64,000 nucleotides of DNA from NCBI GenBank assembly GCA_004431415.1, contig QPMI01000662.1, positions 117,747-181,746 on the forward strand, written 5' to 3'. Within the stretch, counting starts at the first letter, position 1, and each line of letters opens with the position of its first letter. The translations under genes and the position numbers were made by a program. Source of the DNA: Cyanophora paradoxa CCMP329 (lineage: Eukaryota; Plantae; Glaucophyta). The notes below the pieces were generated by a model. That model was not told where the DNA came from and made no database searches. It saw only the letters and a program-made list of their open reading frames with translations. Below are positions 1-64,000 of the stretch, in pieces.

Positions 1-85
1 AGGAGAGGATCCCGTGCTGGATCTCTGTGAACAAGTGTACCCCCACCCGCTTGTGCCCCCCACCCTCGAACATCGGCGCGGCGAG

Positions 86-3000
86 ATGGACGAAATCGTG
101 CGTGCCACCCGCGCTGCCGGCGCGGCCGCGGCATGCTGAATGCGCGCGACTGCAGGCGGCGCTGCAAAAGCAGCTGGCGGCGGTGCAGCTCACCGAGACC
201 TCCCTGCGCCTTTCGGAGCGCAATGTCGTCGAGATTGTCATGAAGATAATGGAGCTGGGCCTGCTGAAGGGCGTCATCATGACCCAGCAGCGCGAGTATG
301 TCACGCAGCGGCAGCTGGAGCGCGAGATCCTCGACGAGCTGCTCGTCCGCGGAGGTGCGCCCGCGCGGGCCGGCGGCGCGGCGCGCGGGGTCGCGGGCCG
401 AGGGGCGGGGGCGCAGGGCGCGTGAACGTGGTGGAGCTGCAGCCGGCGCTGGGCGTGGACCTCTCGTTCATCCAGGCGCGCTCGGCGGACATTGCCGCCA
501 AGGACGACTCGGTCATGCTCGTCAAGGGCGAGCTCATCGCCAGGTCCGCCCCCCGCCCGCCGCGCGCCGCGGGCAGCGGCGGGCGGTGCGAGCGGGGGCG
601 GGCAGCTACTACCTGGACTCGCTGGCGGAGGAGGTGAACGAGTGGCTGCAGGAGGCGGGGCGCGTGGGCCTCGACGAGGTCTCCGCCCGCTTCACCCTCG
701 ACCTCGAGTTCCTCCAGAGCGTCCGCCCCGCCCCGCCCCGCCCCGCCCCGGCCCCGCCGGCACGCGCCGAGGCCGGGCGGCGCAGGTGCTCGTGCCGCGC
801 CTCGGGGTCTCCGTGCAGGGCAAGCTCGACCAGGGCGCCCTCTTCACCCAGGCCCGCCGCCCCCCGCCCCGCCCCGCACCCCGTCCCCTGACCCCCCCGC
901 AGGCCTACCTCGAGCGGCACACCGCGCAGATCCGCGGCCTCTTCTCCGCGATGACCCGGTACCCCCGCCCGCCCCCCGCCCCGCCCCGCCCGAGCGCTGA
1001 GGCCGCGCGCCGTGCAGGCCGACGAACGTGGGGGCCCTCATCAAGCAGTACAACTTCAACGAGGGCATCTTCTACAGTGCGCGCGCCCCGTACCCCCCCC
1101 GGTCCCGCCGTACCCCCCTCCAACGCAGCGCAGGCGTCCTCCAGAAGCTCCTAGACGAGGGACGCGTCGACGGCCACGTCCGGGTGCGCAGTACCCCCCG
1201 GCTCTTCTTTCCCCCCCCTCTTAAAACGGCGGCAGGGGGGCGGGGAGCGGGCGGTGTTCTACCCGGCGCTCTTCACGCGGGTGCAGCAGTCCTCCGTCGA
1301 GGACTTCTACAGGCAGAACGACTACATCGGTGCGCCCCGGAGCCTGCCAGCGCCCGCCGCCGGACGCCGGGCCTCGCTGAGGCGGGGGCGGGCAGAGTAC
1401 AGCCGGCTGGCGAAGCTGGAGATCGGGAACCCGCGGCAGTACATGGAGGGGCGGCACAAGGGCAAGGGCCTCGCCCTCGACACCTGCTTCGTCTCCGACC
1501 GCCTCGTCGCCCAGGTTCGCGCCAGTGTTGAGGGGCGCCGGGCGGGGGGCCGGCTGGCTGAGCCGGGGCCCCGCCCCCGGGACGGACAGGTGGACGCGAA
1601 CCTGGACGAGGCGCTGGCGAGCGGGACCTACCTCGACGTCGCGCCCCTCGTCCCCGCCCCCTTCACCCCCGCCGACACCGCCGCCCTCCTCGAGGCCTGC
1701 CCCTCGCTCCAGCGGCGGGGGGCCCCCGCGGTGACCCTCGGCGAGTGCTTCGTCGTGAGCCGGCAGCTGCTGGAGCAGGCCGTGGCGCGCTACGAGGAGC
1801 GCCTCCGCAAGCTCAGCGAGACCGTCATCGCCGAGGAGGCCCCCGCGGCTCCCGCCCCGGGGGGGGCCGACGAGGAGGAGGAGGAGCGCTACAGCGACGG
1901 CGAGCAGAGCGACGAGGACGGCGGCAAGCTGCGGCCGCCCTCCCGCAAGAACAACCCCTCCCCGAGCGCCCCCGCCGCCCCCGCCGGCAAGAAGGGCGGG
2001 CCCTCCAAGACCCCGCCCGCCCCCGCCCCGGCCCCGGCCCCGGCCCCGGGCCCGGCAGCCGGGGCCAAGAAGGGCGGCAAGGGCGGAGCGGCGGCGGCGG
2101 CGGCGGCGGACGACGACGAGCCGCTGACGAAGAAGGCGGCGGGCAAGGCGAAGAAAGGCGGGGCGGCGCCGGCGCCGGCCGCGGCCGCCAAGAAGGGCGG
2201 CGCGGGGGCAAGAAGGGCGGGCCGGCCGAGACGGGGCCCCTGGCCAAGGCCGAGGCGCGCCGGCCGCCCCGCCGCGCCCCGCCCCGCCTCGCCCGCTGAG
2301 GGCAGTGCGGGCGTGCAGGTGGTGAAGGCGCTGCGAGAGTGGTACCCCGAGGCGGACCCCGACATGCTGGCGCTGGTCGCCGGCCACATCAGGCCGGCCC
2401 TCCTCGAGGCCCGCCTGCCCCACCTCGCCCCGCCTCGGGCCGCCCTCCCCTGAGCCGCGGGGCCGGCGCAGGCCGAGGCGCGCGTCAAGGCCTCCCTCTT
2501 CACCGGCCCCGCCCCCGCCGGCGCGGCCGCCGCCGCCAAGGGCGGGCCCGACGGCGCCGCCGCCCGCAAGCAGGCGCCCCCGCCCGCCCGCCCGCCGTCG
2601 CCGCCCCGCCGCGCGTGCTGACGGGCGGGGCAGCGAGAGGCGCTGCGGGAGCGGGCGGCGGCGCTGTACGAGGCGGCGTGGCTCCAGCGGCGCGCCGCCG
2701 AGCACCTCGACGGTGCCCCGCCGCCGCCCCACGCCCCGCCGCCCGGGCCCCGCGCTGACGCTCGGGGCGGGGGGCAGAGGCGGGGCGGGAAGCGGTGGAG
2801 CGGCACGTGGCGAAGACGACGGGGGCCGAGCTCTACGCGGCGCTCGTCGAGTCGCACGCCGCCGCCCTCGGCCTCCCGCTCCCTGCCCCCGACGCCAAGG
2901 CGGGGCCGGCGGGGGCCCTGCCCCCGGGCTTCGCGGGGCAGGTCATGGGCCACCTCTCCAAGAGCATCGCGGGGCCCCTCGCCGCCCTCGCCGACGCCCT

Positions 3001-3812
3001 CGGGCCCAAGAAGGCCCGCCCGCCCGCCCCTCGAGGGCGCCGCGCTGCCCTCTGACGCCGCGCCGGGCGTGCAGACGCTGGAGGAGGCGCTGGTGGCGGC
3101 GGAGGAGGCGCTCGAGGCGAGCCGCGTGCCGGCGAAGCGGCCGGACAAGAAGCGGGAGCGGCAGCTCGTGCACCGGCACAAGGCGGCGCTGGCCGAGGAG
3201 CTCGCGGCCGCCGAGGACCCCGCCCTCGCCCTCCACGCCGCCGCCTCCCTCCTCTACAGGTCCCGCCCCCTCCGCCCCGCCCCTTCCGCCCCGAACCCGT
3301 CGCGGGCGCTGAGGGCGCACCCGCCAGCTCGTCGTACGGGTGCGCGGTGAACGCGCCGGGGAGGGCCCTCCCCGCGCTGCTCGAAGCCCTGCGCCGCGCC
3401 GGCGCGCCGCGCGAGGAGGCCCCGCCGAGGCGGCCGAGAGGGAGCCCAGGCGCGACGACAAGGGCAAGAAGGTCGCCCGCCGCCCGCCGCCCGCCCCGCG
3501 CCCGCCCTCACTCGGCGGCAGGCCGGCAAGAAGGGCGGCAAGGGCGGGAGGAGGCGGCGGCGGGGGCGGCGGCGGGGGCGGCGGGGCGGCGGGCCCCGGG
3601 GCGCCGGTGGCGGCGGGGCTGCTGGGGGAGCTCGAGGAGGCCCACCGGGCCGTCGTCCGCCTCCTCTCCGCCCGCTTCGGTGGCGCCGCCGGCGGGGCGG
3701 GCGGCGGGCGGCCGAGGCGGAGGCGGTGGCGCGGACGCGGGTGGACGCCGTGCGCGCCGCCGCCCTCGCCCTCGCCCGCAGCAGCAAGGGCCCCGCCCCC
3801 GACGCCGAGTAG
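86..3812 (+). CDS. UFL1: E3 UFM1-protein ligase 1 homologue (multi-exon, many short introns)
   Basis: Spliced exons read MDEI|AALQKQLAAVQLTETSLRLSERNVVEIVMKIMELGLL...EYVTQRQLEREILDELLVRGG|RVNVVELQPALGVDL, the characteristic UFL1 N-terminus. Later exons give YLDSLAEEVNEWLQEAGRV and FYRQNDYI. ATG at 86, TAG at 3810-3812; internal boundaries approximate. Confidence 0.85.
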
Positions 3813-4775
3813 CCGGCCCCGCCCGGATGGCCTCTCGCATTCGATTAATTGGGGGACGATTCATTGAACTTCGGTCTGCCGCCGGACCGTACGAGCCCGG
3901 CCATATGCATGCAAAGCTGCATATGCATTTGCGTCGAAGTTGAAACCCGGGAGCATTCATGATCATATGATCAGCGATGATCATGATCACGGTTTACTCA
4001 GTTACCCGATCACGAGTACCGTAGTACCTGTTTTGAGGGACTACGGGCACCGGAGCAAGAGCTAGCACTTGCAATATTAATTGAGTTTTTCACGGTTATT
4101 CTGGATCGGACATTTAATTTGCTCCGAGGCTCAGCCTAACAAAATATCGGCGCCGGCTAGCGCTAGCTCCAGATAGCCGCGCCCCAAATCGCGATCGTAC
4201 GAAACATTAGCGGCTCTACTAACACACCGGCAATTTTTTATACACGTGCACTAACTCATTTCCTAATCACGAGTCACTCATCACGATCATGGCAATCGAT
4301 TGCGGCCAGAAGGCAGGATCCGGGAAAAAGACGCCTTGGGGGCGCCTGCAAGCACCGCGAAGACACAGATTCGAAGGTCAACGCCTTTGAAATTTCTGCC
4401 TCTGAACCCGAAGGTCCTGCCACTGTGCATGTCGGAAACATATATGCATCAGAAATATGCCAGCTTTGCTAGTTCTACTATCAGAAACATCTCAGATAAC
4501 TATAAAGCCAAGGCCAAGGAAAGGTACCAGGCCCGCTCGCTATGCAATTTTTCGGTCTACACAATAACGTCTGCAGCTGGCCATCGATCACGGTATGGTC
4601 TGGATCTCAAATGCGAAAAATCATTATAAAATTATGATGAAGCCTAAAGATTGTTAATCAGAAACATCTTGAGCTCAGAATGCGAGAGCCGCCGGGGTTT
4701 AGAATTATTTCTACTCTTCGAATTCGAATTCCTGCGCGTGCTCTCCCCCGCCGCCGCCGCCGCCGCCCCCGGGGC

Positions 4776-7700
4776 TCAGAAGGCGAAGAGGAGGTCGCTG
4801 GGGTAGCCGACGCGCTCGAGGTTCGGCACGCAGGTCTGCTTCGGCATGCCCGGGGGGCCGCACATGAAGACCCCCGAGCCGGCCCCCGGCGCCGGCAGCC
4901 GCTCCCTGCCCACGCCCCCGCGTCGGAGGAGCGCGACGAGGGGGGCGCGGGGAAGCCGCGGGGGGCGCACCGGAACATGGTCTCGGAGACGGGCCCCTGG
5001 CTGAACGTCCACGCCCCCGCCTCGCCCTCCCCAACCTGCCCCGGCTGAGCGGTCCGGATCGAGCGCGCCCTGCGGGGGGTTCCGCGGCCACCTTGTCGAC
5101 GGTGTGCCAGACGCGGAGGCGGCCGGGGTGCTTGGCGCAGAGCTCGTCGAGCTCGGCCTTCAGCAGGATCTTGTCCGGCGACTGCGCGCGCGCGCCGGCC
5201 CCGCCCCGCGCGATCGGCCGAGGAAGACAAGAGCGCAGACGGGGGGAGGAGGGCGGGGGCGCACGCGGGGGGCGTAGAGGAGCCAGGCCTCGGTCTTGTC
5301 CTCGGGGTCCGCCAGGATCGCCTTGATCATCTGCCCGCCCCCGGTCCAAGCCGGAGTCAGACGACGCCGGTTTGGCGCGAGCAGAGTACGGGGCGGGGGC
5401 GGCGGACCGCGAACATGGGGGCGATGCCGGTGCCGCCGGCGACGAGGCCGACGCGGTCGAGGTGCAGGTGCCGCCCCTCGATCTCGAACTCCCCTGCGCA
5501 TGCGCCCCGGCCCGTCAGACCCTACTTTCGCCAGGAGGAGGAGCGGGCAGACCGCGGCCGCGGTAGACGATGTCACCCGAGGCTCCCTTGACGAGGATCG
5601 TGTCTCCGACCTGCGCACGCGCCCGGCGCTCAGAACTCGGAGGGAATTCCAAGGCTTTCTTTGATTTAATTTCGGGGGCGGGCGGCGGCTGCCTTCATGG
5701 CGTCGAGGTGCGTGGTCATGAGGCCGCCGTTGGGGAAACGGGGGTCCTCGTTCTTGAGGTAGACCTGCCACGCAAGTCCTCAGAGAGAGGCGAAATTGAT
5801 GACAAGAGGTGGAGAAGAGGGCACCCGGACGGCGAGGTCGAAATAGCCCCGGACCTCGTTGCCCGTGATCGGCGTGTATCTGCGCGCGCGGCGTCAGGTC
5901 GCAGGTTCGACGGGTTCATTTCCGATCGCGGAAGTCAATGGCGGACATGCGGGAGACGTGGGCGCCGCCGGGGCCAATGGGGGCGGAGAGGGAGAGGTGC
6001 CAGCCAACGCGGAGGCCCAGCACGTGCTCCGGCGTCTTCAGCCCGAACCGGTACCTTCGGGATGCGAGGGCTCAGGGCGGAGCGGGGCGAACTCGAGCGG
6101 GGCGGGGGCGGGGGCACCGGCGGCCGTCGTTGGAGAGGACCTCCCGCTCGAGCAGCGTCACCGTGATCGGCCCGCGCCCGTCCTGCCCGCCCCGCGCCCC
6201 GCCCTCAGCGGGGGAGAGCTCGAGCGCGCGGGGACGGGGCCGGGGGCGACCTTGAGGGAGACCGGGGCGCCCTCCGGCACGTCGATCACCGAGCGCCGCC
6301 GGCCAAGGGCTGCCCCCGCGCCCGGCGCCCCCCGGCCCGATCAGCGCGGGATCCGGAGTCGAGGGCGCGGGGCGGACCGTTGGGGGCGTCGGGGCGGAGC
6401 CAGAAGGGGCGCCCCGGGCAGCGCGGGTTCGCCACGAAGGCCCCGCCCAGCTCCCCGATGTACCTGACGTCCATCGCGAGAGGCGCGCCCCACTTAGTGC
6501 ACGCCGAAGCGTACGCGTGGCCTGCAGCGATTTTTTTCGAGGCGCACCAGTCGGCGAGGAGCTTGTAGGCGCCCTTGCTGTGCGTCTCCTCGAACTCCTT
6601 GGTCGAGTCGGTGCCGGCCTGGCGATCGCGAGGAGCGCGGGTCGGGAGGGCGAGGGCGGGAGGCGGAACGAAGGCGGGGGAAGGGCTCTGGACCTTCATC
6701 ACGATGGAGTGGCCGCCGCCGGGGTGCTCGTTCAGGTAGGGCGTGCAGTCGTACACCTAAATCCAGGAGATCAAGAACGAAGACTTGCAGAGGACTCGAA
6801 TGCTTTGCACGCGAACGGACCTTGTTAGAAACGACTATCCAGCAGTCGTCTGGAGGGGGCCCGTTTCGGTAACCCACAAAGTGTCGCGGTAGGGCTGCCT
6901 ACCCATGGTGTTGTGCTTCGCCACCTGCGCGCCCAGCGCCGCGGCGATCACGTTCGTTCGGTCTGAAAGAGCGCTTCTGAGGGGTTCGAGCCGCAAACCT
7001 CGTCCATCGTGAGCGTGTGGGCAGAGCCGCCTGCAGGGAGGACGACCTGCAATCGATGCCGCGAGGGCGCGCGTGAGCTCGAGCTCGAGCTCGCGTTCAC
7101 TGATTTTTCGAAATCGAATGCGAGGTGGGGCGCACCTGGGCGTTCGGGGCGACATTGACGGCGGAGGACTTCTGGGGGGCGGGCGCCGGCTTCTCCTGGG
7201 CGGCCGGCGCCGGGGCGGACGCCGGCTCCTTCTTCGCGGCCGCAGAGGCGTCGCCGTCGGCGGGGCGCATCCAGCCGGTGGGGTGGCCGGCCACCACCGG
7301 GTGCTCCACGAGGACCGCCCTCTCGCCGGCCGCGTTCGCCGCACGGCTGAGGCGCAGCCGGTAGATTGCGTTTTTGCCCTGCCCGAAGCTCAGCCCGCGA
7401 GGCGAGTTGGAACTCGAGCACTCGAGAGCACCTGTCCCATGAGGTTCCAGGTGGCGGGCCGGGTCAGCCTCGTGATCATTGTTAAGATTCATTCGTTCTT
7501 TTGGGGGAGAAGCTTAAGGACGGACCTGCGTGTTGTTGGCCTCGTCCCAGGCGCGGCAGGCGATCTCGTGCGCGCCCTCCACTGCCGCCGAGTCCAGCCG
7601 CGCCGCGTCGACCGCCAGGCGCCAAAAGACCCAGCACCTTCGAGTTCGAACTCCCGCAATCAGACGGCGATCGCGGCGCGAGCGCTGGTGCAGGCGACGG

Positions 7701-8728
7701 GCACCAGGAGCGGCCGTCGGCGCTGGGGCGCTCGAAGCGCTCGATGGTGGAGAGGATCCAGGTCTTGCAGCCGTCGAGCGAGACTTCGACGCGCGTCACC
7801 GCCCGCCCCCCGCCTGAAATCAAAAATGGAATTTCAGCGCTCGGGCGAATCCTCTACAGAAGACGATGCAAAGAAGCGACGCGGACCGCTGAGGGCGTAG
7901 CCGCCGATCGTGATCGGGTGCGTCCGCTGCAGGGAGAGCACCTGGCGGCCGCCGCAAGGTACGTGTTACCGGTGGAACGGGCGGAGCTGGCCATGGGCTG
8001 CGCATGCGGACCTCGCCGGGGGCCGGGGACCAGATAACGGACTGGACGGCGAGCTCGTTGAGGATGTACTCGGGCCGGAACCACCAGCCTGCGCGAAGCG
8101 AAATAAGATTCTAAGGGGATACGGAGCGCGCAAATATCAAGGGGGGCGGGCCTTCGGCCTGGGCGAGCTCCTCGTCGACGTGGGGCGGGAGGATCCTGCC
8201 CCGAGGCGCGGTGAGCTCCCCGGCCGGCCGCGGGCGCCCGGGGCTCGCTGCGAGCGGATCGGGGGGCACCGGTTGTCAAAGAAGTGGTAGTAGTTGTCGA
8301 TCTGCTCGCTCGAGACGCGGATCGAGGTGAGCCACTTCACGTTGCGGCCGCTGCCAGGCGAGGGCCCCGCGATCGCGATCAGGGCGAGGCTGCGTTGGAG
8401 CGAAGGGGGCAGGAATTCGAGGCGGCGTGAGCGCGCACCCGGACCAGCCGGGGATGATGAGGCTGAGCGGGAAGCCGTGGTACGGGTGGAGGAACTCGCC
8501 GTTGGCGCGGTACGCGAGCAGCACGTCGCACGTCTGCGCCCCCTCGCCAGAATTATTCAACGGAGAATTCGGATTGTCGAAATTCTTTGGCGAACCGGAT
8601 CGAGCGCCATGCGGATGGGGATCTGGGCGCCGTACGTGCCGTCGCCTTTCGGGAGCTGCGCGCGGGCGTCGACGTGAGCGCCAGCTGCAGAAGAGCGGAA
8701 TGGACTCCATGCGAGGGCCGCGCGCGCC
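4776..8728 (-). pseudogene. Assimilatory nitrate reductase, 3' portion (Moco C-terminal part, dimerisation, cytochrome b5 and FAD/NAD(P)H domains)
   Basis: Exon peptides in NR order: DVLLAYRANGEFLHPYHGFPLSLIIPGW, KWLTSIRVSSEQIDNYYHFFDNR, GGGRAVTRVEVSLDGCKTW, RAWDEANNTQ, WNLMG, b5 (DCWIVVSNKV|YDCTPYLNEHPGGGHSI|AGTDSTKEFEETHS), RAYTP, VAGGTGIAPM, FMCGPPGM. Separated from its 5' part by the 29-kb insertion. Confidence 0.85.
8723..8728. repeat. Left target-site duplication CGCGCC
   Basis: CGCGCC directly precedes the element start ACACATAG and is repeated at 37821-37826. Confidence 0.95.
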
Positions 8729-9021
8729 ACACATAGAGAAACGCGGCGTTTAAACCCTCGGCTAATCTTAATTGATCTTGTTAATATCTCTCGTATATTT
8801 TATATCAATCAATCGATAATCTGTGTGAAATCTATCAAATTATTAAATATTTTGATTTTTGTGTATTTCATTTATAATTTATTGATGTTCTATGGTAAAT
8901 TTATCTTAATTTCGATTTGTCTTACTTAAATCAATCGTGAATTTGTATAAGTTTCCGAATAATATAACTGGATCTTAATTAGATCTTGCCTCCGGTTTAA
9001 ACGCCGCGTTTCTCTATGTGT
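8729..9021. repeat. 293-bp terminal fold-back: 28-bp perfect inverted repeat enclosing an imperfectly self-complementary AT-rich arm
   Basis: 8729-8756 ACACATAGAGAAACGCGGCGTTTAAACC is the exact reverse complement of 8994-9021. Confidence 0.9.
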
Positions 9022-9152
9022 GATTTTAACGCAATAAACGCGATTAATATGCAAATTCGATATAATCTCGATTGAAGGAACATAATTTTTGTGATATAAT
9101 CACGAATGAAGTAGTCCACCGCCCATTCTATTGTAAAACGCAAAAATTCACA

Positions 9153-9508
9153 CAGAGTTGCATTACGTCCAATTAAACAATCGATGAGATTCCGGGAAAC
9201 AAAAATGACCCCAGAGTTGCATTACGTCCAATTAAACAATCGATGAGATTGCGGGAAACAAAAATGACCCCAGAGTTGCATTATGTCCAATTAAACAATC
9301 GATGAGATTTCGGGAAACAAAAATGACCCCAGAGTTGCATTACGTCCAATTAAACAATCGATAAGATTCCTGTTAAATTTCTACTGTATCAAAAATGACC
9401 CCAGAGTTGCATTATGTCCAATTAAACAATCGATGAGATTGGATTCTGTTTTTTACTGTATCAAAATTGTGTTTCAAGTGTAACATGTCCAATTAAACAG
9501 TCGATAAT
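9153..9508 (+). repeat. 59-bp tandem repeats in the TIR (about 5 copies plus a partial one)
   Basis: Unit CAGAGTTGCATTAYGTCCAATTAAACAATCGATGAGATT.CGGGAAACAAAAATGACCC starts at 9153, 9212, 9271, 9330 and 9402. Mirrored at about 37042-37396. Confidence 0.9.
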
Positions 9509-9512
9509 CAAT

Positions 9513-9788
9513 GTGTAACAGGTGAATCCCAAGGTGTAACGGGTGTAACAGGTAAATCCCAAAGTTTTGGATTTTTCATCTCCTATGAGGAAAGTTTGGG
9601 AAACACCTGTTACACCTGTTACATGACACTATAATCAATGTAAGGAATCGAATATATTAATGCTTTGTTTGATAGATGTAACAGGTGAATCCCAAGGTGT
9701 AACAGGTGTAACAGGTAAATCCCAAAGTTTTGGGTTTTTGGCCTCCCTAGGAGCGAAGTTTGGGATTTACCTGTTACACCTGTTACAC
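9513..9788. promoter_or_regulatory. Two iteron-bearing palindromes (TGTAACAGG repeats ... CCTGTTACA), putative replication origins
   Basis: Stem-loops at about 9533-9623 and 9697-9788 with arms GTGTAACAGGTAAATCCCAAA / TTTGGGATTTACCTGTTACAC. Mirrored at 36762-37037, with a further copy at 18939-19030. Origin function is inferred. Confidence 0.55.
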
Positions 9789-10044
9789 ATGACGATATTC
9801 AATAAGACATGTTATATTTCTTCAAAATCTCAGTGTGATTAACTCGGAAATCGCGCTGCTATCTGCTTCTCCGCTTTCTCCAACCCTGAAAAGATCTCTG
9901 TTATTCTCTCATCTATCAATTTAGATATTACGGAGGTCTTACTTTCAAAAAATGATGCTCGTGGGCAACCCAAAATGATTTAAGGAAGAAGCGATAGTAT
10001 AGAGTAAAACGGGTAAAAGATTTTCTCAGACGTAATACAGTGTC

Positions 10045-10662
10045 ATGGCGTATCTCTTCGAAGGTGAGCCAATCTTCTCGGTTCCGATTGCTGAAATGCG
10101 ATTTGGCGTGAAGGATATCCTTGATCTTGCCGAAACTATTGAGTTATTGCATCAAAAGATTGGGACATACTCTTATCCTGGAATGGATCAAATGGTTTGT
10201 TTTGGTTATTTTCCAAGAAATTCTGATCGGATTTGTGCGAGAACTCGCGATGATCGGTTCTTCTATAATCATGTGAATTATAACGATCATGGTAAGTTTA
10301 GCCATCTTAATCAAGTGCGTAATGCTGAACTTGATTTCATCGTTGTTGTTAATTTTCATGATCTTCTTTTCAACACTACAAAGACTCACGAAGACGTAAT
10401 TGATGCAATTGGGATATGCTATGGACAAGAAGAACATCGTGAACGTTACTATTTCCACATTCCAAGAGATCTTCGTGCTTATCATGCTAAGTTTGAAGAG
10501 CATGGATGGAAGATTGTGAACCGAGCGACTCTACGTAAATACCTTAAACAAAATGGCGCTCGTTGGGTTCGCGAAAACAACAGATGGTATACAGAGGATC
10601 AGAATGGTGTTGTCGCTGATATCTTCAAACCATATATCCCAATAGTTAATCGTATCCAATAG
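10045..10662 (+). CDS. Hypothetical viral protein (205 aa)
   Basis: Intact ATG-started ORF. The C-terminal GARWVRENNRWY resembles a short motif seen in phage/giant-virus proteins; no firm family call. Confidence 0.6.
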   Translation: MAYLFEGEPIFSVPIAEMRFGVKDILDLAETIELLHQKIGTYSYPGMDQMVCFGYFPRNSDRICARTRDDRFFYNHVNYNDHGKFSHLNQVRNAELDFIVVVNFHDLLFNTTKTHEDVIDAIGICYGQEEHRERYYFHIPRDLRAYHAKFEEHGWKIVNRATLRKYLKQNGARWVRENNRWYTEDQNGVVADIFKPYIPIVNRIQ

Positions 10663-11548
10663 CTACAAACTCCAACTGAAACGAATTATCGATACCATTC
10701 ATATCTACAAGATCACCAAAATAATCACGAAACTCAACTGTTAATTCACGAAAAACAAGGTTTTTGTCTGTTATTTTTATGTATTCACCATGCTCTCCGC
10801 TATGGTAGATATACTTTCCGATGTCCTGACTCAATTGTAATCGCAAGATCGCGCCTTGGTTCTGCGGTTGCGATTTCGGGACTATATTGTGGTTTGATGC
10901 AAAAGAAGAGAGTTCCTTGATATGCATATACAAGTATTGCTCAGCGTTCATATCCGCCATCTTTGGACTTGTTGCTTTGTGTTGCAACGGCACTGGATCT
11001 ACACCTTCAAACGTTATTCCCCATTGTGGGTGATCAGGTGTAATTGGTCTTCCTGCATAAGATAAGTAATTCTCAGGAGCGAATACAGACCTGTTATCTT
11101 CTAAATTGTGTTGCTGGCTTACCAATAATGTTGATCCAAGACCAAGTAGTTTGGCGATTCTATTGTTTGACGCTGCTATTTCGAATGGAACGCTGCTATA
11201 AAATTCTAACTTGTATGTTGTCGGGTTGTAGTATATCTTAAAGAATGTATTTTCAAGAACTTCGTAGTTTAAACCGTAATTATATGGTTGAGTAACTCCA
11301 AAGTGTCCTTGGTTGATGTAACCACTCGGTAACGGAAATACTTGCTGGTTAAGGATGAAACCACCAATGTTATAACGAACTATAATATAATCGGTTCCAA
11401 TCGAATTATAAATGCTGTTCGGAATCTCAGCATACAAAATGCGACATTGTCGGGGTCTGGTTATTGGTGTTGTGAGTGCAACCTTATAAGAGTTTTCTTT
11501 TTGTCCCTCTGGTCGATCTCTACTATCGACATTGACAAGCCGAATCAT
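10646..11548 (-). CDS. Minor capsid protein (single jelly-roll penton) 1
   Basis: N-terminal VNVDSRDR...YKVALTTPI...ILYAEIPNSIYN and C-terminal LTVEFRDYFGDLVDMNGIDNSFQLEF fit the polinton/PLV/NCLDV penton pattern; lies in the capsid cluster. Confidence 0.75.
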   Translation of the reverse strand: MIRLVNVDSRDRPEGQKENSYKVALTTPITRPRQCRILYAEIPNSIYNSIGTDYIIVRYNIGGFILNQQVFPLPSGYINQGHFGVTQPYNYGLNYEVLENTFFKIYYNPTTYKLEFYSSVPFEIAASNNRIAKLLGLGSTLLVSQQHNLEDNRSVFAPENYLSYAGRPITPDHPQWGITFEGVDPVPLQHKATSPKMADMNAEQYLYMHIKELSSFASNHNIVPKSQPQNQGAILRLQLSQDIGKYIYHSGEHGEYIKITDKNLVFRELTVEFRDYFGDLVDMNGIDNSFQLEFVAIGYD

Positions 11549-11576
11549 TTTATTATATGGTTATAGATAAAAGAAG

Positions 11577-12581
11577 ATGCCTGTGGAATACGTTGAAGTG
11601 TCTTCCTTCAAAACGCTACCTAATCTGGATGCTCCAACATCACGATTTGTTGCGGATCTCCCAAAGACGTATGAGAATGTAAGAGCGGTTCGCCTTGTCT
11701 CCGCTGAATTCTATAACTCCATCCCACTCATTAGCGGTGAGACAGAACCTGGTGATGCAACAGTTGAGGATGCTTTTATTATCAATTTCAGCCAAAAATC
11801 CACATCCACCGGTGCAAATGCTCCTGAGATTCTATATGATAGTTGGCGTTCTATTCGACCTGGTGCAGGTCTAAAAACCCCAATCAATACTCATCAACAA
11901 CTCGTTGCCCGAATCAATAACCGTTTTGAGAATCTCTCGCCTCCTTCTGCAATTCGCTGTGGTTGGGATGTAGCCCAAAAAAAAGTTATCTTTTATGCTC
12001 CTGTGGAGTTCTATATATGCTTCTCATATGCAAAAGATCCTTCTGTTTCTGCAATCGAAAAAGCGCTACGACACGCTCGAATCTTGGGTTTGGATGCTGG
12101 ACGCTGGGGAAACAAGTTTATTAAATCACAGACCTATGGAACAGATACAAGCTCCGTTTTTACAGGTGCAAATGTAAATGGTATTATCTCGACATTCCCA
12201 ACTGAAACCTGTAAAGATAATGTCTTTTTCGTGAGAGTAAAAGAACTGGGTGACCTCGTCCAATGTGCCGATGGTCTCCTTACTGGATACTTCCATAAAC
12301 TCACGGTTCAAGATAAAGACTTTGCGGAACACGTTGTTTACAATTCGACGGAAGCAAATCCGCTGTATAAATATTATAATAAGAAACTATCACTATCGCA
12401 ATTATCGGTAGATGTTGTGAATGCTCAAAATGAATTAATTGATTTCGAGGGGCAACCTGTGCATCTGACATTCGAGATCCGCTATGGTGATGAACCTGCC
12501 GGCGATCCGATTTATGAGTATTTCAAAATGAGAATGAGAGAAACCCACCCCTTCTATCCAAATATTGCGGGATTCGCGTAA
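11577..12581 (+). CDS. Minor capsid protein (penton) 2, paralogue
   Basis: FVADLPKTYENVRAVRLVSAEFYNS...ARILGL...LSQLSVDVVNAQNELIDFEGQPVHLTFEIRY shows the same penton N- and C-terminal signature. Confidence 0.7.
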   Translation: MPVEYVEVSSFKTLPNLDAPTSRFVADLPKTYENVRAVRLVSAEFYNSIPLISGETEPGDATVEDAFIINFSQKSTSTGANAPEILYDSWRSIRPGAGLKTPINTHQQLVARINNRFENLSPPSAIRCGWDVAQKKVIFYAPVEFYICFSYAKDPSVSAIEKALRHARILGLDAGRWGNKFIKSQTYGTDTSSVFTGANVNGIISTFPTETCKDNVFFVRVKELGDLVQCADGLLTGYFHKLTVQDKDFAEHVVYNSTEANPLYKYYNKKLSLSQLSVDVVNAQNELIDFEGQPVHLTFEIRYGDEPAGDPIYEYFKMRMRETHPFYPNIAGFA

Positions 12582-12635
12582 ATTAAGGATCATTCACAGA
12601 ATTTTTATATTTTTGTATAGTAAAAGCAAAACAGA

Positions 12636-14033
12636 ATGGATGTTACCTCGACCCTTCAACGTCTTTCTCTGAAAGAGGCGCTAACAACGCCCGAGGAAGC
12701 CAAAGCGTTCTTCCTCGATAACTCGCTTATGCTTGGTCTCGAATCGAAGACGAAACCCGTTCTCGTAACTGTTAGTCCATCGACAACCTATGACAACAAC
12801 GTAGGTCAACGCGTTTCTTTCAAACTTCCCCGCTACAACTTTGTTGGTAAAATCGAACTCGCTTTCGATCTTCCCGAACTAACCGCTTTCGAAGGCGATA
12901 CCGACCTGGTGCGCAATGGTTACACCCGCCCCGTAGGTGCGCTTGTAGAGCGTCTTGAATTCTCGTATGGCTCGTATACCTACCACGTGCCGTCTGATTT
13001 CCTGGCGATTTTCCCACTGGTCTACTATTCAGAAGATCAACTGGCAAAAAAGAAGCGCTCTATGGGAATGCTCCATGGTATTCCCGCTCACGGAACCAAC
13101 CGTAAAGGTGGCGCTTTCTTCGTTGAGATTCCGGTGCCGTGGTTGAACCACTACCTACCACTTGGCGCTCTCTCGGGTGAAGCCGTTATCACTGTGTGGT
13201 TTAAGGAAGCCAACAAGGGTTACCTTGAAACTTCTTATGGTGGTCGCTCTCTTCCAGTTGTTACTGATGCTGCCGATAAATCCACCGATGATGGACTGGG
13301 AAGCGCTACCAATGTTACACTTGCTAATGTTGGTCAAAACATCACCACTGGTGAAATTACTGGGTTCGAAGTTGCTGGAACTGTTCCTCCAATGACCCAT
13401 TACATCTCCATTAAGTCTCCTCGTCTCTACATGCATGCTATTAACGTTTCAGATGAACTATTTGCTACTGTTATTGAGAAGGTTAAGACCACGGGGATGG
13501 CTATTCCCGCTCTCGATATCGGTTTCGTCGATGCAATCGGTGTTCAGGCAAAAGGTAACACTCAACCCAACCGAATCAATCTTAGCCAAATCTCCGGTCT
13601 GGTTTATGCTCTTCTTGTCTCTGTTCGCGATGCTGATGGTGTCGATACTTCCAATGGTTCTCACAGCGTCCTTAAAACGCTTGCGAATGCGAAGGATATC
13701 ACGATGACTTGTGAGATCAATGGACAGCGTCTGTATTCCACGGAGCCAATCCCGCTACTCAAAGGAGCGGAACTCATCGCCGATGCCTTCAAATGCTCAA
13801 ACATGGACAAGGAAGCAAACCGTTACGTCCTTACCGGTCTTCCATTCTGTGTTGATGGTGAGAAGGCGATTCGCAACATTGCCCAATCTGGATATGTTGA
13901 CCTTACGAACTCGTCGTCATCATTCCTTACTCTGTATCTTCCTGCTAATCGCACAATTACTGTTAACGTTCGCGCTCTCATGCATTCGTTCATTATTGTC
14001 GATAAGGACGGAATTCGCCGCATTAATCTCTAA
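12636..14033 (+). CDS. Major capsid protein, double jelly-roll (465 aa)
   Basis: GQRVSFKLPRYNFVGKIELAFDLP, LVERLEFSYG, FFVEIPVPW...LPLGAL and the C-terminal SGYVDLTN match DJR-MCP patterns. Size and position between pentons and ATPase also fit. Confidence 0.8.
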   Translation: MDVTSTLQRLSLKEALTTPEEAKAFFLDNSLMLGLESKTKPVLVTVSPSTTYDNNVGQRVSFKLPRYNFVGKIELAFDLPELTAFEGDTDLVRNGYTRPVGALVERLEFSYGSYTYHVPSDFLAIFPLVYYSEDQLAKKKRSMGMLHGIPAHGTNRKGGAFFVEIPVPWLNHYLPLGALSGEAVITVWFKEANKGYLETSYGGRSLPVVTDAADKSTDDGLGSATNVTLANVGQNITTGEITGFEVAGTVPPMTHYISIKSPRLYMHAINVSDELFATVIEKVKTTGMAIPALDIGFVDAIGVQAKGNTQPNRINLSQISGLVYALLVSVRDADGVDTSNGSHSVLKTLANAKDITMTCEINGQRLYSTEPIPLLKGAELIADAFKCSNMDKEANRYVLTGLPFCVDGEKAIRNIAQSGYVDLTNSSSSFLTLYLPANRTITVNVRALMHSFIIVDKDGIRRINL

Positions 14034-14094
14034 ACCATTATCAGTAAGATTTCGTTATTTTTATCTGTCTTTATTAAGAAGAATCTACAACACC

Positions 14095-14877
14095 ATGTCT
14101 GACGTTCCCGAATTTAATGCTGCTGAGATGATAAACCCACCATTCCGTGTCTTAGCAATTGGAAAATCTGCAACGGGTAAAAGCGAAGCGGTCAAGTATT
14201 GGCTAAAACAGCTACATGATGCGAAAAAGATAGATGTGGTTCTCGTTGTAAGTGGGACGAGTTTCAATCATTTCTGGGATAAAGTAGCAACATTGCAACT
14301 CGGTAAATGGGATGCGCCTTACATCGCTAAACTTCTCGATGAAAGACAAGAGAAAATTGAGAAAGGAGAACCCGTTAACCAATTATGTGTCGTTCTCGAT
14401 GATCTTATAGACAATGAGATAGTCGATCTAACCCGTGATAAAATTATTGGAAGTCTTTACAGCCGTGGAAGACATTCGAAAATTTCGATTATCTGCATAA
14501 CTCAGAAACTGCGTAAGGTTTCTTCAACCATTCGTGTCAATTCGGATTATGCAATGTTCCTAAGTGCCGCCAATCGCAAAGAACTGGAAGCCATTGAAGA
14601 AGAATACAATATCATGCGGGATAAAGACGCTTTCTATAAGATGTTTGAGGAATACGTTCACTCCTATCAGTTTCTCATTTGGAGTTCTGCGAATTATTCG
14701 GTGGAATACTATGTTGATAAAGCGGAACTCGTTAAAGAGTTTGGGTTTCCTCGGTTTCACAGAAAGCCCAAAAAGAAAGAAGACGAATTAAAACCACCCG
14801 AGAAGGAGGAAGCGCCAAAAGAGATAAAGAGCGCTGTTCACACGAATAAGTTGATGCGATATAAGAGGGGATTGTAA
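14095..14877 (+). CDS. A32-like (FtsK/HerA) DNA packaging ATPase
   Basis: Walker A GKSATGKS, Walker B VVLDD, and RGRHSKISIICITQ...IRVNSDY. Start taken at the in-frame ATG 14095 of ORF 13711-14877. Confidence 0.92.
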   Translation: MSDVPEFNAAEMINPPFRVLAIGKSATGKSEAVKYWLKQLHDAKKIDVVLVVSGTSFNHFWDKVATLQLGKWDAPYIAKLLDERQEKIEKGEPVNQLCVVLDDLIDNEIVDLTRDKIIGSLYSRGRHSKISIICITQKLRKVSSTIRVNSDYAMFLSAANRKELEAIEEEYNIMRDKDAFYKMFEEYVHSYQFLIWSSANYSVEYYVDKAELVKEFGFPRFHRKPKKKEDELKPPEKEEAPKEIKSAVHTNKLMRYKRGL

Positions 14878-14905
14878 AATTATCTCTGTATGTTATAAAT
14901 ATACA

Positions 14906-15637
14906 ATGCCGCCGAAACGTAGAGGTGTTCCCGCTGGTGCAATGTCATATTCCGGCGGTGAAAGTCACGGATCTCTCAACACTACACCCATGAAATTCAA
15001 CGGAATGAGCGAAGTGAAACCATCACAACAGGAAGAAGACCCCTTAAATGCGGCGTATGAAGAAGCGCCCGGTGATAAAGCGCCGCAAACCTCCCAAAGT
15101 GAGCAACTGAACATTACGCCGGAAGTCTCGAAGATGAAGGCGGTCGGTGAAGGTGCGCGCCGGATTATCGGTGCTGCCGATGATCGTGAACTTGGTCTAA
15201 AAGATCTTTCACTCGCTCGCAAGGGTGAAGGTGTTTCCAAAGAATCCGATAAGGTAATTCAATCGATGGCTGGTGAAGTTACTTACAAGGTTGCGCCAAC
15301 TCAAAACATCCACCGAATCCCGAAAGCGCAATGGGATGAGATGACCGCTAAATTAAAGGATCTGGAAGCAAAATCAAGCGCTCTTGAACAGTATGTAACT
15401 GAGAAGAAGGAGCGATCGAAAATCAAGGAAATGCTGCGCAAAGAGGTATTCCGAATGGGTATTACCGGTCTTCCCGATAAGCAGTTTATTGGTAAGAAGG
15501 AGACTCAAATTGATGAACAAGCGGTAGATGAGTTGAAGACAAAGACCCAAAAGGGAACTGTTGAACCTGGTGCTACCAAAGCGGAAGTCGACAAAGGTGT
15601 AGCTCCCACAGCATACAAGCGGAGAGTTTGGCTTTAA
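14906..15637 (+). CDS. Hypothetical charged protein (243 aa), possible virion core protein
   Basis: Intact ORF beginning MPPKRR with a coiled-coil-like segment; function is only inferred from position. Confidence 0.6.
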   Translation: MPPKRRGVPAGAMSYSGGESHGSLNTTPMKFNGMSEVKPSQQEEDPLNAAYEEAPGDKAPQTSQSEQLNITPEVSKMKAVGEGARRIIGAADDRELGLKDLSLARKGEGVSKESDKVIQSMAGEVTYKVAPTQNIHRIPKAQWDEMTAKLKDLEAKSSALEQYVTEKKERSKIKEMLRKEVFRMGITGLPDKQFIGKKETQIDEQAVDELKTKTQKGTVEPGATKAEVDKGVAPTAYKRRVWL

Positions 15638-15663
15638 TTATATATTGTTTAAAGAGGGAATCA

Positions 15664-15882
15664 ATGGAGTTTCTGAAAAAGATCATTGAGATGTTTGAGA
15701 TGCATTGCGTAACCGATTGTCACAATGACTGCTGCGATACGAAATTCGAAATGGATTTCTCAGATGGTGGAAGCGATGGAGGGCGAAGGCAATCACAAGA
15801 TTCGATAACAACTGAGACAGTCACCGTTACAGAAACAGAGACTGTCCGTCGCCGATCGTTTGCGCAAAACGATCATAAATAA
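15664..15882 (+). CDS. Small Cys-rich hypothetical protein
   Basis: MEFLKKIIEMFEMHCVTDCHNDCCDT..., in-frame ATG within ORF 15628-15882. Confidence 0.45.
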   Translation: MEFLKKIIEMFEMHCVTDCHNDCCDTKFEMDFSDGGSDGGRRQSQDSITTETVTVTETETVRRRSFAQNDHK

Positions 15883-16087
15883 TATCTTTGGTTATGGTAT
15901 CGAATGCTCGAAGAGATCTACGCCATCATACTATCGAAACGACAGATTTACGCCGTTAAATCTGCAATTGAAGAACGTAGACACCAACTGGCTTTGGTCA
16001 ACAAAAAATGACACCATAAAATACTTAAAGACATCAGGCATAATACAGAGTGGTAAAACATTTTCTCAACTACATATAAAGGGGAAC

Positions 16088-16324
16088 ATGGCGACTGTAA
16101 TTCATATAACCGAAGACATGATTAGCGTTGTCGAATTCGGCGATGAAGAAGAGGAGACCCGCGCCAATTACAAGATGAGAGATGCTCTAAGGAAGCGAAC
16201 GCTCTACAACGAAGACCCGGTTTATCGGGAGTATAAGAAGGCGCAATCGCTCGCTTCATATTATCGTCGTAAGGAGCGGGAGGGAATTGAAAACAAGTCG
16301 CGGGGACGTCCACGAAAGTATTAA
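16088..16324 (+). CDS. Small basic protein with C-terminal AT-hook-like motif
   Basis: MATVIHITED...YYRRKERE...KSRGRPRKY*; RGRP is the AT-hook core. Confidence 0.55.
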   Translation: MATVIHITEDMISVVEFGDEEEETRANYKMRDALRKRTLYNEDPVYREYKKAQSLASYYRRKEREGIENKSRGRPRKY

Positions 16325-16530
16325 GGGAAATCCCCATTTGACCGCTGAACCCAATTACTCATTTTTCGAGCGGTCTATCGATATGCTTCGATAGATCCGT
16401 TACCATCTCCCGATTGCCGTTTTTGGTAATTGAAGAGATATCAACCACTTAAAGGTTAGCCGCCAAAAAATGATAGGAATCCGGAGAAACTCTTTTCTCC
16501 ATCATAGATAAGACACCCCCGATTATCGAG

Positions 16531-18871
16531 ATGAACGCTGCCGCCAAGAAATCCCTGAAACGCCTTGTTGATTGGCTTCGTGAAGACGATGTCCTGTCTG
16601 AGAATATCGTAATACCCGTTGATCCCGATACCAAAAAACCCCTTTTCGCCCATAAAGACGGATCGTGGACTTGGGATAAATTCGATGAAGCCCTGAAATC
16701 CGGTAAGTATGTTGCTTGGGGCATTCTCGCTCGCAATATCGTGGTTATCGACTTCGACCAAGAGGAGGATTTCACCAAATTCGAGGAGCAATTCCCGATG
16801 ATTTCGGTGGTGTCAATCCTCTTGCTAAAACCAAAAAAGGATATCATGTTTACTTCTCTCGTCCTTCTGACTTCGATGCTGTGAAGATCTGGGATAAAGC
16901 GGGTGCTTTCAAAGGTTATCCTAAGATCGACTGTAAGACAATTGCGTCCACTGGAACTGCTGGGTTGATCAACGTTTCCCCAAGCCCGGTAAAACTTGGA
17001 TCAGAGAACCATGGGCGGAAGGCTGTGAGTTGATCGAACCGAGTGCTGAACTCCAAAAGTGGATGATTGACAACTACCTTTTTCCGAAAGGCGGACACTC
17101 TTCTATTGATAGGAGCATTGAAGAGGATTTGCAGAAACACATTCTCCGGAAACTTGAAGAATTTGGTTTCATCTTACCCACAATCATTAATGAGACCGAG
17201 AAGGGTTACAGTTTCACTGCTGAGAACAAAGGTCTGATTTGTCCCTGCTGCAAGGGAAGCCATGACTCCAACAATTGGTATATACTTCAAGGGAACGAGA
17301 AAGACAAGTATATTGTTTCAAGTTATAGCACCAATTGCAAGAAGCGAGTTATGACGGTTCGCGTTCAAGCTGATACCGATGTTCAGATTGAAAAGCTAAT
17401 TGATCGGTCGATTGGATCTGATGGCGGACATTATGATGTTGCCCAGGTTGCTTTTCTTGTTCTGCGAGACAGCTACAAGTATTCAAACAAGACGTGGTTC
17501 AAGTTCAACGAGGCTTACGGAATCTGGGAGATGGATGAGACCGGGAAACGAATCTATCTGTGTTTGAGTTGCAGGGTTTGCCCGGCTTATCTTCAACGTG
17601 CTGTGCAATTCGCTCAGAGAGCGCTTCGTGATGAAGAGAATCGTGCATCTTTGGAGGAGAGATCACAGGTTCTTCTTGGTATCGCAAAGAAACTCAAACA
17701 GACTAATTACCGAACTTCTCTTCTGTCTGATCTCACAGTTCTGATGAACGATAAGACATTCTTCGAGAGACTTGATACTGTTACCAATGTGATTGGATTC
17801 ACAAATGGCGTATTTGATCTGAATTCTATGACTTTCCGAAGGGGACTCCCAGAAGACATGATCAGTAAGACTGTTGGTTATGATTATTGCCCCGAGGTGG
17901 ATTCTGTGAAAGTCACCAAGATCCTTTCCATCTACTCTGACATCATCGAAGAGGAAATTGAGCGCAATTTCGTGATGGGTTCGATCGCTTTCTCTCTGAG
18001 TGGTCGCACAGATATTCAAAAGTTCAATTTCTGGACTGGAATTGGAGCCAATGGTAAATCTCTCGTTCAGGAGATGGTCAAGCAAACATTCGGACAGTAT
18101 TTCGGAACAATCAATATGTCATATTGGACGAAACCGAAAAAGAATGCATCAGACGCTACACCTGAACTTGCGGATATTCTGGGTCGTCGCATTATCTTTT
18201 CAAATGAAGCGGAAGATGGCGACAAGCTTCAAATTAGCAAGATCAAAGAGATTACAGGTGGTAACGAGATGAAGGTTCGCGCCCTGTTCAAAGATCCTGT
18301 TACCTACATTCCTATGGGTCAAATCTTCTTATCGACGAATGAGAACCTGGGGATGAGTAAACCCGATGCTGCGATTTACCGGCGACTCTCTTACTATCGT
18401 TTCTCTTGTGTCTTCAAGCCCAACCCTCAACCTGGTGAGAAGAAAGCGGATACTTCGCTTATGTCCATCATGAATGACGACGAATACAAGATGGCTCAAA
18501 TGTCGATCTTCTTGGACATGTGGAAGAAACAGGATCTTGCACAGCTGCTGATGAATCCGCCACAGTCTATCATCGATCAGGGACTTGAATACTTTAATGA
18601 TAACGATAAAATCGGGGAATGGCTCCGCAGCACTTATGAGAAGACCGGAAGCCGAAATGATTTCATTTCGAGTGAATCTATCATTGCTGGCTATCGTTCT
18701 GTTGATGATAAAACCGATGCCACGAGTATTGGAAAGCGAGTCCGCGAAGTCTTTAATGTGAAGTCTGAAACTGTTCGAGAAAGAGGTCAGGTGAAGCGTG
18801 GTTACTTCGGACTGAAAAAGAAGATTATGATTGAGGACGACGATGACGACGACGTAGAGGCTCCCAACTAA
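16531..18871 (+). CDS. Prim-Pol (AEP primase-polymerase) + Zn-binding + D5-type SF3 helicase fusion (~780 aa; two 1-bp frameshifts)
   Basis: VIPV...KKPL, IVVIDFD, TKKGYHVYF (Prim-Pol); CPCC..H..C; IGFTNGVFDL (D5_N); Walker A GIGANGKS; IKEITGG. Frames join by adding one C at about 16795 and one at about 16987. Confidence 0.85.
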
Positions 18872-18938
18872 TTACAACAAAACATACTATTCTTACTGAT
18901 AATTCATACTTTTTTTATAACCTTACTGAAAACAGTAA

Positions 18939-19030
18939 GTGTAACAGGTGTAACAGGTAAATCCCAAACTTCGCTCCTAGGGAGGTGAAAATCCGAAAAC
19001 TTTGGGATTTACCTGTTACACCCGTTACAC
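18939..19030. promoter_or_regulatory. Internal copy of the TIR iteron palindrome directly downstream of the primase-helicase gene
   Basis: GTGTAACAGGTGTAACAGGTAAATCCCAAA (18939-18968) pairs with TTTGGGATTTACCTGTTACACCCGTTACAC (19001-19030), one mismatch. The loop closely resembles that of the TIR copy at 36762-36854. Confidence 0.65.
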
Positions 19031-19291
19031 CGAATAAAAAATAAAAAATTGACTGGTGATTTAAAAATTGAACGTGTGTCTCAGTTGAAAATGAATAACG
19101 TCAAAATGAACCAATCAATTGTGGAAGGTGATTTGGAAGAGGTTGCAAAGTTCATAAAGTATAATTGTGGTATCAATAACAGGCGGAAGAGAAACTATGT
19201 TACTATATATATTCCAAAGGAAACAACGGTGAGAATCATTAGAACTTAATGCGTTCAAACTCTAAAATAAAAATGTTCCTTTATAGCAAAG

Positions 19292-22200
19292 ATGCCCCGC
19301 CAAACGAACAGACTGATCAAAGAAAAGAAAAATGAAATACTTGGATTGTTAGGAACTCTCTTAGTTACAGGTGAGATCACCGAAGCGGAATACGATAGAG
19401 AAGCCGCCATCTTAGATAGACGACCGCGATTAGGACAACTCACTGAGATTGCAAATGACCTCTACAATCGCATGCAGAGGATGGAGGAGTTCATGGATGA
19501 AGGACAGAGATTAGGAGCAATTGACCCGGACATTGAAGATGGTCAAGCAATGAATCAAGCGTATTCGTGGTTGACCTATCGCGCCCGAAATGAAGTTGTC
19601 GTGGATGCTATCGAATTCCTCGAAAGAATCGCACCAAGTCTACCGCAACGCATTAGAACCCGCTTAGATCAACTGAGAGCGGTTAAAGTCCGTCTTACTT
19701 TCGTTTGCAAATTCACCAAAGTAGGTAATCCGCGCATCTATATCACCAAATTCATTTACAGCGATTATTTCGTAATTACCCGATCCCGCAACATAGACAC
19801 AGAAGTTCGCAAAGCGTTACAGAAAATGCAAGAGGAGATGACGCAAGTGGATAGTTACCGTTTAGAGAAGATCGAAATACTTAGAGGCATTATCATGTCT
19901 TATGCACCTGTGGGAGGATGCTATTTCGCAACTCCCGAATGGATCGCATCCAAGAAAGCGACGGTGAATGTTAAGAATATCGACGGGCAAGATTGCTTCA
20001 AGTATGCGATTTTGGCTTACCTGCATCGAAAGGACATCAATAAACACAAGAGTAACGAACCGAGCCAATACCGCCGATGGTTAAATGAACTCAATTTCGA
20101 TGGTATTCAGTTTCCCGTTGCCTGTGATGCTGAGGTAATCGATCGATTCGAAGAACTGAACCCCGAACTCTCTATTAACATTTACGGAGCCGATAACGCC
20201 AAAGAGTGTTTCTATCCTCTCCATCAATCAAGTAACCCAAGAAGAAAGACCAAGATTAATCTTTTACTTATCGAAAACACCGAAGATGATCGGGACACTA
20301 CATTACTATCATGTCTTTTAGTCGTCTTCTGAAAACTACGTTTGATAAAGCATGTGATGGTCGCATTTACTACTGTGAAACCTGCTTGTCGCGTTTCAGA
20401 ACTCAGGAGAAATTAGACATGCATGTTGAAGCGAATCGCTGCATTGATTGGAGGGAGAGCAAAGGCAAATGCCCAAAAGCGGGAAGCGTAATTGAATTCG
20501 GTCTGCAACACTTGCGTAAAACTGTGTGGCTCCCTGTGATCTGTTACGTTAAAGTCGAAGATCATTCGGTCGCTATTGATGCTCAGAGGAGTAAACGTGA
20601 GATTAAAGCGGTTTCATTGCGAGTGGTAATGGGAGACGAAGTGAGAGCATACCATTTCGAGGGAATCGATCCGCTCGGTTCTCTCTTTGTAACTCTCCAA
20701 GATATCAGACCCGAAATCGTTGAGACGCTATTTAGAAATATTCCGATGCATCCACTCACAGATGATCAGAAGGCGGAATACAAGGTAACAAAACACTGTT
20801 ACATTTGCTCTCAGAGATTCACCCACGAAAACTTCCCGGTTCGAGATCATTGCCACCAATCCGGCGATTTCATCGGAAAGGCATGCCGAAACTGTAACCT
20901 CCACCGGCGAATTTCGAAGCAAACCAAAGTAGCTATCGTGGTGGATCACATGGATGAATGCGGACACGGAATATTCCGCAAGATTGCACAGCAAGACGAT
21001 AAACTTCGTGTTGAGATTCTGAGCAAGAATTTCGATCAATACCTATCGCTTCAATGGGGCATGTGGAAGTTCATTGATGCTTCCCATTTCATGGATTTCC
21101 AATCTGTGGATGTGGGCGATTTAATGAGAAAGTTTGAAGCATTCCGCAAATTGGCGTTTTCTCAATATGGATTGGATCCCGCACATTATGTTAGCGCACC
21201 AGGTCTCTCTTGGGACGCTATGCTCAAACATACGAAAGTTAAGATTGAACTTATCGATGATGTAGAGAAATACGAATTTGTTGAGAGAGCCATTAGAGGT
21301 GGATTTGCTACCATGCCCACACGATACGCAAAGGTAGAGAATGCTGACGATCATATAGTTTTGTTGGACGCAAATAATCTTTATGGGTATGCTCTCAGCC
21401 AACCACTACCTATCGGAGATTATCGATGGGAAGATGTCACAGAGGCACTTAAAGAGGTAGAGGGTCGAAGCGCATTTATTGAAGTTGACCTTGAATACCC
21501 CACATCGCTTGAAGAACATTATGATTTCCCACTGATTGTGAATAAAGAAGTGATCACCAATGAGATGCTTGGTGATTATCAACAGAAACTATTAGATCTG
21601 ACGGGCGAAAAGATCAGCAAAGACCCCAAACTTACAGCGACATTTACACCCAAGAATAAATACGTGATTGCTCGACCTCTTCTTAATTACATCGTTAAGA
21701 AGGGTGTTGAAATCAAGAAAATAAATAAGGTTCTCTCTTTCGCTACTTCCCCATTCATGAAGTCTTACATTGGTTTGAATACTCTTCTCAGGCATGAATC
21801 TACTAACCATTTCGAAAGCGACTTCTTTAAACTCATGAACAATGCAATTTACGGTAAATGCTTGGAATCTTGCAGGGTCGCTCAACTGTCAAGATCGCTA
21901 ACAGTGAGAAACTCTGTAAGAAATACGCAGCAAGTCCGCTTATCAAAGCGACCAATGTATTAAACGAGAATGCCGTTGCCTTTGAGATGTATTCGAAGCA
22001 TGTGAACTTAGATAAACCCGTAGCAATTGGCGCTTTCGTTTTGGATTTTGCGAAACTACATAACTATCGGTTCTTCTATGATGTAGTAAGGAAGAAGTGG
22101 GAAACCGCTAAATTACTGTTCCACGATACCGATTCGTTCTGTCTTTTCCTGAAAACCAATAATCTGAACGAAGATATGAAAGAGATAGGTGAGTATCTCG

Positions 22201-22571
22201 ATAGGAGCAATTACGATAAATCCCATCCTCTCGTGAGTATCAAAAACCGCATGGTTCCAGGTAAATATAAAAATGAGTTCCCAAATGCAAAGATCATGGA
22301 GTATGTGGGTCTGAGATCGAAACTCTATGCTTTCAGAACTGAGACCAACGAAAGAGTAAAGATGTCGGGGACTTCCTCGAAAGAGGTTCATTTTGATGAT
22401 TTTAAGAGATGTCTGTTCGAAGGCATCATAAAAACAGTATCAGTAACAAACAAGCGAAGGCAAGACCACAACTTATATGACTTGGAGAGCAGAAGGGTCG
22501 CTCTAAACCAACTCGATAGCAAACGGAAGATATCAGCCGACGGCATTCACAGCATTCCATTTGGTCTTTAA
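19292..22571 (+). CDS. Polinton-type protein-primed family B DNA polymerase (~1090 aa; two 1-bp frameshifts) with vOTU-like N-terminal domain and EndoVII/HNH insert
   Basis: KKATVNVKNIDGQDCFKYAILA...INLLLIE...GHY; CYIC...VRDHCHQSG...CRNCN; GLDPAHYVSAPGLSWDAML; motif A DANNLYG; motif B KLMNNAIYGK; motif C DTDS; GLRSKLY. Frameshifts at about 20292 and about 21870. Confidence 0.92.
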
Positions 22572-22756
22572 TATACTTGCTCAATACTTCTCTTTTTATT
22601 TTTTCGATCTCCAAGTAGCAGCAAACCACGGATCAGATGCAGCAACCATATGCACCTTAAACCGGGGTCATTTGGATCGATCGCAAAGTAGTTTGGTTTC
22701 GGGTGTTCTGTCCAAACCGGCTCGTCCATTATTAATATATTGAAAATAAAGTAAAG

Positions 22757-24130
22757 ATGCCCTCAGCACAGATAGGATTGCGACCCATTCCTAAAATCGT
22801 AAAGAAGAGCATGAAAGAAGACCAAGGGAACATGCTACCGATAACCATTCCGGTCGAAGAGAAGAACACACGAATCTTAAAGAAGTCGGAGATGGTTAAA
22901 CAACTGATCCCGGAGGCATTGCCTACTGAGACTGTAACGAAAGAATCGAAGATCGCGAAGAAGTTTTACGATCCGCGCACAGGTTACAAAGGTTTCGGGG
23001 CAATGAGAAAGGAACTACCAGAGGAAGACTACAAGAAGATGAGAGAATGGTATGATAAACAGGAAGTCGTTCAGATAAACGCACCGACCCTTTCAAGAAA
23101 GAGAGATCCGATGATTCCGATTCGGCAACCTCTCGATACCTACGTAATCGATCTGCTCTTCTTCCCAGCATACAAGAACCAAAACGACGGATACGATACG
23201 TTCATGTCCGCGATGGAATCTACCTTACGCACGGGTTACATCATTCCGATGAGAGATAAGAGCGCTCTTACGGCGCTTGCGGCGTTTGAACAGCTACAAC
23301 GAAGAGTTCCTCGACCTATCGCACGCGTTCAGAGTGACAGCGGAAGCGAGTTCACAAATAACATGTTCACGAATTACCTTGCTAAGAAGTTCATAGACCA
23401 TCAGATAAGCGATGTCGCAGATCATCGAAGCCAAGGTAGAATCGAAGCGTTTAACAAGCAGATCAAACGATTGATCACGAACTATTGCATAGCAAACAAC
23501 ACAGCGCGATTCTTCGATGTATTGGGAGACATTGAGTATAACTATAATAATACCATCCACTCAGCAACCAAGAGAAAACCAGCAGAAACGACGGAAGATC
23601 ATTACCGTGAGATTATCGGATTAGAAGATGAGAGGTTCAAGAAGTCGATTGCTTACTTGGATGGTATCAAACAGGGTATGTTTGTGAGAGTGAGAATAGA
23701 AAAGAACCCATTCGCTAAACAAGGTGTCAATTGGTCGCGAATCGTCTATACTGTCGAAGGGAGAGAGGGTTTCAAGTTCAGGTTGCGAAATCCGAACGGC
23801 GAAATGGTCGAAGGGAGATTCGCTTTCCACGAACTGTTACCTATCAAAGGTGTTGAGTATCACGAAGCGCCCACAGTGGATGCACTTGAACAAGCGAAAG
23901 AAGAAGCCCGGGTCGATTCGGCAATTCGCAAGGAAGGCATCGAAAAAGCGGATGACGTCCCAGAAGAACCGTTAACACAAGCCAGAACCAAGAAGAAAGG
24001 TAAGGCGGAACGTGAATTAAAGAAGTTAACCATAGCAGGAACCCAGAAACTATCAGAAGTCAACAGTCAGAGATGGTATACAGACTTTCAGACCTCAAAA
24101 GAGACATATTCAGCCCACAAACCCGGGTAA
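22757..24130 (+). CDS. Retroviral-like (rve, DDE) integrase of Polinton type
   Basis: YVIDLL (D), QSDSGSEF (D), GRIEAFNKQIK (E), YNNTIHSATKRKP, followed by an SH3-like FVRVR...NWS...YTV segment. Confidence 0.92.
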   Translation: MPSAQIGLRPIPKIVKKSMKEDQGNMLPITIPVEEKNTRILKKSEMVKQLIPEALPTETVTKESKIAKKFYDPRTGYKGFGAMRKELPEEDYKKMREWYDKQEVVQINAPTLSRKRDPMIPIRQPLDTYVIDLLFFPAYKNQNDGYDTFMSAMESTLRTGYIIPMRDKSALTALAAFEQLQRRVPRPIARVQSDSGSEFTNNMFTNYLAKKFIDHQISDVADHRSQGRIEAFNKQIKRLITNYCIANNTARFFDVLGDIEYNYNNTIHSATKRKPAETTEDHYREIIGLEDERFKKSIAYLDGIKQGMFVRVRIEKNPFAKQGVNWSRIVYTVEGREGFKFRLRNPNGEMVEGRFAFHELLPIKGVEYHEAPTVDALEQAKEEARVDSAIRKEGIEKADDVPEEPLTQARTKKKGKAERELKKLTIAGTQKLSEVNSQRWYTDFQTSKETYSAHKPG

Positions 24131-24268
24131 ATCTAAGATCCAGTTCGCGAAAGTAGCATAGATGTGTAGAGGATGCAAAGAGGATTCCGGCGATGGTCGC
24201 GGTTTCGAAAATGGATGAGTTGGTGAAGAGTTACAGCAGTGTGTATGAATTTCTTGGAATTTTGGGTT

Positions 24269-24506
24269 CAGTTATCATATCATACCTCTCCCCCGGTTAT
24301 CATATCATATCATATCATACTTTCCCCCCCCAGTTATCATACTTCTCCCCCCAGTTATCATACTTCTCCCCCCAGTTATCATACTTCCCCCAGTTATCAT
24401 AATTAATCCCCCAGTTATCATAATTCATCCCCCAGTTATCATATCATACTTCTCCCCCCAGTTATCATACTTCATCCCCCAGTTATCATATCACACTTCT
24501 TCCCCC
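24269..24506 (+). repeat. ~21-bp tandem repeats (CCCCCAGTTATCATACTTCT variants)
   Basis: About 10 copies of CAGTTATCATA separated by C-runs, in the non-coding gap between the convergent integrase and patatin genes. Confidence 0.85.
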
Positions 24507-24966
24507 AATGACGTCACGACATATATACCGCATATATACACGTGACGTCACGACATATATACACTATATATACCAAAACCTCCGTAATGCCGGTTGACCA
24601 AGAAAAAAATGTTTGGAAAAATGTATATATACGTATACATATACATATATATAATCAAAAAAATCGGAAAAAATTCCCTCTCTTTTCTATCGTATAAATG
24701 CGCCCGTCACATCGACTCTCATGGTCGGGGCATTTATATATACCAGCGGATATATTCGTATATATCTTGTTCTCAGTGGGAAACCTATATAGAAAACATC
24801 GTTTATTGCAAGCGGAAAGCCCCCGTTATATGATACATCCCAGAATTATGTGCATTATTTATATTCTCACATACAAACATTCTATTCACACCTTCATACT
24901 TGATATATGACCATGAAACCCCATCTTGCGATGTTGCAACATTGAAAGTCTTAATAAACGCAGTTG

Positions 24967-26220
24967 TTATACCTGACCATAAGCAATTATCGAAGCGATC
25001 TCATATGTATATGGGAATGCTATTTGCAGATATTCTGTTGGCGTTTCCCATACTCCGTTAATTGCGGATGCATTCGCTTCCCATCCAGTTAATGATGGGC
25101 GGGCTTTAAATGCCTCCTTTCCAAATTTCGCAGACGAAGCGGTAAACGCATTATCAGGTAGAAGATACCAATTAGCATCAATGGGAGGTATGTTATTAAG
25201 AGTGGATGATACATACGATCGGACAGGGTTCTTAATCTCATAGTTTGTTACCAGCAAATCACAGAGTCTATTAATCATATTGTCGTTTGCTTCTATATAC
25301 GATTCGGTCGCAGCTATCATTTCAGGAATCTTAGAGGTATCATCAAGGGAGTTCAATATATCTTTCGGAAGCGGCACAGAGAGTCTATAATATCTTGCAT
25401 ATCCTTGGTCATCGTTATATGGTAGAAACTCATGCATCTTTTCAAGAGCAGACAGTTCACTTGCAGCCATAAGCATATTGATTAATGGACTTCCAGAGGT
25501 CGAAGCAATCCATGAGAGAATACCCCAGGTATTCACGTTCTCATAAGGATAACCGACGGTTGATGCATCGGTTTCGTTAACCTCACCACAAGAGATGCTA
25601 ATAACTATAATGTCGTCGTCGTTATCATATATCTTTTTCGCGTGACTGTAACCACAAACGCTTGGGTTATTGTTACCAGATATTGCACCATCAATTAGAC
25701 ACATGCCGTCGTAATCGACAGGAGCGAAATATGTAGGAGCGGCAGAAGTAGAACGTGCTGCAATCTTACTTGGTATGGTCTTGTAATCGTTGTCGTTTGC
25801 TATAAAAATGGGTTTCATGCTTACAGTGTCGAACGTCGTAATCACCACGTCTTTCAGGGAATCTTTTATGAGAGCTTCCCCAGTCACAAAGAGAATGGCG
25901 GTCTCTAATGGTGTTACGTCGTATTTCGTATTAAAAAGGGCATTCTCTATGATGTTTCGTGGATTCGCAAAGATCAGAGGGAGATGATAGAGGTAAGTAT
26001 CGTGAAGGTCGGTTGCAGTTAGTTTAGGTTCATTTGGAAATTCGGGGTTTTTCACATTGAGACCGATTGCAATAATACCGCCTGTGGATGTTCCACTTAC
26101 GAGATCTACAAGATCGATCACGCGTTTACCGGTTCTTGTTTCGATCTCTTTTAGCAATCTTGTTATGATGATACCACGAGCGCCACCTCCGGACAAAGAT
26201 AATACGACTTTTAGGGGCAT
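24967..26220 (-). CDS. Patatin-like phospholipase with partial C-terminal discoidin (F5/8C)-like segment
   Basis: SGGGARG oxyanion loop, GTSTG nucleophile, SAAPTYF and DGA catalytic Asp. The tail LPDNAFTASS...W...EYLQIAF...I..IIAYG is discoidin-like. Confidence 0.88.
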   Translation of the reverse strand: MPLKVVLSLSGGGARGIIITRLLKEIETRTGKRVIDLVDLVSGTSTGGIIAIGLNVKNPEFPNEPKLTATDLHDTYLYHLPLIFANPRNIIENALFNTKYDVTPLETAILFVTGEALIKDSLKDVVITTFDTVSMKPIFIANDNDYKTIPSKIAARSTSAAPTYFAPVDYDGMCLIDGAISGNNNPSVCGYSHAKKIYDNDDDIIVISISCGEVNETDASTVGYPYENVNTWGILSWIASTSGSPLINMLMAASELSALEKMHEFLPYNDDQGYARYYRLSVPLPKDILNSLDDTSKIPEMIAATESYIEANDNMINRLCDLLVTNYEIKNPVRSYVSSTLNNIPPIDANWYLLPDNAFTASSAKFGKEAFKARPSLTGWEANASAINGVWETPTEYLQIAFPYTYEIASIIAYGQV

Positions 26221-26268
26221 CTTTACTTATCTTAAATTTAATAAATCTGTATAAGTAGAGCAAGCAGG

Positions 26269-29200
26269 ATGAGTTTCAATTATCCAGCAAATTTACAGAC
26301 AGTATCAGGTGGTGGTAAAGGGAACCCAAAACATGTGAACTTTGATAATATCACCATTAAAGGGTCGGCTTCTATTGATCAGAGCGCGGATAAACCTCGA
26401 AAACTCATCCCCGGGTTCATGCTTTATCGGTGAACCAAACGGATCCTGATAAAGAAGATGTTAGCATTGCTTTCAGTTTGGGCAATGTTAAAAAAAACGC
26501 TGTTGCAGAGATCAAGGCAACCAGAAGGAGACCACGGAAACTTAAAACCAGTGGAACGCATCCCGATATTCCCACACGATTCGATAGCGGACGTTTGGTT
26601 TTCAACGTCCAGGATGAGAAGGGAGTTCATCGTAGCGGTTTGAGAATTTATAATGAAGGATCAAATACGATTGCACAAATTCCCCAGATTTTACAGGTAG
26701 CCCCACATGGCGAAGAGAATCAGATTCGCCACACCAACAGTATTTATCCGAAGGACATCGTCGAAAATGCAGAAACTAATGCACTGTTTGGTTTCACTCT
26801 TCCACAGGATACTTCCAAAGAAAAAGATTCAATCACGGTCGATAGTAGCCCCAGTCAACCAGTAGCCATTCATTTACACCCCGACCTTGTCGAAATGGAT
26901 AGGCATTTACTACCTTTGAAAACAAATACCAAAGACCTTGGTATTAGAACCGACAGTGGCGAAATATTCACGGTAGCAACGTGTATGCAAACGGTGAGAA
27001 ACTTGTAAGCGAGAAAACTATCAGAGAAATATTCGAACATTACGGACCTGTTCCGGTTCCGTTTCCTCTACCATGGGATCCGCCAGATCTTACACCAAAG
27101 AAGCAACCAGGAAGAGAGTATACAGCAGAAGAGAACGTTGCATTTGGGCAACATATCGTGAGTTGGGAAAAAGTTCGAAACAAACCAGTATTTACAGTGT
27201 ATCAACCACCAACAGAAGAGCTTCTTGCACCAGATGTGAACGTTATACCTCTTGAAGATCGAAGATTTGAAGAAGATAATGAGTTACCTGATGGTTTCGA
27301 TCCGAACCTTATAACATACGATCGCTACGAACCATATGACGAACAGCTTTTACCTGATGGATTTGCACCTGATCTCTTCGATTTTATAGTTGATTGGGAG
27401 GACATCCGAAATAAACCACAAACATATCCACCTGATCCCCATGGTCATGATTGGGACGAGATCGAAAACAAACCTGATAGATTTCCACCTGTGGATCATA
27501 GACACGATTGGGAGGATATTGACAGAATACCCGAAGAATTCCCACCAGCAGATCATCGACACACTTGGGACGAAATCGATGCACCAGAAGAGTTTCCACC
27601 AGCACCACATAGACACAATTGGGACGAAATCGATCAGCAACCTACGTTCGCATCAGCAGGTGATGCTGTGAATGATGGGCTACATGGTGTGAGTCTCTAT
27701 AAGAATATAGACACAGAGGAAAGATTAATGTTAGATGCGTATTACGTCAATCGCCATGGAATAAATGCAGGCACCACAATGGAAGGCGAATTATATATCA
27801 GACCACCTACACGAGTTAATTTAGTTGCAGCAGGTGGAGGTATTGGAGTAATGCAGAATAAACCGGGCATCTATCTAACAAGTTACTACCCAGATGACAT
27901 CCCGATGACAGTTACATTACCACCTATCCCATCTCTTCCAGCTGATCCAATTAATTTTGTAGACAAAGATGCAGCAATCCAAATTAACGTTACTGATGTA
28001 AGCGCTTTTGATGGATCGCGACCAAAGTTAATATTCAGTCGAGAACGGCTCTTACCTGATGATTTAATTGGAGATCGAGACGATTATAAGCAATGTGAGA
28101 TAGGGTGGATTAAAACCAATTATAATGATGTTGATAAGCAAGGGGTCTTGGAAATCAATCAGAGAGCAGCAGCAAAAAACATACACAACGAAACAATATC
28201 ACGAGTGGTCACAGAGGATTATTTAGAAAACAAGAATTACATAGATGGAACCGAATTAGCTACGGCTTTGCTTCCTTTGGCGGCAGTTTCAACTGTCCAA
28301 TCTTGGTTAGGTAACTACCTTCCCCTCACAGGTGGAACCATAACAGGTAATCTGACAGTCAATGATACATTGAGTGTAGGTAAAGAGATACACCTAAGTG
28401 GAAATCAGTTCGAGAGAGGATCCCAAGATTTATCTACATATAATCCAAGGGAAATAGCAGATTGCCTACTTCACTTTAACGCAAACTCTGATAATTGGAA
28501 GAGTGGAGCGCTTGTTTATGAACTCAAAAATTACGCAAGGGGCGGCTCAGTTTGGAATTATATTAATGTAGTTAACACTCTTGTTAGTTACGGCAGTGTT
28601 ACTTTCAGCTTCCTCGGTCCAAATAGTAAAAAGTTCTACCAGGTGGCTACCACAAACACATTTTCATTCATCAATTATCAATATCAAACTTCTACTCTTT
28701 ATGATACTATTCCTTTCAGCGGAATTACGGTCTCATTTGTCATTCGATTTAAACCAAGCGTTCCAAATGAAACAGTTTTACGAATCGACGGCTCAACACA
28801 TGTGAATGGAAACAATCTCAGTTGGTTGATTACTAAAACAAGCGGGTATTTGAATGTCAATAAGAATGGCTACGATTTAGTGAGCATTCCAATATCAACA
28901 ACAGAAGGGAATTCTTGGACAATGTTCGATATTCGAGTAACAAGCACAACTGTTCATTTTGGAGTTAATGGAATTCATCGAGATACAATATCTGTTCCCG
29001 CCGATTCAAGATATCCACGCCAAGATGTCAATAAAATACATGTGGGTGATAGCGTTTCAAAATTCGATTTATGCGAACTTCTTTGTTATGGTAGAACCCT
29101 TTCAGATACAGAACTACAAAATATTAGATGGTATTTACAGCAAAAATACGGTTTTCCGGAAGACCCTTTAAATCCATATCCATTGGATAACAACAAGATT

Positions 29201-32200
29201 CTTGTTAGAACTAATGAGTTTAAAGTAACCGGCACCCTCTTGGCGACGAACGTTATTATGACTACATCAACCTCAGGCACAGTATCGACTATGAGCCTTC
29301 AAGAAAAAACAAATAGCTTGGAAGAGAGTATTTATACACAACAAGAGGCAATTACAGCACTCCAAACTGAGGATGCCGCACTTGCAACGAGAATAACTAC
29401 CATAGAGAGTGATTATACTTCTTCTAATGTGGTTCAGGAATGGATTGCGCCATTAACAGCATCGAATGTAGTTCAAGAATGGTTATCAGATTACTTACCT
29501 CTCACAGGCGGGACACTGTCAAGTAATCTTACCATTTCCGGTAATCTCAAAGTGTCAAGCAACATTGAATTAGGAACTCATGGGACGGTTTTAGATGTGA
29601 CTTATGACACACCCTATTATCCAATTACATCCAACACTGACCCTGCATTTACAATTCCGAACTGTTTGATAGCTGCAAAACCATCTGGCTACGCCCATCT
29701 ACAAAATGCAGGTGGGACTACTATTGTTAACCGAGCAACATTGGCTGTTCCATTTATCCCATCATTTTCTCTGGTGGAAATTCACCATACACATCATACT
29801 ATAAAATAAATCCTTTACTAAACAATCAACTCACCTTAAACTATGGTAGTCAAACTGTTGATTTGGCAACAAATAGAGTAAATACTGTTGATTGGAGTGC
29901 TGGATTAACATTCTTCTTTGTGGGAAGTGTGAGGTCACAAAACTACACCAACGGGGTGCTTAATATCGCTAATTATGGAGTGCATGAATGTGTGTTTGGA
30001 ACGCATATAGATTGGTTTGTGTCACCACCTGTCTGTAAATGGGCATGAGTAGATATATTAATGCAGCAGCTGGAATAAACATGCAATACGGTCAGCCAAC
30101 ATATAGTAATCTCCCGACTGTGCATATGCCTTTTGAAGAATATACGAATTGGAAATGTGCATACTGGGACACCACTGTGACTTCAAATAGCATATCGTAT
30201 TCAATGAATGGAAAGCATTTAGGAACTCTTGCTGGTAACTGGCTTCCACCATCAACATTTAATAATATAGGATCAAGGCATGCATGGGGGGAAACTGCCG
30301 AACTTATTGTTTTCAACAGGGCCTTGTCTGAGATTGAAAAGCAACAGGTAAGGTTTTATATTCAACAGCTGTATGGCTTTCCTATAACTCAACCTCTTTA
30401 CTATCCTGATAATATGCGAATATCAGCAAACTATCTCTATCTAAACAACTTACACATTGGTTCAAATGCTATCATTCCAAACTATACCACTTCAAATGTG
30501 GTTCAGGAATGGATTGCTCCATTAACAGCATCGAATGTGGTTCAGGAGTGGATTGCTCCATTTACAGCTTCAAATGTGGTTCAGGAGTGGATTGCTCCAT
30601 TAACAGCTTCAAATGTGGTTCAAGAATGGATAGATCACCACACTCACACAAAGTCTCAAATAACAGATTTCGCCCATTCTCATACAAAGTCAGAGATTAC
30701 AGATTTCGCCCACAATCATTTATGGGCAGACATCACAGACAAACCATTAACATTTGCACCTGCTGCTCACACTCACACAAAGTCTCAAATAACAGATTTC
30801 GCCCATTCTCATACAAAGTCAGAAATAACAGATTTCGCCCACACTCATTTATGGGCTGACCTCACTGATAAACCATTAACATTTGCACCTGCTGCGCACA
30901 CTCACACAAAGTCTCAAATAACAGATTTCGCCCATACTCATTTATGGGCAGATCTCACAGACAAACCGTTAACATTTACTCCTACTACTCACACTCACAC
31001 AAAATCACAAATAACAGATTTCGCCCATTCTCACACAAAGTCTCAAATAACAGATTTCGCCCATACTCATTTATGGGCAGATCTCACAGACAAACCGTTA
31101 ACATTTACTCCTACTACTCACACTCACACAAAATCACAAATAACAGATTTCGCCCATTCTCACACAAAGTCAGAGATTACAGATTTTGCACACACCCATT
31201 TATGGGCAGATCTCACAGACAAACCGCTCACGTTTACTCCTTCTGCGCACACTCACACAAAGTCTCAAATTACAGATTTCGCCCATTCTCACACAAAGTC
31301 AGAGATTACAGATTTTGCACACACCCATTTATGGGCAGATCTCACAGACAAACCGCTCACGTTTACTCCTTCTGCGCACACTCACACAAAGTCACAAATT
31401 ACAGATTTCGCCCATTCTCACACAAAGTCAGAGATTACAGATTTTGCACACACCCATTTATGGGCAGATCTCACAGACAAACCGCTCACGTTTACTCCTT
31501 CTGCGCACACTCACACAAAGTCTCAAATTACAGATTTCGCCCATTCTCATACAAAGTCAGAGATAACAGACTTTGCCCACACTCATTTATGGGCAGATCT
31601 CACAGACAAACCGCTCACGTTTACTCCTTCTGCGCACACTCACACAAAGTCTCAAATTACAGATTTCGCCCATTCTCATACGAAGTCAGAGATAACAGAC
31701 TTTGCCCACACTCATTTATGGAATGACATCACAGACAAACCGTTAACCTTTGCTCCTGCTGCCCATTCTCATTTATGGAACGACATCACCGATAAACCAT
31801 TAACCTTTGCTCCTGATGCTCATTCTCATGCATGGACAACCATTACAGGTAAACCATTAACCTTTGCTCCTGATGCTCACACTCACACAAAGTCTGAAAT
31901 AACAGACTTCGCCCACAATCATTTATGGGCGGACATCACAGACAAACCGTTAGCGTTCACTCCTACTACTCACACTCACACAAAGTCTCAAATTACTGAT
32001 TTTGCCCACACTCATTTATGGGCGGACATCACAGACAAACCGTTAACATTTGCTCCTGCTGCTCACTCTCATTTATGGAACGACATCACCGATAAACCAT
32101 TAACCTTTGCTCCTGATGCTCATTCTCATGCATGGACAACCATTACAGGTAAACCATTAACCTTTGCTCCTGATGCTCACACTCACACAAAGTCAGAGAT

Positions 32201-34075
32201 TACAGATTTCGCCCACACCCATTTATGGGCAGATCTCACAGACAAACCGCTCACGTTTACTCCTTCTACACACACTCACACAAAGTCTCAAATAACAGAT
32301 TTCGCCCACACCCATTTATGGGCAGACATCACAGACAAACCGTTAACATTTGCTCCTGCTGCGCACACTCATACAAAGTCTCAAATTACAGATTTCGCCC
32401 ATTCTCACACAAAGTCAGAGATTACAGATTTTGCACACACCCATTTATGGGCAGATCTCACAGACAAACCGCTCACGTTTACTCCTTCTGCGCACACTCA
32501 CACAAAGTCACAAATTACAGATTTCGCCCACACCCATTTATGGGCAGATCTCACAGACAAACCGCTCACGTTTACTCCTTCTGCGCACACTCACACAAAG
32601 TCTCAAATTACAGATTTCGCCCATTCTCATACAAAGTCAGAGATAACAGACTTTGCCCACACTCATTTATGGAATGACATCACAAACAAACCATTAACAT
32701 TTGCACCTGCTGCTCATACTCATGATTGGATAGGTATTACAAATAAACCTTTGCTGTTTCCGCCCGATGCTCATACACACCCTTGGAGTAGTATAACAGA
32801 AAAACCATTAACATTTCCGGCAACAGCTCACACTCATTTATGGAATGATATTACAGACAAACCAACATTTGCAACTGTTGCGACAACCGGAAAATATGAT
32901 GATTTAATTAACAAGCCAACATACACAGCGCCCACAAATTTTGACGCTACAAGTGGTATTTCCACAGACCGCACAGGAGAATGGAGAGATTATTTTGGGC
33001 AACCACTTGTAGGTAACACAAGCACTTGGGCAAACACATGGATTGATGGTGATGATGATTGTAGTAGCTGTAAGATGTATTGGACTGTTCCAACAGACAT
33101 GAAATCATGTTATATCTATTATACGTGTCAGTATGACAGTAGATACTTTAATGTTGTTGGAATTGAACCATCAAACAATACTTATATTCGTTTACGAGTA
33201 AATGCCTATGCTCCTGCAATTAATCCTGTAAGAGATTTTAAACAGTTTGTTGGAATAAATTGTGAAGGACTAACCAAAGTTGGTGTTCATGGACAGAAAG
33301 GAAGAATTTATTTACCCGGTCCAATTACTGTTGGATGGAGCAAAAACCCTGCTGTAACTTCACACAGTGGTTACTGTCATTGGGATAATATCTTCGGAAA
33401 ACCAACAGCTTCAACATCTGTCGGTCCTCACTCACACAGCAAAGCAGATATCACAGATTTTGCACATACTCACACAAAGGCAAATATTACAGATTTTGCC
33501 CATACTCACACTAAATCAGAAATCTCAGATTTGCCTTCTTTTGATCCATTCACAGCCAATACGATCACAGCAAATAATACTATGTATGTAGGATCGGGTT
33601 CAATAGTAACTCCTGCATCACCCACAAACCAAGAAACATGGTTCTTCCACAATTCCGCAAACTTTTATGATAAAACACTGCTCTGTCGTGGAAATGCTTA
33701 TGCAAGAGCATTTTATGCGATGAATGCAGGAACCACAAACACAATCAGCCAAGTTCCATCTTGGTATGATATAGAAAGACGTTTCAAATCAGGAAAATAT
33801 CAAGCCACAAGTGGTGTTATAAGCGCGGGTCAAACAACACAGCATGCATATGTTTTATATTGGGACCCACCTTTTTACACTCAGACACCTGTTGTAAATG
33901 CCACACTTCAAGGAACTCCTGCAACAAACCCAGGGATGTAGATTTTAGAATTGGAATCTCAAACTCCACAGCTAACTACACAACAATCTATGTGACATTC
34001 ATAGCATCCCCTACTCTATCTGAAAGTCGAAGTATCACATGCACTATCCATTGGACATGTCATGGTATACCATAA
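26269..34075 (+). CDS. Giant fibre/adhesin-like protein (~2600 aa if frameshifts are corrected) with phage tail-fibre repeats and two LamG/ConA-like domains
   Basis: ORFs 26269-26433, 26430-27008, 26981-29809, 29863-30048, 30039-33941 and 33860-34075 join by 1-bp shifts. Motifs: DLG...WRNI; HxHxWxxIxxKPxxFPP repeats; YLPLTGGT twice; ELLCYGRTLSDTE...YLQQKYG and ELIVFNRALSEIE...YIQQLYG. Confidence 0.65.
30636..32865 (+). repeat. Coding tandem array of His-x-His repeats (HTHTKSQITDFA / HTHLWADLTDKPLTFTPSA)
   Basis: Dozens of 12-aa and 19-aa units, directly visible in both DNA and translation. Confidence 0.95.
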
Positions 34076-34124
34076 TTAACTCACAGATCGCTTTATTTTT
34101 CTAATCTTCTTAGTAAAAGAAGCA

Positions 34125-34968
34125 ATGGGTGAATACAACCGAGTCCAATTACCGGTTTACGCATTGGGTGCGCCCGCAATTCATTTCAGACAACATGAAG
34201 TATCCGATGAGATTCGTGGTATGGAATCAACAGAACGCGCAAACTCAGGAAATGCGTTCGATAAAAACAGTGTGATTCGCGTAAAAGAACTACGAGCCGA
34301 TAAGAATTCGGGTGTGGTAAAAACAACTCAATTATTGGTTACAAATGCGAATTTTCAATCAGCAAACGGAGAACCCGATGCGTATGGTGTAGATATCAAA
34401 GCATTCCAATTCGACAATACGCGAGCCGCCGCCGTTATCCGATCAGGAGGCGCTGTTATTGGTGGTGGATGCCGAGTATCCGGAATGCTTGGCTCTTCTG
34501 CTGCGTTTAACGATATTCCGGACACCTTACCTGAACATGCAGATAATCCCCAACGAATGCGTATGTTTCTTCCATGTGGAGATTCCCCATATGCTTTTGC
34601 TATCATACGAGCAAATGTAAATATAAATGATGCTACCCAACCCAAGGTATTGACGGACCTTGGAAAATGGCTGATCAACTTTTACCGAAAGCGATTTACT
34701 CCATGTGTCGCTCTCAGAATGGAGGTGTAGAAGGATATACATTCATTGTTCAAGCGGTAGGTCATGGAGGGCGTGGATGGGTTATAAGAAATCCTGCAAC
34801 ACAACCCAACACTTTTGATTTTTGGCATCTGAGGTTGGAGGTTATGATATTATGATTTATGGATATCGTAATGATGAGGCGGCATGGGCTGTTGCTAACT
34901 GCATAAATCCCGATGCTCAACTATCGAATTTCTATAATGAACCATACCCCGAAGATCCCGTCCCATAA
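34125..34968 (+). CDS. Hypothetical protein A of a paralogue pair (frameshifted)
   Basis: RVKELRADKNSGVVKTTQLLVTNANF; other frames continue DQLLPKAIYSMCR...IVQAVG...IYGYRND...EDPVP*. Confidence 0.55.
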
Positions 34969-34987
34969 TTATGTTTCGATATATTAA

Positions 34988-35832
34988 ATGGCTGCACCTG
35001 CACCACCTGAACGCATCTTAACTGCGCAACTATCGTTAGCTGCGCCCGCAAACCACGTATTACAGCATGCTATTATCGATAATATCGATGGTCTCGAATC
35101 CACAGAAATCGCACCAACTCTCAATACCTTCGGTGATACTCATATGCTGAGACTGAGAGAGTTGCGATGTGACACCAACAGTGGAGTGGTGAAAACAACG
35201 AGACTTCTTGTAACAAATGCGAACTTCAACGCTCATTATGGAGATCCCGACAGTTACAATGATGATAATAAGGTTACCAACTTTGCTTACGAAGCAAGAA
35301 GGGGCGCAATTAAATGTAGATCCGGAGGCGCTTATATTGGGACGGACTAAGAGTTGGTGGTATCATTGGAGCGCCTCTAATCGTAAATGACCAACCCAAT
35401 CCTGATGATGAAAACACGAGAATTAGAACGTATTGCCCGGGTATGAATGAACCTTACATTATTAAAATAAACACGATTATAATAAACCTGCAAACTGCCG
35501 TAATTGACATAATAGAACCGCTGGGAAACCATTACAGATATACCGAAAAGCTACCTGCGGATATTTATGCATTATGTAGGAGAACCGATGGAGCAAGACC
35601 ACGTATTACAGTTCAAGTAGTCCCCGTCGATAATTTTGGTCTTGCTTTCCATTCATTGCCTCTTTTGGATACGCAAGATGATGAATATATAATTAGGGCA
35701 ACACAACAAGGAACATTCACTGTTATTATGTATGCCGAAAGAAACGATGCAATCGCAAGAGGAAACCGCTATGGTCAATATCTAACCACAAATCTCTATA
35801 ATCCCATCGGCGGTAGCGATCCGCTACCATAA
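34988..35832 (+). CDS. Hypothetical protein B of a paralogue pair (frameshifted)
   Basis: RLRELRCDTNSGVVKTTRLLVTNANF...EKLPADIYALCR...ITVQVVP...MYAERND...SDPLP*. Confidence 0.55.
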
Positions 35833-35853
35833 ATCTACGGTATATATAGAGGA

Positions 35854-36126
35854 ATGGATGAAAAAACAAGGAGATTTATTGAGTCTGCGATAATGGTTCA
35901 TGGACTTGATAAGTTTGATTACACCGAAACTGTCTATAAAAAGGCGCAAGAGAAGGTATCTGTGAGATGCCTGCAATGTAATAAAGTCTTTCAGACTTAT
36001 GGATTTAACCATATTAAGGGGTCAGGTTGCCGACAGTGTTCTAAGAAACACTCACATGCATACAGAAAAAAAACTACATGGGGAATAGTAATAGAAGAGA
36101 AACCGATTATGTTATATTTTGATTAG
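35854..36126 (+). CDS. Small Zn-finger protein (DUF723-like repeat found in phage/giant-virus endonucleases)
   Basis: FIESAIMVHGLDKFDYTETVYKKAQEKVSVRCLQC...NHIKGSGCRQC pattern. Confidence 0.6.
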   Translation: MDEKTRRFIESAIMVHGLDKFDYTETVYKKAQEKVSVRCLQCNKVFQTYGFNHIKGSGCRQCSKKHSHAYRKKTTWGIVIEEKPIMLYFD

Positions 36127-36312
36127 AGTTTCGAAAGAGAAATGAGCATCTTTCCGCATTTACCTTTGGTTATTATGCAAGTATCAAAGCAATTCGGACA
36201 TGTCTTATGATAATGGAGCATTATGATATCGACCAACTCATACGGAAATACTTTCGCTAAGATGGTTCGCATCCTACCAATTTCGTTTTTTATTTTTCTA
36301 TATAATTCATAA

Positions 36313-36711
36313 ATGAATCATCGCGGTTCCCATGTAATGTTAGATTACAAGTTCAATCATCCATTGATGGTGGGATTGGAAAACTTGGAGACCACAACAA
36401 CGTGGTTAATGCAATTTTTACAATCTATTATACAAGAGCAAGGTATCCGAGTTGTTCACAAGCATTGCGAGATTTTCGATGGTGGTGTTTCGCCACCCGG
36501 TTTTGCTATGGTATTACTTCTTGATGAGAGCCATTTAACCGCTCATTGTTATTCGGATCAAGGAATGTTAGCGATTGATGTATTCACTTGCGGAACAGAA
36601 GCGCAAAGTAAGACCTCCGTAATATCTAAATTGATAGATGAGAGAATAACAGAGATCTTTTCAGGGTTGGAGAAAGCGGAGAAGCAGATAGCAGCGCGAT
36701 TTCCGAGTTAA
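36313..36711 (+). CDS. speD: Pyruvoyl-dependent S-adenosylmethionine decarboxylase proenzyme family (prokaryotic SpeD/SpeH type)
   Basis: GSHVMLD, PPGFAMVLLLDESHLTAHCY (E-S self-cleavage site) and AIDVFTCG. Confidence 0.85.
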   Translation: MNHRGSHVMLDYKFNHPLMVGLENLETTTTWLMQFLQSIIQEQGIRVVHKHCEIFDGGVSPPGFAMVLLLDESHLTAHCYSDQGMLAIDVFTCGTEAQSKTSVISKLIDERITEIFSGLEKAEKQIAARFPS

Positions 36712-37820
36712 TCACACTGAGATTTTGAAGAAATATAACATGTCTTATTGAATATCGTCATGTGTAACAGGTGTAACAGGTAAATCCCAAACTTCGCTCC
36801 TAGGGAGGCCAAAAACCCAAAACTTTGGGATTTACCTGTTACACCTGTTACACCTTGGGATTCACCTGTTACATCTATCAAACAAAGCATTAATATATTC
36901 GATTCCTTACATTGATTATAGTGTCATGTAACAGGTGTAACAGGTGTTTCCCAAACTTTCCTCATAGGAGATGAAAAATCCAAAACTTTGGGATTTACCT
37001 GTTACACCCGTTACACCTTGGGATTCACCTGTTACACATTGATTATCGACTGTTTAATTGGACATGTTACACTTGAAACACAATTTTGATACAGTAAAAA
37101 ACAGAATCCAATCTCATCGATTGTTTAATTGGACATAATGCAACTCTGGGGTCATTTTTGATACAGTAGAAATTTAACAGGAATCTTATCGATTGTTTAA
37201 TTGGACGTAATGCAACTCTGGGGTCATTTTTGTTTCCCGAAATCTCATCGATTGTTTAATTGGACATAATGCAACTCTGGGGTCATTTTTGTTTCCCGCA
37301 ATCTCATCGATTGTTTAATTGGACGTAATGCAACTCTGGGTCATTTTTGTTTCCCGGAATCTCATCGATTGTTTAATTGGACGTAATGCAACTCTGTGTG
37401 AATTTTTGCGTTTTACAATAGAATGGGCGGTGGACTACTTCATTCGTGATTATATCACAAAAATTATGTTCCTTCAATCGAGATTATATCGAATTTGCAT
37501 ATTAATCGCGTTTATTGCGTTAAAATCACACATAGAGAAACGCGGCGTTTAAACCGGAGGCAAGATCTAATTAAGATCCAGTTATATTATTCGGAAACTT
37601 ATACAAATTCACGATTGATTTAAGTAAGACAAATCGAAATTAAGATAAATTTACCATAGAACATCAATAAATTATAAATGAAATACACAAAAATCAAAAT
37701 ATTTAATAATTTGATAGATTTCACACAGATTATCGATTGATTGATATAAAATATACGAGAGATATTAACAAGATCAATTAAGATTAGCCGAGGGTTTAAA
37801 CGCCGCGTTTCTCTATGTGT
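36605..37820 (-). repeat. Right terminal inverted repeat (1216 bp), including the 293-bp fold-back at 37528-37820
   Basis: Reverse complement of 8729-9945; ends ...TTTCTCTATGTGT. Confidence 0.93.
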
Positions 37821-37826
37821 CGCGCC
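37821..37826. repeat. Right target-site duplication CGCGCC
   Basis: Identical to 8723-8728. Confidence 0.95.
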
Positions 37827-38206
37827 TCCTTCTGGGGCCCGTGGAAGTGGACGAAGCGGGCGGTGGAGGCCTGGACGCCGCACTCGCGGAGGAGCCTCGG
37901 AGGTCGCAGAGGCGCACCCCCGTCCACTCGTGCGTGCCCGCCACGCCGGCGCCCCACCCGAAGCCCGACGTCTTCTTGACCATCTGGATCTCCTTGCGGC
38001 GGTTCCCCGAGCAGACGATGGTGACGGGGATGGTGGCGGAGGGGAGGGCGGCGAGCTCGTCCATCGATCGCGAGAAGGAGCGCGGGGCGAGCACGTGCCC
38101 CTCCACCTGCGCGGAGCCTCTCAGAGAGGCGGAGAAGTCGCGTCCGCTCCGCGCTGCGGTGAGCGCGCACGGTGAGGCGGTGAGACGCCCAGTCGGTCTT
38201 CACAGC
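37821..38206 (-). pseudogene. Nitrate reductase, 5' Moco-domain exons (frameshifted)
   Basis: VKTDWASHRLTV|EGHVLAPRSF..MDEL...PVTIVCSGNRRKE (Moco-ligating Cys motif)...GFGWGAG...WTGVRLCDL/LRECGV...FVHFHGPQKE. An 8-bp insertion at 37891-37898 shifts the frame, and no intact N-terminal exons were recognised upstream. Confidence 0.8.
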
Positions 38207-38222
38207 CTGCACATGCAAATTG

Positions 38223-38385
38223 ATAAAGGGCCACTGACTTGCTGAGCGCGTCAGTTGGGTCCGGGGAAGGGAAATTATAAAGGGCCACTGACTTGCTGAG
38301 CGCGTCAGTTGGGTCCGGGGAAGGGAAATTATAAAGGGCCACTGACTTGCTGAGCGCGTCAGTTGGGTCCGGGGAAGGGAAATTA
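38223..38385 (+). repeat. 54-bp tandem repeat, three copies
   Basis: ATAAAGGGCCACTGACTTGCTGAGCGCGTCAGTTGGGTCCGGGGAAGGGAAATT at 38223, 38277 and 38331. Confidence 0.95.
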
Positions 38386-39251
38386 AAAACAACAGCTAGG
38401 CTGAAGGTGCGACGGCTCGACTTAAGGTTTGGCAAATTCAGAGATCTAGATCTAAAGCAGGAAAAGCTTAAGGAAGAAACTCATGATCAAGGCTGGCCGC
38501 CGGGCCATATGCATGGCCTCCGGGCCGGCGCCAGGCAACTGGCAAGCTGTCTCAGAGTCTTCAAGTCTCAGCGACTGTTTTCTAGAAGAGGTAGGTATAG
38601 GACGCGGGGGGATGCGTACCTTGCCATGGCCAAGTTGTACGTATACCCGCGGCCGTGTCCCCATCGAGCTTGCCCCATCGACGTCGCGCGTGGCCAGAAG
38701 CTAGCGATGTCAGCCATGGCTTACGCCGTGACGGGGCCAGCCGCGCCGACGGGCCAGCGCGCGTCGGCGCGGCTGGCAGGTGCACGCGTACGGCGCGGAG
38801 CCGAGGAGCGCGGCGGGCGCGCGCGCGCCGCGCGCGCTCTGGCTGCTCTTGGGTAAGCGGCCGAGGGGATCCATATGCATAAGCATTGCGCATGCGCACA
38901 TCGCACATCGCTAGCGGGCGCCATGGCAGCGCGCGCATGCGCAGCGGCTCGCGCATGCATGCGCCATGGCGTCGAGGGGCCGGTAGCGCATGCGCCGCAC
39001 GGGCGTGGGCATGGCCGGCCGTAGGCGAAAGCTGGTGTGCATGCGGCCGGCTCGCTCAGTTGGCGCGGTTGGGTCGTGCGCGGCTGGCTCGGCTAGCTAT
39101 ATAGCAAACTGCCGTGCGCGCGCGAGAGAAGAGCGAAAGTGTCGAACCGAGCGGAGCTGCGCCCGGGGCCACTGCGCATCGGCCAGTTGGGGGGGGAGAG
39201 GAATGGGGGGTTCCGTAAAAAGACTTTTGCAGAGCGTTTCTGACTCTGCAA

Positions 39252-39740
39252 TAGGGCTGGGTCCAGTGAAACCAGTGGAGGGTCGAGGGTCCCACTGCAC
39301 TGACTCAGTGGAGATTTTGGCTCACTCGCACAAAGAAAATTGTATGAGGCCAGTGAGCCGGACCTCAGCCAGCGCTGCGTGGGGGGGTATCCGGCGCCAC
39401 AAAATTAGGACCCATCCGCCACCTAGCAATTTAGGTGGAACGTCGTGGGGGTACTTTACGTCGGAGTGCTGCAGGCCGCGGCGCGAAGCTTAAGGGTGTG
39501 CAGCGTCGAGAAGCACTGCGATTCTGACAATGGCATGCGTATGACCTCTAAACATATCGAAAGCCCGTGGAAACAGTTTAGGCACGTAGTGTCTTGAAGC
39601 TCAGCGAGATTTAGGTCCTTTTTGGTCGTTTTTCGTGTAAAAGAACACGTACCACCTTCTCACTGGTAGTCACTGAGTGAGTTTGACGCAAAAAGTCCAC
39701 TGACTGAGTGGACCCGGGAGCTCCACTGAACCCAGCCCTA
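39252..39740. mobile_element. Non-autonomous hAT-like DNA transposon (MITE, 489 bp)
   Basis: TIRs TAGGGCTGGGTCCAGTG / CACTGAACCCAGCCCTA, 8-bp TSD CTCTGCAA (39244-39251 and 39741-39748), and subterminal CAGTG/CACTG repeats. Confidence 0.88.
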
Positions 39741-40603
39741 CTCTGCAACATGATTGGCTAGCACGCGCGGCGATCTCCTGCGCTACCGCGCTGGCGCACG
39801 GCCTTGCTCTTGCATTACGGAATGTCGGATATGATGCGGCGCAACGACCTCGAACTGGTTTGGCCCGTATATCTGCACCCTGTGCGTCGCTGGACCCGTT
39901 TTTGTCCCGGGTGTTGGTGCTGTTCCTGGGTCACCCTTCGGTCGGACGGGACCGGGAGACATGGTTTCGAGGTCCCCTTGGGATGCGCTTTCAGGACGTA
40001 CCGCGCGGCCCGGGTTTTGCGGAGGTCGGGGAAATGAAATTTGGGGTAGGGCTGGGCGCCACGCTCCCGATCGGGCGCGCCTTCGCTCGGCAGATTTGGC
40101 CGATCCCATTGCGATGTGCTGCGCGCTATTGCTTTGCGCTTCTACGTATACGAGCCGGTGTACGAACGGAAGGTGAGCGACTCTCGGCGATCGTCACGAA
40201 CAGCTGCAGCTGCGCATGCACAGCTGCGCATGCAGCACGTGGCTGCCCGGCGTTAACGTTCGCGTACGCGTGGGCTGGCGATTACGTTAACGTTAACGTT
40301 TAGCCGGCATGGCACCCCGTATACGTACTGCGCGTGCGCGGTAAGCGCGCGCGCGGTCGACGTCGACATCGATATCCAGATCGATCCCGGCATGATCGTT
40401 GAACGGCACACTGTGGCACATATGCATGTACACCATCGCATACTGGGCTAAGCCTCCACTGGGCTAAGCGCAAGGCCAGGCCCTCGCGCGATCGCCAACA
40501 AATATTACCGCTGCTGCAGCTGGCCTCGGTCGGCTGCGCATGCCATAGGCCCAGCTATAGGTCCGACGGCTGTCGGGGCGCGCGCTGCGGCGGGGCGGCT
40601 CGG

Positions 40604-43600
40604 CTAGGTGCGCTTGCGGGCGAGGCGGCGGAGGAAGAAGAAGGCGAGGAGGCGGTAGGCGACGACCATGCCCAGCAGGATGAGCAGGCTCACCCCCACG
40701 CTCCGCTCCGACAGCGACATCGACCTGCCCGCCCTCGCGGTCAGGCGCGCTCGATGGGGCCGTGGGGGCCTGGGGCGCACCTGATGACGCTCTCGCCGGT
40801 GATGCAGGCGCCGGGGGCGGGGTCGCAGAAGGTCGCCCCCTCGAACTCGTTGCGGATGAACGACTCGTACGCGTACTTGAAGAACGATAGGTACTCGATC
40901 CAGATGAAGTATTTCGGGATTGACGAGAACGTTATGAAGAAGCCGCCGAAGAGCATCATGATGACGATGAAGATCGGCGCGATCGCCTGCGCGGCGGGGG
41001 AGGTCGGGCCTTGCCTCTGCCCCGGGGCCGGGGGCCGGGGGGGCGGGGGTGGGGCGGACGTTGGCGGCGGCGACGTTGCCGGTGAGGGCCCCGACGGCCG
41101 ACACGTACGAGCTCGCCACCGCCGCGATGAGAATCACTGAGCAATGGTGGAAGGGTCAGTCAACTCGGATCGGAGGGGGTCGAGCGAGAGGGAGGCTCAG
41201 GGGGCGGGGGGCCACCGGTGATGACGAAGAGGATGTAGCGCTCGCCGGCGGGGTTGAGGCCCGTCATCCAGTAGAGGATCGTCCCGAAGATGAAGGGGAA
41301 GATCACCCGCTGCGGCACCTCCGTCAGCGACTTCGCCACTGCGCCCCGTGCCGCCACCGTCAGCAGGGGGACGGAGAGGGAGGGGGGTAGGGGCGGGGCG
41401 CGCTGAAGAAGGTCGAAGGTCGGTACGCCCCCGCCGCCGTCTCCCGGACGAACAGCTCGCGCTCTTGCAGGACTGGAGCGCGCGGTACCCCGGTGAGGGG
41501 AGGGGAGGGGGGGAGGTAGGGGGATAGGGGCGTACAAAGGGTAAGGGAGGCCATAGCCCCGAAGGCCTGGTTGGGGATGACGAAGAAAAGAACCCTGGGG
41601 AAGGGGGATGTGTGTGTGTGTGGGGGGTACAGATCGCGGGGGAGGAGGGTGCGCTGACCCGATGCGGTCGCGGGAGTTGGTGATGGTGTACCCCAATCGG
41701 AGGTAGATCAGGCCGATGAAGACGGAGAGGAAGATCTGGTGGGGGGAGGGGGTACGGTGATCAGGCGGGGCCGAGTGGGGGCGGGGGGGCGGGGGCGGGC
41801 GGACGGCCTGGACGAGCTGGATGGTCGTCGCGAAGGGGTTCCGCACGTCCGCCAGCAGCTGCCCGCGCCCCGCGTGAGATCGAGAGAGGGGCGGGCGGGC
41901 GGGGGTACGGCGCGCCTGCTGGCGGAGGAGGATCCAGAACTCGCGGCCCCAGCTGTTCGCGTACTCCCGGAGCGAGTCGCCCTGCAGCGCCGGCACGTCG
42001 TGGAGGATCGAGAGGGCCCCGCCGGGGCCGGCGCCGCCCGACGTGGAGCCGCCGGGCCCCTGCAGGTCGACCACCGCCGGGCCCGAGGCCCCCGCCAGGT
42101 ACCCCGACGCCGGCGCCGGCGCCCCCGGCTGCTCGCCCCCGCGTCAGTCAGGCCCGCGCGAGACGGGCAAGAGCGGCGAGCAAGCGGGCGGGCCTTGATG
42201 GGCGTCTCCCGGCCGCTCCCGTCGAGCGCGACGTCGACGCGGGCCTGCGGCGGCGGCGGCAGGCTCGGCCGCTTCCCGGGCTGCGCGCGCCAGCGAGCAA
42301 GCCTCGTCAGGCGGGCCGGCGGGGCGGCGGGCACAGGCCGCAGGGCGCGCCTCCCTGCGGTAGAGGAGGTGGGTGTCGGCGAGCTGGGCCCCCACGCTGT
42401 CCTCCGAGATCACGTCGATGAAGAAGTCCGCCGGGTCTGCGCCCGCGCCCCCCGCCCCGTAAGCCGGCGAGCCGGCCGGCGCTGCGGAGGCGGCGGGGCG
42501 AACTGGTGAAGGGGGCGCAGTGGTGCCCGTGGGCGTCGAAGTAGTTCGTGGCCGAGGCAGCGTCCCCGCGTACACCACTGGCCGGCCCCGCCCGGCGCGG
42601 GCCCCGCGTCGGCGCCGGCGGGGCGCCGGGGCTTGGGGGCGGGCGGGGCGGGGCGGACCGCGGCCCTGGGACATGAGGATGAGCTTGTCGAAGAGGGCGA
42701 AGATGTTCGAGCGCGGCTGGTGGATTGTCGTCACCACCGTCCGCCCGTGCTGCCCCGCCAGCCCGCTCAGCGGCGCCGGCGCGGCGGGGCCCGGGCCAGG
42801 CGGACCTTGGCGAGGCGGAGGAGGGTCTGCATGAGCGTCAGCGCCGCCGTCGAGTCCAGCCCGCTCTGCGACGCGGTGCGGGGGCGGCGGGTCAGCCGGG
42901 GCGAGAGCGGCGGAGGCGTGCGGCGGGCGGGGCCACCGTCGGCTCGTCGAGGAACAGGATCATGGGGCTGCAGCGCCGCGCGAGTCAGCGCAGGGCGCGG
43001 CGGCTCGAGTGCCGCGCGCGCGCTCTCTCTGGGTGTGGGCAGCGCGCCTGGTGAGGAGTTCGCAGCCGATGCTGACGCGCTTGCGCTCGCCGCCCGAGAT
43101 GCCGCGCTTCAGCGCGTCCCCGATCCGCGTATCCACAACCTGCGAGCGCCCCGGCGTCAGCCGCGCGCCGGCCAGGCATCCAGCGCAGGCGGCGGGACGG
43201 CGCGCCTTGGTGAGGCCGAGCTCCTGGATGACTGCCATCACCTGCCCGCCGAGCGCTTCAGCAGAGGGAAGGAAACGAGGGAAACGCGCGGCGTGGGCGG
43301 GGGGCGCGCCTTCTTCTCCTTGGCGGTGCGGCCCATCTCCTCGGGGAGCCGCAGCTCCGCCGCGAACCTGCCCCACGCTAAGAAAAGTTGCGGAAGCCTC
43401 AAAGCTTCCTTTCGGCGCACATGAGCGTCTCCTTCACGGTCAGGGTACTCCTCAGCACGTCGTCCTGCGCCGGAAACATTCGATCTGCGCGGAAAGGAGG
43501 CAAAAGGGAACGCGGGGACCTGCAGCACATAGCCAGCGATGCGCTTGAAGTACTTGTCTCGCGGCCGTCCGTTCAAAAGGATCTCGCCCGTCAGCGTTTT

Positions 43601-44013
43601 CGACGTACCGGCGCGGCCCTGCGCGGACCGTGAGGCTCGGCGCGCGCGGACGCGCCGTGGGCGCCACGCACGGCAAGGACGTTCAGAAGGCTCGTCTTTC
43701 CGCCTCCGCTTGGCCCCATGATGGCCAGGAGGTGCCCAGGCTGCACGTCGCCGCTGACCTCCTGCGCGAGCCTGAGCCGGAGTGGGCGCGCCGCGTTCCG
43801 AATAGTAACGCACGCGCAGAATGGGCTTATCCTGCTTCTTCTTCTGGCCCTTGACCTGGGGCCGGCCGGCGGTCAGTTCCGGCGGCAAGAGCGGGCTGGG
43901 TGCCCGCAAACCTTCACAGGTATTGTGTAACTGAGGTTCTCCCACGACAGCGAGCACCCATTCCCGTATCCTCGCATGGTGTCCTTTCCGGTTTTCGCCC
44001 CCAGGTCCTCCAT
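40604..44013 (-). CDS. ABCG (White-like) half transporter, multi-exon
   Basis: [19 protein letters not shown] Walker [13 protein letters not shown] signature, LFLDEPT|[20 protein letters not shown], and ABC2 membrane domain (MLFGGFFI...[19 protein letters not shown]). Confidence 0.92.
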
Positions 44014-45158
44014 CGCAGCGCCTGCAGCCAGCTGCGGGGAGACTCTAGCCACCGCAGAGGCCGTCTTGCCGAACGGCTCGTTGAGATCTGCACCAGCGCA
44101 GGATGCAGAGTTGATATGAGCGAGAGCGAACAACTGTAAAACGAGCGGCGCGCCGCGCACCGCTTTCCGGTGGCAGCGGGCGCCGAACCTCGCCGGTTCT
44201 CAGCTAGGGCGCGGGCGGATGAGTCCAAGCTGCGTTCAGGAGAGTAATTACAATCAGTGAAACAACGGCGCGCCGCACTGGGTCGGTGCTCGGCCGCACG
44301 TGCCCAGCGCTCAGCGCTGTATCCAATGCATGCGCGGGCGGCCGACGAACCTGACGAGGCTACAGCCTACAGGAATGCTTGAACTGATGCTCTCCGACTG
44401 CAGGCTGCAGGCCGCAAGAGCGACGTAATCCTCACGTCGACGGGGGGATGAACTTTCCGCAAGCCCTATACCCGTCGTGGTGACCGTGTTGCAGTCCGGC
44501 GGCGCGGCGCGCGGCCGCGGCCGGTGTTGCGCTGGCCTCGTACGAATTTGGCCTCGTGCTTCGAATTCCAACGTTGACGTCAACGGCGGTCATGCAGGCG
44601 GCAGCTGCGGCGCGGCCGCCGGGCCGCGTACGCGTGGCCATGGCGCTGGCCTCGCACGCGATCGATCGCGAAGTCCCAGGAATTCCGGTGTTTCGGTGCC
44701 GGCGTTGTTTCGAATTCCAACGCGTACCTCAGCGTACGCGTGAGCTGTACATGTATTCTGCCAGCGGCTAAGCTTAAGTAACGCATTTAATTAGCTGAGC
44801 TCAAGCGCTAGCCCGGCCGGCCGCGGGCGCCGGCCCGTCAGGGGCTCGGGACGTCGACAGAGATTTTCGAGAGGCGACTCAGCTGCAGCGAGCCTCGGAG
44901 CGCCGGCGCCCTCGAGCTCGATCGATTTCAGCGCTAGCTCAAGCTCCAGCAAACGCTAGCGCTCATGATCAAGCGTATTAAGTCGATCATGATCAGCTCA
45001 AGCTGGATCAGCCGGGCGACATCAGTGCTTATGATGAAGCCATGATAATGAAAGCTTAAGGAGCCTGCAAGCGAGCTACTGTACATTCTACAAGCTTAGC
45101 TGGGGCTGTAGCTAGCGCTGGAGGGGCGTCCGGCCGCGGCCGCGGTTCGGGCCGCGGG

Positions 45159-45962
45159 TCAGGAGCCGCGGTAGGTGGAGTAGCCAAAGGGGCTGACGAG
45201 GAGCGGCACGTGGTAGTGCTCCTCCGGCCGCTCGATCACGAAGTGCACCTGCGCGCCCGGCGGCGCGGCGCCGGCTCCTAAGCTCGAGGCCAGGGCGAGG
45301 CGGGGCGGGGCCGGGCGGACGTGGACGACGGGGTAGAAGCCCTTCTGGCCAGTCGCCGCGAAGTAGCCCGCCGTGTCGAAAACCATCCGGAAGCTCCCTG
45401 CCTGCCCCCGCCGGACGCCGCGTTCAGAGGTCCGGTCAGCCGCGGCCGGCCGGCTGCAGCTGCAGCGCGGCTGCCCGCGATGCAGCGCTGCAGCTGCGAA
45501 GCGCACCTGCAAAGAGTTCGGGGCGAGCAGGTCTGTGATGCGCCCGTTGTCGTCTGTCAGGCCCCGACCCAGCTCTGCGCATGCGCGAGAAGTCGCCGTC
45601 GTCGGCCGGCCGCGCCCGCGGCCGGCCGCAGGGGTCCGCGCGCGTACGACAGCAGATGCGGACCTGCGTAGCTGCCGTCCGCGCGCTGCTGCTCGAGGAC
45701 GATGCGCATTCCCTTGGCCGGTTTGCCCAGCGCCGTGTCCAGACAGTGCGTTGTGATGGGGCTGACCATGCTGCAGTTCGGGCGCTTGGCGGGAGCTTCT
45801 GCGCGCGCGAAGGCCAGCGTATCAGCAAAGAAGCACAAGGCGCCGCCGGCGAGCGAGGCGGCGGCCGCGGAAGCGACGCGCGCGGTGGGCGGGCTCAGGC
45901 ACACCCTGTGGAGCTAGCTGATTCGCGAGGTTGCCGATGCGTCGCTCGGCGGCACGGAGCAT
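45159..45962 (-). CDS. 5-hydroxyisourate hydrolase (transthyretin-like) with N-terminal PTS2 exon
   Basis: SPITTHCLDTALGKPA, TDDNGR, FYP, HYHVPLLVSPFGYSTYRGS. The upstream exon MLRAAERRIGNLANQL splices in frame. Confidence 0.9.
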
Positions 45963-46426
45963 TCACGTTTTGACCAGCGACCAGCGAGGGGGAAGGCGCA
46001 GATAGGGGATACGTAAATTTCTGAGCAACGACAACCCAAGAAAGAAGCCACGATGAGGCGTGCGGACACGATCCCCTTGCAGGAGTATGAGCAAGAGTTC
46101 CGTATGGGGTGAGCTGACCGCTAGCCGAGCCCTCCTTCTGTCGAGGGGGTGCAGCTCACGCGCGGGCACCGCAGAAACAGGCCAAGTCACGCAAACAATC
46201 CGCTTATCAGAGAAGCAAAGCCACTAGGGCGTGCACCGGCCCCGGTGGACCGTGCGCCCAGCCTGCCCCGCGCCCGTCTTTTCCGGTCATATGCACAGCT
46301 CGCTGGCTTGTGGCCCGGCCAGCCTTCTGTCTTGCTCTTTTCCGTTAGCTAAGCGCTTTTCCCGGCCCGTCTAACCGCCTGGCTACCGGCGCAGCGATCC
46401 CTGACATTGAGTTCGGAATGCGGACG

Positions 46427-47418
46427 ATGTTCTCGCTGCCGGCGGCGGCGGCCTTCGTCTGGCCCAAGGGGGCGCGTAGCGAGAGGATCGCCGTGACGCC
46501 CAACAACGCGGGCCCCGAGGACCTGCGGCAGAGCCACACGAAGCGGATGGCGGGCCTCGCAAAGCTGGCGGAGACCGGTCCGCAGCGCCCCGCGCCGCGG
46601 GGACCGCCGCGGGGCGATGCCGACGGGGCGGGGCGCGCAGGGGAGAGGCCGCGGACGCGGACGGAGCTGCTGGCGATGCGGCAGGCGCGGGACGCGATCC
46701 ACTTCCCCGACGCGAAGGACCCCGCCTTCGCCTTCGGCGAGATGCGCAAGTGCGGCCCTCGGGTGGCCCCCGCGCGGCACGCCGGCGGCCCCTGACGGGG
46801 CGGGCGGGGGGCAGGGACCTGGCGGACATGAAGGCGGTGATCCAGTGCGTGGACTTCAACACGCAGATGCGGGCGGCGCGGGCGGCGGCGGAGCGGGAGG
46901 CGCGGGAGCGGAACCAGCGGAGCTCGGAGACGCAGACGCCGGCGCGGGCGCCCGTGGCGGCGCCGGACGAGGAGGCGCGGGAGCACGCGCGGGAGCGGCG
47001 GCGCGAGTCGGTGCAGCGGTACGAGGAGCGGGAGCGGCGGGGCGAGGAGGGCGGGCGGCGGGGCGAGCTCGAGCGACAGGGCAGCCGCCTCGCCTCGGCC
47101 CTCATCGAGAAGCCCCTCTACAAGCCCGCCACCCCCGCCGCCTCCCGCCCCGCCTCCGCGGGGCCCCGCTCCCGCCCGGCGACCGCCGCGGCGGCCTCGG
47201 AGGCGGCGCGGCCGCGGGCAGTGACGCCCCAGCGGCGGAACTCGGCGATCAAGCCGGCGGCGCCGTCGGCGGCGGTGGCGGCGGAGGCGCGGCGGCGGGC
47301 GGGGACGGCGGAGCGGGAGGCGCGGGCGGGGGGCGAGGGGGAGCGGCGGAAGAGCGTCTCGGTGCAGGCGACGGGGAGCGTCTGCTCCGAGTGCGGGCAC
47401 CACCGCCACCGCTACTAG
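46427..47418 (+). CDS. Hypothetical protein (about 3 exons)
   Basis: Coding-like exons joined by typical introns, ending in VCSECGHHRHRY*; no family recognised. Confidence 0.45.
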
Positions 47419-47734
47419 CGGGCAGCAGCCCTCTCCCCCTTCCCTTCCCTTCCTTGTCCCATTCCCCGTCCCTTTTGTACGTACGATCCCGATCCTCGAC
47501 CACCATTCCCGCTCCGATCGCCACGCGCCGAAGGTTCCTCGAGCTCGAGGGACCCTACTCTTTCCTCGACCCTACAGCTGACCTCGTTGCTGCCTATGCT
47601 TCAGCCTAAAATAAGAGCTACCTGCTCCTGCACCTGATCTCGTTCCTATCTATCTATCAAGCTCATTTAATGCCACCTGCTGCACTGCACCTTCTATCTC
47701 AAGAGCCAGCCGGCCCTTACAGAAACAATGAAGC

Positions 47735-50700
47735 TCAAGGCTCCTCAGGGATGACCGCGAGGCCGGCGGTGGCGGCCGCCGAGGCGCGGGCGGCCGCCAG
47801 CGGGCGCACGGGCGCCGGGGCCGCCGGCATCACCACCCGCAGCGTCTTCTTGCCGCCGCCCTCGCCCCCGCCGGGGCTGGCCCGCACGCCGGCGCCCGTC
47901 GCGGGGTTGCCGGTCAGCCAGCAGGCGGAGCCCTCGCCGCTTGACCGCGGGCTCGGGGCCCCCGCCGCCGCCTCCCCCTCGGTGCTCTTCCGGGCCCGCA
48001 GGTGCCAGGTGGCGACGGGGGCGGCCCCGGCGGCGGCGCCCTCCTCCGCGGGGCGCCCCGCCGCCTTCCTGCGAAGCTTCTTGGCCCACGCGGCCTGCAC
48101 GGCGGCCCCCGCGGCGACGGCGGCCCCCGCGACGTCCTCCTCCCGGCCGGAGACGGGCCCCGCCCGCCTCTCGTCGACGCGCATGAGGCTCTGGTAGTTG
48201 TCGGGGTCGGCGCGGGCGGCGGCGTCGGCGCTGCGGCGCTCCTCGCCGCGAGCGCGCATCTCCTCCGCCGCGAAGCGCGCCGTCTCCGAGGTCCCCTCGC
48301 GGGGTACGAGGAGCCCGAACTCCGGCCCCCGGCACGGGCAGTCTGCGCCCCCGGCCCCGGACCTTCAGCCCGGCCCCCGCGCCGCGACTTGCGAGGGCCG
48401 CCGGGCGCACCGATGAGGCCGTCGCCGTGCGCGAGCATCGTCTCGCCCCCCGCCCCGCCCTCCACCTTCCTCTCCTTCCGCGCCGTCTGCGCCCCGCCCC
48501 GCTCGGAGGGGGTACCAAAATGCGCAAGCGGGGCGCGGGCGAGCCTGGCGGTCGAAGTCGATGAGGGAGCCCGAGGCGTCGCGGGCGGGCACGGTCGGCT
48601 GGTACTTGAACTCGGAGCCCTCCAGCACCCGGTCGGGGTCGGGCCCCGGCTCCGGCCGCGCGATCTGCAGCTCCATCTCCACGAACCTGTACCCCGCGCC
48701 TGAGAGGGTGTACCCCGCGCAGCTCGAACTCGAAAGCGCGTACCCCTTGACGCTGCGGCGGACGGTGGGGTCGTACTTGAGCTCCTGGCCCTCGGCCGGC
48801 TCGGGCTGGGGCAGGTCCTCCCGCCCCATCTGGCGGTCGAGCGGGAGTGCGCCGCCGCGGGAGGCGCGCGGCTCGACGGCCTCCCGCCGGACGTCGTACT
48901 TCAGCTCCTGGCCCTCCTCGAGCTCCCGGGGGGCGAGGGCGCCCCCGTCCCGCGCCGCCGAGCGGCTCAGGTCCGGCACGGAGACGTCCGTGCGGGGCTT
49001 GACCAGCGAGAGCCGCGGCTCGTACTTCAGCTCCTGGCCCTCCTCCGCCTGCGCTCCCTCGCTCAGAAACGCTGGAACGGGGGAGAAAGGACGGCAGGGC
49101 GGGCCTCCGGGGCGGGCAGGTCCTCGCGGCCCAGAGCGGTGCGGAAGGCGGGGGCGCCGGGGGCCCGCGGCAGCACCGCCTCCGGCCGCGGGTCGTACTT
49201 CAGCTCGCTCCCCTCCTCCGCCTTCTTCGCGCCCAGCGGCCTGGCCCGCGCCGCCCCGCGTCGGGATAGGGAAAGAAAGGGGATGGGAGCTGGCGGGGGG
49301 CGCACCCGCCCTCGGCGGGGCGGCCCGTGGCGAGGGCCATGGAGGGCCCCGGGACGTGCCGGGGCACCTCGGGGTCGTACTTCAGCTCGCTCCCCTCCTC
49401 CGCCTGCCGCCCCGAACGCTCGAGGCCAGGGGGGAGGGGGAGAGGGTGGGGAGGGGCGGGGCGCACGGCGGGGGGCGGCTCGGGGCGGCCGGGGAGGCGG
49501 GCGAAGTCGGGGACGGAGGCGTCGGTGCGGGGCTTGACCAGCGAAAGCCGCGGCTCGTACTTGAGCTCCTGGCCCTCCTCCAGGGCCGCCTCCGCCTCGG
49601 GGCGCCCCGCCTGCCGCTCGAACTCGGGGGCGCCCCTCAGCGACGGCAGCGTCTGCGAGTAGCTCGGGCGGTACAGCAGCCCGTCCGGCACCTCCCCGCG
49701 CCCCCGCGCCTCCGCCCGCTCCAGGTCCTGCGCCCCACGCGTCGGGCCGGGGGGGAGGAAGGGCGAGGGGGTACGGGGCGCTCGCCTGGCGGGAGACGCG
49801 GGCGCCGAAGTCGACGGCGGGGAGGGCGGGCTCGACGGCGGCGTATCCCCGCTCGGGGTGGTAGAGGAGGGCGTCGGCACCCTCGCCGGCGGCCTCGAAG
49901 AGCTGCCGCGGGCGCGCGCGGTGCCGCGCCATCAGCGGCGCCGGCATCGCCGGCCGCAGCGCGTCGTCCCGTGGGTCCAGCGGCGTGTCCCTGCTCGCCG
50001 AGGTCAGGGAAGAGGGGCGGGCGGGGAGAAGGGCGCGCGGACTCGTAGAAGGAGGCGCGGGCGAGGCCGGAGGCGGGGCGGGGCAGCTGGCGGGCGAAGT
50101 CGGGGGGCGCCGGGGCCGCCGGCCGCGTCGCCTCGTCGCTCGGCTCCAGAAGCAGGACGTCCCCCTGGGGCGAGGGGCGTGAGGGGGCGCGCCGGGCGGG
50201 GGCACGGCGGGCGTCTGCGGGGACCTCGCGGGCCCGCTGCGGCGGCCGTCGTCGGGCCCGCGCCCCGTGGGCGCCCCTTCGAGTAGTCCACCATCGAGGG
50301 CGGCGCCGGGAGCACGGCCGCCGGGTCAGGGCGGTAGCGGCCGGGCCCCGGCGGCTGCTCCCGCGCCCGCTCCTCCTCCCGCCTCGCCGCCTCCTCGGGG
50401 TCCGGCGGCGCCGCTGCGTCCCGTCCCCAAGTCAGCCGCGGAGGAAGAGTGGCGGAGGAGGGGCGGGCGGGGCGGACAGATGACGGCGGCGGGGGCGCGC
50501 GGCCGGACCAGGTCCTCCTTTGGGTCGTAGTCGGCGTCCGGGGCGGCGGCGAGGGCGCCCGGCAGGCCCGGGCGGGCCGTCTGGCGGGCGAACTCGAGGG
50601 GGCCGGCGGAGCGGCGCGGGGCGACGAGGGCCTCGCCCCGGGCGGGGTCGAGGTCGAGGGCGTCGCCGCCCTCGGACGGGGCCGGCGGGGCGAGGCGGCC

Positions 50701-53700
50701 GGTGTCGGACTGCCGCGCGAGGTCGGGCACCGAGCGGACCGAGGCCTCCACGAGGCGGCGCGAGGGGCGGTACCGGAACCCGTCCACCCCGCTGTCCGCC
50801 TGCGCCGGCGTGAGACGGGCGGCGGGAGCGCAGAGAGGAAGGGGCGCTCGCCTGGGCGGGGAGCTCGTCGCGCTCGGTCTGGCGCTCGAAGGGGACGGGC
50901 CCCGGCGCCCCCGGCCGCACGGCGTCCAGGTTCGGCTCGTACGGCGCGTCCCGGTAGCGTTCGGGCAGCGCGGGCGGCGGGGCGTTGGACGGCTCCGGGG
51001 CGATGAGGGCCGCCGGGGCGGAGGGGCGGACCGCGTCGGCGGCGGCGGCGGCCTCGAGGACGAGCAGGTCGCCCTCGGCGGGGCCGGCGGCGCCCTCCGG
51101 GAAGCGGGCGGAGGCGCGCGCGAAGTCGGCGGCGGGGGCCCGCGGCCGCGCCGCCGCGTCGTCGGGGCGGTAGCGGCCGGGCCCCGGCGGCTGCTCCCGG
51201 GCCCGCTCCCACTCGCGCCGCGCGGCCTCCTCGGGGTCGGGCGGCTCTCCGAAGTCGGGGGCGGGGGCGCGGGCCGGACGAGGGCGTCGGCCTCCTCGAC
51301 GCGGTACACGACGTCGCGCCGCTGCGGCTTCGGCGTCGGGTCGGGCCGCGGCACCTGCCGCGCCATCTCCACCGCCGCCCCGCGCCGCGGCGCCAGCGCC
51401 TCCGCCGCCCGCGCCGCGTCCAGGTCCAGCGCGTCCCCGCCCTCCGGCGCGCCCCGGCCTCCAGCCGCTCCCCGGCCGCCGCCCGCGGCACCGTGTACGC
51501 CGGCCCCGCTGCCTCGACCGCCGAGTACCGCACGTCGAGCGGGGTCTGGGCCTCCTCGGGGGCCGGCGCCGGGTCCCCCCGGGGCAGCATCTTCGCGAAC
51601 TCCACGAGGGGCGTCGAGCCCGGCGGCCGCGGCCGCGCCGCGTCCAGGTTCGGCTCGTACGGCGCGTCCCGGTAGCGCTCCGGGAGCGCGGGCGGCGGGG
51701 CGTTGGACGGCTCCGGGGCGATGAGGGCCGCCGGGACGGAGGGGCGGACAAGGGACAGCGACGGCTACAGCGGGGCGAGGGCGTCAGGCGCGTCGCGGCG
51801 CGGCTTGGCGCGGCGGGCGGCGGGGCGCACGCGAATGGGGATGCGGTCTCCGTCGCGGGGCGGCGGCTTGGGCGGGAGCGAGCCGTCGGCGGGGTAGTCA
51901 AAGCTGCGGGCGGGTGAGGGGGCGCGGGAAGAAGGCGGGGGCGGGCGGGGCACCGCATGGAGGAGCTCCGGCCGAAGCGGGCGGCGGGGGCGTCGGGCTC
52001 GAGCGCCGCCGCCGCCGCCCCCGCCTCGTACGCCCCGGGGCCCAGCGCCGCCTCCTGCGCGGCGGCGGTCGAGGGAGGCCCCCAGGCGCAGGGCGCGGGG
52101 AAAGGGGTAGGCGGCACCTCCTCCTTGGCGCGGGAGGGGAAGCGGACGGAGGAGCGCGCGAGGTCGGGCACGGAGACCGAGGCCGAGGGGCGGACCTGGG
52201 GAGGGTACGGGTTCAAGAGATGAAGAGAAGGGAAGAATGAGAGGGGTACGGGGCGCACGGCGTCGAGGTTGACGTCGTAGAAGAGGCGCGGGGGCTCCCA
52301 GGCCTGGGTCCGTGGGGCCGGCGCCGGCGCGAGCCTCGCGGAGGGCCGCCGCGGCCGCAGCGCCGCGTCCGCCGCCGCCGCGTCCAGCAGCAGCCGGTCC
52401 CCCTCCGCGAACTGCGGCGGGGGGCGTCAGGGGTACGGCGATGGATGATAGGGGAGCGCGGCGCGCCTGCTCGAGGGGGAGGGGGACGGGGAGCGCCGCT
52501 GCGAGGCGCGGACCGAGTCGCCCCGCGCCTGCGCGGCGCCGCCGCCGCCGGGGCGGGCCCCGCCTCCGCCTCCGCCTGCTCCTCCTCCTCCGCCTCCTCC
52601 GGCACGGCCGGGGCGGGGCCGGGGCGCCGGCGGTCGGGGCGCGGGCGCGGCCGCGCTCGCGGGGGCCTCCTCGCGGCGGGGGATGGCGCCGCCGACGACG
52701 CGGCGCTCCGTGAGGGAGTAGCGGACGTCGTAGACGAGCTCGCCGCGGGCCCGGCCCGCGCCCCGCCCGCCCCACCCCCGCCTCCCGCCCCGCGCGCTTC
52801 CCGAAGTCGGGGCGGGGGCGCGGGCCGGACGGCGGCCTCGCTGGCGGCCAGGTCGATGGCGAAGGAGGCGAGGGAGCCGCCCGCCCGCCGCCGCGCCGCC
52901 GAGGCCCGCCGCCGGTCCCGCGCCCGCCGGGCCCCGCGTCGCTGTCCGCCCCGTCCGTCGCCCACCCGGCCCCGCCGCGAAACTCGCCGCCGGCACGCGC
53001 GGGAGGACGGCGCCCACCGCGGGTCGTACTGGCCCGGGCCTGCGCGCGGCTCAGGCGGGGCGAGCGCGGGGGGCGCGAGGGGCGATGGGGCGCGCCTGGC
53101 GTGCCGCGGCGGGCGCGGCGGCGGAGGAAGGCGAGGAAGGCCTTGCGGGCGGCCCCGCGGGCGTCCGCCGCCTCCCGCTCCGACAGCGCCCCGCCGTGCG
53201 GCCCGAAGGCCGTCCCCTGCGGCCGCGGCCGCGTGTACGAGTCCCGGGGTCGTAGGCGCCGGGCCCGGGCGGGGCGGGCGGGCGGGCGGCGAGGGCGAGC
53301 GCTCGAGGTCGATGAACTCGAGGTCCGAGTCGTCGCTGTCGGGCGCGTAGCGGTGCCGCCGCGGCGGCGGCGCCGGCTGCGGCGGCGGCGCGATCACCGC
53401 CGCCGGGTTCCGCGGCCTCACGCCCTCATAGCGCGGCTCGTAGGCCCCCGGGCCGAGCTTCCGCTGGTGCTCCTCCACCCTGAACTGCAGCCGCTCCGCC
53501 GCCGCCGCTGCTGCGGCTGCCGCCGCCGCGCTGAGGCCCTCCGCCAGGGCGAGCGGCGGCACGACGGGCGTGGGGAGCGGCGCGAAGGTCGCCGTGGGCG
53601 GCCGCCGTCGCGTGTAGGCGTCCGCCCGCACCATCGTCGTGTCCACGTCGTCACCCTCTGCTCGCCGCGGGCGCCCCGCGCCCTCCCGCTGCGAAGCCTC

Positions 53701-54183
53701 GCCCGACTCCTCGTCTTTTTTGAACGGCGCGGCGCGTGGGGCGCGCCCGAACGTGCCGGCGTACACCCGCCGGCTGACCACCGCGTACTGAGGCTCATAT
53801 GCTCCAGGCCCGGGGGCGGTCCCGCGCTCACCCTGTCCGGGGGCGGTCATCGGCCTGCCGGGCGGCGGCGAGCGGCTGCGGCTGCGGCGGCGGCCGGTGC
53901 TGGGCCGAGCACGTCCCGCCTGAGCATCCTCCTCACCGCTGGCATCGCCCTCGAACGCCGCTCCTGCCCGCCGCAGCCGCTTGCTCTCCCGGCGGCTGCC
54001 GACGCTGACGCTGCGGCCCTCGCGGCGTGGAGGCGTGCGCGGCGGCGTTGCCGGCCTGTCCAACACGTCAGCATAGTCGTAGCCGACGTCGACGACATCG
54101 TCCCAGACCGCCAGCGACTCCTCGAACTCGCCGAGGGCGCCAGCCAGCCGGGCCAGCACGCCCGGGCCGAACTGCTGGATCAT
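47735..54183 (-). CDS. Large PG-rich repeat protein (SHIPPO/STPG/ODF3-like), probably ciliary; multi-exon
   Basis: Recurrent PGPGAYEP, LGPGAYE, PGPGQYDP and PGPGRYRP motifs plus EEGxELKYDP repeats. An internal duplication (about 50920-51030 vs 51640-51750) is visible. Confidence 0.6.
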
Positions 54184-54294
54184 CGCATCACCTAGCTACG
54201 GTTTTCATGGCTTCGCAAAGCCTGTGTGCCCGGCGGCGGCTTTCGCACCTCATTCGAAAGTTCTGCCTGTACCCGGGCGGGAAGCGAAAAAAAG

Positions 54295-56224
54295 ATGGAC
54301 CGCAGCCAGGTCCCGCTGGCGGGCCCGGTGATGCCGGGAATGGGACCGCCGCGCGATTTGAGGAAAGCTGCGCTGACCTCGGCCGCGGCCGCCGCTCCGA
54401 TGGGTCCGCCGCCGGCTCCAGCTGCCTCGCTCGTGTGCGCAGCCGCCGTGCGCAATACTTGCCGATCCTGGCCGTTGACGCCCGCGCGTCAGGCCCCCGC
54501 AGGCTCCGGTCCGCGGCTTGAAGAAGGAATTCACACCCGTCGAGTGGAGCGCATACTTCGATCGCAAAGAGACGATCCGTGTCGGCGAAAGCATATCCTC
54601 TCTCCGGCTGCTTCCTCCCGTGCTCTAGATTTGCGCGCGCCGCCCTTGACGCGCGCCCTGCACTCGTTCAACGCGTACTTCGCGGGGACGGCCGGCCCCG
54701 TCTTCGTCCTCCTGCACGGCGCCGGCCACTCCGGCCTAAGCTGGGCCGTCTGCGCGGTCCGCCGGCGCCACGCGCGACTCGGCAGGGCGGCAGCTAACGC
54801 GGAGCGGGAACTGTCGCCGGCGCGCGCATGCGCAGTCGCACCTGAAGCAGCGGTGCCGGGTGATGGCGTACGACTTCCGGGGCCACGGGGAGACGGAGAC
54901 GGCGGACGCCGGCAACCTCGCCGCCGACGTCCTCGTCCAGGCGCGCCGGCCCCGGGGCCGGCGCCGGGGCCGCTCGCTGAGGGGGGCGGCAGGACACGGT
55001 GGACGTCGTCAAGGCCGTCTACGGCGAGGAGCAGCCGCCCATCGTCCTCGTCGGCCACAGGCGCCCCCGCCGCCCGCCCGCCCGCCCGCCCTGCGCGGCC
55101 GGGGGCGACGGGGCGGGGCAGCATGGGCGGGGCGATTGCGGCGCGGGCGGCGGTGGCGGTGGAGGGCATCCCCTCCCTCGCCGGCCTCGCCGTCATCGAC
55201 GTCGTCGAGGGCACCGCCCTCCAGGCCCGCCCCGCCCCGCCCCGGCCCCTTCCCTGAGCGGGGGGCTGAGGGGGCGGGGGCGGCAGAGCCTGCAGCACAT
55301 GCGGGGCGTCCTGCAGCAGCGCCCCCCGGGCTTCGAGTCCCTGCCCCGCGCCATCGAGTGGAGGCGCCGCCCCCGCCCCCGACCCCCCGCCCCGCCCCCG
55401 CCACCGCCCCCTCACGGCCCCGCGCAGCGTCAAGAGCGGGACGCTGAGGAGCGTGGCGAGCGCCCGCGTCTCCTTCCCGGGGCAGGCGCGTGCCCTCCAG
55501 GTCCCCAGCATCCCGCCGCCCGAGTTTCGAGCCCCCGTGCGCGCAGTTGAAGGCGCTGGGGAACGGCAAGTACGGCTGGCGCATCGACCTCTTCGAGAGC
55601 GAGCGCTACTGGCACGGTGCCGTACCCCTCTTCGACGTCCCGTGCCTCTCTCGCCTGAGGGTTGCGCATGCGCAGGCTGGTTCGCGGGGCTGTCGGAGCT
55701 CTTCCTCTCGGCGCGCGTCCCGAAGATGCTGCTCGTCGCCGGCACCGACCGCCTCGACCGGCCCCTCACCATCGCCCAGATGCAGGCTCGAGTCCCCGCC
55801 GGCCCCTTTCCCTCCTGCTTCCTCTCTGATTCGAGATTTCGCAGGGCAAGTTCCAGCTCGCGCTGATATACGGCACCGGCCACTCCGTACACGAGGCGCG
55901 TACCCCTCGTCGTCCCCCTCCCCCTGTTTCGACCCCGTACCCCAGGACGAGCCGGAGAAGACGGCGGGCCAGCTGCTGGAGTTTGTCGAAAGGAACCGCG
56001 TGGGCATGGGCCCCCTCGTACCCGTCCCCGGGCACCCCCCCATCTCCCCCGCCGTACCCCGCCCCCCGGTCCCCCTCGCTGGGCCTCTCGCTGGGCCCGC
56101 GGCGGCGCCGCGGCCTCCGAGGCCCGCCCCAGGCGCATCGGCAGATTGCCCCGGGGCAGTACCCCTCCCGCACTTCGGAGGGGAGACGGTCGAGGAGGGG
56201 GACGAGGAGGTTGACGCCCCGTAG
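54295..56224 (+). CDS. PPME1: Protein phosphatase methylesterase 1 (PME-1), multi-exon
   Basis: FTPVEWSAYF, LLHGAGHSGLSWA, DFRGHGET, GH|SMGGAIA, IDVVEGTA, WFAGLSELFL, LVAGTDRLDRPLTIAQMQ|GKFQ, GHSVHE|DEP. Confidence 0.92.
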
Positions 56225-57341
56225 GTCTTAGGTGTAGGTGCAGGCCTGCACATTCTTCTATTTTTGCAGTTTTGCTTGAAAAGGCACCATTGCTGTGGCT
56301 AGTGTGGCTAGGAGCTATCCGAGTGCTGAAGTGCTAAATTCAAGTGCCAAAAAGCTCCGCCGCCGCCGCCGCCAGCAGCGCCTCCCGCGCCCACAGCCGC
56401 GCCACCCGCTGCAGCGCCTGCGCGTCTGCGCGCAGCGCTCAGCGCTAGCCGGCGGGGGCGGGGCGGGGCGGGGCGGGGCGGGCCGAGGGGACGCGGGCGT
56501 AGGTGCAGGAGGCGTGGTCGGGGAGGGCCGCCAGGAGCGCCTCGTCCGCCCCGTCCTCCGCCCGCCCGCCGCCGCCCACACGAACTCCAGCGCCGCCCCC
56601 GCCGCCCCGCCCGTTCGCACGCGCGCCCGTACGACGCCGACGCGAACCCCCGCAGCGAGAGCACCGTCACGCGCGGCGGCGCAGCCGGCGGCGCCCCGGG
56701 CGCCGGCGCCGGGCGCGCCGCGACCGCCGCGTCCACGAGCTCGGCCAGCTGGTCCCCGGGCTCCGCGGCGCCTGTTGCGCGCGCGTCGGGCGAGGGACGT
56801 GGAGGGGCGAGGGAGCGCGCACGTCTGCCGGCGCCGGCAGAACCATCGAGCACACGCGCGAGCCCCAGGGGCGGCGGCGGCGCGCCCTGCGAGGACAGCG
56901 CGCACGCGAGCTCCGCGAATGTCCTCAGCGCGTCCCGCGCGTGCGCGGCGAAGGCGGCCGTGTCGCTTCCGGGCCTTGCGCAGGCCCGCAGGCACCGCTG
57001 AAGTGAAACGCGGCCCGCTTGGGGATGGGGCCGCGATCGGAGGGGGGTACCGAACCTGCGGAGTCTAGCGTTGATCTGGTCGCTGATCACCGCGGCCGGC
57101 CATCACGGCGAGAACGCGAGCCCCAGCTCCGAAGGCGCATGCGAAGCGCCAAATGAGCTAGGCTGGACTTTCGGCGAACGCCGGTTGCGTCGAGTCAGAG
57201 CGTTTGTTCGTTTCGGGCATCACATCGCGCGGACCTCGGACGGAGCACGTCGATGCGCGTGCCGGTTGCAGACGGGAGCGGACTCGCGTAGAACGGCATT
57301 GCGGGCTCGGCGCCCGCAGCGACACATCGCGGCGCGGAGAA

Positions 57342-60300
57342 ATGGGGCGGTCCGACGGCGCGGGCCGGGTCGAGGAAGAGATCGAAGAAGCGCAGATCCG
57401 CGAGCTGCAGCGCGGGTACGTCTCGCGGCGTGCCGGCGGGGCGCCGCGGGCGCGGGAACCGCCACATGTGAAACGGCGGTCGGCAGGCTGGTGCAGGAGA
57501 CGGGGTGCGTGGTGGTGGTCTCGCCGGGGCTGCTGGAGGTGCAGCAGGTGTCGGAGAACCTGGAGGTCTTCTTCGGGGTGCGCCCCGAGAAGGCCCTCGG
57601 GCGCTCGCTCGAGGCGCTCCTCGGCCACGACTCGTTCGACCAGCTGCAGGCGCGCTGGCCCCGCCCCGCCCCGCGCTAGCTGGCGCCGAGCGCGGGGCGC
57701 GCAGCGGGCCCTGGCGAAGGACGCGAAGGACCTCGCGGAGCTGCTGCCGATCGCCGTGCAGCGCGCCGACGGCCGCGGCGGCCTCGCGTGCATCCCGAGC
57801 CAGCCCGAGGAGGAGTACTGGGTGCTCGAGTTCGAGCCGCTGGTGCTGGGCGACGGGGCGGCGGCGGCGCTGCTGCCGCCGGGGATGCGGGCGGTTCCGT
57901 GCGTGAACCCGAGCTCGGTGCGGCGCGCCGTCGAGGAGCTGCACGAGCTCGAGGAGTCGGAAACCGGCCTCTTCGCCGCCGTCTGCGAGACCTTCTCCCG
58001 CCTCCTGTCCGCCCCCCGCCCCGCCCCGCCCCGCCCCGCGCCGCCGCCGGCGAGGCCGGGGCGGGCAGGGAGTTCGACCGGGTGATGTGCTACAAGTTCG
58101 CGCGGGACTGGCACGGCGAGGTCGTCGGCGAGGCCCTCCGCCCCGGCGTCCACCCGCCCTTCCTCGGCCTCAACTTCCCCGCCACGTCCGCCCCCGCCCG
58201 CACCCCGGCCCCGCCCCGCAGCCAGTTAGCCAGCTAGCTAGGACGCCGCGCCCGCCCGCCCGCCCGCCCGCCCGGCCGGCCGAGGCCGACGACGCGCTGG
58301 CCGGCGCAGGGACGTGCCGCCCTTCTTCCGGCAGAGCTTCTTCAAGCACCGAGTGCGGCACGTCTCCAGCACCAACGGCCGTGCGCCCCGCCCCCGCCCC
58401 GCCCCCGCGCCCCGCCCCGACCCCCCGGCGGGGGCGCGCAGGCGAGTACGCGGTGATCCCGTCGACGAACCCGGACACGGGGGGCCCGGTGGACCTGATG
58501 CCGTGCGGCCTGCGGGCGCCCACCAAGTGCAGCCGCGACTACTACAACAACATGGGCTCCCACGCCCAGCTCACGTGCGCCCCGAGCCCAGCCGCCTCTC
58601 AGCTAGCCTGCAAATGTGAGCCGGGGGCGCCGGCCGGCCCCCGCGCAGGTTCGCGGTGACGGTGCGGCGGAAGCTGTGGGGCACGATCAGCTGCCACCAC
58701 GGGGCCCCCGCCTTCGTGACCTACGCCACGCGCGCCGCCCTCCTCCCCATCGTGGCGGTGCCCCGGCGCCCCCCGCCCCGCCCCGCCCGCCCTCGCCCGG
58801 CCCGACGCGGGGGGCGGGGGCCAGGCGCTGGGGAAGACGGTGGAGCGGATGCAGCTGGAGCGGCAGCGCGCCACCGAGGCCCGCATCCGCGCCCTCACCA
58901 CCGCCGTCCGCCCCGCCCCGCGCCCCCGCCCCCGTCTCCCCTCTGATGCGCGGGGGCAGATGTACGGGCGGGCGGCGAACCAGCCGGAGAGCTTCCTCCA
59001 GAGCCTCGTGGGCGAGGACGTCGCGCCCCTCGCCTCCTCCGCCCCCGCCTCCGCCTCCGCCGCCACCCCGCGCCGCCTCCGCAGCCTCCCCGCCATCGGC
59101 CTCGCCCTCGACTCCCTCGCCTCCTCACAGGGCAGCGACTCCGGCGCCGGCGCCGACTCCTCCTCCGCCGGCGGCGACAGGGAGCGCGAGCGCGAGCGCG
59201 AGCGGGAGGCGCCGGGCGGCAGCGCGGGCTCGCCCCTGCTCCGCTCGCTCTCGGTGTCGGGGAGCCTCGCGCCGCCCGCCGCGACGCCGCTCCGCAAGCG
59301 GTCGATCGCGCGGTCGGAGTCGGGGTCGGGCGGGGGCCGGACGCCGCACCTGGAGGGGGAGATGCCGCGGCCGGCGCGGCGGCGGCCGCTGGGGATCGAG
59401 GTGGACGCGGACCCCTCGATGCTCCAGATCGTCCAGTGCTGCGGCGTCTGCGTCGTCTACGACGGCGAGAAGGCCCGCCCCAGGCGGGGCGGGGGCCATC
59501 GAGGCGGCGGGGCTGAGCTCCTCCCTCCCCCGCAGGTGTGCGGGGGCGTGGTGCCGCCGCTGGCGGACATCGAGGCGATCTGCGCGATCCTGGACAACCC
59601 CGTCTGCCTGGCGCTGATCGCGGCGGACCTGAGCCGGGAGGGCGAGTGGGAGGGGGAGGGCGACGACGCCGAGTTCGTCTGCTGGGCCGCCGAGTCCGCC
59701 CAGCGCTCCCTCGCTGAGGCCCGCCCCGCCTTCCCCCCCCCCCTCTCCCGCCCTCGTCTCTCTCCCTCTGACCTCGCTCGCCCCGCAGGTCTCGCCCGGG
59801 GTGAAGCTCGAGTGGTCGGGCGGCCTGCTCGTGCTCCTGCTCGACGAGGGGTACGCCATGTGGTTCCGCGAGGCCCGCACCGCCCTCGTCCGCTGGGCCG
59901 GCTGCGGCGCCTACTCTGTCAACGACGAGGGCGGCTACGGGCCCCGCGCCTCCTTCGACCAGTGCGATCCCCCCCCCCCTCCCCCTCCCCCCCCGTACGC
60001 GCTCACGTACCCCCCGCAGGTGGAAGGAGGAGGTCGGGGACCAGTGCGAGCCGTGGAGCGAGGAGGCGCGCCCGCCCGTGCCCCCCGCCCCCCCCCCCGC
60101 TCGCGGCCAACGCGCGCGGGCAGGACGAGGTGGCGGCGAAGGCGTTCCGGGCGGCCATCGCCGACGCCCTCCGCCTCATCGGTGCCCGGGGCCCCTCCCG
60201 CCCGCCCCGCCCCGCCCGCCGGCCTCGAGCGGGGGGCAGGGACGCTGCGGCGGCTGCGGGAGATCGAGCGGCGGAGCGTGGCGGCGCGGCCCGACGCCGA

Positions 60301-63300
60301 CTTCAGCACCCCCGCCGACCGCCTCGTCTCCGCCCTCTCCGTCATGGCCGGCAAGCCCGGTCCGTGCCGCGCCGCCCCCTCCCCGCCCCCGCCCCCCCCC
60401 CCCCCCCCCCCCCCCGCCCCGCCCCCGCCCTCCCGCCCTCGCGGGGCCCGAGCTGGGCGGCAGGGGTCTCGGAGGAGGAGAAGCGAGCGCTGGAGGCCTG
60501 CCTCACGCTCCTCACCTCCCAGCAGAACCTGCGCGCCGCGGCCTCCCCTCCCCCCGCCCCGCCCCGCTGACGGGGCGGCGCGGGGCAGGTACACGCCGGA
60601 CCTGGCGGGGCAGGTGCAGGCCGGCAAGCTCCGTCTCGATCGCGACACCCGCCGCTGGCTCTTCTCCGAGGCCCGCCCCGCGCTCCCCGCCCCGGCCCCG
60701 CCCCGCCCCGCGCTCCCCGCCCCGCCCCCGCGCGGCCTCTGAGGGCGGGGCGGGGCAGATCGCGCCCCAGGGGAGCTCCCGCGCCCTCGACACCGTCTCC
60801 ACGATGCGCGTGCCCCCCGCTCCTCGCCGCGCAGCGCCGCGGGGCGGGGCGGCTGAGGGGGGCGGCGGGGCAGGTCGACGCGATCGATGTCGCGCACGAA
60901 CTCGTTCAGCGGGAGCCACCCGAGCAGCGAGACCGAGGCCGACTCGCCCCGCCCCTGCGGCGCCCCGCGCCCCGACCCCGGCGCCCCGGCGCCCCACGCC
61001 GCCCTGGCCACCCAGCCCCCGCTCCAGTCCGCCCCGCCGCCCCCGGCCGCCCGCCCGCGCCTCCCCCGCCCTCTGACGCGGTACCCCCCGCGCAGGCCGC
61101 GGAGCCCCCTGGTCTCGGGCATCGTGATCGACTCCTCGGAGCTCGAGGAGCGACGGGACGCGCTCTTCACCCTCCTCGACTCGGTGCCGTACCCCGCCCT
61201 GCACCCCGCACCCCCCTCCCCCTCCGTGACCGGCTTTCGGCGCAGGAGTCGCTGGAGCTGGCGTGCGTGCGGGGGACGCTGAGCTCGTGGGACGACTTCG
61301 GTGCGCGCGGGGCGGGGCGGGCCCGCCGGCGGCCGCCGCCCCTCACGGCGCCCGCGCAGACATCTTCACGGTGGCCAAGGGCCCGGCGCTCGGGCGGCCC
61401 CTCTGCGCCACGTGCGCCCCCTTGCCCCGCCGGCCCCGCCGGCCCCTTGGCGCCGGGGCGAGCGGGGCGGGGCGGGGCGCGCAGGGCGTGGATGGTGCTG
61501 GAGCAGCACGGGCTGGTAGCGGCCTTCGCCCTCGACCCGCACCGCCTCCAGGCCTGGCTCTGGTGCATCGAGGACGGCTACCGCAGCAACCGTCCGCCCC
61601 GCCCCCCCCCGCCCCCCCCCCGCCCGACGCGTGCCCCCGCCGGCAGCCTACCACAACAACATCCACGCCAGCGACGTCACGCAGTCCATCGCCTGGCTCC
61701 TCACGCGCGTCCCTTCCCTCCACCCCCTCTCCCCCCCTCTCCCTCCCCATTTCGATACCCCCCGCAGGCGGGGGGCGCTGGCGCCGCACCTGACCGACCT
61801 CGAGAAGCTCGCCCTCGTCATCGCCGCCGTCATCCACGGTACCCCCCCCCCTTCCCTTTCTCCCCTTCTTGTGAATGCTGAAGCCCCTGGCAGACTTCGA
61901 GCACCCCGGATTCAACAACGGTACCCGGCCGCCCCGCGCCCCTCCGCCTCCCCCTCTCTCACGCCTGTACCCCCCGCAGGCTTCCAGGTGGCGACGGCGA
62001 CCGAGCTCGCGCTCCTCTACAACGACCGCGCGCCCCTCGAGAACCACCGTACCCTCCCCCGCCTCGCCACCCTTCGCGCCCCCCTCGCCCGACCTGGTCG
62101 CCGGGCCGGGGCAGACGTGTCGGCGGCGTGGCGGCGGCTGCGGATGCCGCAGCACAACTTCCTCGCCTCGATGAACCCCGCCCAGGCGCGCCCCCCGCCC
62201 GCGCCCACGAGGGCCCCGCTAGCGCTCAATCGGGGGCGGCAGGTGCGGGAGCTGAGGAAGCTCGTCGTCGACATCGTCCTCGCCACGGACATGAGCCAGG
62301 CGCCCCCTCCCCCGCCCCCGCCCCCGCCGCCCCCGCCTCCCCCTCGCGAGTGCGAGCGGGGCCCGCAGCACTTCGAGGGGCTCGGGGTCTTCAAGAAGCG
62401 CGCGGCGGTCGGCTTCGTGGCGGAGGGGGCCCAGGGCCCCTCCTCCCCGCCCCCGCTCTCCGACAGCAAGGCCCGCCACGCCCCCCACGCTCGCACCTCC
62501 CCGCGCCCCCGCCCCCGCCTCACCCCGGCCCCCAGCGCGCCTCCATCTGCCACCGCTCCTCTATCGTCGAGAGCGGGTGCGCCCCGCCGCCCCGCCCCGC
62601 CCGCCCCGCCCCGCCCGCCCCGCCGGCCCCGCCGGCCCCGCCCCGTCGGCGAGCGCGGGCGGGGCGGGCAGGCGGCGCCGACGAACGCGATGGCGGGGCG
62701 GCTGCCGCTGGCGGAGAAGCTCTCCGCCGACGACCGCCGCATCCTCGCCTGCACCGCCCTCAAGGCGCCCCCGGCCCCGCCCCGCCCCGCCCGCCCTGGG
62801 GCCCCCGAGCGGCCCCTGAGCGGGGCGCAGGTGGCGGACATCGGGCACGCGGCGAAGCCGCTGCCGCTGCACGTGGACTGGTCGACGCGCATCTGCAACG
62901 AGTTCTTCGCCCAGGGCGACCGCGAGCGCGACCTGGCCCGCGCCCCCTCCCCCCACGCCCCCCACCGCCCCCCCATCGCCCTCTGAGCGGCGGGGCGCAG
63001 GGCATCCCCGTCTCCCCCTTCATGTGCCGCAAGACCACCGTCATGCCCCGCTCCCAGGCGCCGCCCCCCGCCCCCGCCGCCCCCGCCGGGCCCCCTGACC
63101 GGCCCCGCCCCAGAGCGGCTTCTTCGAGTTCGTCGCCTTCCCCCTCTTCCAGGTGCCCCGCCCCCGCCCCGCCCCTCAGCCCCCCGCCGGCGGCGGCGCG
63201 CTCAGGCGGCGCAGGCGTGGGCCTCCGTCTTCCCCGCCGCCGAGGAGACCCTCCTCCCGCACCTCCAGCGCAACTACCAGGCGCCCCGCCCCGCCCCGCC

Positions 63301-63461
63301 CCGCCCCGTCTTCCTCTGTGCGTGCCGTTTGCTGAGGGTGCGGGGCGGCGCAGCACTGGCAGTCGCTGCCCGTCGACCCCGAGCCGGCCTCCGCCGTCCA
63401 GATCACCAAGGACTCGCCCCGCGCCCCGGCCTCGCCCCGCGCCCCGCGCTCCCCCGCTTAG
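57342..63461 (+). CDS. Phytochrome photosensory module (PAS-GAF-PHY) fused to a class I 3',5'-cyclic nucleotide phosphodiesterase; multi-exon
   Basis: PAS: LQRG|LVQETGCVVV...QVSEN. GAF: FDRVMCYKF..DWHGEVVGE...FLGLNFPAT|DVP...LRAPTKCSRDYYNNMG...LWGTISCHH. PHY: WFRE...VRWAG...PRASFDQ|WKEEV...PW. PDE: YHNNIHASDV, IH|DFEHPGFNN, LLYNDRAPLENH, LATDMSQ|HF, K|VADIGH, EFFAQGDRER, SQ|SGFF. Confidence 0.85.
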
Positions 63462-64000
63462 AGCGCGGCGCCAGAGGCCCCCGCCGCATCTCTTTTCTTC
63501 CTCCGCTTCCCCTCCGCTCCCGGTCACTCTGTGTAGCCGTCGTTCATCATGAATGTAGTGCCTAGTACTATCTATTTTGGCTGCGAGTATTTCCATACAG
63601 TGGATTCGTTTCTATACAGCTTTTCCTTGATCAACCATCGCGCTCTAGGTCGTTATGCGCTGCTTGTGCTGGTTGGCTGCGTCCTGTATTCCCAGATTGG
63701 AGAACCTTGTTCAACGGTTGTATTTCTTTCGTTTCTAGATAGCAGAGTGGGTCTGGCTCCCCCGGGCAACAGGCTGTAATTTGTAGCTTTGTAGATCAGG
63801 GGGATCAAGCTGAGCTCGAATTGCTTCGAATTGCCAGCTTGGCTGGCTCCGATCGCGAATTCGAATCATCATGGCATGATCATCATCATGGCATGCCATG
63901 CCATGATGATGATCGGTTATTTGCAATTGTACTACGTATACGGTACTTTGTCAGTGTGTTGTTAATGACGAATCATTCGAATTCATCAGCACATGCACAT

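What the first reader, a model, noticed from the sequence alone, without database searches (positions are those of the whole stretch)
8729..37820. Young, apparently complete 29-kb endogenous Polinton-like virus with an unusual gene set
Seen: near-identical TIRs, a perfect TSD and a full morphogenesis module (MCP, two pentons, ATPase), plus pPolB, Prim-Pol/helicase, integrase, patatin, a giant fibre and AdoMetDC. No adenain/Ulp1-type maturation protease or tyrosine recombinase was recognised. Termini are 5'-ACACA...TGTGT-3' rather than the AG...CT typical of animal Polintons. Inference: a mosaic between Mavericks and PLVs that may reactivate, possibly as a parasite of a giant virus.
Basis: partly seen in the sequence, partly recalled or inferred. 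Interest (0 to 1): 0.8.

Follow-up and report, generated by a model that had tools for sequence, protein, structure and literature searches.

The report
Intact glaucophyte provirus splits nitrate reductase
A 29-kb DNA virus with matching 1.2-kb ends is integrated inside a nitrate reductase gene of what is likely the alga Cyanophora; its genes are likely unbroken, and its capsid type and odd gene set match a virus family already catalogued in that alga, so it is a clean new example rather than a new kind of virus.

Summary
Observation confirmed. Window 8729-37820 is a 41%-GC element in 71-74%-GC host DNA, with 1217/1216-nt TIRs (0 mismatches, 1 indel) and a CGCGCC target duplication. It carries a double-jelly-roll MCP, A32 ATPase, primase-D5 helicase, pPolB, rve integrase, patatin, a ~2600-aa fibre and AdoMetDC; no Ulp1/adenain protease or tyrosine recombinase was found. 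One penton has weak fold support; the other was not folded. Fifteen single-base frameshifts break six genes plus the integrase tail; short-read contigs carry one more base at 12, so these are likely assembly errors.

The novelty claim largely fails. The closest named MCP is a Cyanophora paradoxa protein listed as a confirmed MCP by Bellas 2023 (366 MCP hits in that genome). Bulzu 2025 Table S6 counts 156 glaucophyte elements: protease 0, tyrosine recombinase 0, rve 85, lipase 89, AdoMetDC 66.

Added here: the element splits a host nitrate reductase gene that also carries its own frameshift. The scan had already noted hairpin ends and helicase-linked repeat blocks in sibling elements elsewhere in this genome. 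Reactivation and giant-virus dependence are untested. Interest 0.33.

The parts
8723..8728 (.). Left target-site duplication CGCGCC
8729..9945 (+). Left TIR, 1217 nt. First 293 nt are bounded by perfect 28-bp inverted arms (8729-8756 / 8994-9021); 59-bp internal repeats; two TGTAACA/TGTTACA blocks at the inner end
10045..10662 (+). Orphan 205-aa ORF in what looks like a variable slot; no protease family or motif found
   Evidence: no hit; contigs of other copies skip this region (table 5)
10646..11548 (-). Probable minor capsid protein (penton) 1, 300 aa
   Evidence: low-confidence model, best hits mavirus penton E 1.8e-3; one homolog at 55%
11577..12581 (+). Possible penton 2, 334 aa
   Evidence: only E 0.018 to penton 1, plus position and size; not folded
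12636..14033 (+). [quoted passage not shown]
14095..14877 (+). A32/FtsK packaging ATPase (likely start 14095; the longer ORF from 13720 overlaps the MCP gene)
   Evidence: Pox_A32 E 1e-10; Walker A and B motifs
14906..16324 (+). Three small unassigned ORFs (14906-15637, 15664-15882, 16088-16324)
   Evidence: no confident family
16531..18871 (+). Prim-Pol/D5-type superfamily 3 primase-helicase, ~780 aa; frame breaks near 16796 and 16984
18939..19031 (.). Mirror-repeat block right after the helicase, 88/93 and 83/90 identical to two blocks at the inner end of the TIR; candidate replication origin
19292..22571 (+). Protein-primed DNA polymerase B, ~1093 aa, with predicted terminal-protein and vOTU N-terminal part; frame breaks near 20291 and 21874
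   Evidence: the three pieces tile single 1253-1362-aa ORFs in IMG/VR relatives
22757..24156 (+). Retroviral-type (rve) integrase with D-D35-E; frame break near 24113 in the tail
24687..26220 (-). Patatin-like phospholipase with a probable discoidin (F5/8 type C) C-terminus, ~511 aa; frame breaks near 24975 and 24838
   Evidence: Patatin E 3e-23; F5_F8_type_C only E 0.046
26269..34075 (+). Giant fibre, ~2600 aa, with phage-tail (PTR) repeats; five frame breaks
34125..35832 (+). Two tandem paralogous ~281-aa genes (34125-34969, 34988-35832), possibly fibre-associated; three frame breaks
   Evidence: 50% identical over 110 aa; role inferred from position
35854..36126 (+). 90-aa zinc-finger protein of the kind found in HNH endonucleases
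36313..36711 (+). Stand-alone prokaryotic-type AdoMetDC/SpeD homolog with the ESH self-cleavage motif
36605..37820 (-). Right TIR, 1216 nt; 28-bp arms at 37528-37555 and 37793-37820
37821..37826 (.). Right target-site duplication CGCGCC
37821..38106 (-). Host nitrate reductase, exon upstream of the insertion (Moco domain with the CxGNRRKE motif); carries its own frameshift near 37900
   Evidence: PF00174 E 1e-13; best PDB hit nitrate reductase 2bii; contigs identical over 37795-38252
4776..8728 (-). Host nitrate reductase, part downstream of the insertion: rest of Moco domain, dimer domain, cytochrome b5, FAD- and NAD-binding domains

Best explanation
This is a 29-kb integrated Polinton-like virus with identical ends and a 6-bp target duplication, likely fully intact, likely a recent insertion, and likely a member of the large protease-less, integrase-bearing virus family already catalogued in the glaucophyte Cyanophora paradoxa. 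Shown: the ends, the gene set, the capsid fold, a multicopy family of near-identical and diverged siblings in the same organism's reads, and insertion inside a nitrate reductase gene. Inferred cycle: (1) the rve integrase inserted a linear genome, making the 6-bp duplication. (2) Once freed, the genome is copied from its ends by the pPolB, primed by its own terminal-protein domain, which the built-in vOTU protease would cut off; the ACAC end repeat would allow slide-back priming, and the 28-bp fold-back at each end would give a displaced strand a duplex end. (3) The primase-D5 helicase with the repeat block behind it is a second, swappable replication cassette. (4) MCP, penton(s) and ATPase build an uncleaved capsid; the fibre and patatin-discoidin would serve attachment and membrane entry. 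(5) With no RNA polymerase and a GC content 30 points below the host, expression most likely waits for a co-infecting giant virus, as in Tetraselmis and Cafeteria; this is the weakest step (about 0.5). (6) AdoMetDC most likely feeds host spermidine synthesis.
For: Ends and composition. Capsid fold. Family: only 1 homolog among 7991 scored candidates (P0001, 57%, accession EP00741_Cyanophora_paradoxa) and 2 in the 1.84-billion library. PMC10120064 Table S2 lists a 456-aa MCP from the same contig number as P0001, matching it by eye over the ~400 residues shown, and a 465-aa sibling matching 49 of the first 50 residues of this MCP (by eye). PMC12220804 Table S6 gives, of 156 glaucophyte elements: all 9 protease columns 0, both tyrosine-recombinase columns 0, rve 85, A32 139, PF03175 49, D5_N 40, lipases 89, AdoMet_dc 66; its text names PTR fibres in a C. 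paradoxa PLV and discoidin-patatin fusions. Intactness: 12 of 15 breaks are listed as one base put in by short-read contigs, 11 of those 12 in G/C runs that hold 15% of element bases; contigs 16818-18585 and 34109-35364 have 0 substitutions; no in-frame stops remain when read with a placeholder at each break; 92% of the interior is coding. Multicopy: 822-1284 contigs per DNA run laid at 90-100% identity, and near-identical viral contigs at roughly 8-14 times the depth of host-flank contigs (the tool warns this is not a copy number). Host gene.
Against: Published counts are per gene, not co-occurrence, and I could not check whether this copy is among the 156. The window's organism is inferred from homologs, not given. 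Contigs merge sibling copies, so the extra base may come from siblings; over 10024-10694 the only contig differs from the window at 16 places in each of three DNA runs, so this copy is not wholly represented. TIR identity can be inflated by assembly polishing. The mavirus/CroV late-promoter word TCTA (recalled) is not enriched upstream of genes (7 of 17, shuffle mean 4.5, p 0.14), whereas TATA is in 14 of 17 (uncorrected p 0.002), which fits host polymerase II as well as a helper. vOTU, terminal-protein and slide-back roles rest on motifs and recall, not on a fold. No free relative of the MCP was found in IMG/VR or metagenome contigs.
Confidence: 0.7

Rival explanations
1. An autonomous temperate nuclear virus: same element, but transcribed by host RNA polymerase II and able to replicate and spread without a giant-virus helper, using its unusually full replication kit (pPolB plus primase-helicase).
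For: It has both a polymerase and a primase-helicase; TATA lies within 50 nt upstream of 14 of 17 starts; TCTA is not enriched; TsV-N1 is reported as a lytic PLV (PMC10120064).
Against: GC is 41% against 71-74% in the host; no introns are needed although host genes are intron-dense; helper dependence is shown for Gezel-14T and Tetraselmis PLVs. The TATA count is uncorrected for word choice in AT-rich windows.
Confidence: 0.3
2. A self-synthesising transposon in practice: the family multiplies inside the nucleus by pPolB and integrase, and the capsid module is kept but rarely or never used.
For: Hundreds of related MCP copies in one genome (366); no capsid relative in viral or metagenome contigs; perfect TIRs and TSD.
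Against: A ~7.8-kb fibre gene, a lipase and capsid genes carry no in-frame stops; contigs of 90-99% identity tile the capsid region, which suggests continued selection, though dN/dS was not measured.
Confidence: 0.15
3. A decaying relic: the 15 frameshifts are real and this copy is dead.
For: The window itself has breaks in primase-helicase, pPolB, integrase tail, patatin, fibre and two small genes.
Against: All 15 are losses of one base, with no nonsense codons; 12 are filled in short-read contigs that otherwise match, some with 0 substitutions over 1.2-1.8 kb; the TIRs have 0 substitutions; Bellas 2023 reports such artefacts in EVE assemblies.
Confidence: 0.06

Closest known systems
Cyanophora paradoxa endogenous PLVs (PMC10120064 Tables S2 and S4, MCP clusters 17 and 25; PMC12220804 Table S6, 156 Glaucocystophyceae elements)
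   Same: MCP type (57% to a listed representative; 49 of the first 50 residues match another); no protease, no tyrosine recombinase; rve, A32, pPolB, D5 helicase, lipase and AdoMetDC all common; PTR fibre and discoidin-patatin fusion mentioned.
   Different: No difference in kind. The passages and tables I saw give counts but no gene map, termini or insertion site for this copy, and do not discuss AdoMetDC in the main text ('adomet' 0, 'decarboxylase' 0 occurrences).
Maverick/Polinton (Polintoviricetes; alpha-adintovirus-like pPolB already noted in C. paradoxa contigs, PMC8502044)
   Same: pPolB of the TP-vOTU type, rve integrase, 6-bp TSD, long TIRs, A32 ATPase, DJR capsid.
   Different: No vUlp1 protease; MCP does not match PF21738, which the Maverick-type relatives do; extra primase-D5 helicase; 29 kb rather than 13-25 kb; ACAC rather than AG termini (AG...CT is recalled; not found).
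Mavirus and Cafeteria EMALEs (Maveriviricetes)
   Same: Low-GC integrated element with rve, pPolB, helicase and lipase (mavirus gene set partly recalled); penton model's best hits are mavirus penton.
   Different: MCP model is closest to NCLDV capsids (E 2e-12) rather than Sputnik (E 2e-7, rank 48); no maturation protease; no enrichment of the recalled TCTA promoter word.
Tetraselmis striata PLVs reactivated by giant virus TetV-2 (10.1101/2025.10.09.676808) and Gezel-14T
   Same: Integrated algal PLVs with a conserved capsid core and exchangeable replication genes (pDNAP, D5 helicase-primase).
   Different: Helper dependence is shown there and untested here; 'integrase' does not occur in that preprint's text, and its S2x group uses a tyrosine recombinase.
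Palindrome-ended virophages and PLV of Halocafeteria seosinensis (10.64898/2026.07.28.741278)
   Same: Self-complementary sequence at the TIR ends next to the TSD.
   Different: There, short (52-nt in subtype 5) palindromes go mainly with non-pPolB elements; here 28-bp arms enclose 237 nt that fold no better than shuffles (z -0.7), in a pPolB-bearing element.

Membership tests
Endogenous Polinton-like virus (Preplasmiviricota) | [quoted passage not shown] | tested here: met
   Foldseek PDB E 1.9e-12, BFVD E 1.3e-14, model pLDDT 51; Atlas feature hits to Capsid_N clusters, recognition score below its threshold
Endogenous Polinton-like virus (Preplasmiviricota) | [quoted passage not shown] | tested here: inconclusive
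   Penton 1: best hits mavirus penton E 1.8e-3 on a pLDDT-43.5 model; penton 2 not folded
Endogenous Polinton-like virus (Preplasmiviricota) | A32/FtsK packaging ATPase | tested here: met
   PF04665 E 9.8e-11
Endogenous Polinton-like virus (Preplasmiviricota) | 14-40 kb, TIRs, integration enzyme, TSD | tested here: met
Cyanophora paradoxa PLV family (Bellas 2023; Bulzu 2025) | MCP within 25% identity clustering of the published C. paradoxa representatives | tested here: met
   57% over the full length to P0001, which matches Table S2 gene_47449 by eye and contig number; which of clusters 17 and 25 it falls in was not determined
Cyanophora paradoxa PLV family (Bellas 2023; Bulzu 2025) | No maturation protease, no tyrosine recombinase; rve, lipase and AdoMetDC frequent | tested here: met
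   against Table S6
Cyanophora paradoxa PLV family (Bellas 2023; Bulzu 2025) | This copy is one of the catalogued elements | not testable with these tools
Maverick/Polinton (Polintoviricetes) | pPolB plus rve integrase | tested here: met
Maverick/Polinton (Polintoviricetes) | vUlp1/adenain cysteine protease gene | tested here: not met
   No hit; the one orphan of suitable size has no hit. A very divergent protease cannot be excluded
Maverick/Polinton (Polintoviricetes) | Maverick-type MCP (PF21738) | tested here: not met
   0 Pfam families at E 0.1, while L001, L003, L004 MCPs score E 3e-41 or better
Virophage (Maveriviricetes) | Sputnik/mavirus-type MCP and protease | tested here: not met
   No PF21915/PF22031 hit (L006 shows the models work); NCLDV capsids outrank Sputnik
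Virophage lifestyle | Replication depends on a co-infecting giant virus | not testable with these tools
   Needs infection experiments

The most novel reading that the evidence does not exclude
The glaucophyte family is an active, helper-inducible virus lineage with two replication systems in one genome: terminal-protein priming at fold-back ends, and a primase-helicase with its own origin copied into the TIRs. Its stand-alone AdoMetDC, present in 66 of 156 catalogued elements but not discussed in the text I searched, is a metabolic counter-measure that drains SAM or makes its inhibitory decarboxylated form to keep the virus unmethylated, or has switched to ornithine/arginine decarboxylation as in some phages. 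This copy would also show such a virus landing in a core metabolic gene, leaving the strain without this nitrate reductase.
Probability: 0.15. Interest if true: 0.65.

Novelty: new member of a known kind. Interest (0 to 1): 0.33.

Why it matters
Glaucophytes are a primary-plastid lineage, and Bellas 2023 estimates about 7% of the C. paradoxa genome is viral of this sort. In my library searches the family appears only as table rows and side remarks (3 papers hold 'Cyanophora' and 'Polinton-like'; 1 holds 'Cyanophora', 'endogenous viral' and 'PLV'). This copy gives a full gene map, shows that its apparent decay is likely an assembly artefact, and offers three tractable questions: what a lone AdoMetDC does for a small virus, whether the helicase-linked repeat block is an origin, and whether the host has lost nitrate reduction. 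It does not define a new kind of virus.

Tried and rejected
No whole genome is held, so there was no direct copy-number or TSD survey. Expression: no RNA holder was listed. RNA-guessed run X23 gave 4 short contigs at depth 3-4.4 and 95-99% identity. X21 and X24 covered a spliced host gene at 40350-44000 but next to none of 33050-37441. None of this counts for or against expression. No MCP relatives in viral contigs (0 of 155 pattern matches) or metagenome contigs (0 of 305). The orphan ORF 10045-10662 gave nothing; I considered it as a hidden protease and found no support. Introns or programmed frameshifting as the cause of the breaks were rejected, because DNA contigs carry the extra base. 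A mavirus-like TCTA promoter is not enriched. A poxvirus-like full hairpin telomere was rejected: the z -10.9 fold of 8729-9022 comes from the 28-bp arms, and the inner 237 nt are not better than shuffles (24 and 43 of 100 shuffles fold as well). An H-lectin domain at the fibre end was not detected by Pfam. No tRNA. The wide structural search on penton 1 never ran. Empty-site alleles: none among the loose ends shown, but 1020 rows were hidden, and the junction contigs hold only 26 nt of the element, under the tool's 31-nt bridging rule. Paper searches for PLV plus 'S-adenosylmethionine decarboxylase' and Polinton plus 'slide-back' returned 0. CpG is not depleted in the element or flanks (o/e 1.02-1.09), which gives no support for the anti-methylation idea.

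Full report
OBSERVATION. Positions 8729-37820 (29,092 nt) are 41% GC between flanks of 71% and 74%. The TIRs align over 1217 and 1216 nt with no substitution and one indel in a homopolymer run; the hexamer CGCGCC lies on both sides; the ends read ACACATAGAG...CTCTATGTGT. With 0 substitutions in 1216 nt the Poisson upper bound on TIR divergence is about 0.25%, although assembly polishing could inflate this identity.

GENES. Pfam and PHROGs support the A32 ATPase, D5-type primase-helicase, pPolB, rve integrase, patatin, PTR-repeat fibre, an HNH-type zinc finger and AdoMetDC. The integrase shows D-D35-E, and the polymerase shows motifs A, B and C plus a Cys and a His motif where a vOTU domain is expected. 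PMC11161782 (passages) describes this TP-vOTU-polymerase layout and proposes that vOTU releases the terminal protein; the assignment here is by motif, not by fold. The 465-aa MCP candidate has no Pfam hit, but its model (3-sequence alignment, pLDDT 51) matches iridovirus and PBCV-1 capsids at E 2e-12, with 126 PDB matches at E<=0.001. Penton 1 is weakly supported (six best hits are mavirus penton chains, best E 1.8e-3, pLDDT 43.5). Penton 2 was not folded and resembles penton 1 only at E 0.018. No Ulp1/adenain protease or tyrosine recombinase was hit, and the only orphan of protease size returned nothing in four searches.

FRAMESHIFTS. The window shows 15 places where a gene continues one frame back: primase-helicase 2, pPolB 2, integrase tail 1, patatin-discoidin 2, fibre 5, and the two small paralogs 3. 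All are losses of one base, with no nonsense codons. Twenty listed runs of one organism hold about 70% of the sampled words. Eleven of the 12 lie in G or C runs, which hold 15% of element bases. At three sites only part of the depth shows the extra base. Read with a placeholder at each break, the genes are open: about 780, 1093, 466, 511, 2603, 281 and 281 aa. The three pPolB pieces tile single 1253-1362-aa ORFs in IMG/VR relatives. The breaks are therefore most likely assembly errors, as Bellas 2023 also reports for such elements. Because contigs merge siblings, this shows intact frames in the near-identical subfamily rather than strictly in this copy; over 10024-10694 the only contig differs from the window at 16 places in each of three DNA runs.

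FAMILY. The MCP has one homolog among 7991 scored candidates (57%), recorded as EP00741_Cyanophora_paradoxa, and two in the 1.84-billion library. PMC10120064 (main text parts 1-4 of 7; supplement rows of Tables S1, S2, S4) reports 366 MCP hits in C. paradoxa in two unnamed new clusters (17 and 25 by my column count). Its Table S2 lists as confirmed MCPs a 456-aa protein that matches P0001 by eye and contig number, and a 465-aa protein that matches 49 of the first 50 residues of this MCP but differs further on, so it is a sibling. PMC12220804 (passages; supplement Table S6) counts 156 glaucophyte elements: 0 in all nine protease columns, 0 tyrosine recombinase, rve 85, A32 139, PF03175 49, D5_N 40, PIF1 34, lipases 89, AdoMet_dc 66. 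AdoMet_dc also occurs in cryptophyte PLVs (10, 17 and 45 elements). Its text mentions a PTR-PTR-H-lectin fibre in a C. paradoxa PLV and discoidin-patatin fusions. PMC8502044 (passages) had noted alpha-adintovirus-like proteins in C. paradoxa contigs. The counts are per gene, and I could not see the deposited element sequences, the cut part of the Bellas spreadsheet or bioRxiv supplements, any of which may list this copy. In the laid runs, 822-1284 contigs per DNA run match at 90-100%, and near-identical viral contigs run at roughly 8-14 times host-flank depth in a 2019 and a 2024 run; the tool warns this is no copy number, and GC bias would raise it.

MOSAIC. The polymerase's eight IMG/VR relatives (32-39%) sit beside Maverick-type PF21738 capsids (3 loci), a Sputnik-type capsid (1 locus) or no recognised capsid (54 of 67 ORFs scanned, L005 not scanned). 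This element joins that polymerase-integrase module to a Cyanophora-type capsid, which supports the mosaic reading. Such exchange is reported for Halocafeteria and Tetraselmis elements (passages).

ENDS AND ORIGIN-LIKE BLOCKS. The first 293 nt of each TIR are bounded by perfect 28-bp inverted arms. The inner 237 nt do not fold better than shuffles, so this is a fold-back stem, not a full hairpin telomere. A 93-nt mirror-repeat block directly after the helicase is 88/93 and 83/90 identical to two blocks at the inner TIR end. I saw both features before consulting the scan's earlier notes; those notes report similar features in sibling elements of this genome and supplied the origin reading (unchecked AI notes). 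Terminal palindromes are published for Halocafeteria elements.

HOST SITE. The two flanks hold consecutive parts of one PF00174 domain (profile 28-79 on the right, 117-149 on the left). The left flank continues with dimer, cytochrome b5, FAD- and NAD-binding domains, and the best PDB match of the right-flank exon is nitrate reductase. By frame continuity the virus lies 5 nt inside a ~72-nt GC-AG intron; the intron is inferred, though GC-AG introns are seen in RNA contigs of the next gene. Contigs of two DNA runs match 37795-38252 exactly, at a depth like other host contigs, but include only 26 nt of the element. They also confirm a separate frameshift about 70 nt upstream in the same exon, so the gene is probably dead regardless, and the order of events is unknown. 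Whether another copy exists could not be tested; PMC6400420 (passages) says only that sampled glaucophytes have nitrate-assimilation genes.

MECHANISM. Shown: ends, TSD, gene set, capsid fold, multicopy family and insertion site. Inferred from the families involved: rve-mediated integration of a linear genome; protein-primed replication from the ends (slide-back on the AC repeat is recalled, and not found); a second primase-helicase cassette with its own likely origin; assembly without a maturation protease; fibre and patatin-discoidin for entry. Helper dependence is by analogy with Tetraselmis, Gezel-14T and mavirus, and by the GC contrast and lack of an RNA polymerase. Against it, the recalled mavirus promoter word is not enriched and TATA is (14 of 17 windows, uncorrected). 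AdoMetDC most likely supplies decarboxylated SAM to host spermidine synthesis. PMC9992855 (passages) shows bona fide AdoMetDC activity for algal giant-virus homologs and ornithine or arginine decarboxylase activity for some phage homologs, so the substrate needs an assay.

VERDICT. A real, very likely intact and young endogenous PLV, and a new member of a family already catalogued with this gene content. It fails membership of Mavericks proper (no vUlp1, no PF21738 capsid) and of virophages proper, while it may work like the latter. Interest 0.33; the novel case (dual replication, AdoMetDC as a counter-measure, loss of nitrate reduction) has probability about 0.15.

Noticed in passing
window 37821-38106 and 4776-8728 (minus strand): The virus sits in a full NAD(P)H nitrate reductase gene, by frame continuity 5 nt inside a ~72-nt GC-AG intron, with the TSD spanning the exon end. 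GC-AG introns of 57-70 nt are seen in RNA contigs of the neighbouring host gene.
   Followed up: partly
window ~37893-37905 and ~38065-38075: The same nitrate reductase exon has a small palindromic insertion that shifts the frame, matched exactly by short-read contigs of two DNA runs, and possibly a second, in-frame one. Both look like DNA-transposon excision footprints, so the gene may have been dead before the virus arrived.
   Followed up: partly
window 38220-38400 and 39260-39740: Three tandem ~60-nt repeats, and a ~480-nt segment with inverted ends and high contig depth (MITE-like), lie upstream in or before the nitrate reductase gene.
   Followed up: no
window 24270-24600: Degenerate CCCCCAGTTATCATA tandem array followed by a duplicated palindromic GACGTCACGAC/ATATATA block between the convergent integrase and patatin genes.
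   Followed up: no
window 17337-18670: Summed contig depth over the helicase is about a third of that over MCP and pPolB in three DNA runs, and one contig matches it with 0-2 substitutions; consistent with siblings carrying a different helicase in this slot (Table S6: D5_N 40, PIF1 34 of 156).
   Followed up: partly
window 37723: Contigs in two DNA runs match the last ~98 nt of the right TIR but continue inward with unrelated GC-rich sequence: possibly short non-autonomous elements that use the same ends.
   Followed up: no
L006 (IMG/VR): A pPolB 38% identical to this one sits beside a Sputnik-type virophage MCP, while L001, L003 and L004 pair the same polymerase class with Maverick-type MCPs.
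   Followed up: partly

What the first reader, a model, noticed from the sequence alone, without database searches (positions are those of the whole stretch)
57342..63461. Natural phytochrome-cyclic nucleotide phosphodiesterase fusion: a candidate light-switched cAMP/cGMP eraser
Seen: one co-oriented exon chain gives PAS-GAF-PHY, then a helical linker (TPADRLVSAL...ALEACLTLL...NLYTPDL...DRDTRRWL) resembling the pre-catalytic region of class I PDEs, then a PDE domain with the metal and substrate motifs (YHNxxH, HD, ENH, TDM, AD, EFxxQGD, invariant Q). No AT-rich intergenic break, histidine kinase or receiver domain lies between them. Known: eukaryotic phytochromes normally end in kinase-related/REC outputs; bacterial phytochrome-PDEs use EAL or HD-GYP domains on c-di-GMP; phytochrome-class I PDE chimeras have been engineered as optogenetic tools. 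Inference: a native bilin-based light input to cNMP signalling, possibly controlling flagellar behaviour. I cannot confirm that it is unreported.
Basis: partly seen in the sequence, partly recalled or inferred. Interest (0 to 1): 0.9.

Follow-up and report, generated by a model that had tools for sequence, protein, structure and literature searches.

The report
Natural phytochrome–cAMP/cGMP phosphodiesterase fusion gene
The alga Cyanophora paradoxa expresses one gene that joins a phytochrome light-sensor module to an intact enzyme that destroys cAMP/cGMP, a pairing I found only as a laboratory-built optogenetic tool, though an altered pigment pocket leaves its light response unproven.

Summary
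Confirmed. Window 57342-63461 (+) is a 36-exon Cyanophora paradoxa gene (g22642, 1248 aa): PAS-GAF-PHY, a helical module, a disordered linker, then a class I cyclic-nucleotide phosphodiesterase (PDE).

One spliced RNA contig in each of two studies runs from the PAS exons into the catalytic core. Its record positions match the exon model at all 15 checkpoints (exons 2-18).

All catalytic residues are present; the pocket is PDE1-like (dual cAMP/cGMP inferred). The PDE groups with other Cyanophora PDEs; two share the helical module behind membrane segments, so the phytochrome looks swapped in as a new input.

The sensor keeps the Cph1-type Cys, the Asp and the PRxSF tongue, but His260 is Ser and two more pocket residues differ. 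Bilin binding and light control are therefore inferred (about 50%). About 170 residues separate PHY from the catalytic domain, unlike engineered LAPD.

I found no second natural PHY-PDEase_I protein and no paper describing one. Five key Rockwell/Duanmu papers were unavailable and the homologue searches were insensitive. The scan had not noted this fusion on other DNA.

The parts
57058..57341 (+). 5' untranslated leader, about 284 nt (extent assumes it is unspliced)
   Evidence: RNA contig X1 has 284 letters beyond the start codon; mostly outside the stretch laid, so the position is inferred
57342..63461 (+). Whole coding gene, 36 exons, 1248 aa (Cyanophora paradoxa tig00021582_g22642.t1, EukProt EP00741 P023438)
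   Evidence: RNA contigs
57487..57839 (+). PAS domain (aa 25-124), exons 2-3; no N-terminal biliverdin-binding Cys in the first 24 aa
   Evidence: Pfam PAS_2; Cys list
57969..58721 (+). GAF domain (aa 168-311), exons 3-7, with DRVMxY, FPATDVP, LRA and SCHH motifs
58528..58533 (+). Cys272 at the Cph1 Cys259 position, followed by Ser273 in place of the His found in all 17 aligned phytochromes
   Evidence: alignment to FiDCB 257-260; RNA contigs show no other letters
58825..60181 (+). GAF-PHY spine helix and PHY domain (about aa 324-675), exons 8-13, with the WAG and PRASF tongue motifs
   Evidence: Pfam PHY; AlphaFold model superposes on whole PAS-GAF-PHY structures, Z 35-39
59011..59379 (+). 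About 120-aa Ser/Ala/Arg-rich disordered insert inside PHY (aa 368-490), retained in the mRNA; contains one PKA-type RKRSI site
   Evidence: pLDDT under 50; the RNA contig keeps genomic spacing across exon 9
59942..59956 (+). PRxSF tongue motif (aa 634-638)
60060..60286 (+). PHY output helix continuing as one long helix (aa 654-690)
   Evidence: DSSP on both models
60299..60670 (+). Pre-catalytic helical module (aa 695-764), shared with Cyanophora membrane PDEs P0010 and P0012
   Evidence: phmmer E 9e-12 and 4e-10; alignment; helices 699-712 and 718-733
60759..61138 (+). Disordered Ser/Pro-rich spacer (aa 765-845)
   Evidence: pLDDT under 50; present in the RNA contig
61246..63362 (+). Class I PDE catalytic domain (aa 861-1216): H934, H938, H974, D975, E1004, T1045, D1127, Q1178, F1181; PDE1-like H1130 and H1138; a conserved M-loop Asp is Cys1168

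Best explanation
A soluble, probably dimeric, bilin-based photoreceptor-enzyme. Shown: one mRNA encodes a complete PAS-GAF-PHY module in frame with an intact class I PDE. Inferred steps: (1) phycocyanobilin attaches to Cys272 in a remodelled pocket, so the photocycle may not be plain red/far-red. (2) Photoisomerisation refolds the PRxSF tongue and shifts the long PHY output helix (aa 654-690). (3) That helix stands where related Cyanophora PDEs have the coiled coil coming from their membrane segments, and it repositions the shared helical module (aa 695-764). (4) The module, tethered by an 80-aa flexible spacer, caps or uncaps the catalytic domain, as the pre-catalytic regulatory helices of animal PDE4 do. 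Light thereby changes the rate of cAMP and cGMP hydrolysis. The gene arose by domain shuffling within the Cyanophora/glaucophyte lineage, grafting a phytochrome sensor onto a native PDE subfamily. Whether light turns the enzyme on or off cannot be read from sequence.
For: Single spliced contig in two studies. All four Pfam domains score above their cut-offs. Kept, in Cph1 numbering: R172, M174, Y176, D207, P209, R222, R254, C259, Y263, M267, T274, H290, W450, PRxSF and W478. The model superposes on complete photosensory modules, Z 39, rmsd 3.0 over 482 residues. The PDE metal, catalytic and substrate residues are all present. The PDE groups with three Cyanophora PDEs at 98/95 support. Two of these share the module after hydrophobic segments and a coiled coil. 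Phytochrome output helices can drive a class I PDE in engineered LAPD, 4-6 fold (PMC7590022). Glaucophyte phytochromes use PCB and have shifted photocycles (PMC13150293; PMC12420706).
Against: His260 is Ser, Ala212 is Phe and Ser272 is Gln. His260 substitutions can cause loss of chromophorylation in Cph1, although H260Q is near normal. The sensor keeps only 71% of near-invariant positions, against 85-100% for the bacterial comparison set (biased, as no eukaryotic phytochrome was in the set). A 120-aa insert sits in PHY and about 170 aa separate PHY from the catalytic domain. No orthologue was found to show conservation. There are no biochemical data.
Confidence: 0.5

Rival explanations
1. Degenerate sensor. 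The PAS-GAF-PHY part no longer binds or photoswitches a bilin. It serves as a dimerisation or docking module, heterodimerises with a true phytochrome, or senses a tetrapyrrole as a ligand, and the PDE is not directly light-gated.
For: His260 to Ser plus two bulky pocket changes; 71% retention of conserved positions; large insert in PHY. Unchecked scan notes list other Cyanophora phytochromes with Cys to Tyr or a pseudo-cyclase output, which suggests a family with decaying members.
Against: The attachment Cys, Asp207, both propionate Args, Tyr176, Tyr263, His290 and the complete WAG/PRxSF tongue are all kept, at only about 26% overall identity to relatives. That pattern fits continued selection on the photocycle.
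Confidence: 0.3
2. The sensor is photoactive but does not gate catalysis. Light changes localisation, partners or oligomeric state, while catalytic rate is set by phosphorylation (PKA-type sites at Ser465 and Ser1086).
For: An 80-aa disordered spacer breaks the rigid helical path used in LAPD. PKA-type motifs lie in the inserts. The module's likeness to PDE8 and PDE4 regulatory helices is weak.
Against: The output helix runs directly into a module conserved at the same place in sister PDEs with other inputs, which argues that the module relays input to the enzyme.
Confidence: 0.16
3. Artefact: two neighbouring genes merged by gene prediction or by assembly.
For: Only short-read contigs and no long reads are available. 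The published models were said to need curation (PMC6704402).
Against: De novo RNA contigs from two studies are spliced straight through the junction exons, with exact length agreement (420 nt between 59961 and 60874). The frame has no stop, there is no AT-rich spacer, and the PDE half has no separate N-terminus.
Confidence: 0.03

Closest known systems
LAPD (engineered Deinococcus bacteriophytochrome sensor + human PDE2A catalytic domain; PMC7590022, PMC8707292)
   Same: PAS-GAF-PHY in front of a class I cNMP PDE, linked through the PHY output helix; likely dual cAMP/cGMP substrate.
   Different: Natural. It has a GAF Cys (PCB-type) rather than the N-terminal biliverdin Cys. The PDE is of an algal PDE4/PDE1-like clade rather than PDE2A. 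A helical module plus an 80-aa spacer lie between sensor and enzyme instead of a short coiled coil.
Glaucophyte phytochrome sensors (GPS, e.g. CparGPS1)
   Same: Same organism; PAS-GAF-PHY with a Cys at the canonical GAF site.
   Different: GPS end in PAS, histidine kinase and receiver domains (PMC4525182); this protein has none of these and has Ser after the Cys. Whether its sensor descends from GPS could not be tested, because no GPS sequence was retrievable.
Rhodopsin phosphodiesterases (RhoPDE) of choanoflagellates
   Same: Natural photoreceptor-class I PDE fusion; the only natural light-gated cNMP PDE type listed in the reviews read.
   Different: RhoPDE is a membrane retinal protein; this is a soluble bilin-type sensor (no clear membrane helix).
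Bacteriophytochrome GGDEF-EAL / HD-GYP proteins
   Same: Phytochrome sensor with a nucleotide phosphodiesterase output (P0050, P0054-P0056).
   Different: They carry EAL or HD-GYP domains acting on c-di-GMP, not PDEase_I acting on cAMP/cGMP.
Cyanophora membrane-anchored PDEs g24404, g20571, g12752 (P0010, P0012, P0011)
   Same: Sister catalytic domains (98/95 support); P0010 and P0012 share the pre-catalytic helical module.
   Different: Their input is a set of hydrophobic segments plus a coiled coil, not a phytochrome.

Membership tests
Phytochrome (knotted PAS-GAF-PHY) | PAS, GAF and PHY domains in that order | tested here: met
   Pfam; model vs PDB, Z 35-39 over residues about 10-680
Phytochrome (knotted PAS-GAF-PHY) | Bilin-attachment Cys (GAF site or N-terminal site) | tested here: met
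   Cys272 aligns with FiDCB/Cph1 Cys259; no N-terminal Cys
Phytochrome (knotted PAS-GAF-PHY) | Asp of the DIP motif and PRxSF tongue | tested here: met
   D220 in DVP; P634-R-A-S-F638; W618-A-G
Phytochrome (knotted PAS-GAF-PHY) | His directly after the GAF Cys (His260) | tested here: not met
   Ser273; His in 17 of 17 aligned phytochromes; same letters in RNA
Phytochrome (knotted PAS-GAF-PHY) | Covalent bilin and photoreversible spectrum | not testable with these tools
   needs expression and spectroscopy
Class I cyclic-nucleotide phosphodiesterase | PDEase_I domain and fold | tested here: met
   E 5e-74; TM-score about 0.9 by target to PDE4 catalytic domains
Class I cyclic-nucleotide phosphodiesterase | Metal ligands and catalytic His (YHNxxH, HD, E, T, D) | tested here: met
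   H934, H938, H974, D975, E1004, T1045, D1127
Class I cyclic-nucleotide phosphodiesterase | Invariant Gln and aromatic purine clamp | tested here: met
   Q1178, F1181, I1145
Class I cyclic-nucleotide phosphodiesterase | Measured cAMP/cGMP hydrolysis | not testable with these tools
   needs an enzyme assay
Glaucophyte phytochrome sensor (GPS) | C-terminal PAS + histidine kinase (+ receiver) | tested here: not met
   no such domain in Pfam or NCBIfam; definition from PMC4525182
Glaucophyte phytochrome sensor (GPS) | Sensor module falls in the GPS clade | tested here: inconclusive
   no GPS sequence was retrieved; GAF scores are nearly equal to bacterial, cyanobacterial and plant phytochromes
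Bacteriophytochrome c-di-GMP phosphodiesterase | EAL or HD-GYP output | tested here: not met
PDE4 / PDE8 regulatory region | UCR2- or PDE8-type pre-catalytic helices | tested here: inconclusive
   hhalign E 0.04 (PDE8) and 0.07 (PDE4), probability about 1%; same position before the catalytic domain as in PDE8

The most novel reading that the evidence does not exclude
The first natural phytochrome-gated cAMP/cGMP phosphodiesterase. It is a soluble, photoreversible enzyme whose His-less bilin pocket gives a new photocycle and whose signal passes through a pre-catalytic module rather than a direct coiled coil. It would give a primary-plastid alga a one-protein link from light colour to cyclic-nucleotide levels and offer an evolved template for better optogenetic PDEs.
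Probability: 0.4. Interest if true: 0.9.

Novelty: new variant of a known kind. Interest (0 to 1): 0.72.

Why it matters
Light-gated cAMP/cGMP-degrading tools are scarce. LAPD and RhoPDE both have high dark activity and a small dynamic range (PMC7590022). A naturally evolved phytochrome-PDE would show how nature solves the coupling and could be a better, bidirectional tool. For algal biology it would add a kinase-independent phytochrome output in the glaucophytes and tie light quality to a cNMP network that appears large in this genome. If the sensor works without His260, it would revise what a phytochrome pocket needs. If it does not, the protein is a clear case of a photoreceptor module being reused.

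Tried and rejected
Two separate genes: rejected by the spliced RNA contigs.

An extra in-frame intron inside exon 9 that would remove the low-complexity insert: rejected, because the RNA keeps genomic spacing.

A frameshift near exon 30 (62536 onward): resolved by the donor at 62566 in the database model, which is compatible with the contig length.

Searches for a second PHY+PDEase_I protein found none. They were an exhaustive HMMER search with the PHY-tongue exon, three word-indexed searches, metagenome contigs (only bacterial-type phytochromes) and the ESM Atlas. These searches did not even return the other known Cyanophora phytochromes, so they are insensitive and do not show absence.

Placing the sensor by similarity failed: it is roughly equidistant from all phytochrome types.

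Literature: ten searches found no natural phytochrome-class I PDE. Price 2019 does not mention phytochrome in its main text, and g22642 does not appear in its held, partly cut supplements. Rockwell 2014, 2017 and 2020 and Duanmu 2014 and 2017 were not held.

Later searches used the stored database protein P0001 by id.

Full report
Observation. The stretch 57342-63461 is a GC-rich (0.72-0.82), intron-dense gene on the + strand, with no compositional break inside it; the AT-richer sequence starts after the stop. Reading the three frames and splice signals gave 36 exons and 35 introns of 54-124 nt, 20 GT..AG and 15 GC..AG. Exons and natural ORFs searched separately hit PAS_2, PHY and PDEase_I. 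An exhaustive search with the PHY-tongue exon returned one real hit, a 1248-aa protein identical to it. It is EukProt Cyanophora paradoxa tig00021582_g22642.t1, a singleton cluster. Every exon's translation matches this protein at the expected place. Its domains are PAS_2 (25-124), GAF (168-311), PHY (499-670) and PDEase_I (933-1204), with no kinase or receiver domain.

One transcript. Twelve public runs hold the stretch, the best RNA-like ones with 0.40 of its words, as expected for a spliced message. Runs X1 and X5, from two studies, each have one contig (3765 and 3744 nt) made of exon pieces from 57486 to 61026, plus 989 more letters. The record position plus my spliced index equals 3482 at all 15 checkpoints from exon 2 to exon 18, including the 420 nt of linker exons between PHY and the PDE. 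The 989 remaining letters end at 63004 by the model, beyond the AD and EFFxQGD motifs. Five PDE splice joints have the same contig depth, and a third study shows the same joints. The 2012 run X12 has unspliced pieces across introns, as DNA would. The runs are labelled RNA only by guess and are short-read contigs, but precise intron removal makes them RNA. The fusion is therefore real with about 97% confidence.

The sensor. An AlphaFold model of aa 1-690 (pLDDT 85-96 in GAF) superposes on whole photosensory modules of bacterial, cyanobacterial and plant phytochromes, Z 35-39. Such a model leans on its alignment, so it shows compatibility with the fold and nothing about function. Cys272 sits at the Cph1/FiDCB Cys259 position, and there is no N-terminal biliverdin Cys, so a reduced bilin such as PCB is the expected chromophore. 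PCB is what glaucophyte phytochromes use (PMC13150293). Kept, in Cph1 numbering from my own knowledge: R172, M174, Y176, D207, P209, R222, R254, Y263, M267, T274, H290, W450, PRxSF and W478. Changed: His260 to Ser (His in 17 of 17 aligned relatives), Ala212 to Phe, and Ser272 to Gln. In Cph1, His260 substitutions can cause loss of chromophorylation, while H260Q is nearly normal (PMC12420706). Gln285 could stand in for the lost imidazole, but that is my conjecture and I could not measure it on the model. Overall the sensor keeps 40 of 56 near-invariant positions (71%), against 85-100% for the bacterial rows. That comparison is biased because no eukaryotic phytochrome was in the set. A 120-aa disordered insert lies in PHY (aa 368-490) and is in the mRNA. 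The sensor's ancestry is unresolved: GAF scores against bacterial, cyanobacterial and plant structures are within about 20 bits of each other. A few motifs (LRAP, NMGS, PLGI) look plant-like to me from memory, which is a lead only.

The enzyme. The catalytic domain is closest in the PDB to PDE4, then PDE1. All metal ligands, the catalytic His, the invariant Gln and the purine clamp are present. At the two pocket positions where cAMP-specific PDE4 and PDE8 have Asn and Tyr, it has His and His like PDE1. From established PDE structure-function this points to dual cAMP/cGMP specificity (inference). One conserved non-catalytic M-loop Asp is Cys1168. In a tree of 26 catalytic domains it is sister to three other Cyanophora PDEs (98/95), apart from Mesostigma and animal PDEs (unrooted, sparse sampling).

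The coupling. The PHY terminal helix continues unbroken to about aa 690, followed by two helices (699-712, 718-733), a short motif ending at aa 764, and about 80 disordered residues before the catalytic domain. The helical module is shared with Cyanophora PDEs P0012 and P0010 (E 9e-12, 4e-10). In those proteins it follows hydrophobic, probably membrane, segments and a coiled coil. It aligns at the same position with the pre-catalytic helices of PDE8, but only weakly. The simplest history is a sensor swap: a phytochrome module replaced the membrane input of a native PDE, with its output helix in the place of the coiled coil. The simplest mechanism is that light moves this helix, the module changes its packing in a dimer, and, being on a flexible tether, it caps or releases the active site. 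This differs from LAPD, where the sensor is joined to PDE2A by a short tuned coiled coil (PMC7590022). The fusion and the intact enzyme are shown; bilin binding, the photocycle, dimerisation and gating are inferred. I give 0.50 to light-gated catalysis, 0.30 to a degenerate sensor, 0.16 to a photoactive sensor that does not gate catalysis, and 0.03 to an artefact.

What is known. Glaucophyte phytochromes are described with PAS-histidine kinase(-receiver) outputs (PMC4525182, PMC4422448). A 2026 review figure of algal phytochrome architectures lists kinase, REC, RING, photolyase and cyclase domains but no PDE. Reviews of algal photoreceptors and of light-gated PDEs name only rhodopsin-PDEs as natural and only LAPD as phytochrome-based. 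The genome paper does not mention phytochromes in its main text, nor this gene in its held supplements. No paper holds both 'phytochrome' and 'PDEase_I'. No second protein with PHY and PDEase_I appeared in any sequence search. However, those searches also missed the other Cyanophora phytochromes, and five papers by Rockwell, Lagarias and Duanmu that survey glaucophyte phytochromes could not be read. A prior passing mention is possible; I put it at about 25%. The scan's own notes list cyclase-PDE fusions and several odd phytochromes in this genome, but no phytochrome-PDE. These notes are unchecked and used only as context.

Verdict. This is a real, expressed, natural fusion of a phytochrome photosensory module with an intact class I cNMP phosphodiesterase. 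It is a new output type for a known receptor family and the natural counterpart of an engineered tool. Its light dependence is plausible but undercut by the His260-to-Ser pocket, and it is testable with one expression experiment. Novelty: new variant of a known kind. Interest 0.72.

Noticed in passing
window 9001-38000: A 29-kb AT-rich block (GC about 0.40 against 0.70-0.80 in the flanks), probably an inserted mobile or virus-like element. A scan note mentions a Prim-Pol/SF3 helicase and terminal repeats at 16531-19030.
   Followed up: no
window about 54500-56225 (+): The upstream gene looks like protein phosphatase methylesterase PME-1 (weak PDB hits, E 0.002, from two exons in one ORF).
   Followed up: partly
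window about 56300-57110 (-): Possible divergently transcribed gene whose start lies close to or overlaps the inferred 5' leader of the fusion gene; no Pfam hit for the raw ORFs.
   Followed up: partly
window 57416-63353, introns: 15 of 35 introns have GC donors, mostly GCGC or GCCC starts, which is far above the usual eukaryotic share.
   Followed up: partly
runs X13-X20: Eight runs under the same species label (2019, 2024) hold only 0-2% of the gene's words. This could be a different strain, low expression or shallow assembly; not resolved.
   Followed up: no
window 62899-63024: A second RNA contig matches the EFFxQGD exon end and the next exon start with 7 other letters between: a paralogous PDE transcript.
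   Followed up: no
proteins P0010, P0012, P0017: Cyanophora membrane PDEs, and more weakly a metagenomic protein, share an unannotated ~70-aa pre-catalytic helical module with no Pfam or Atlas match. It may be a general regulatory unit of protist PDEs related to PDE8.
   Followed up: partly
window 58960-59472 and 62462-62565: PKA-type sites (RKRSI, Ser465; KRASI, Ser1086) lie in the PHY insert and in the catalytic-domain loop insert, suggesting cAMP feedback.
   Followed up: no
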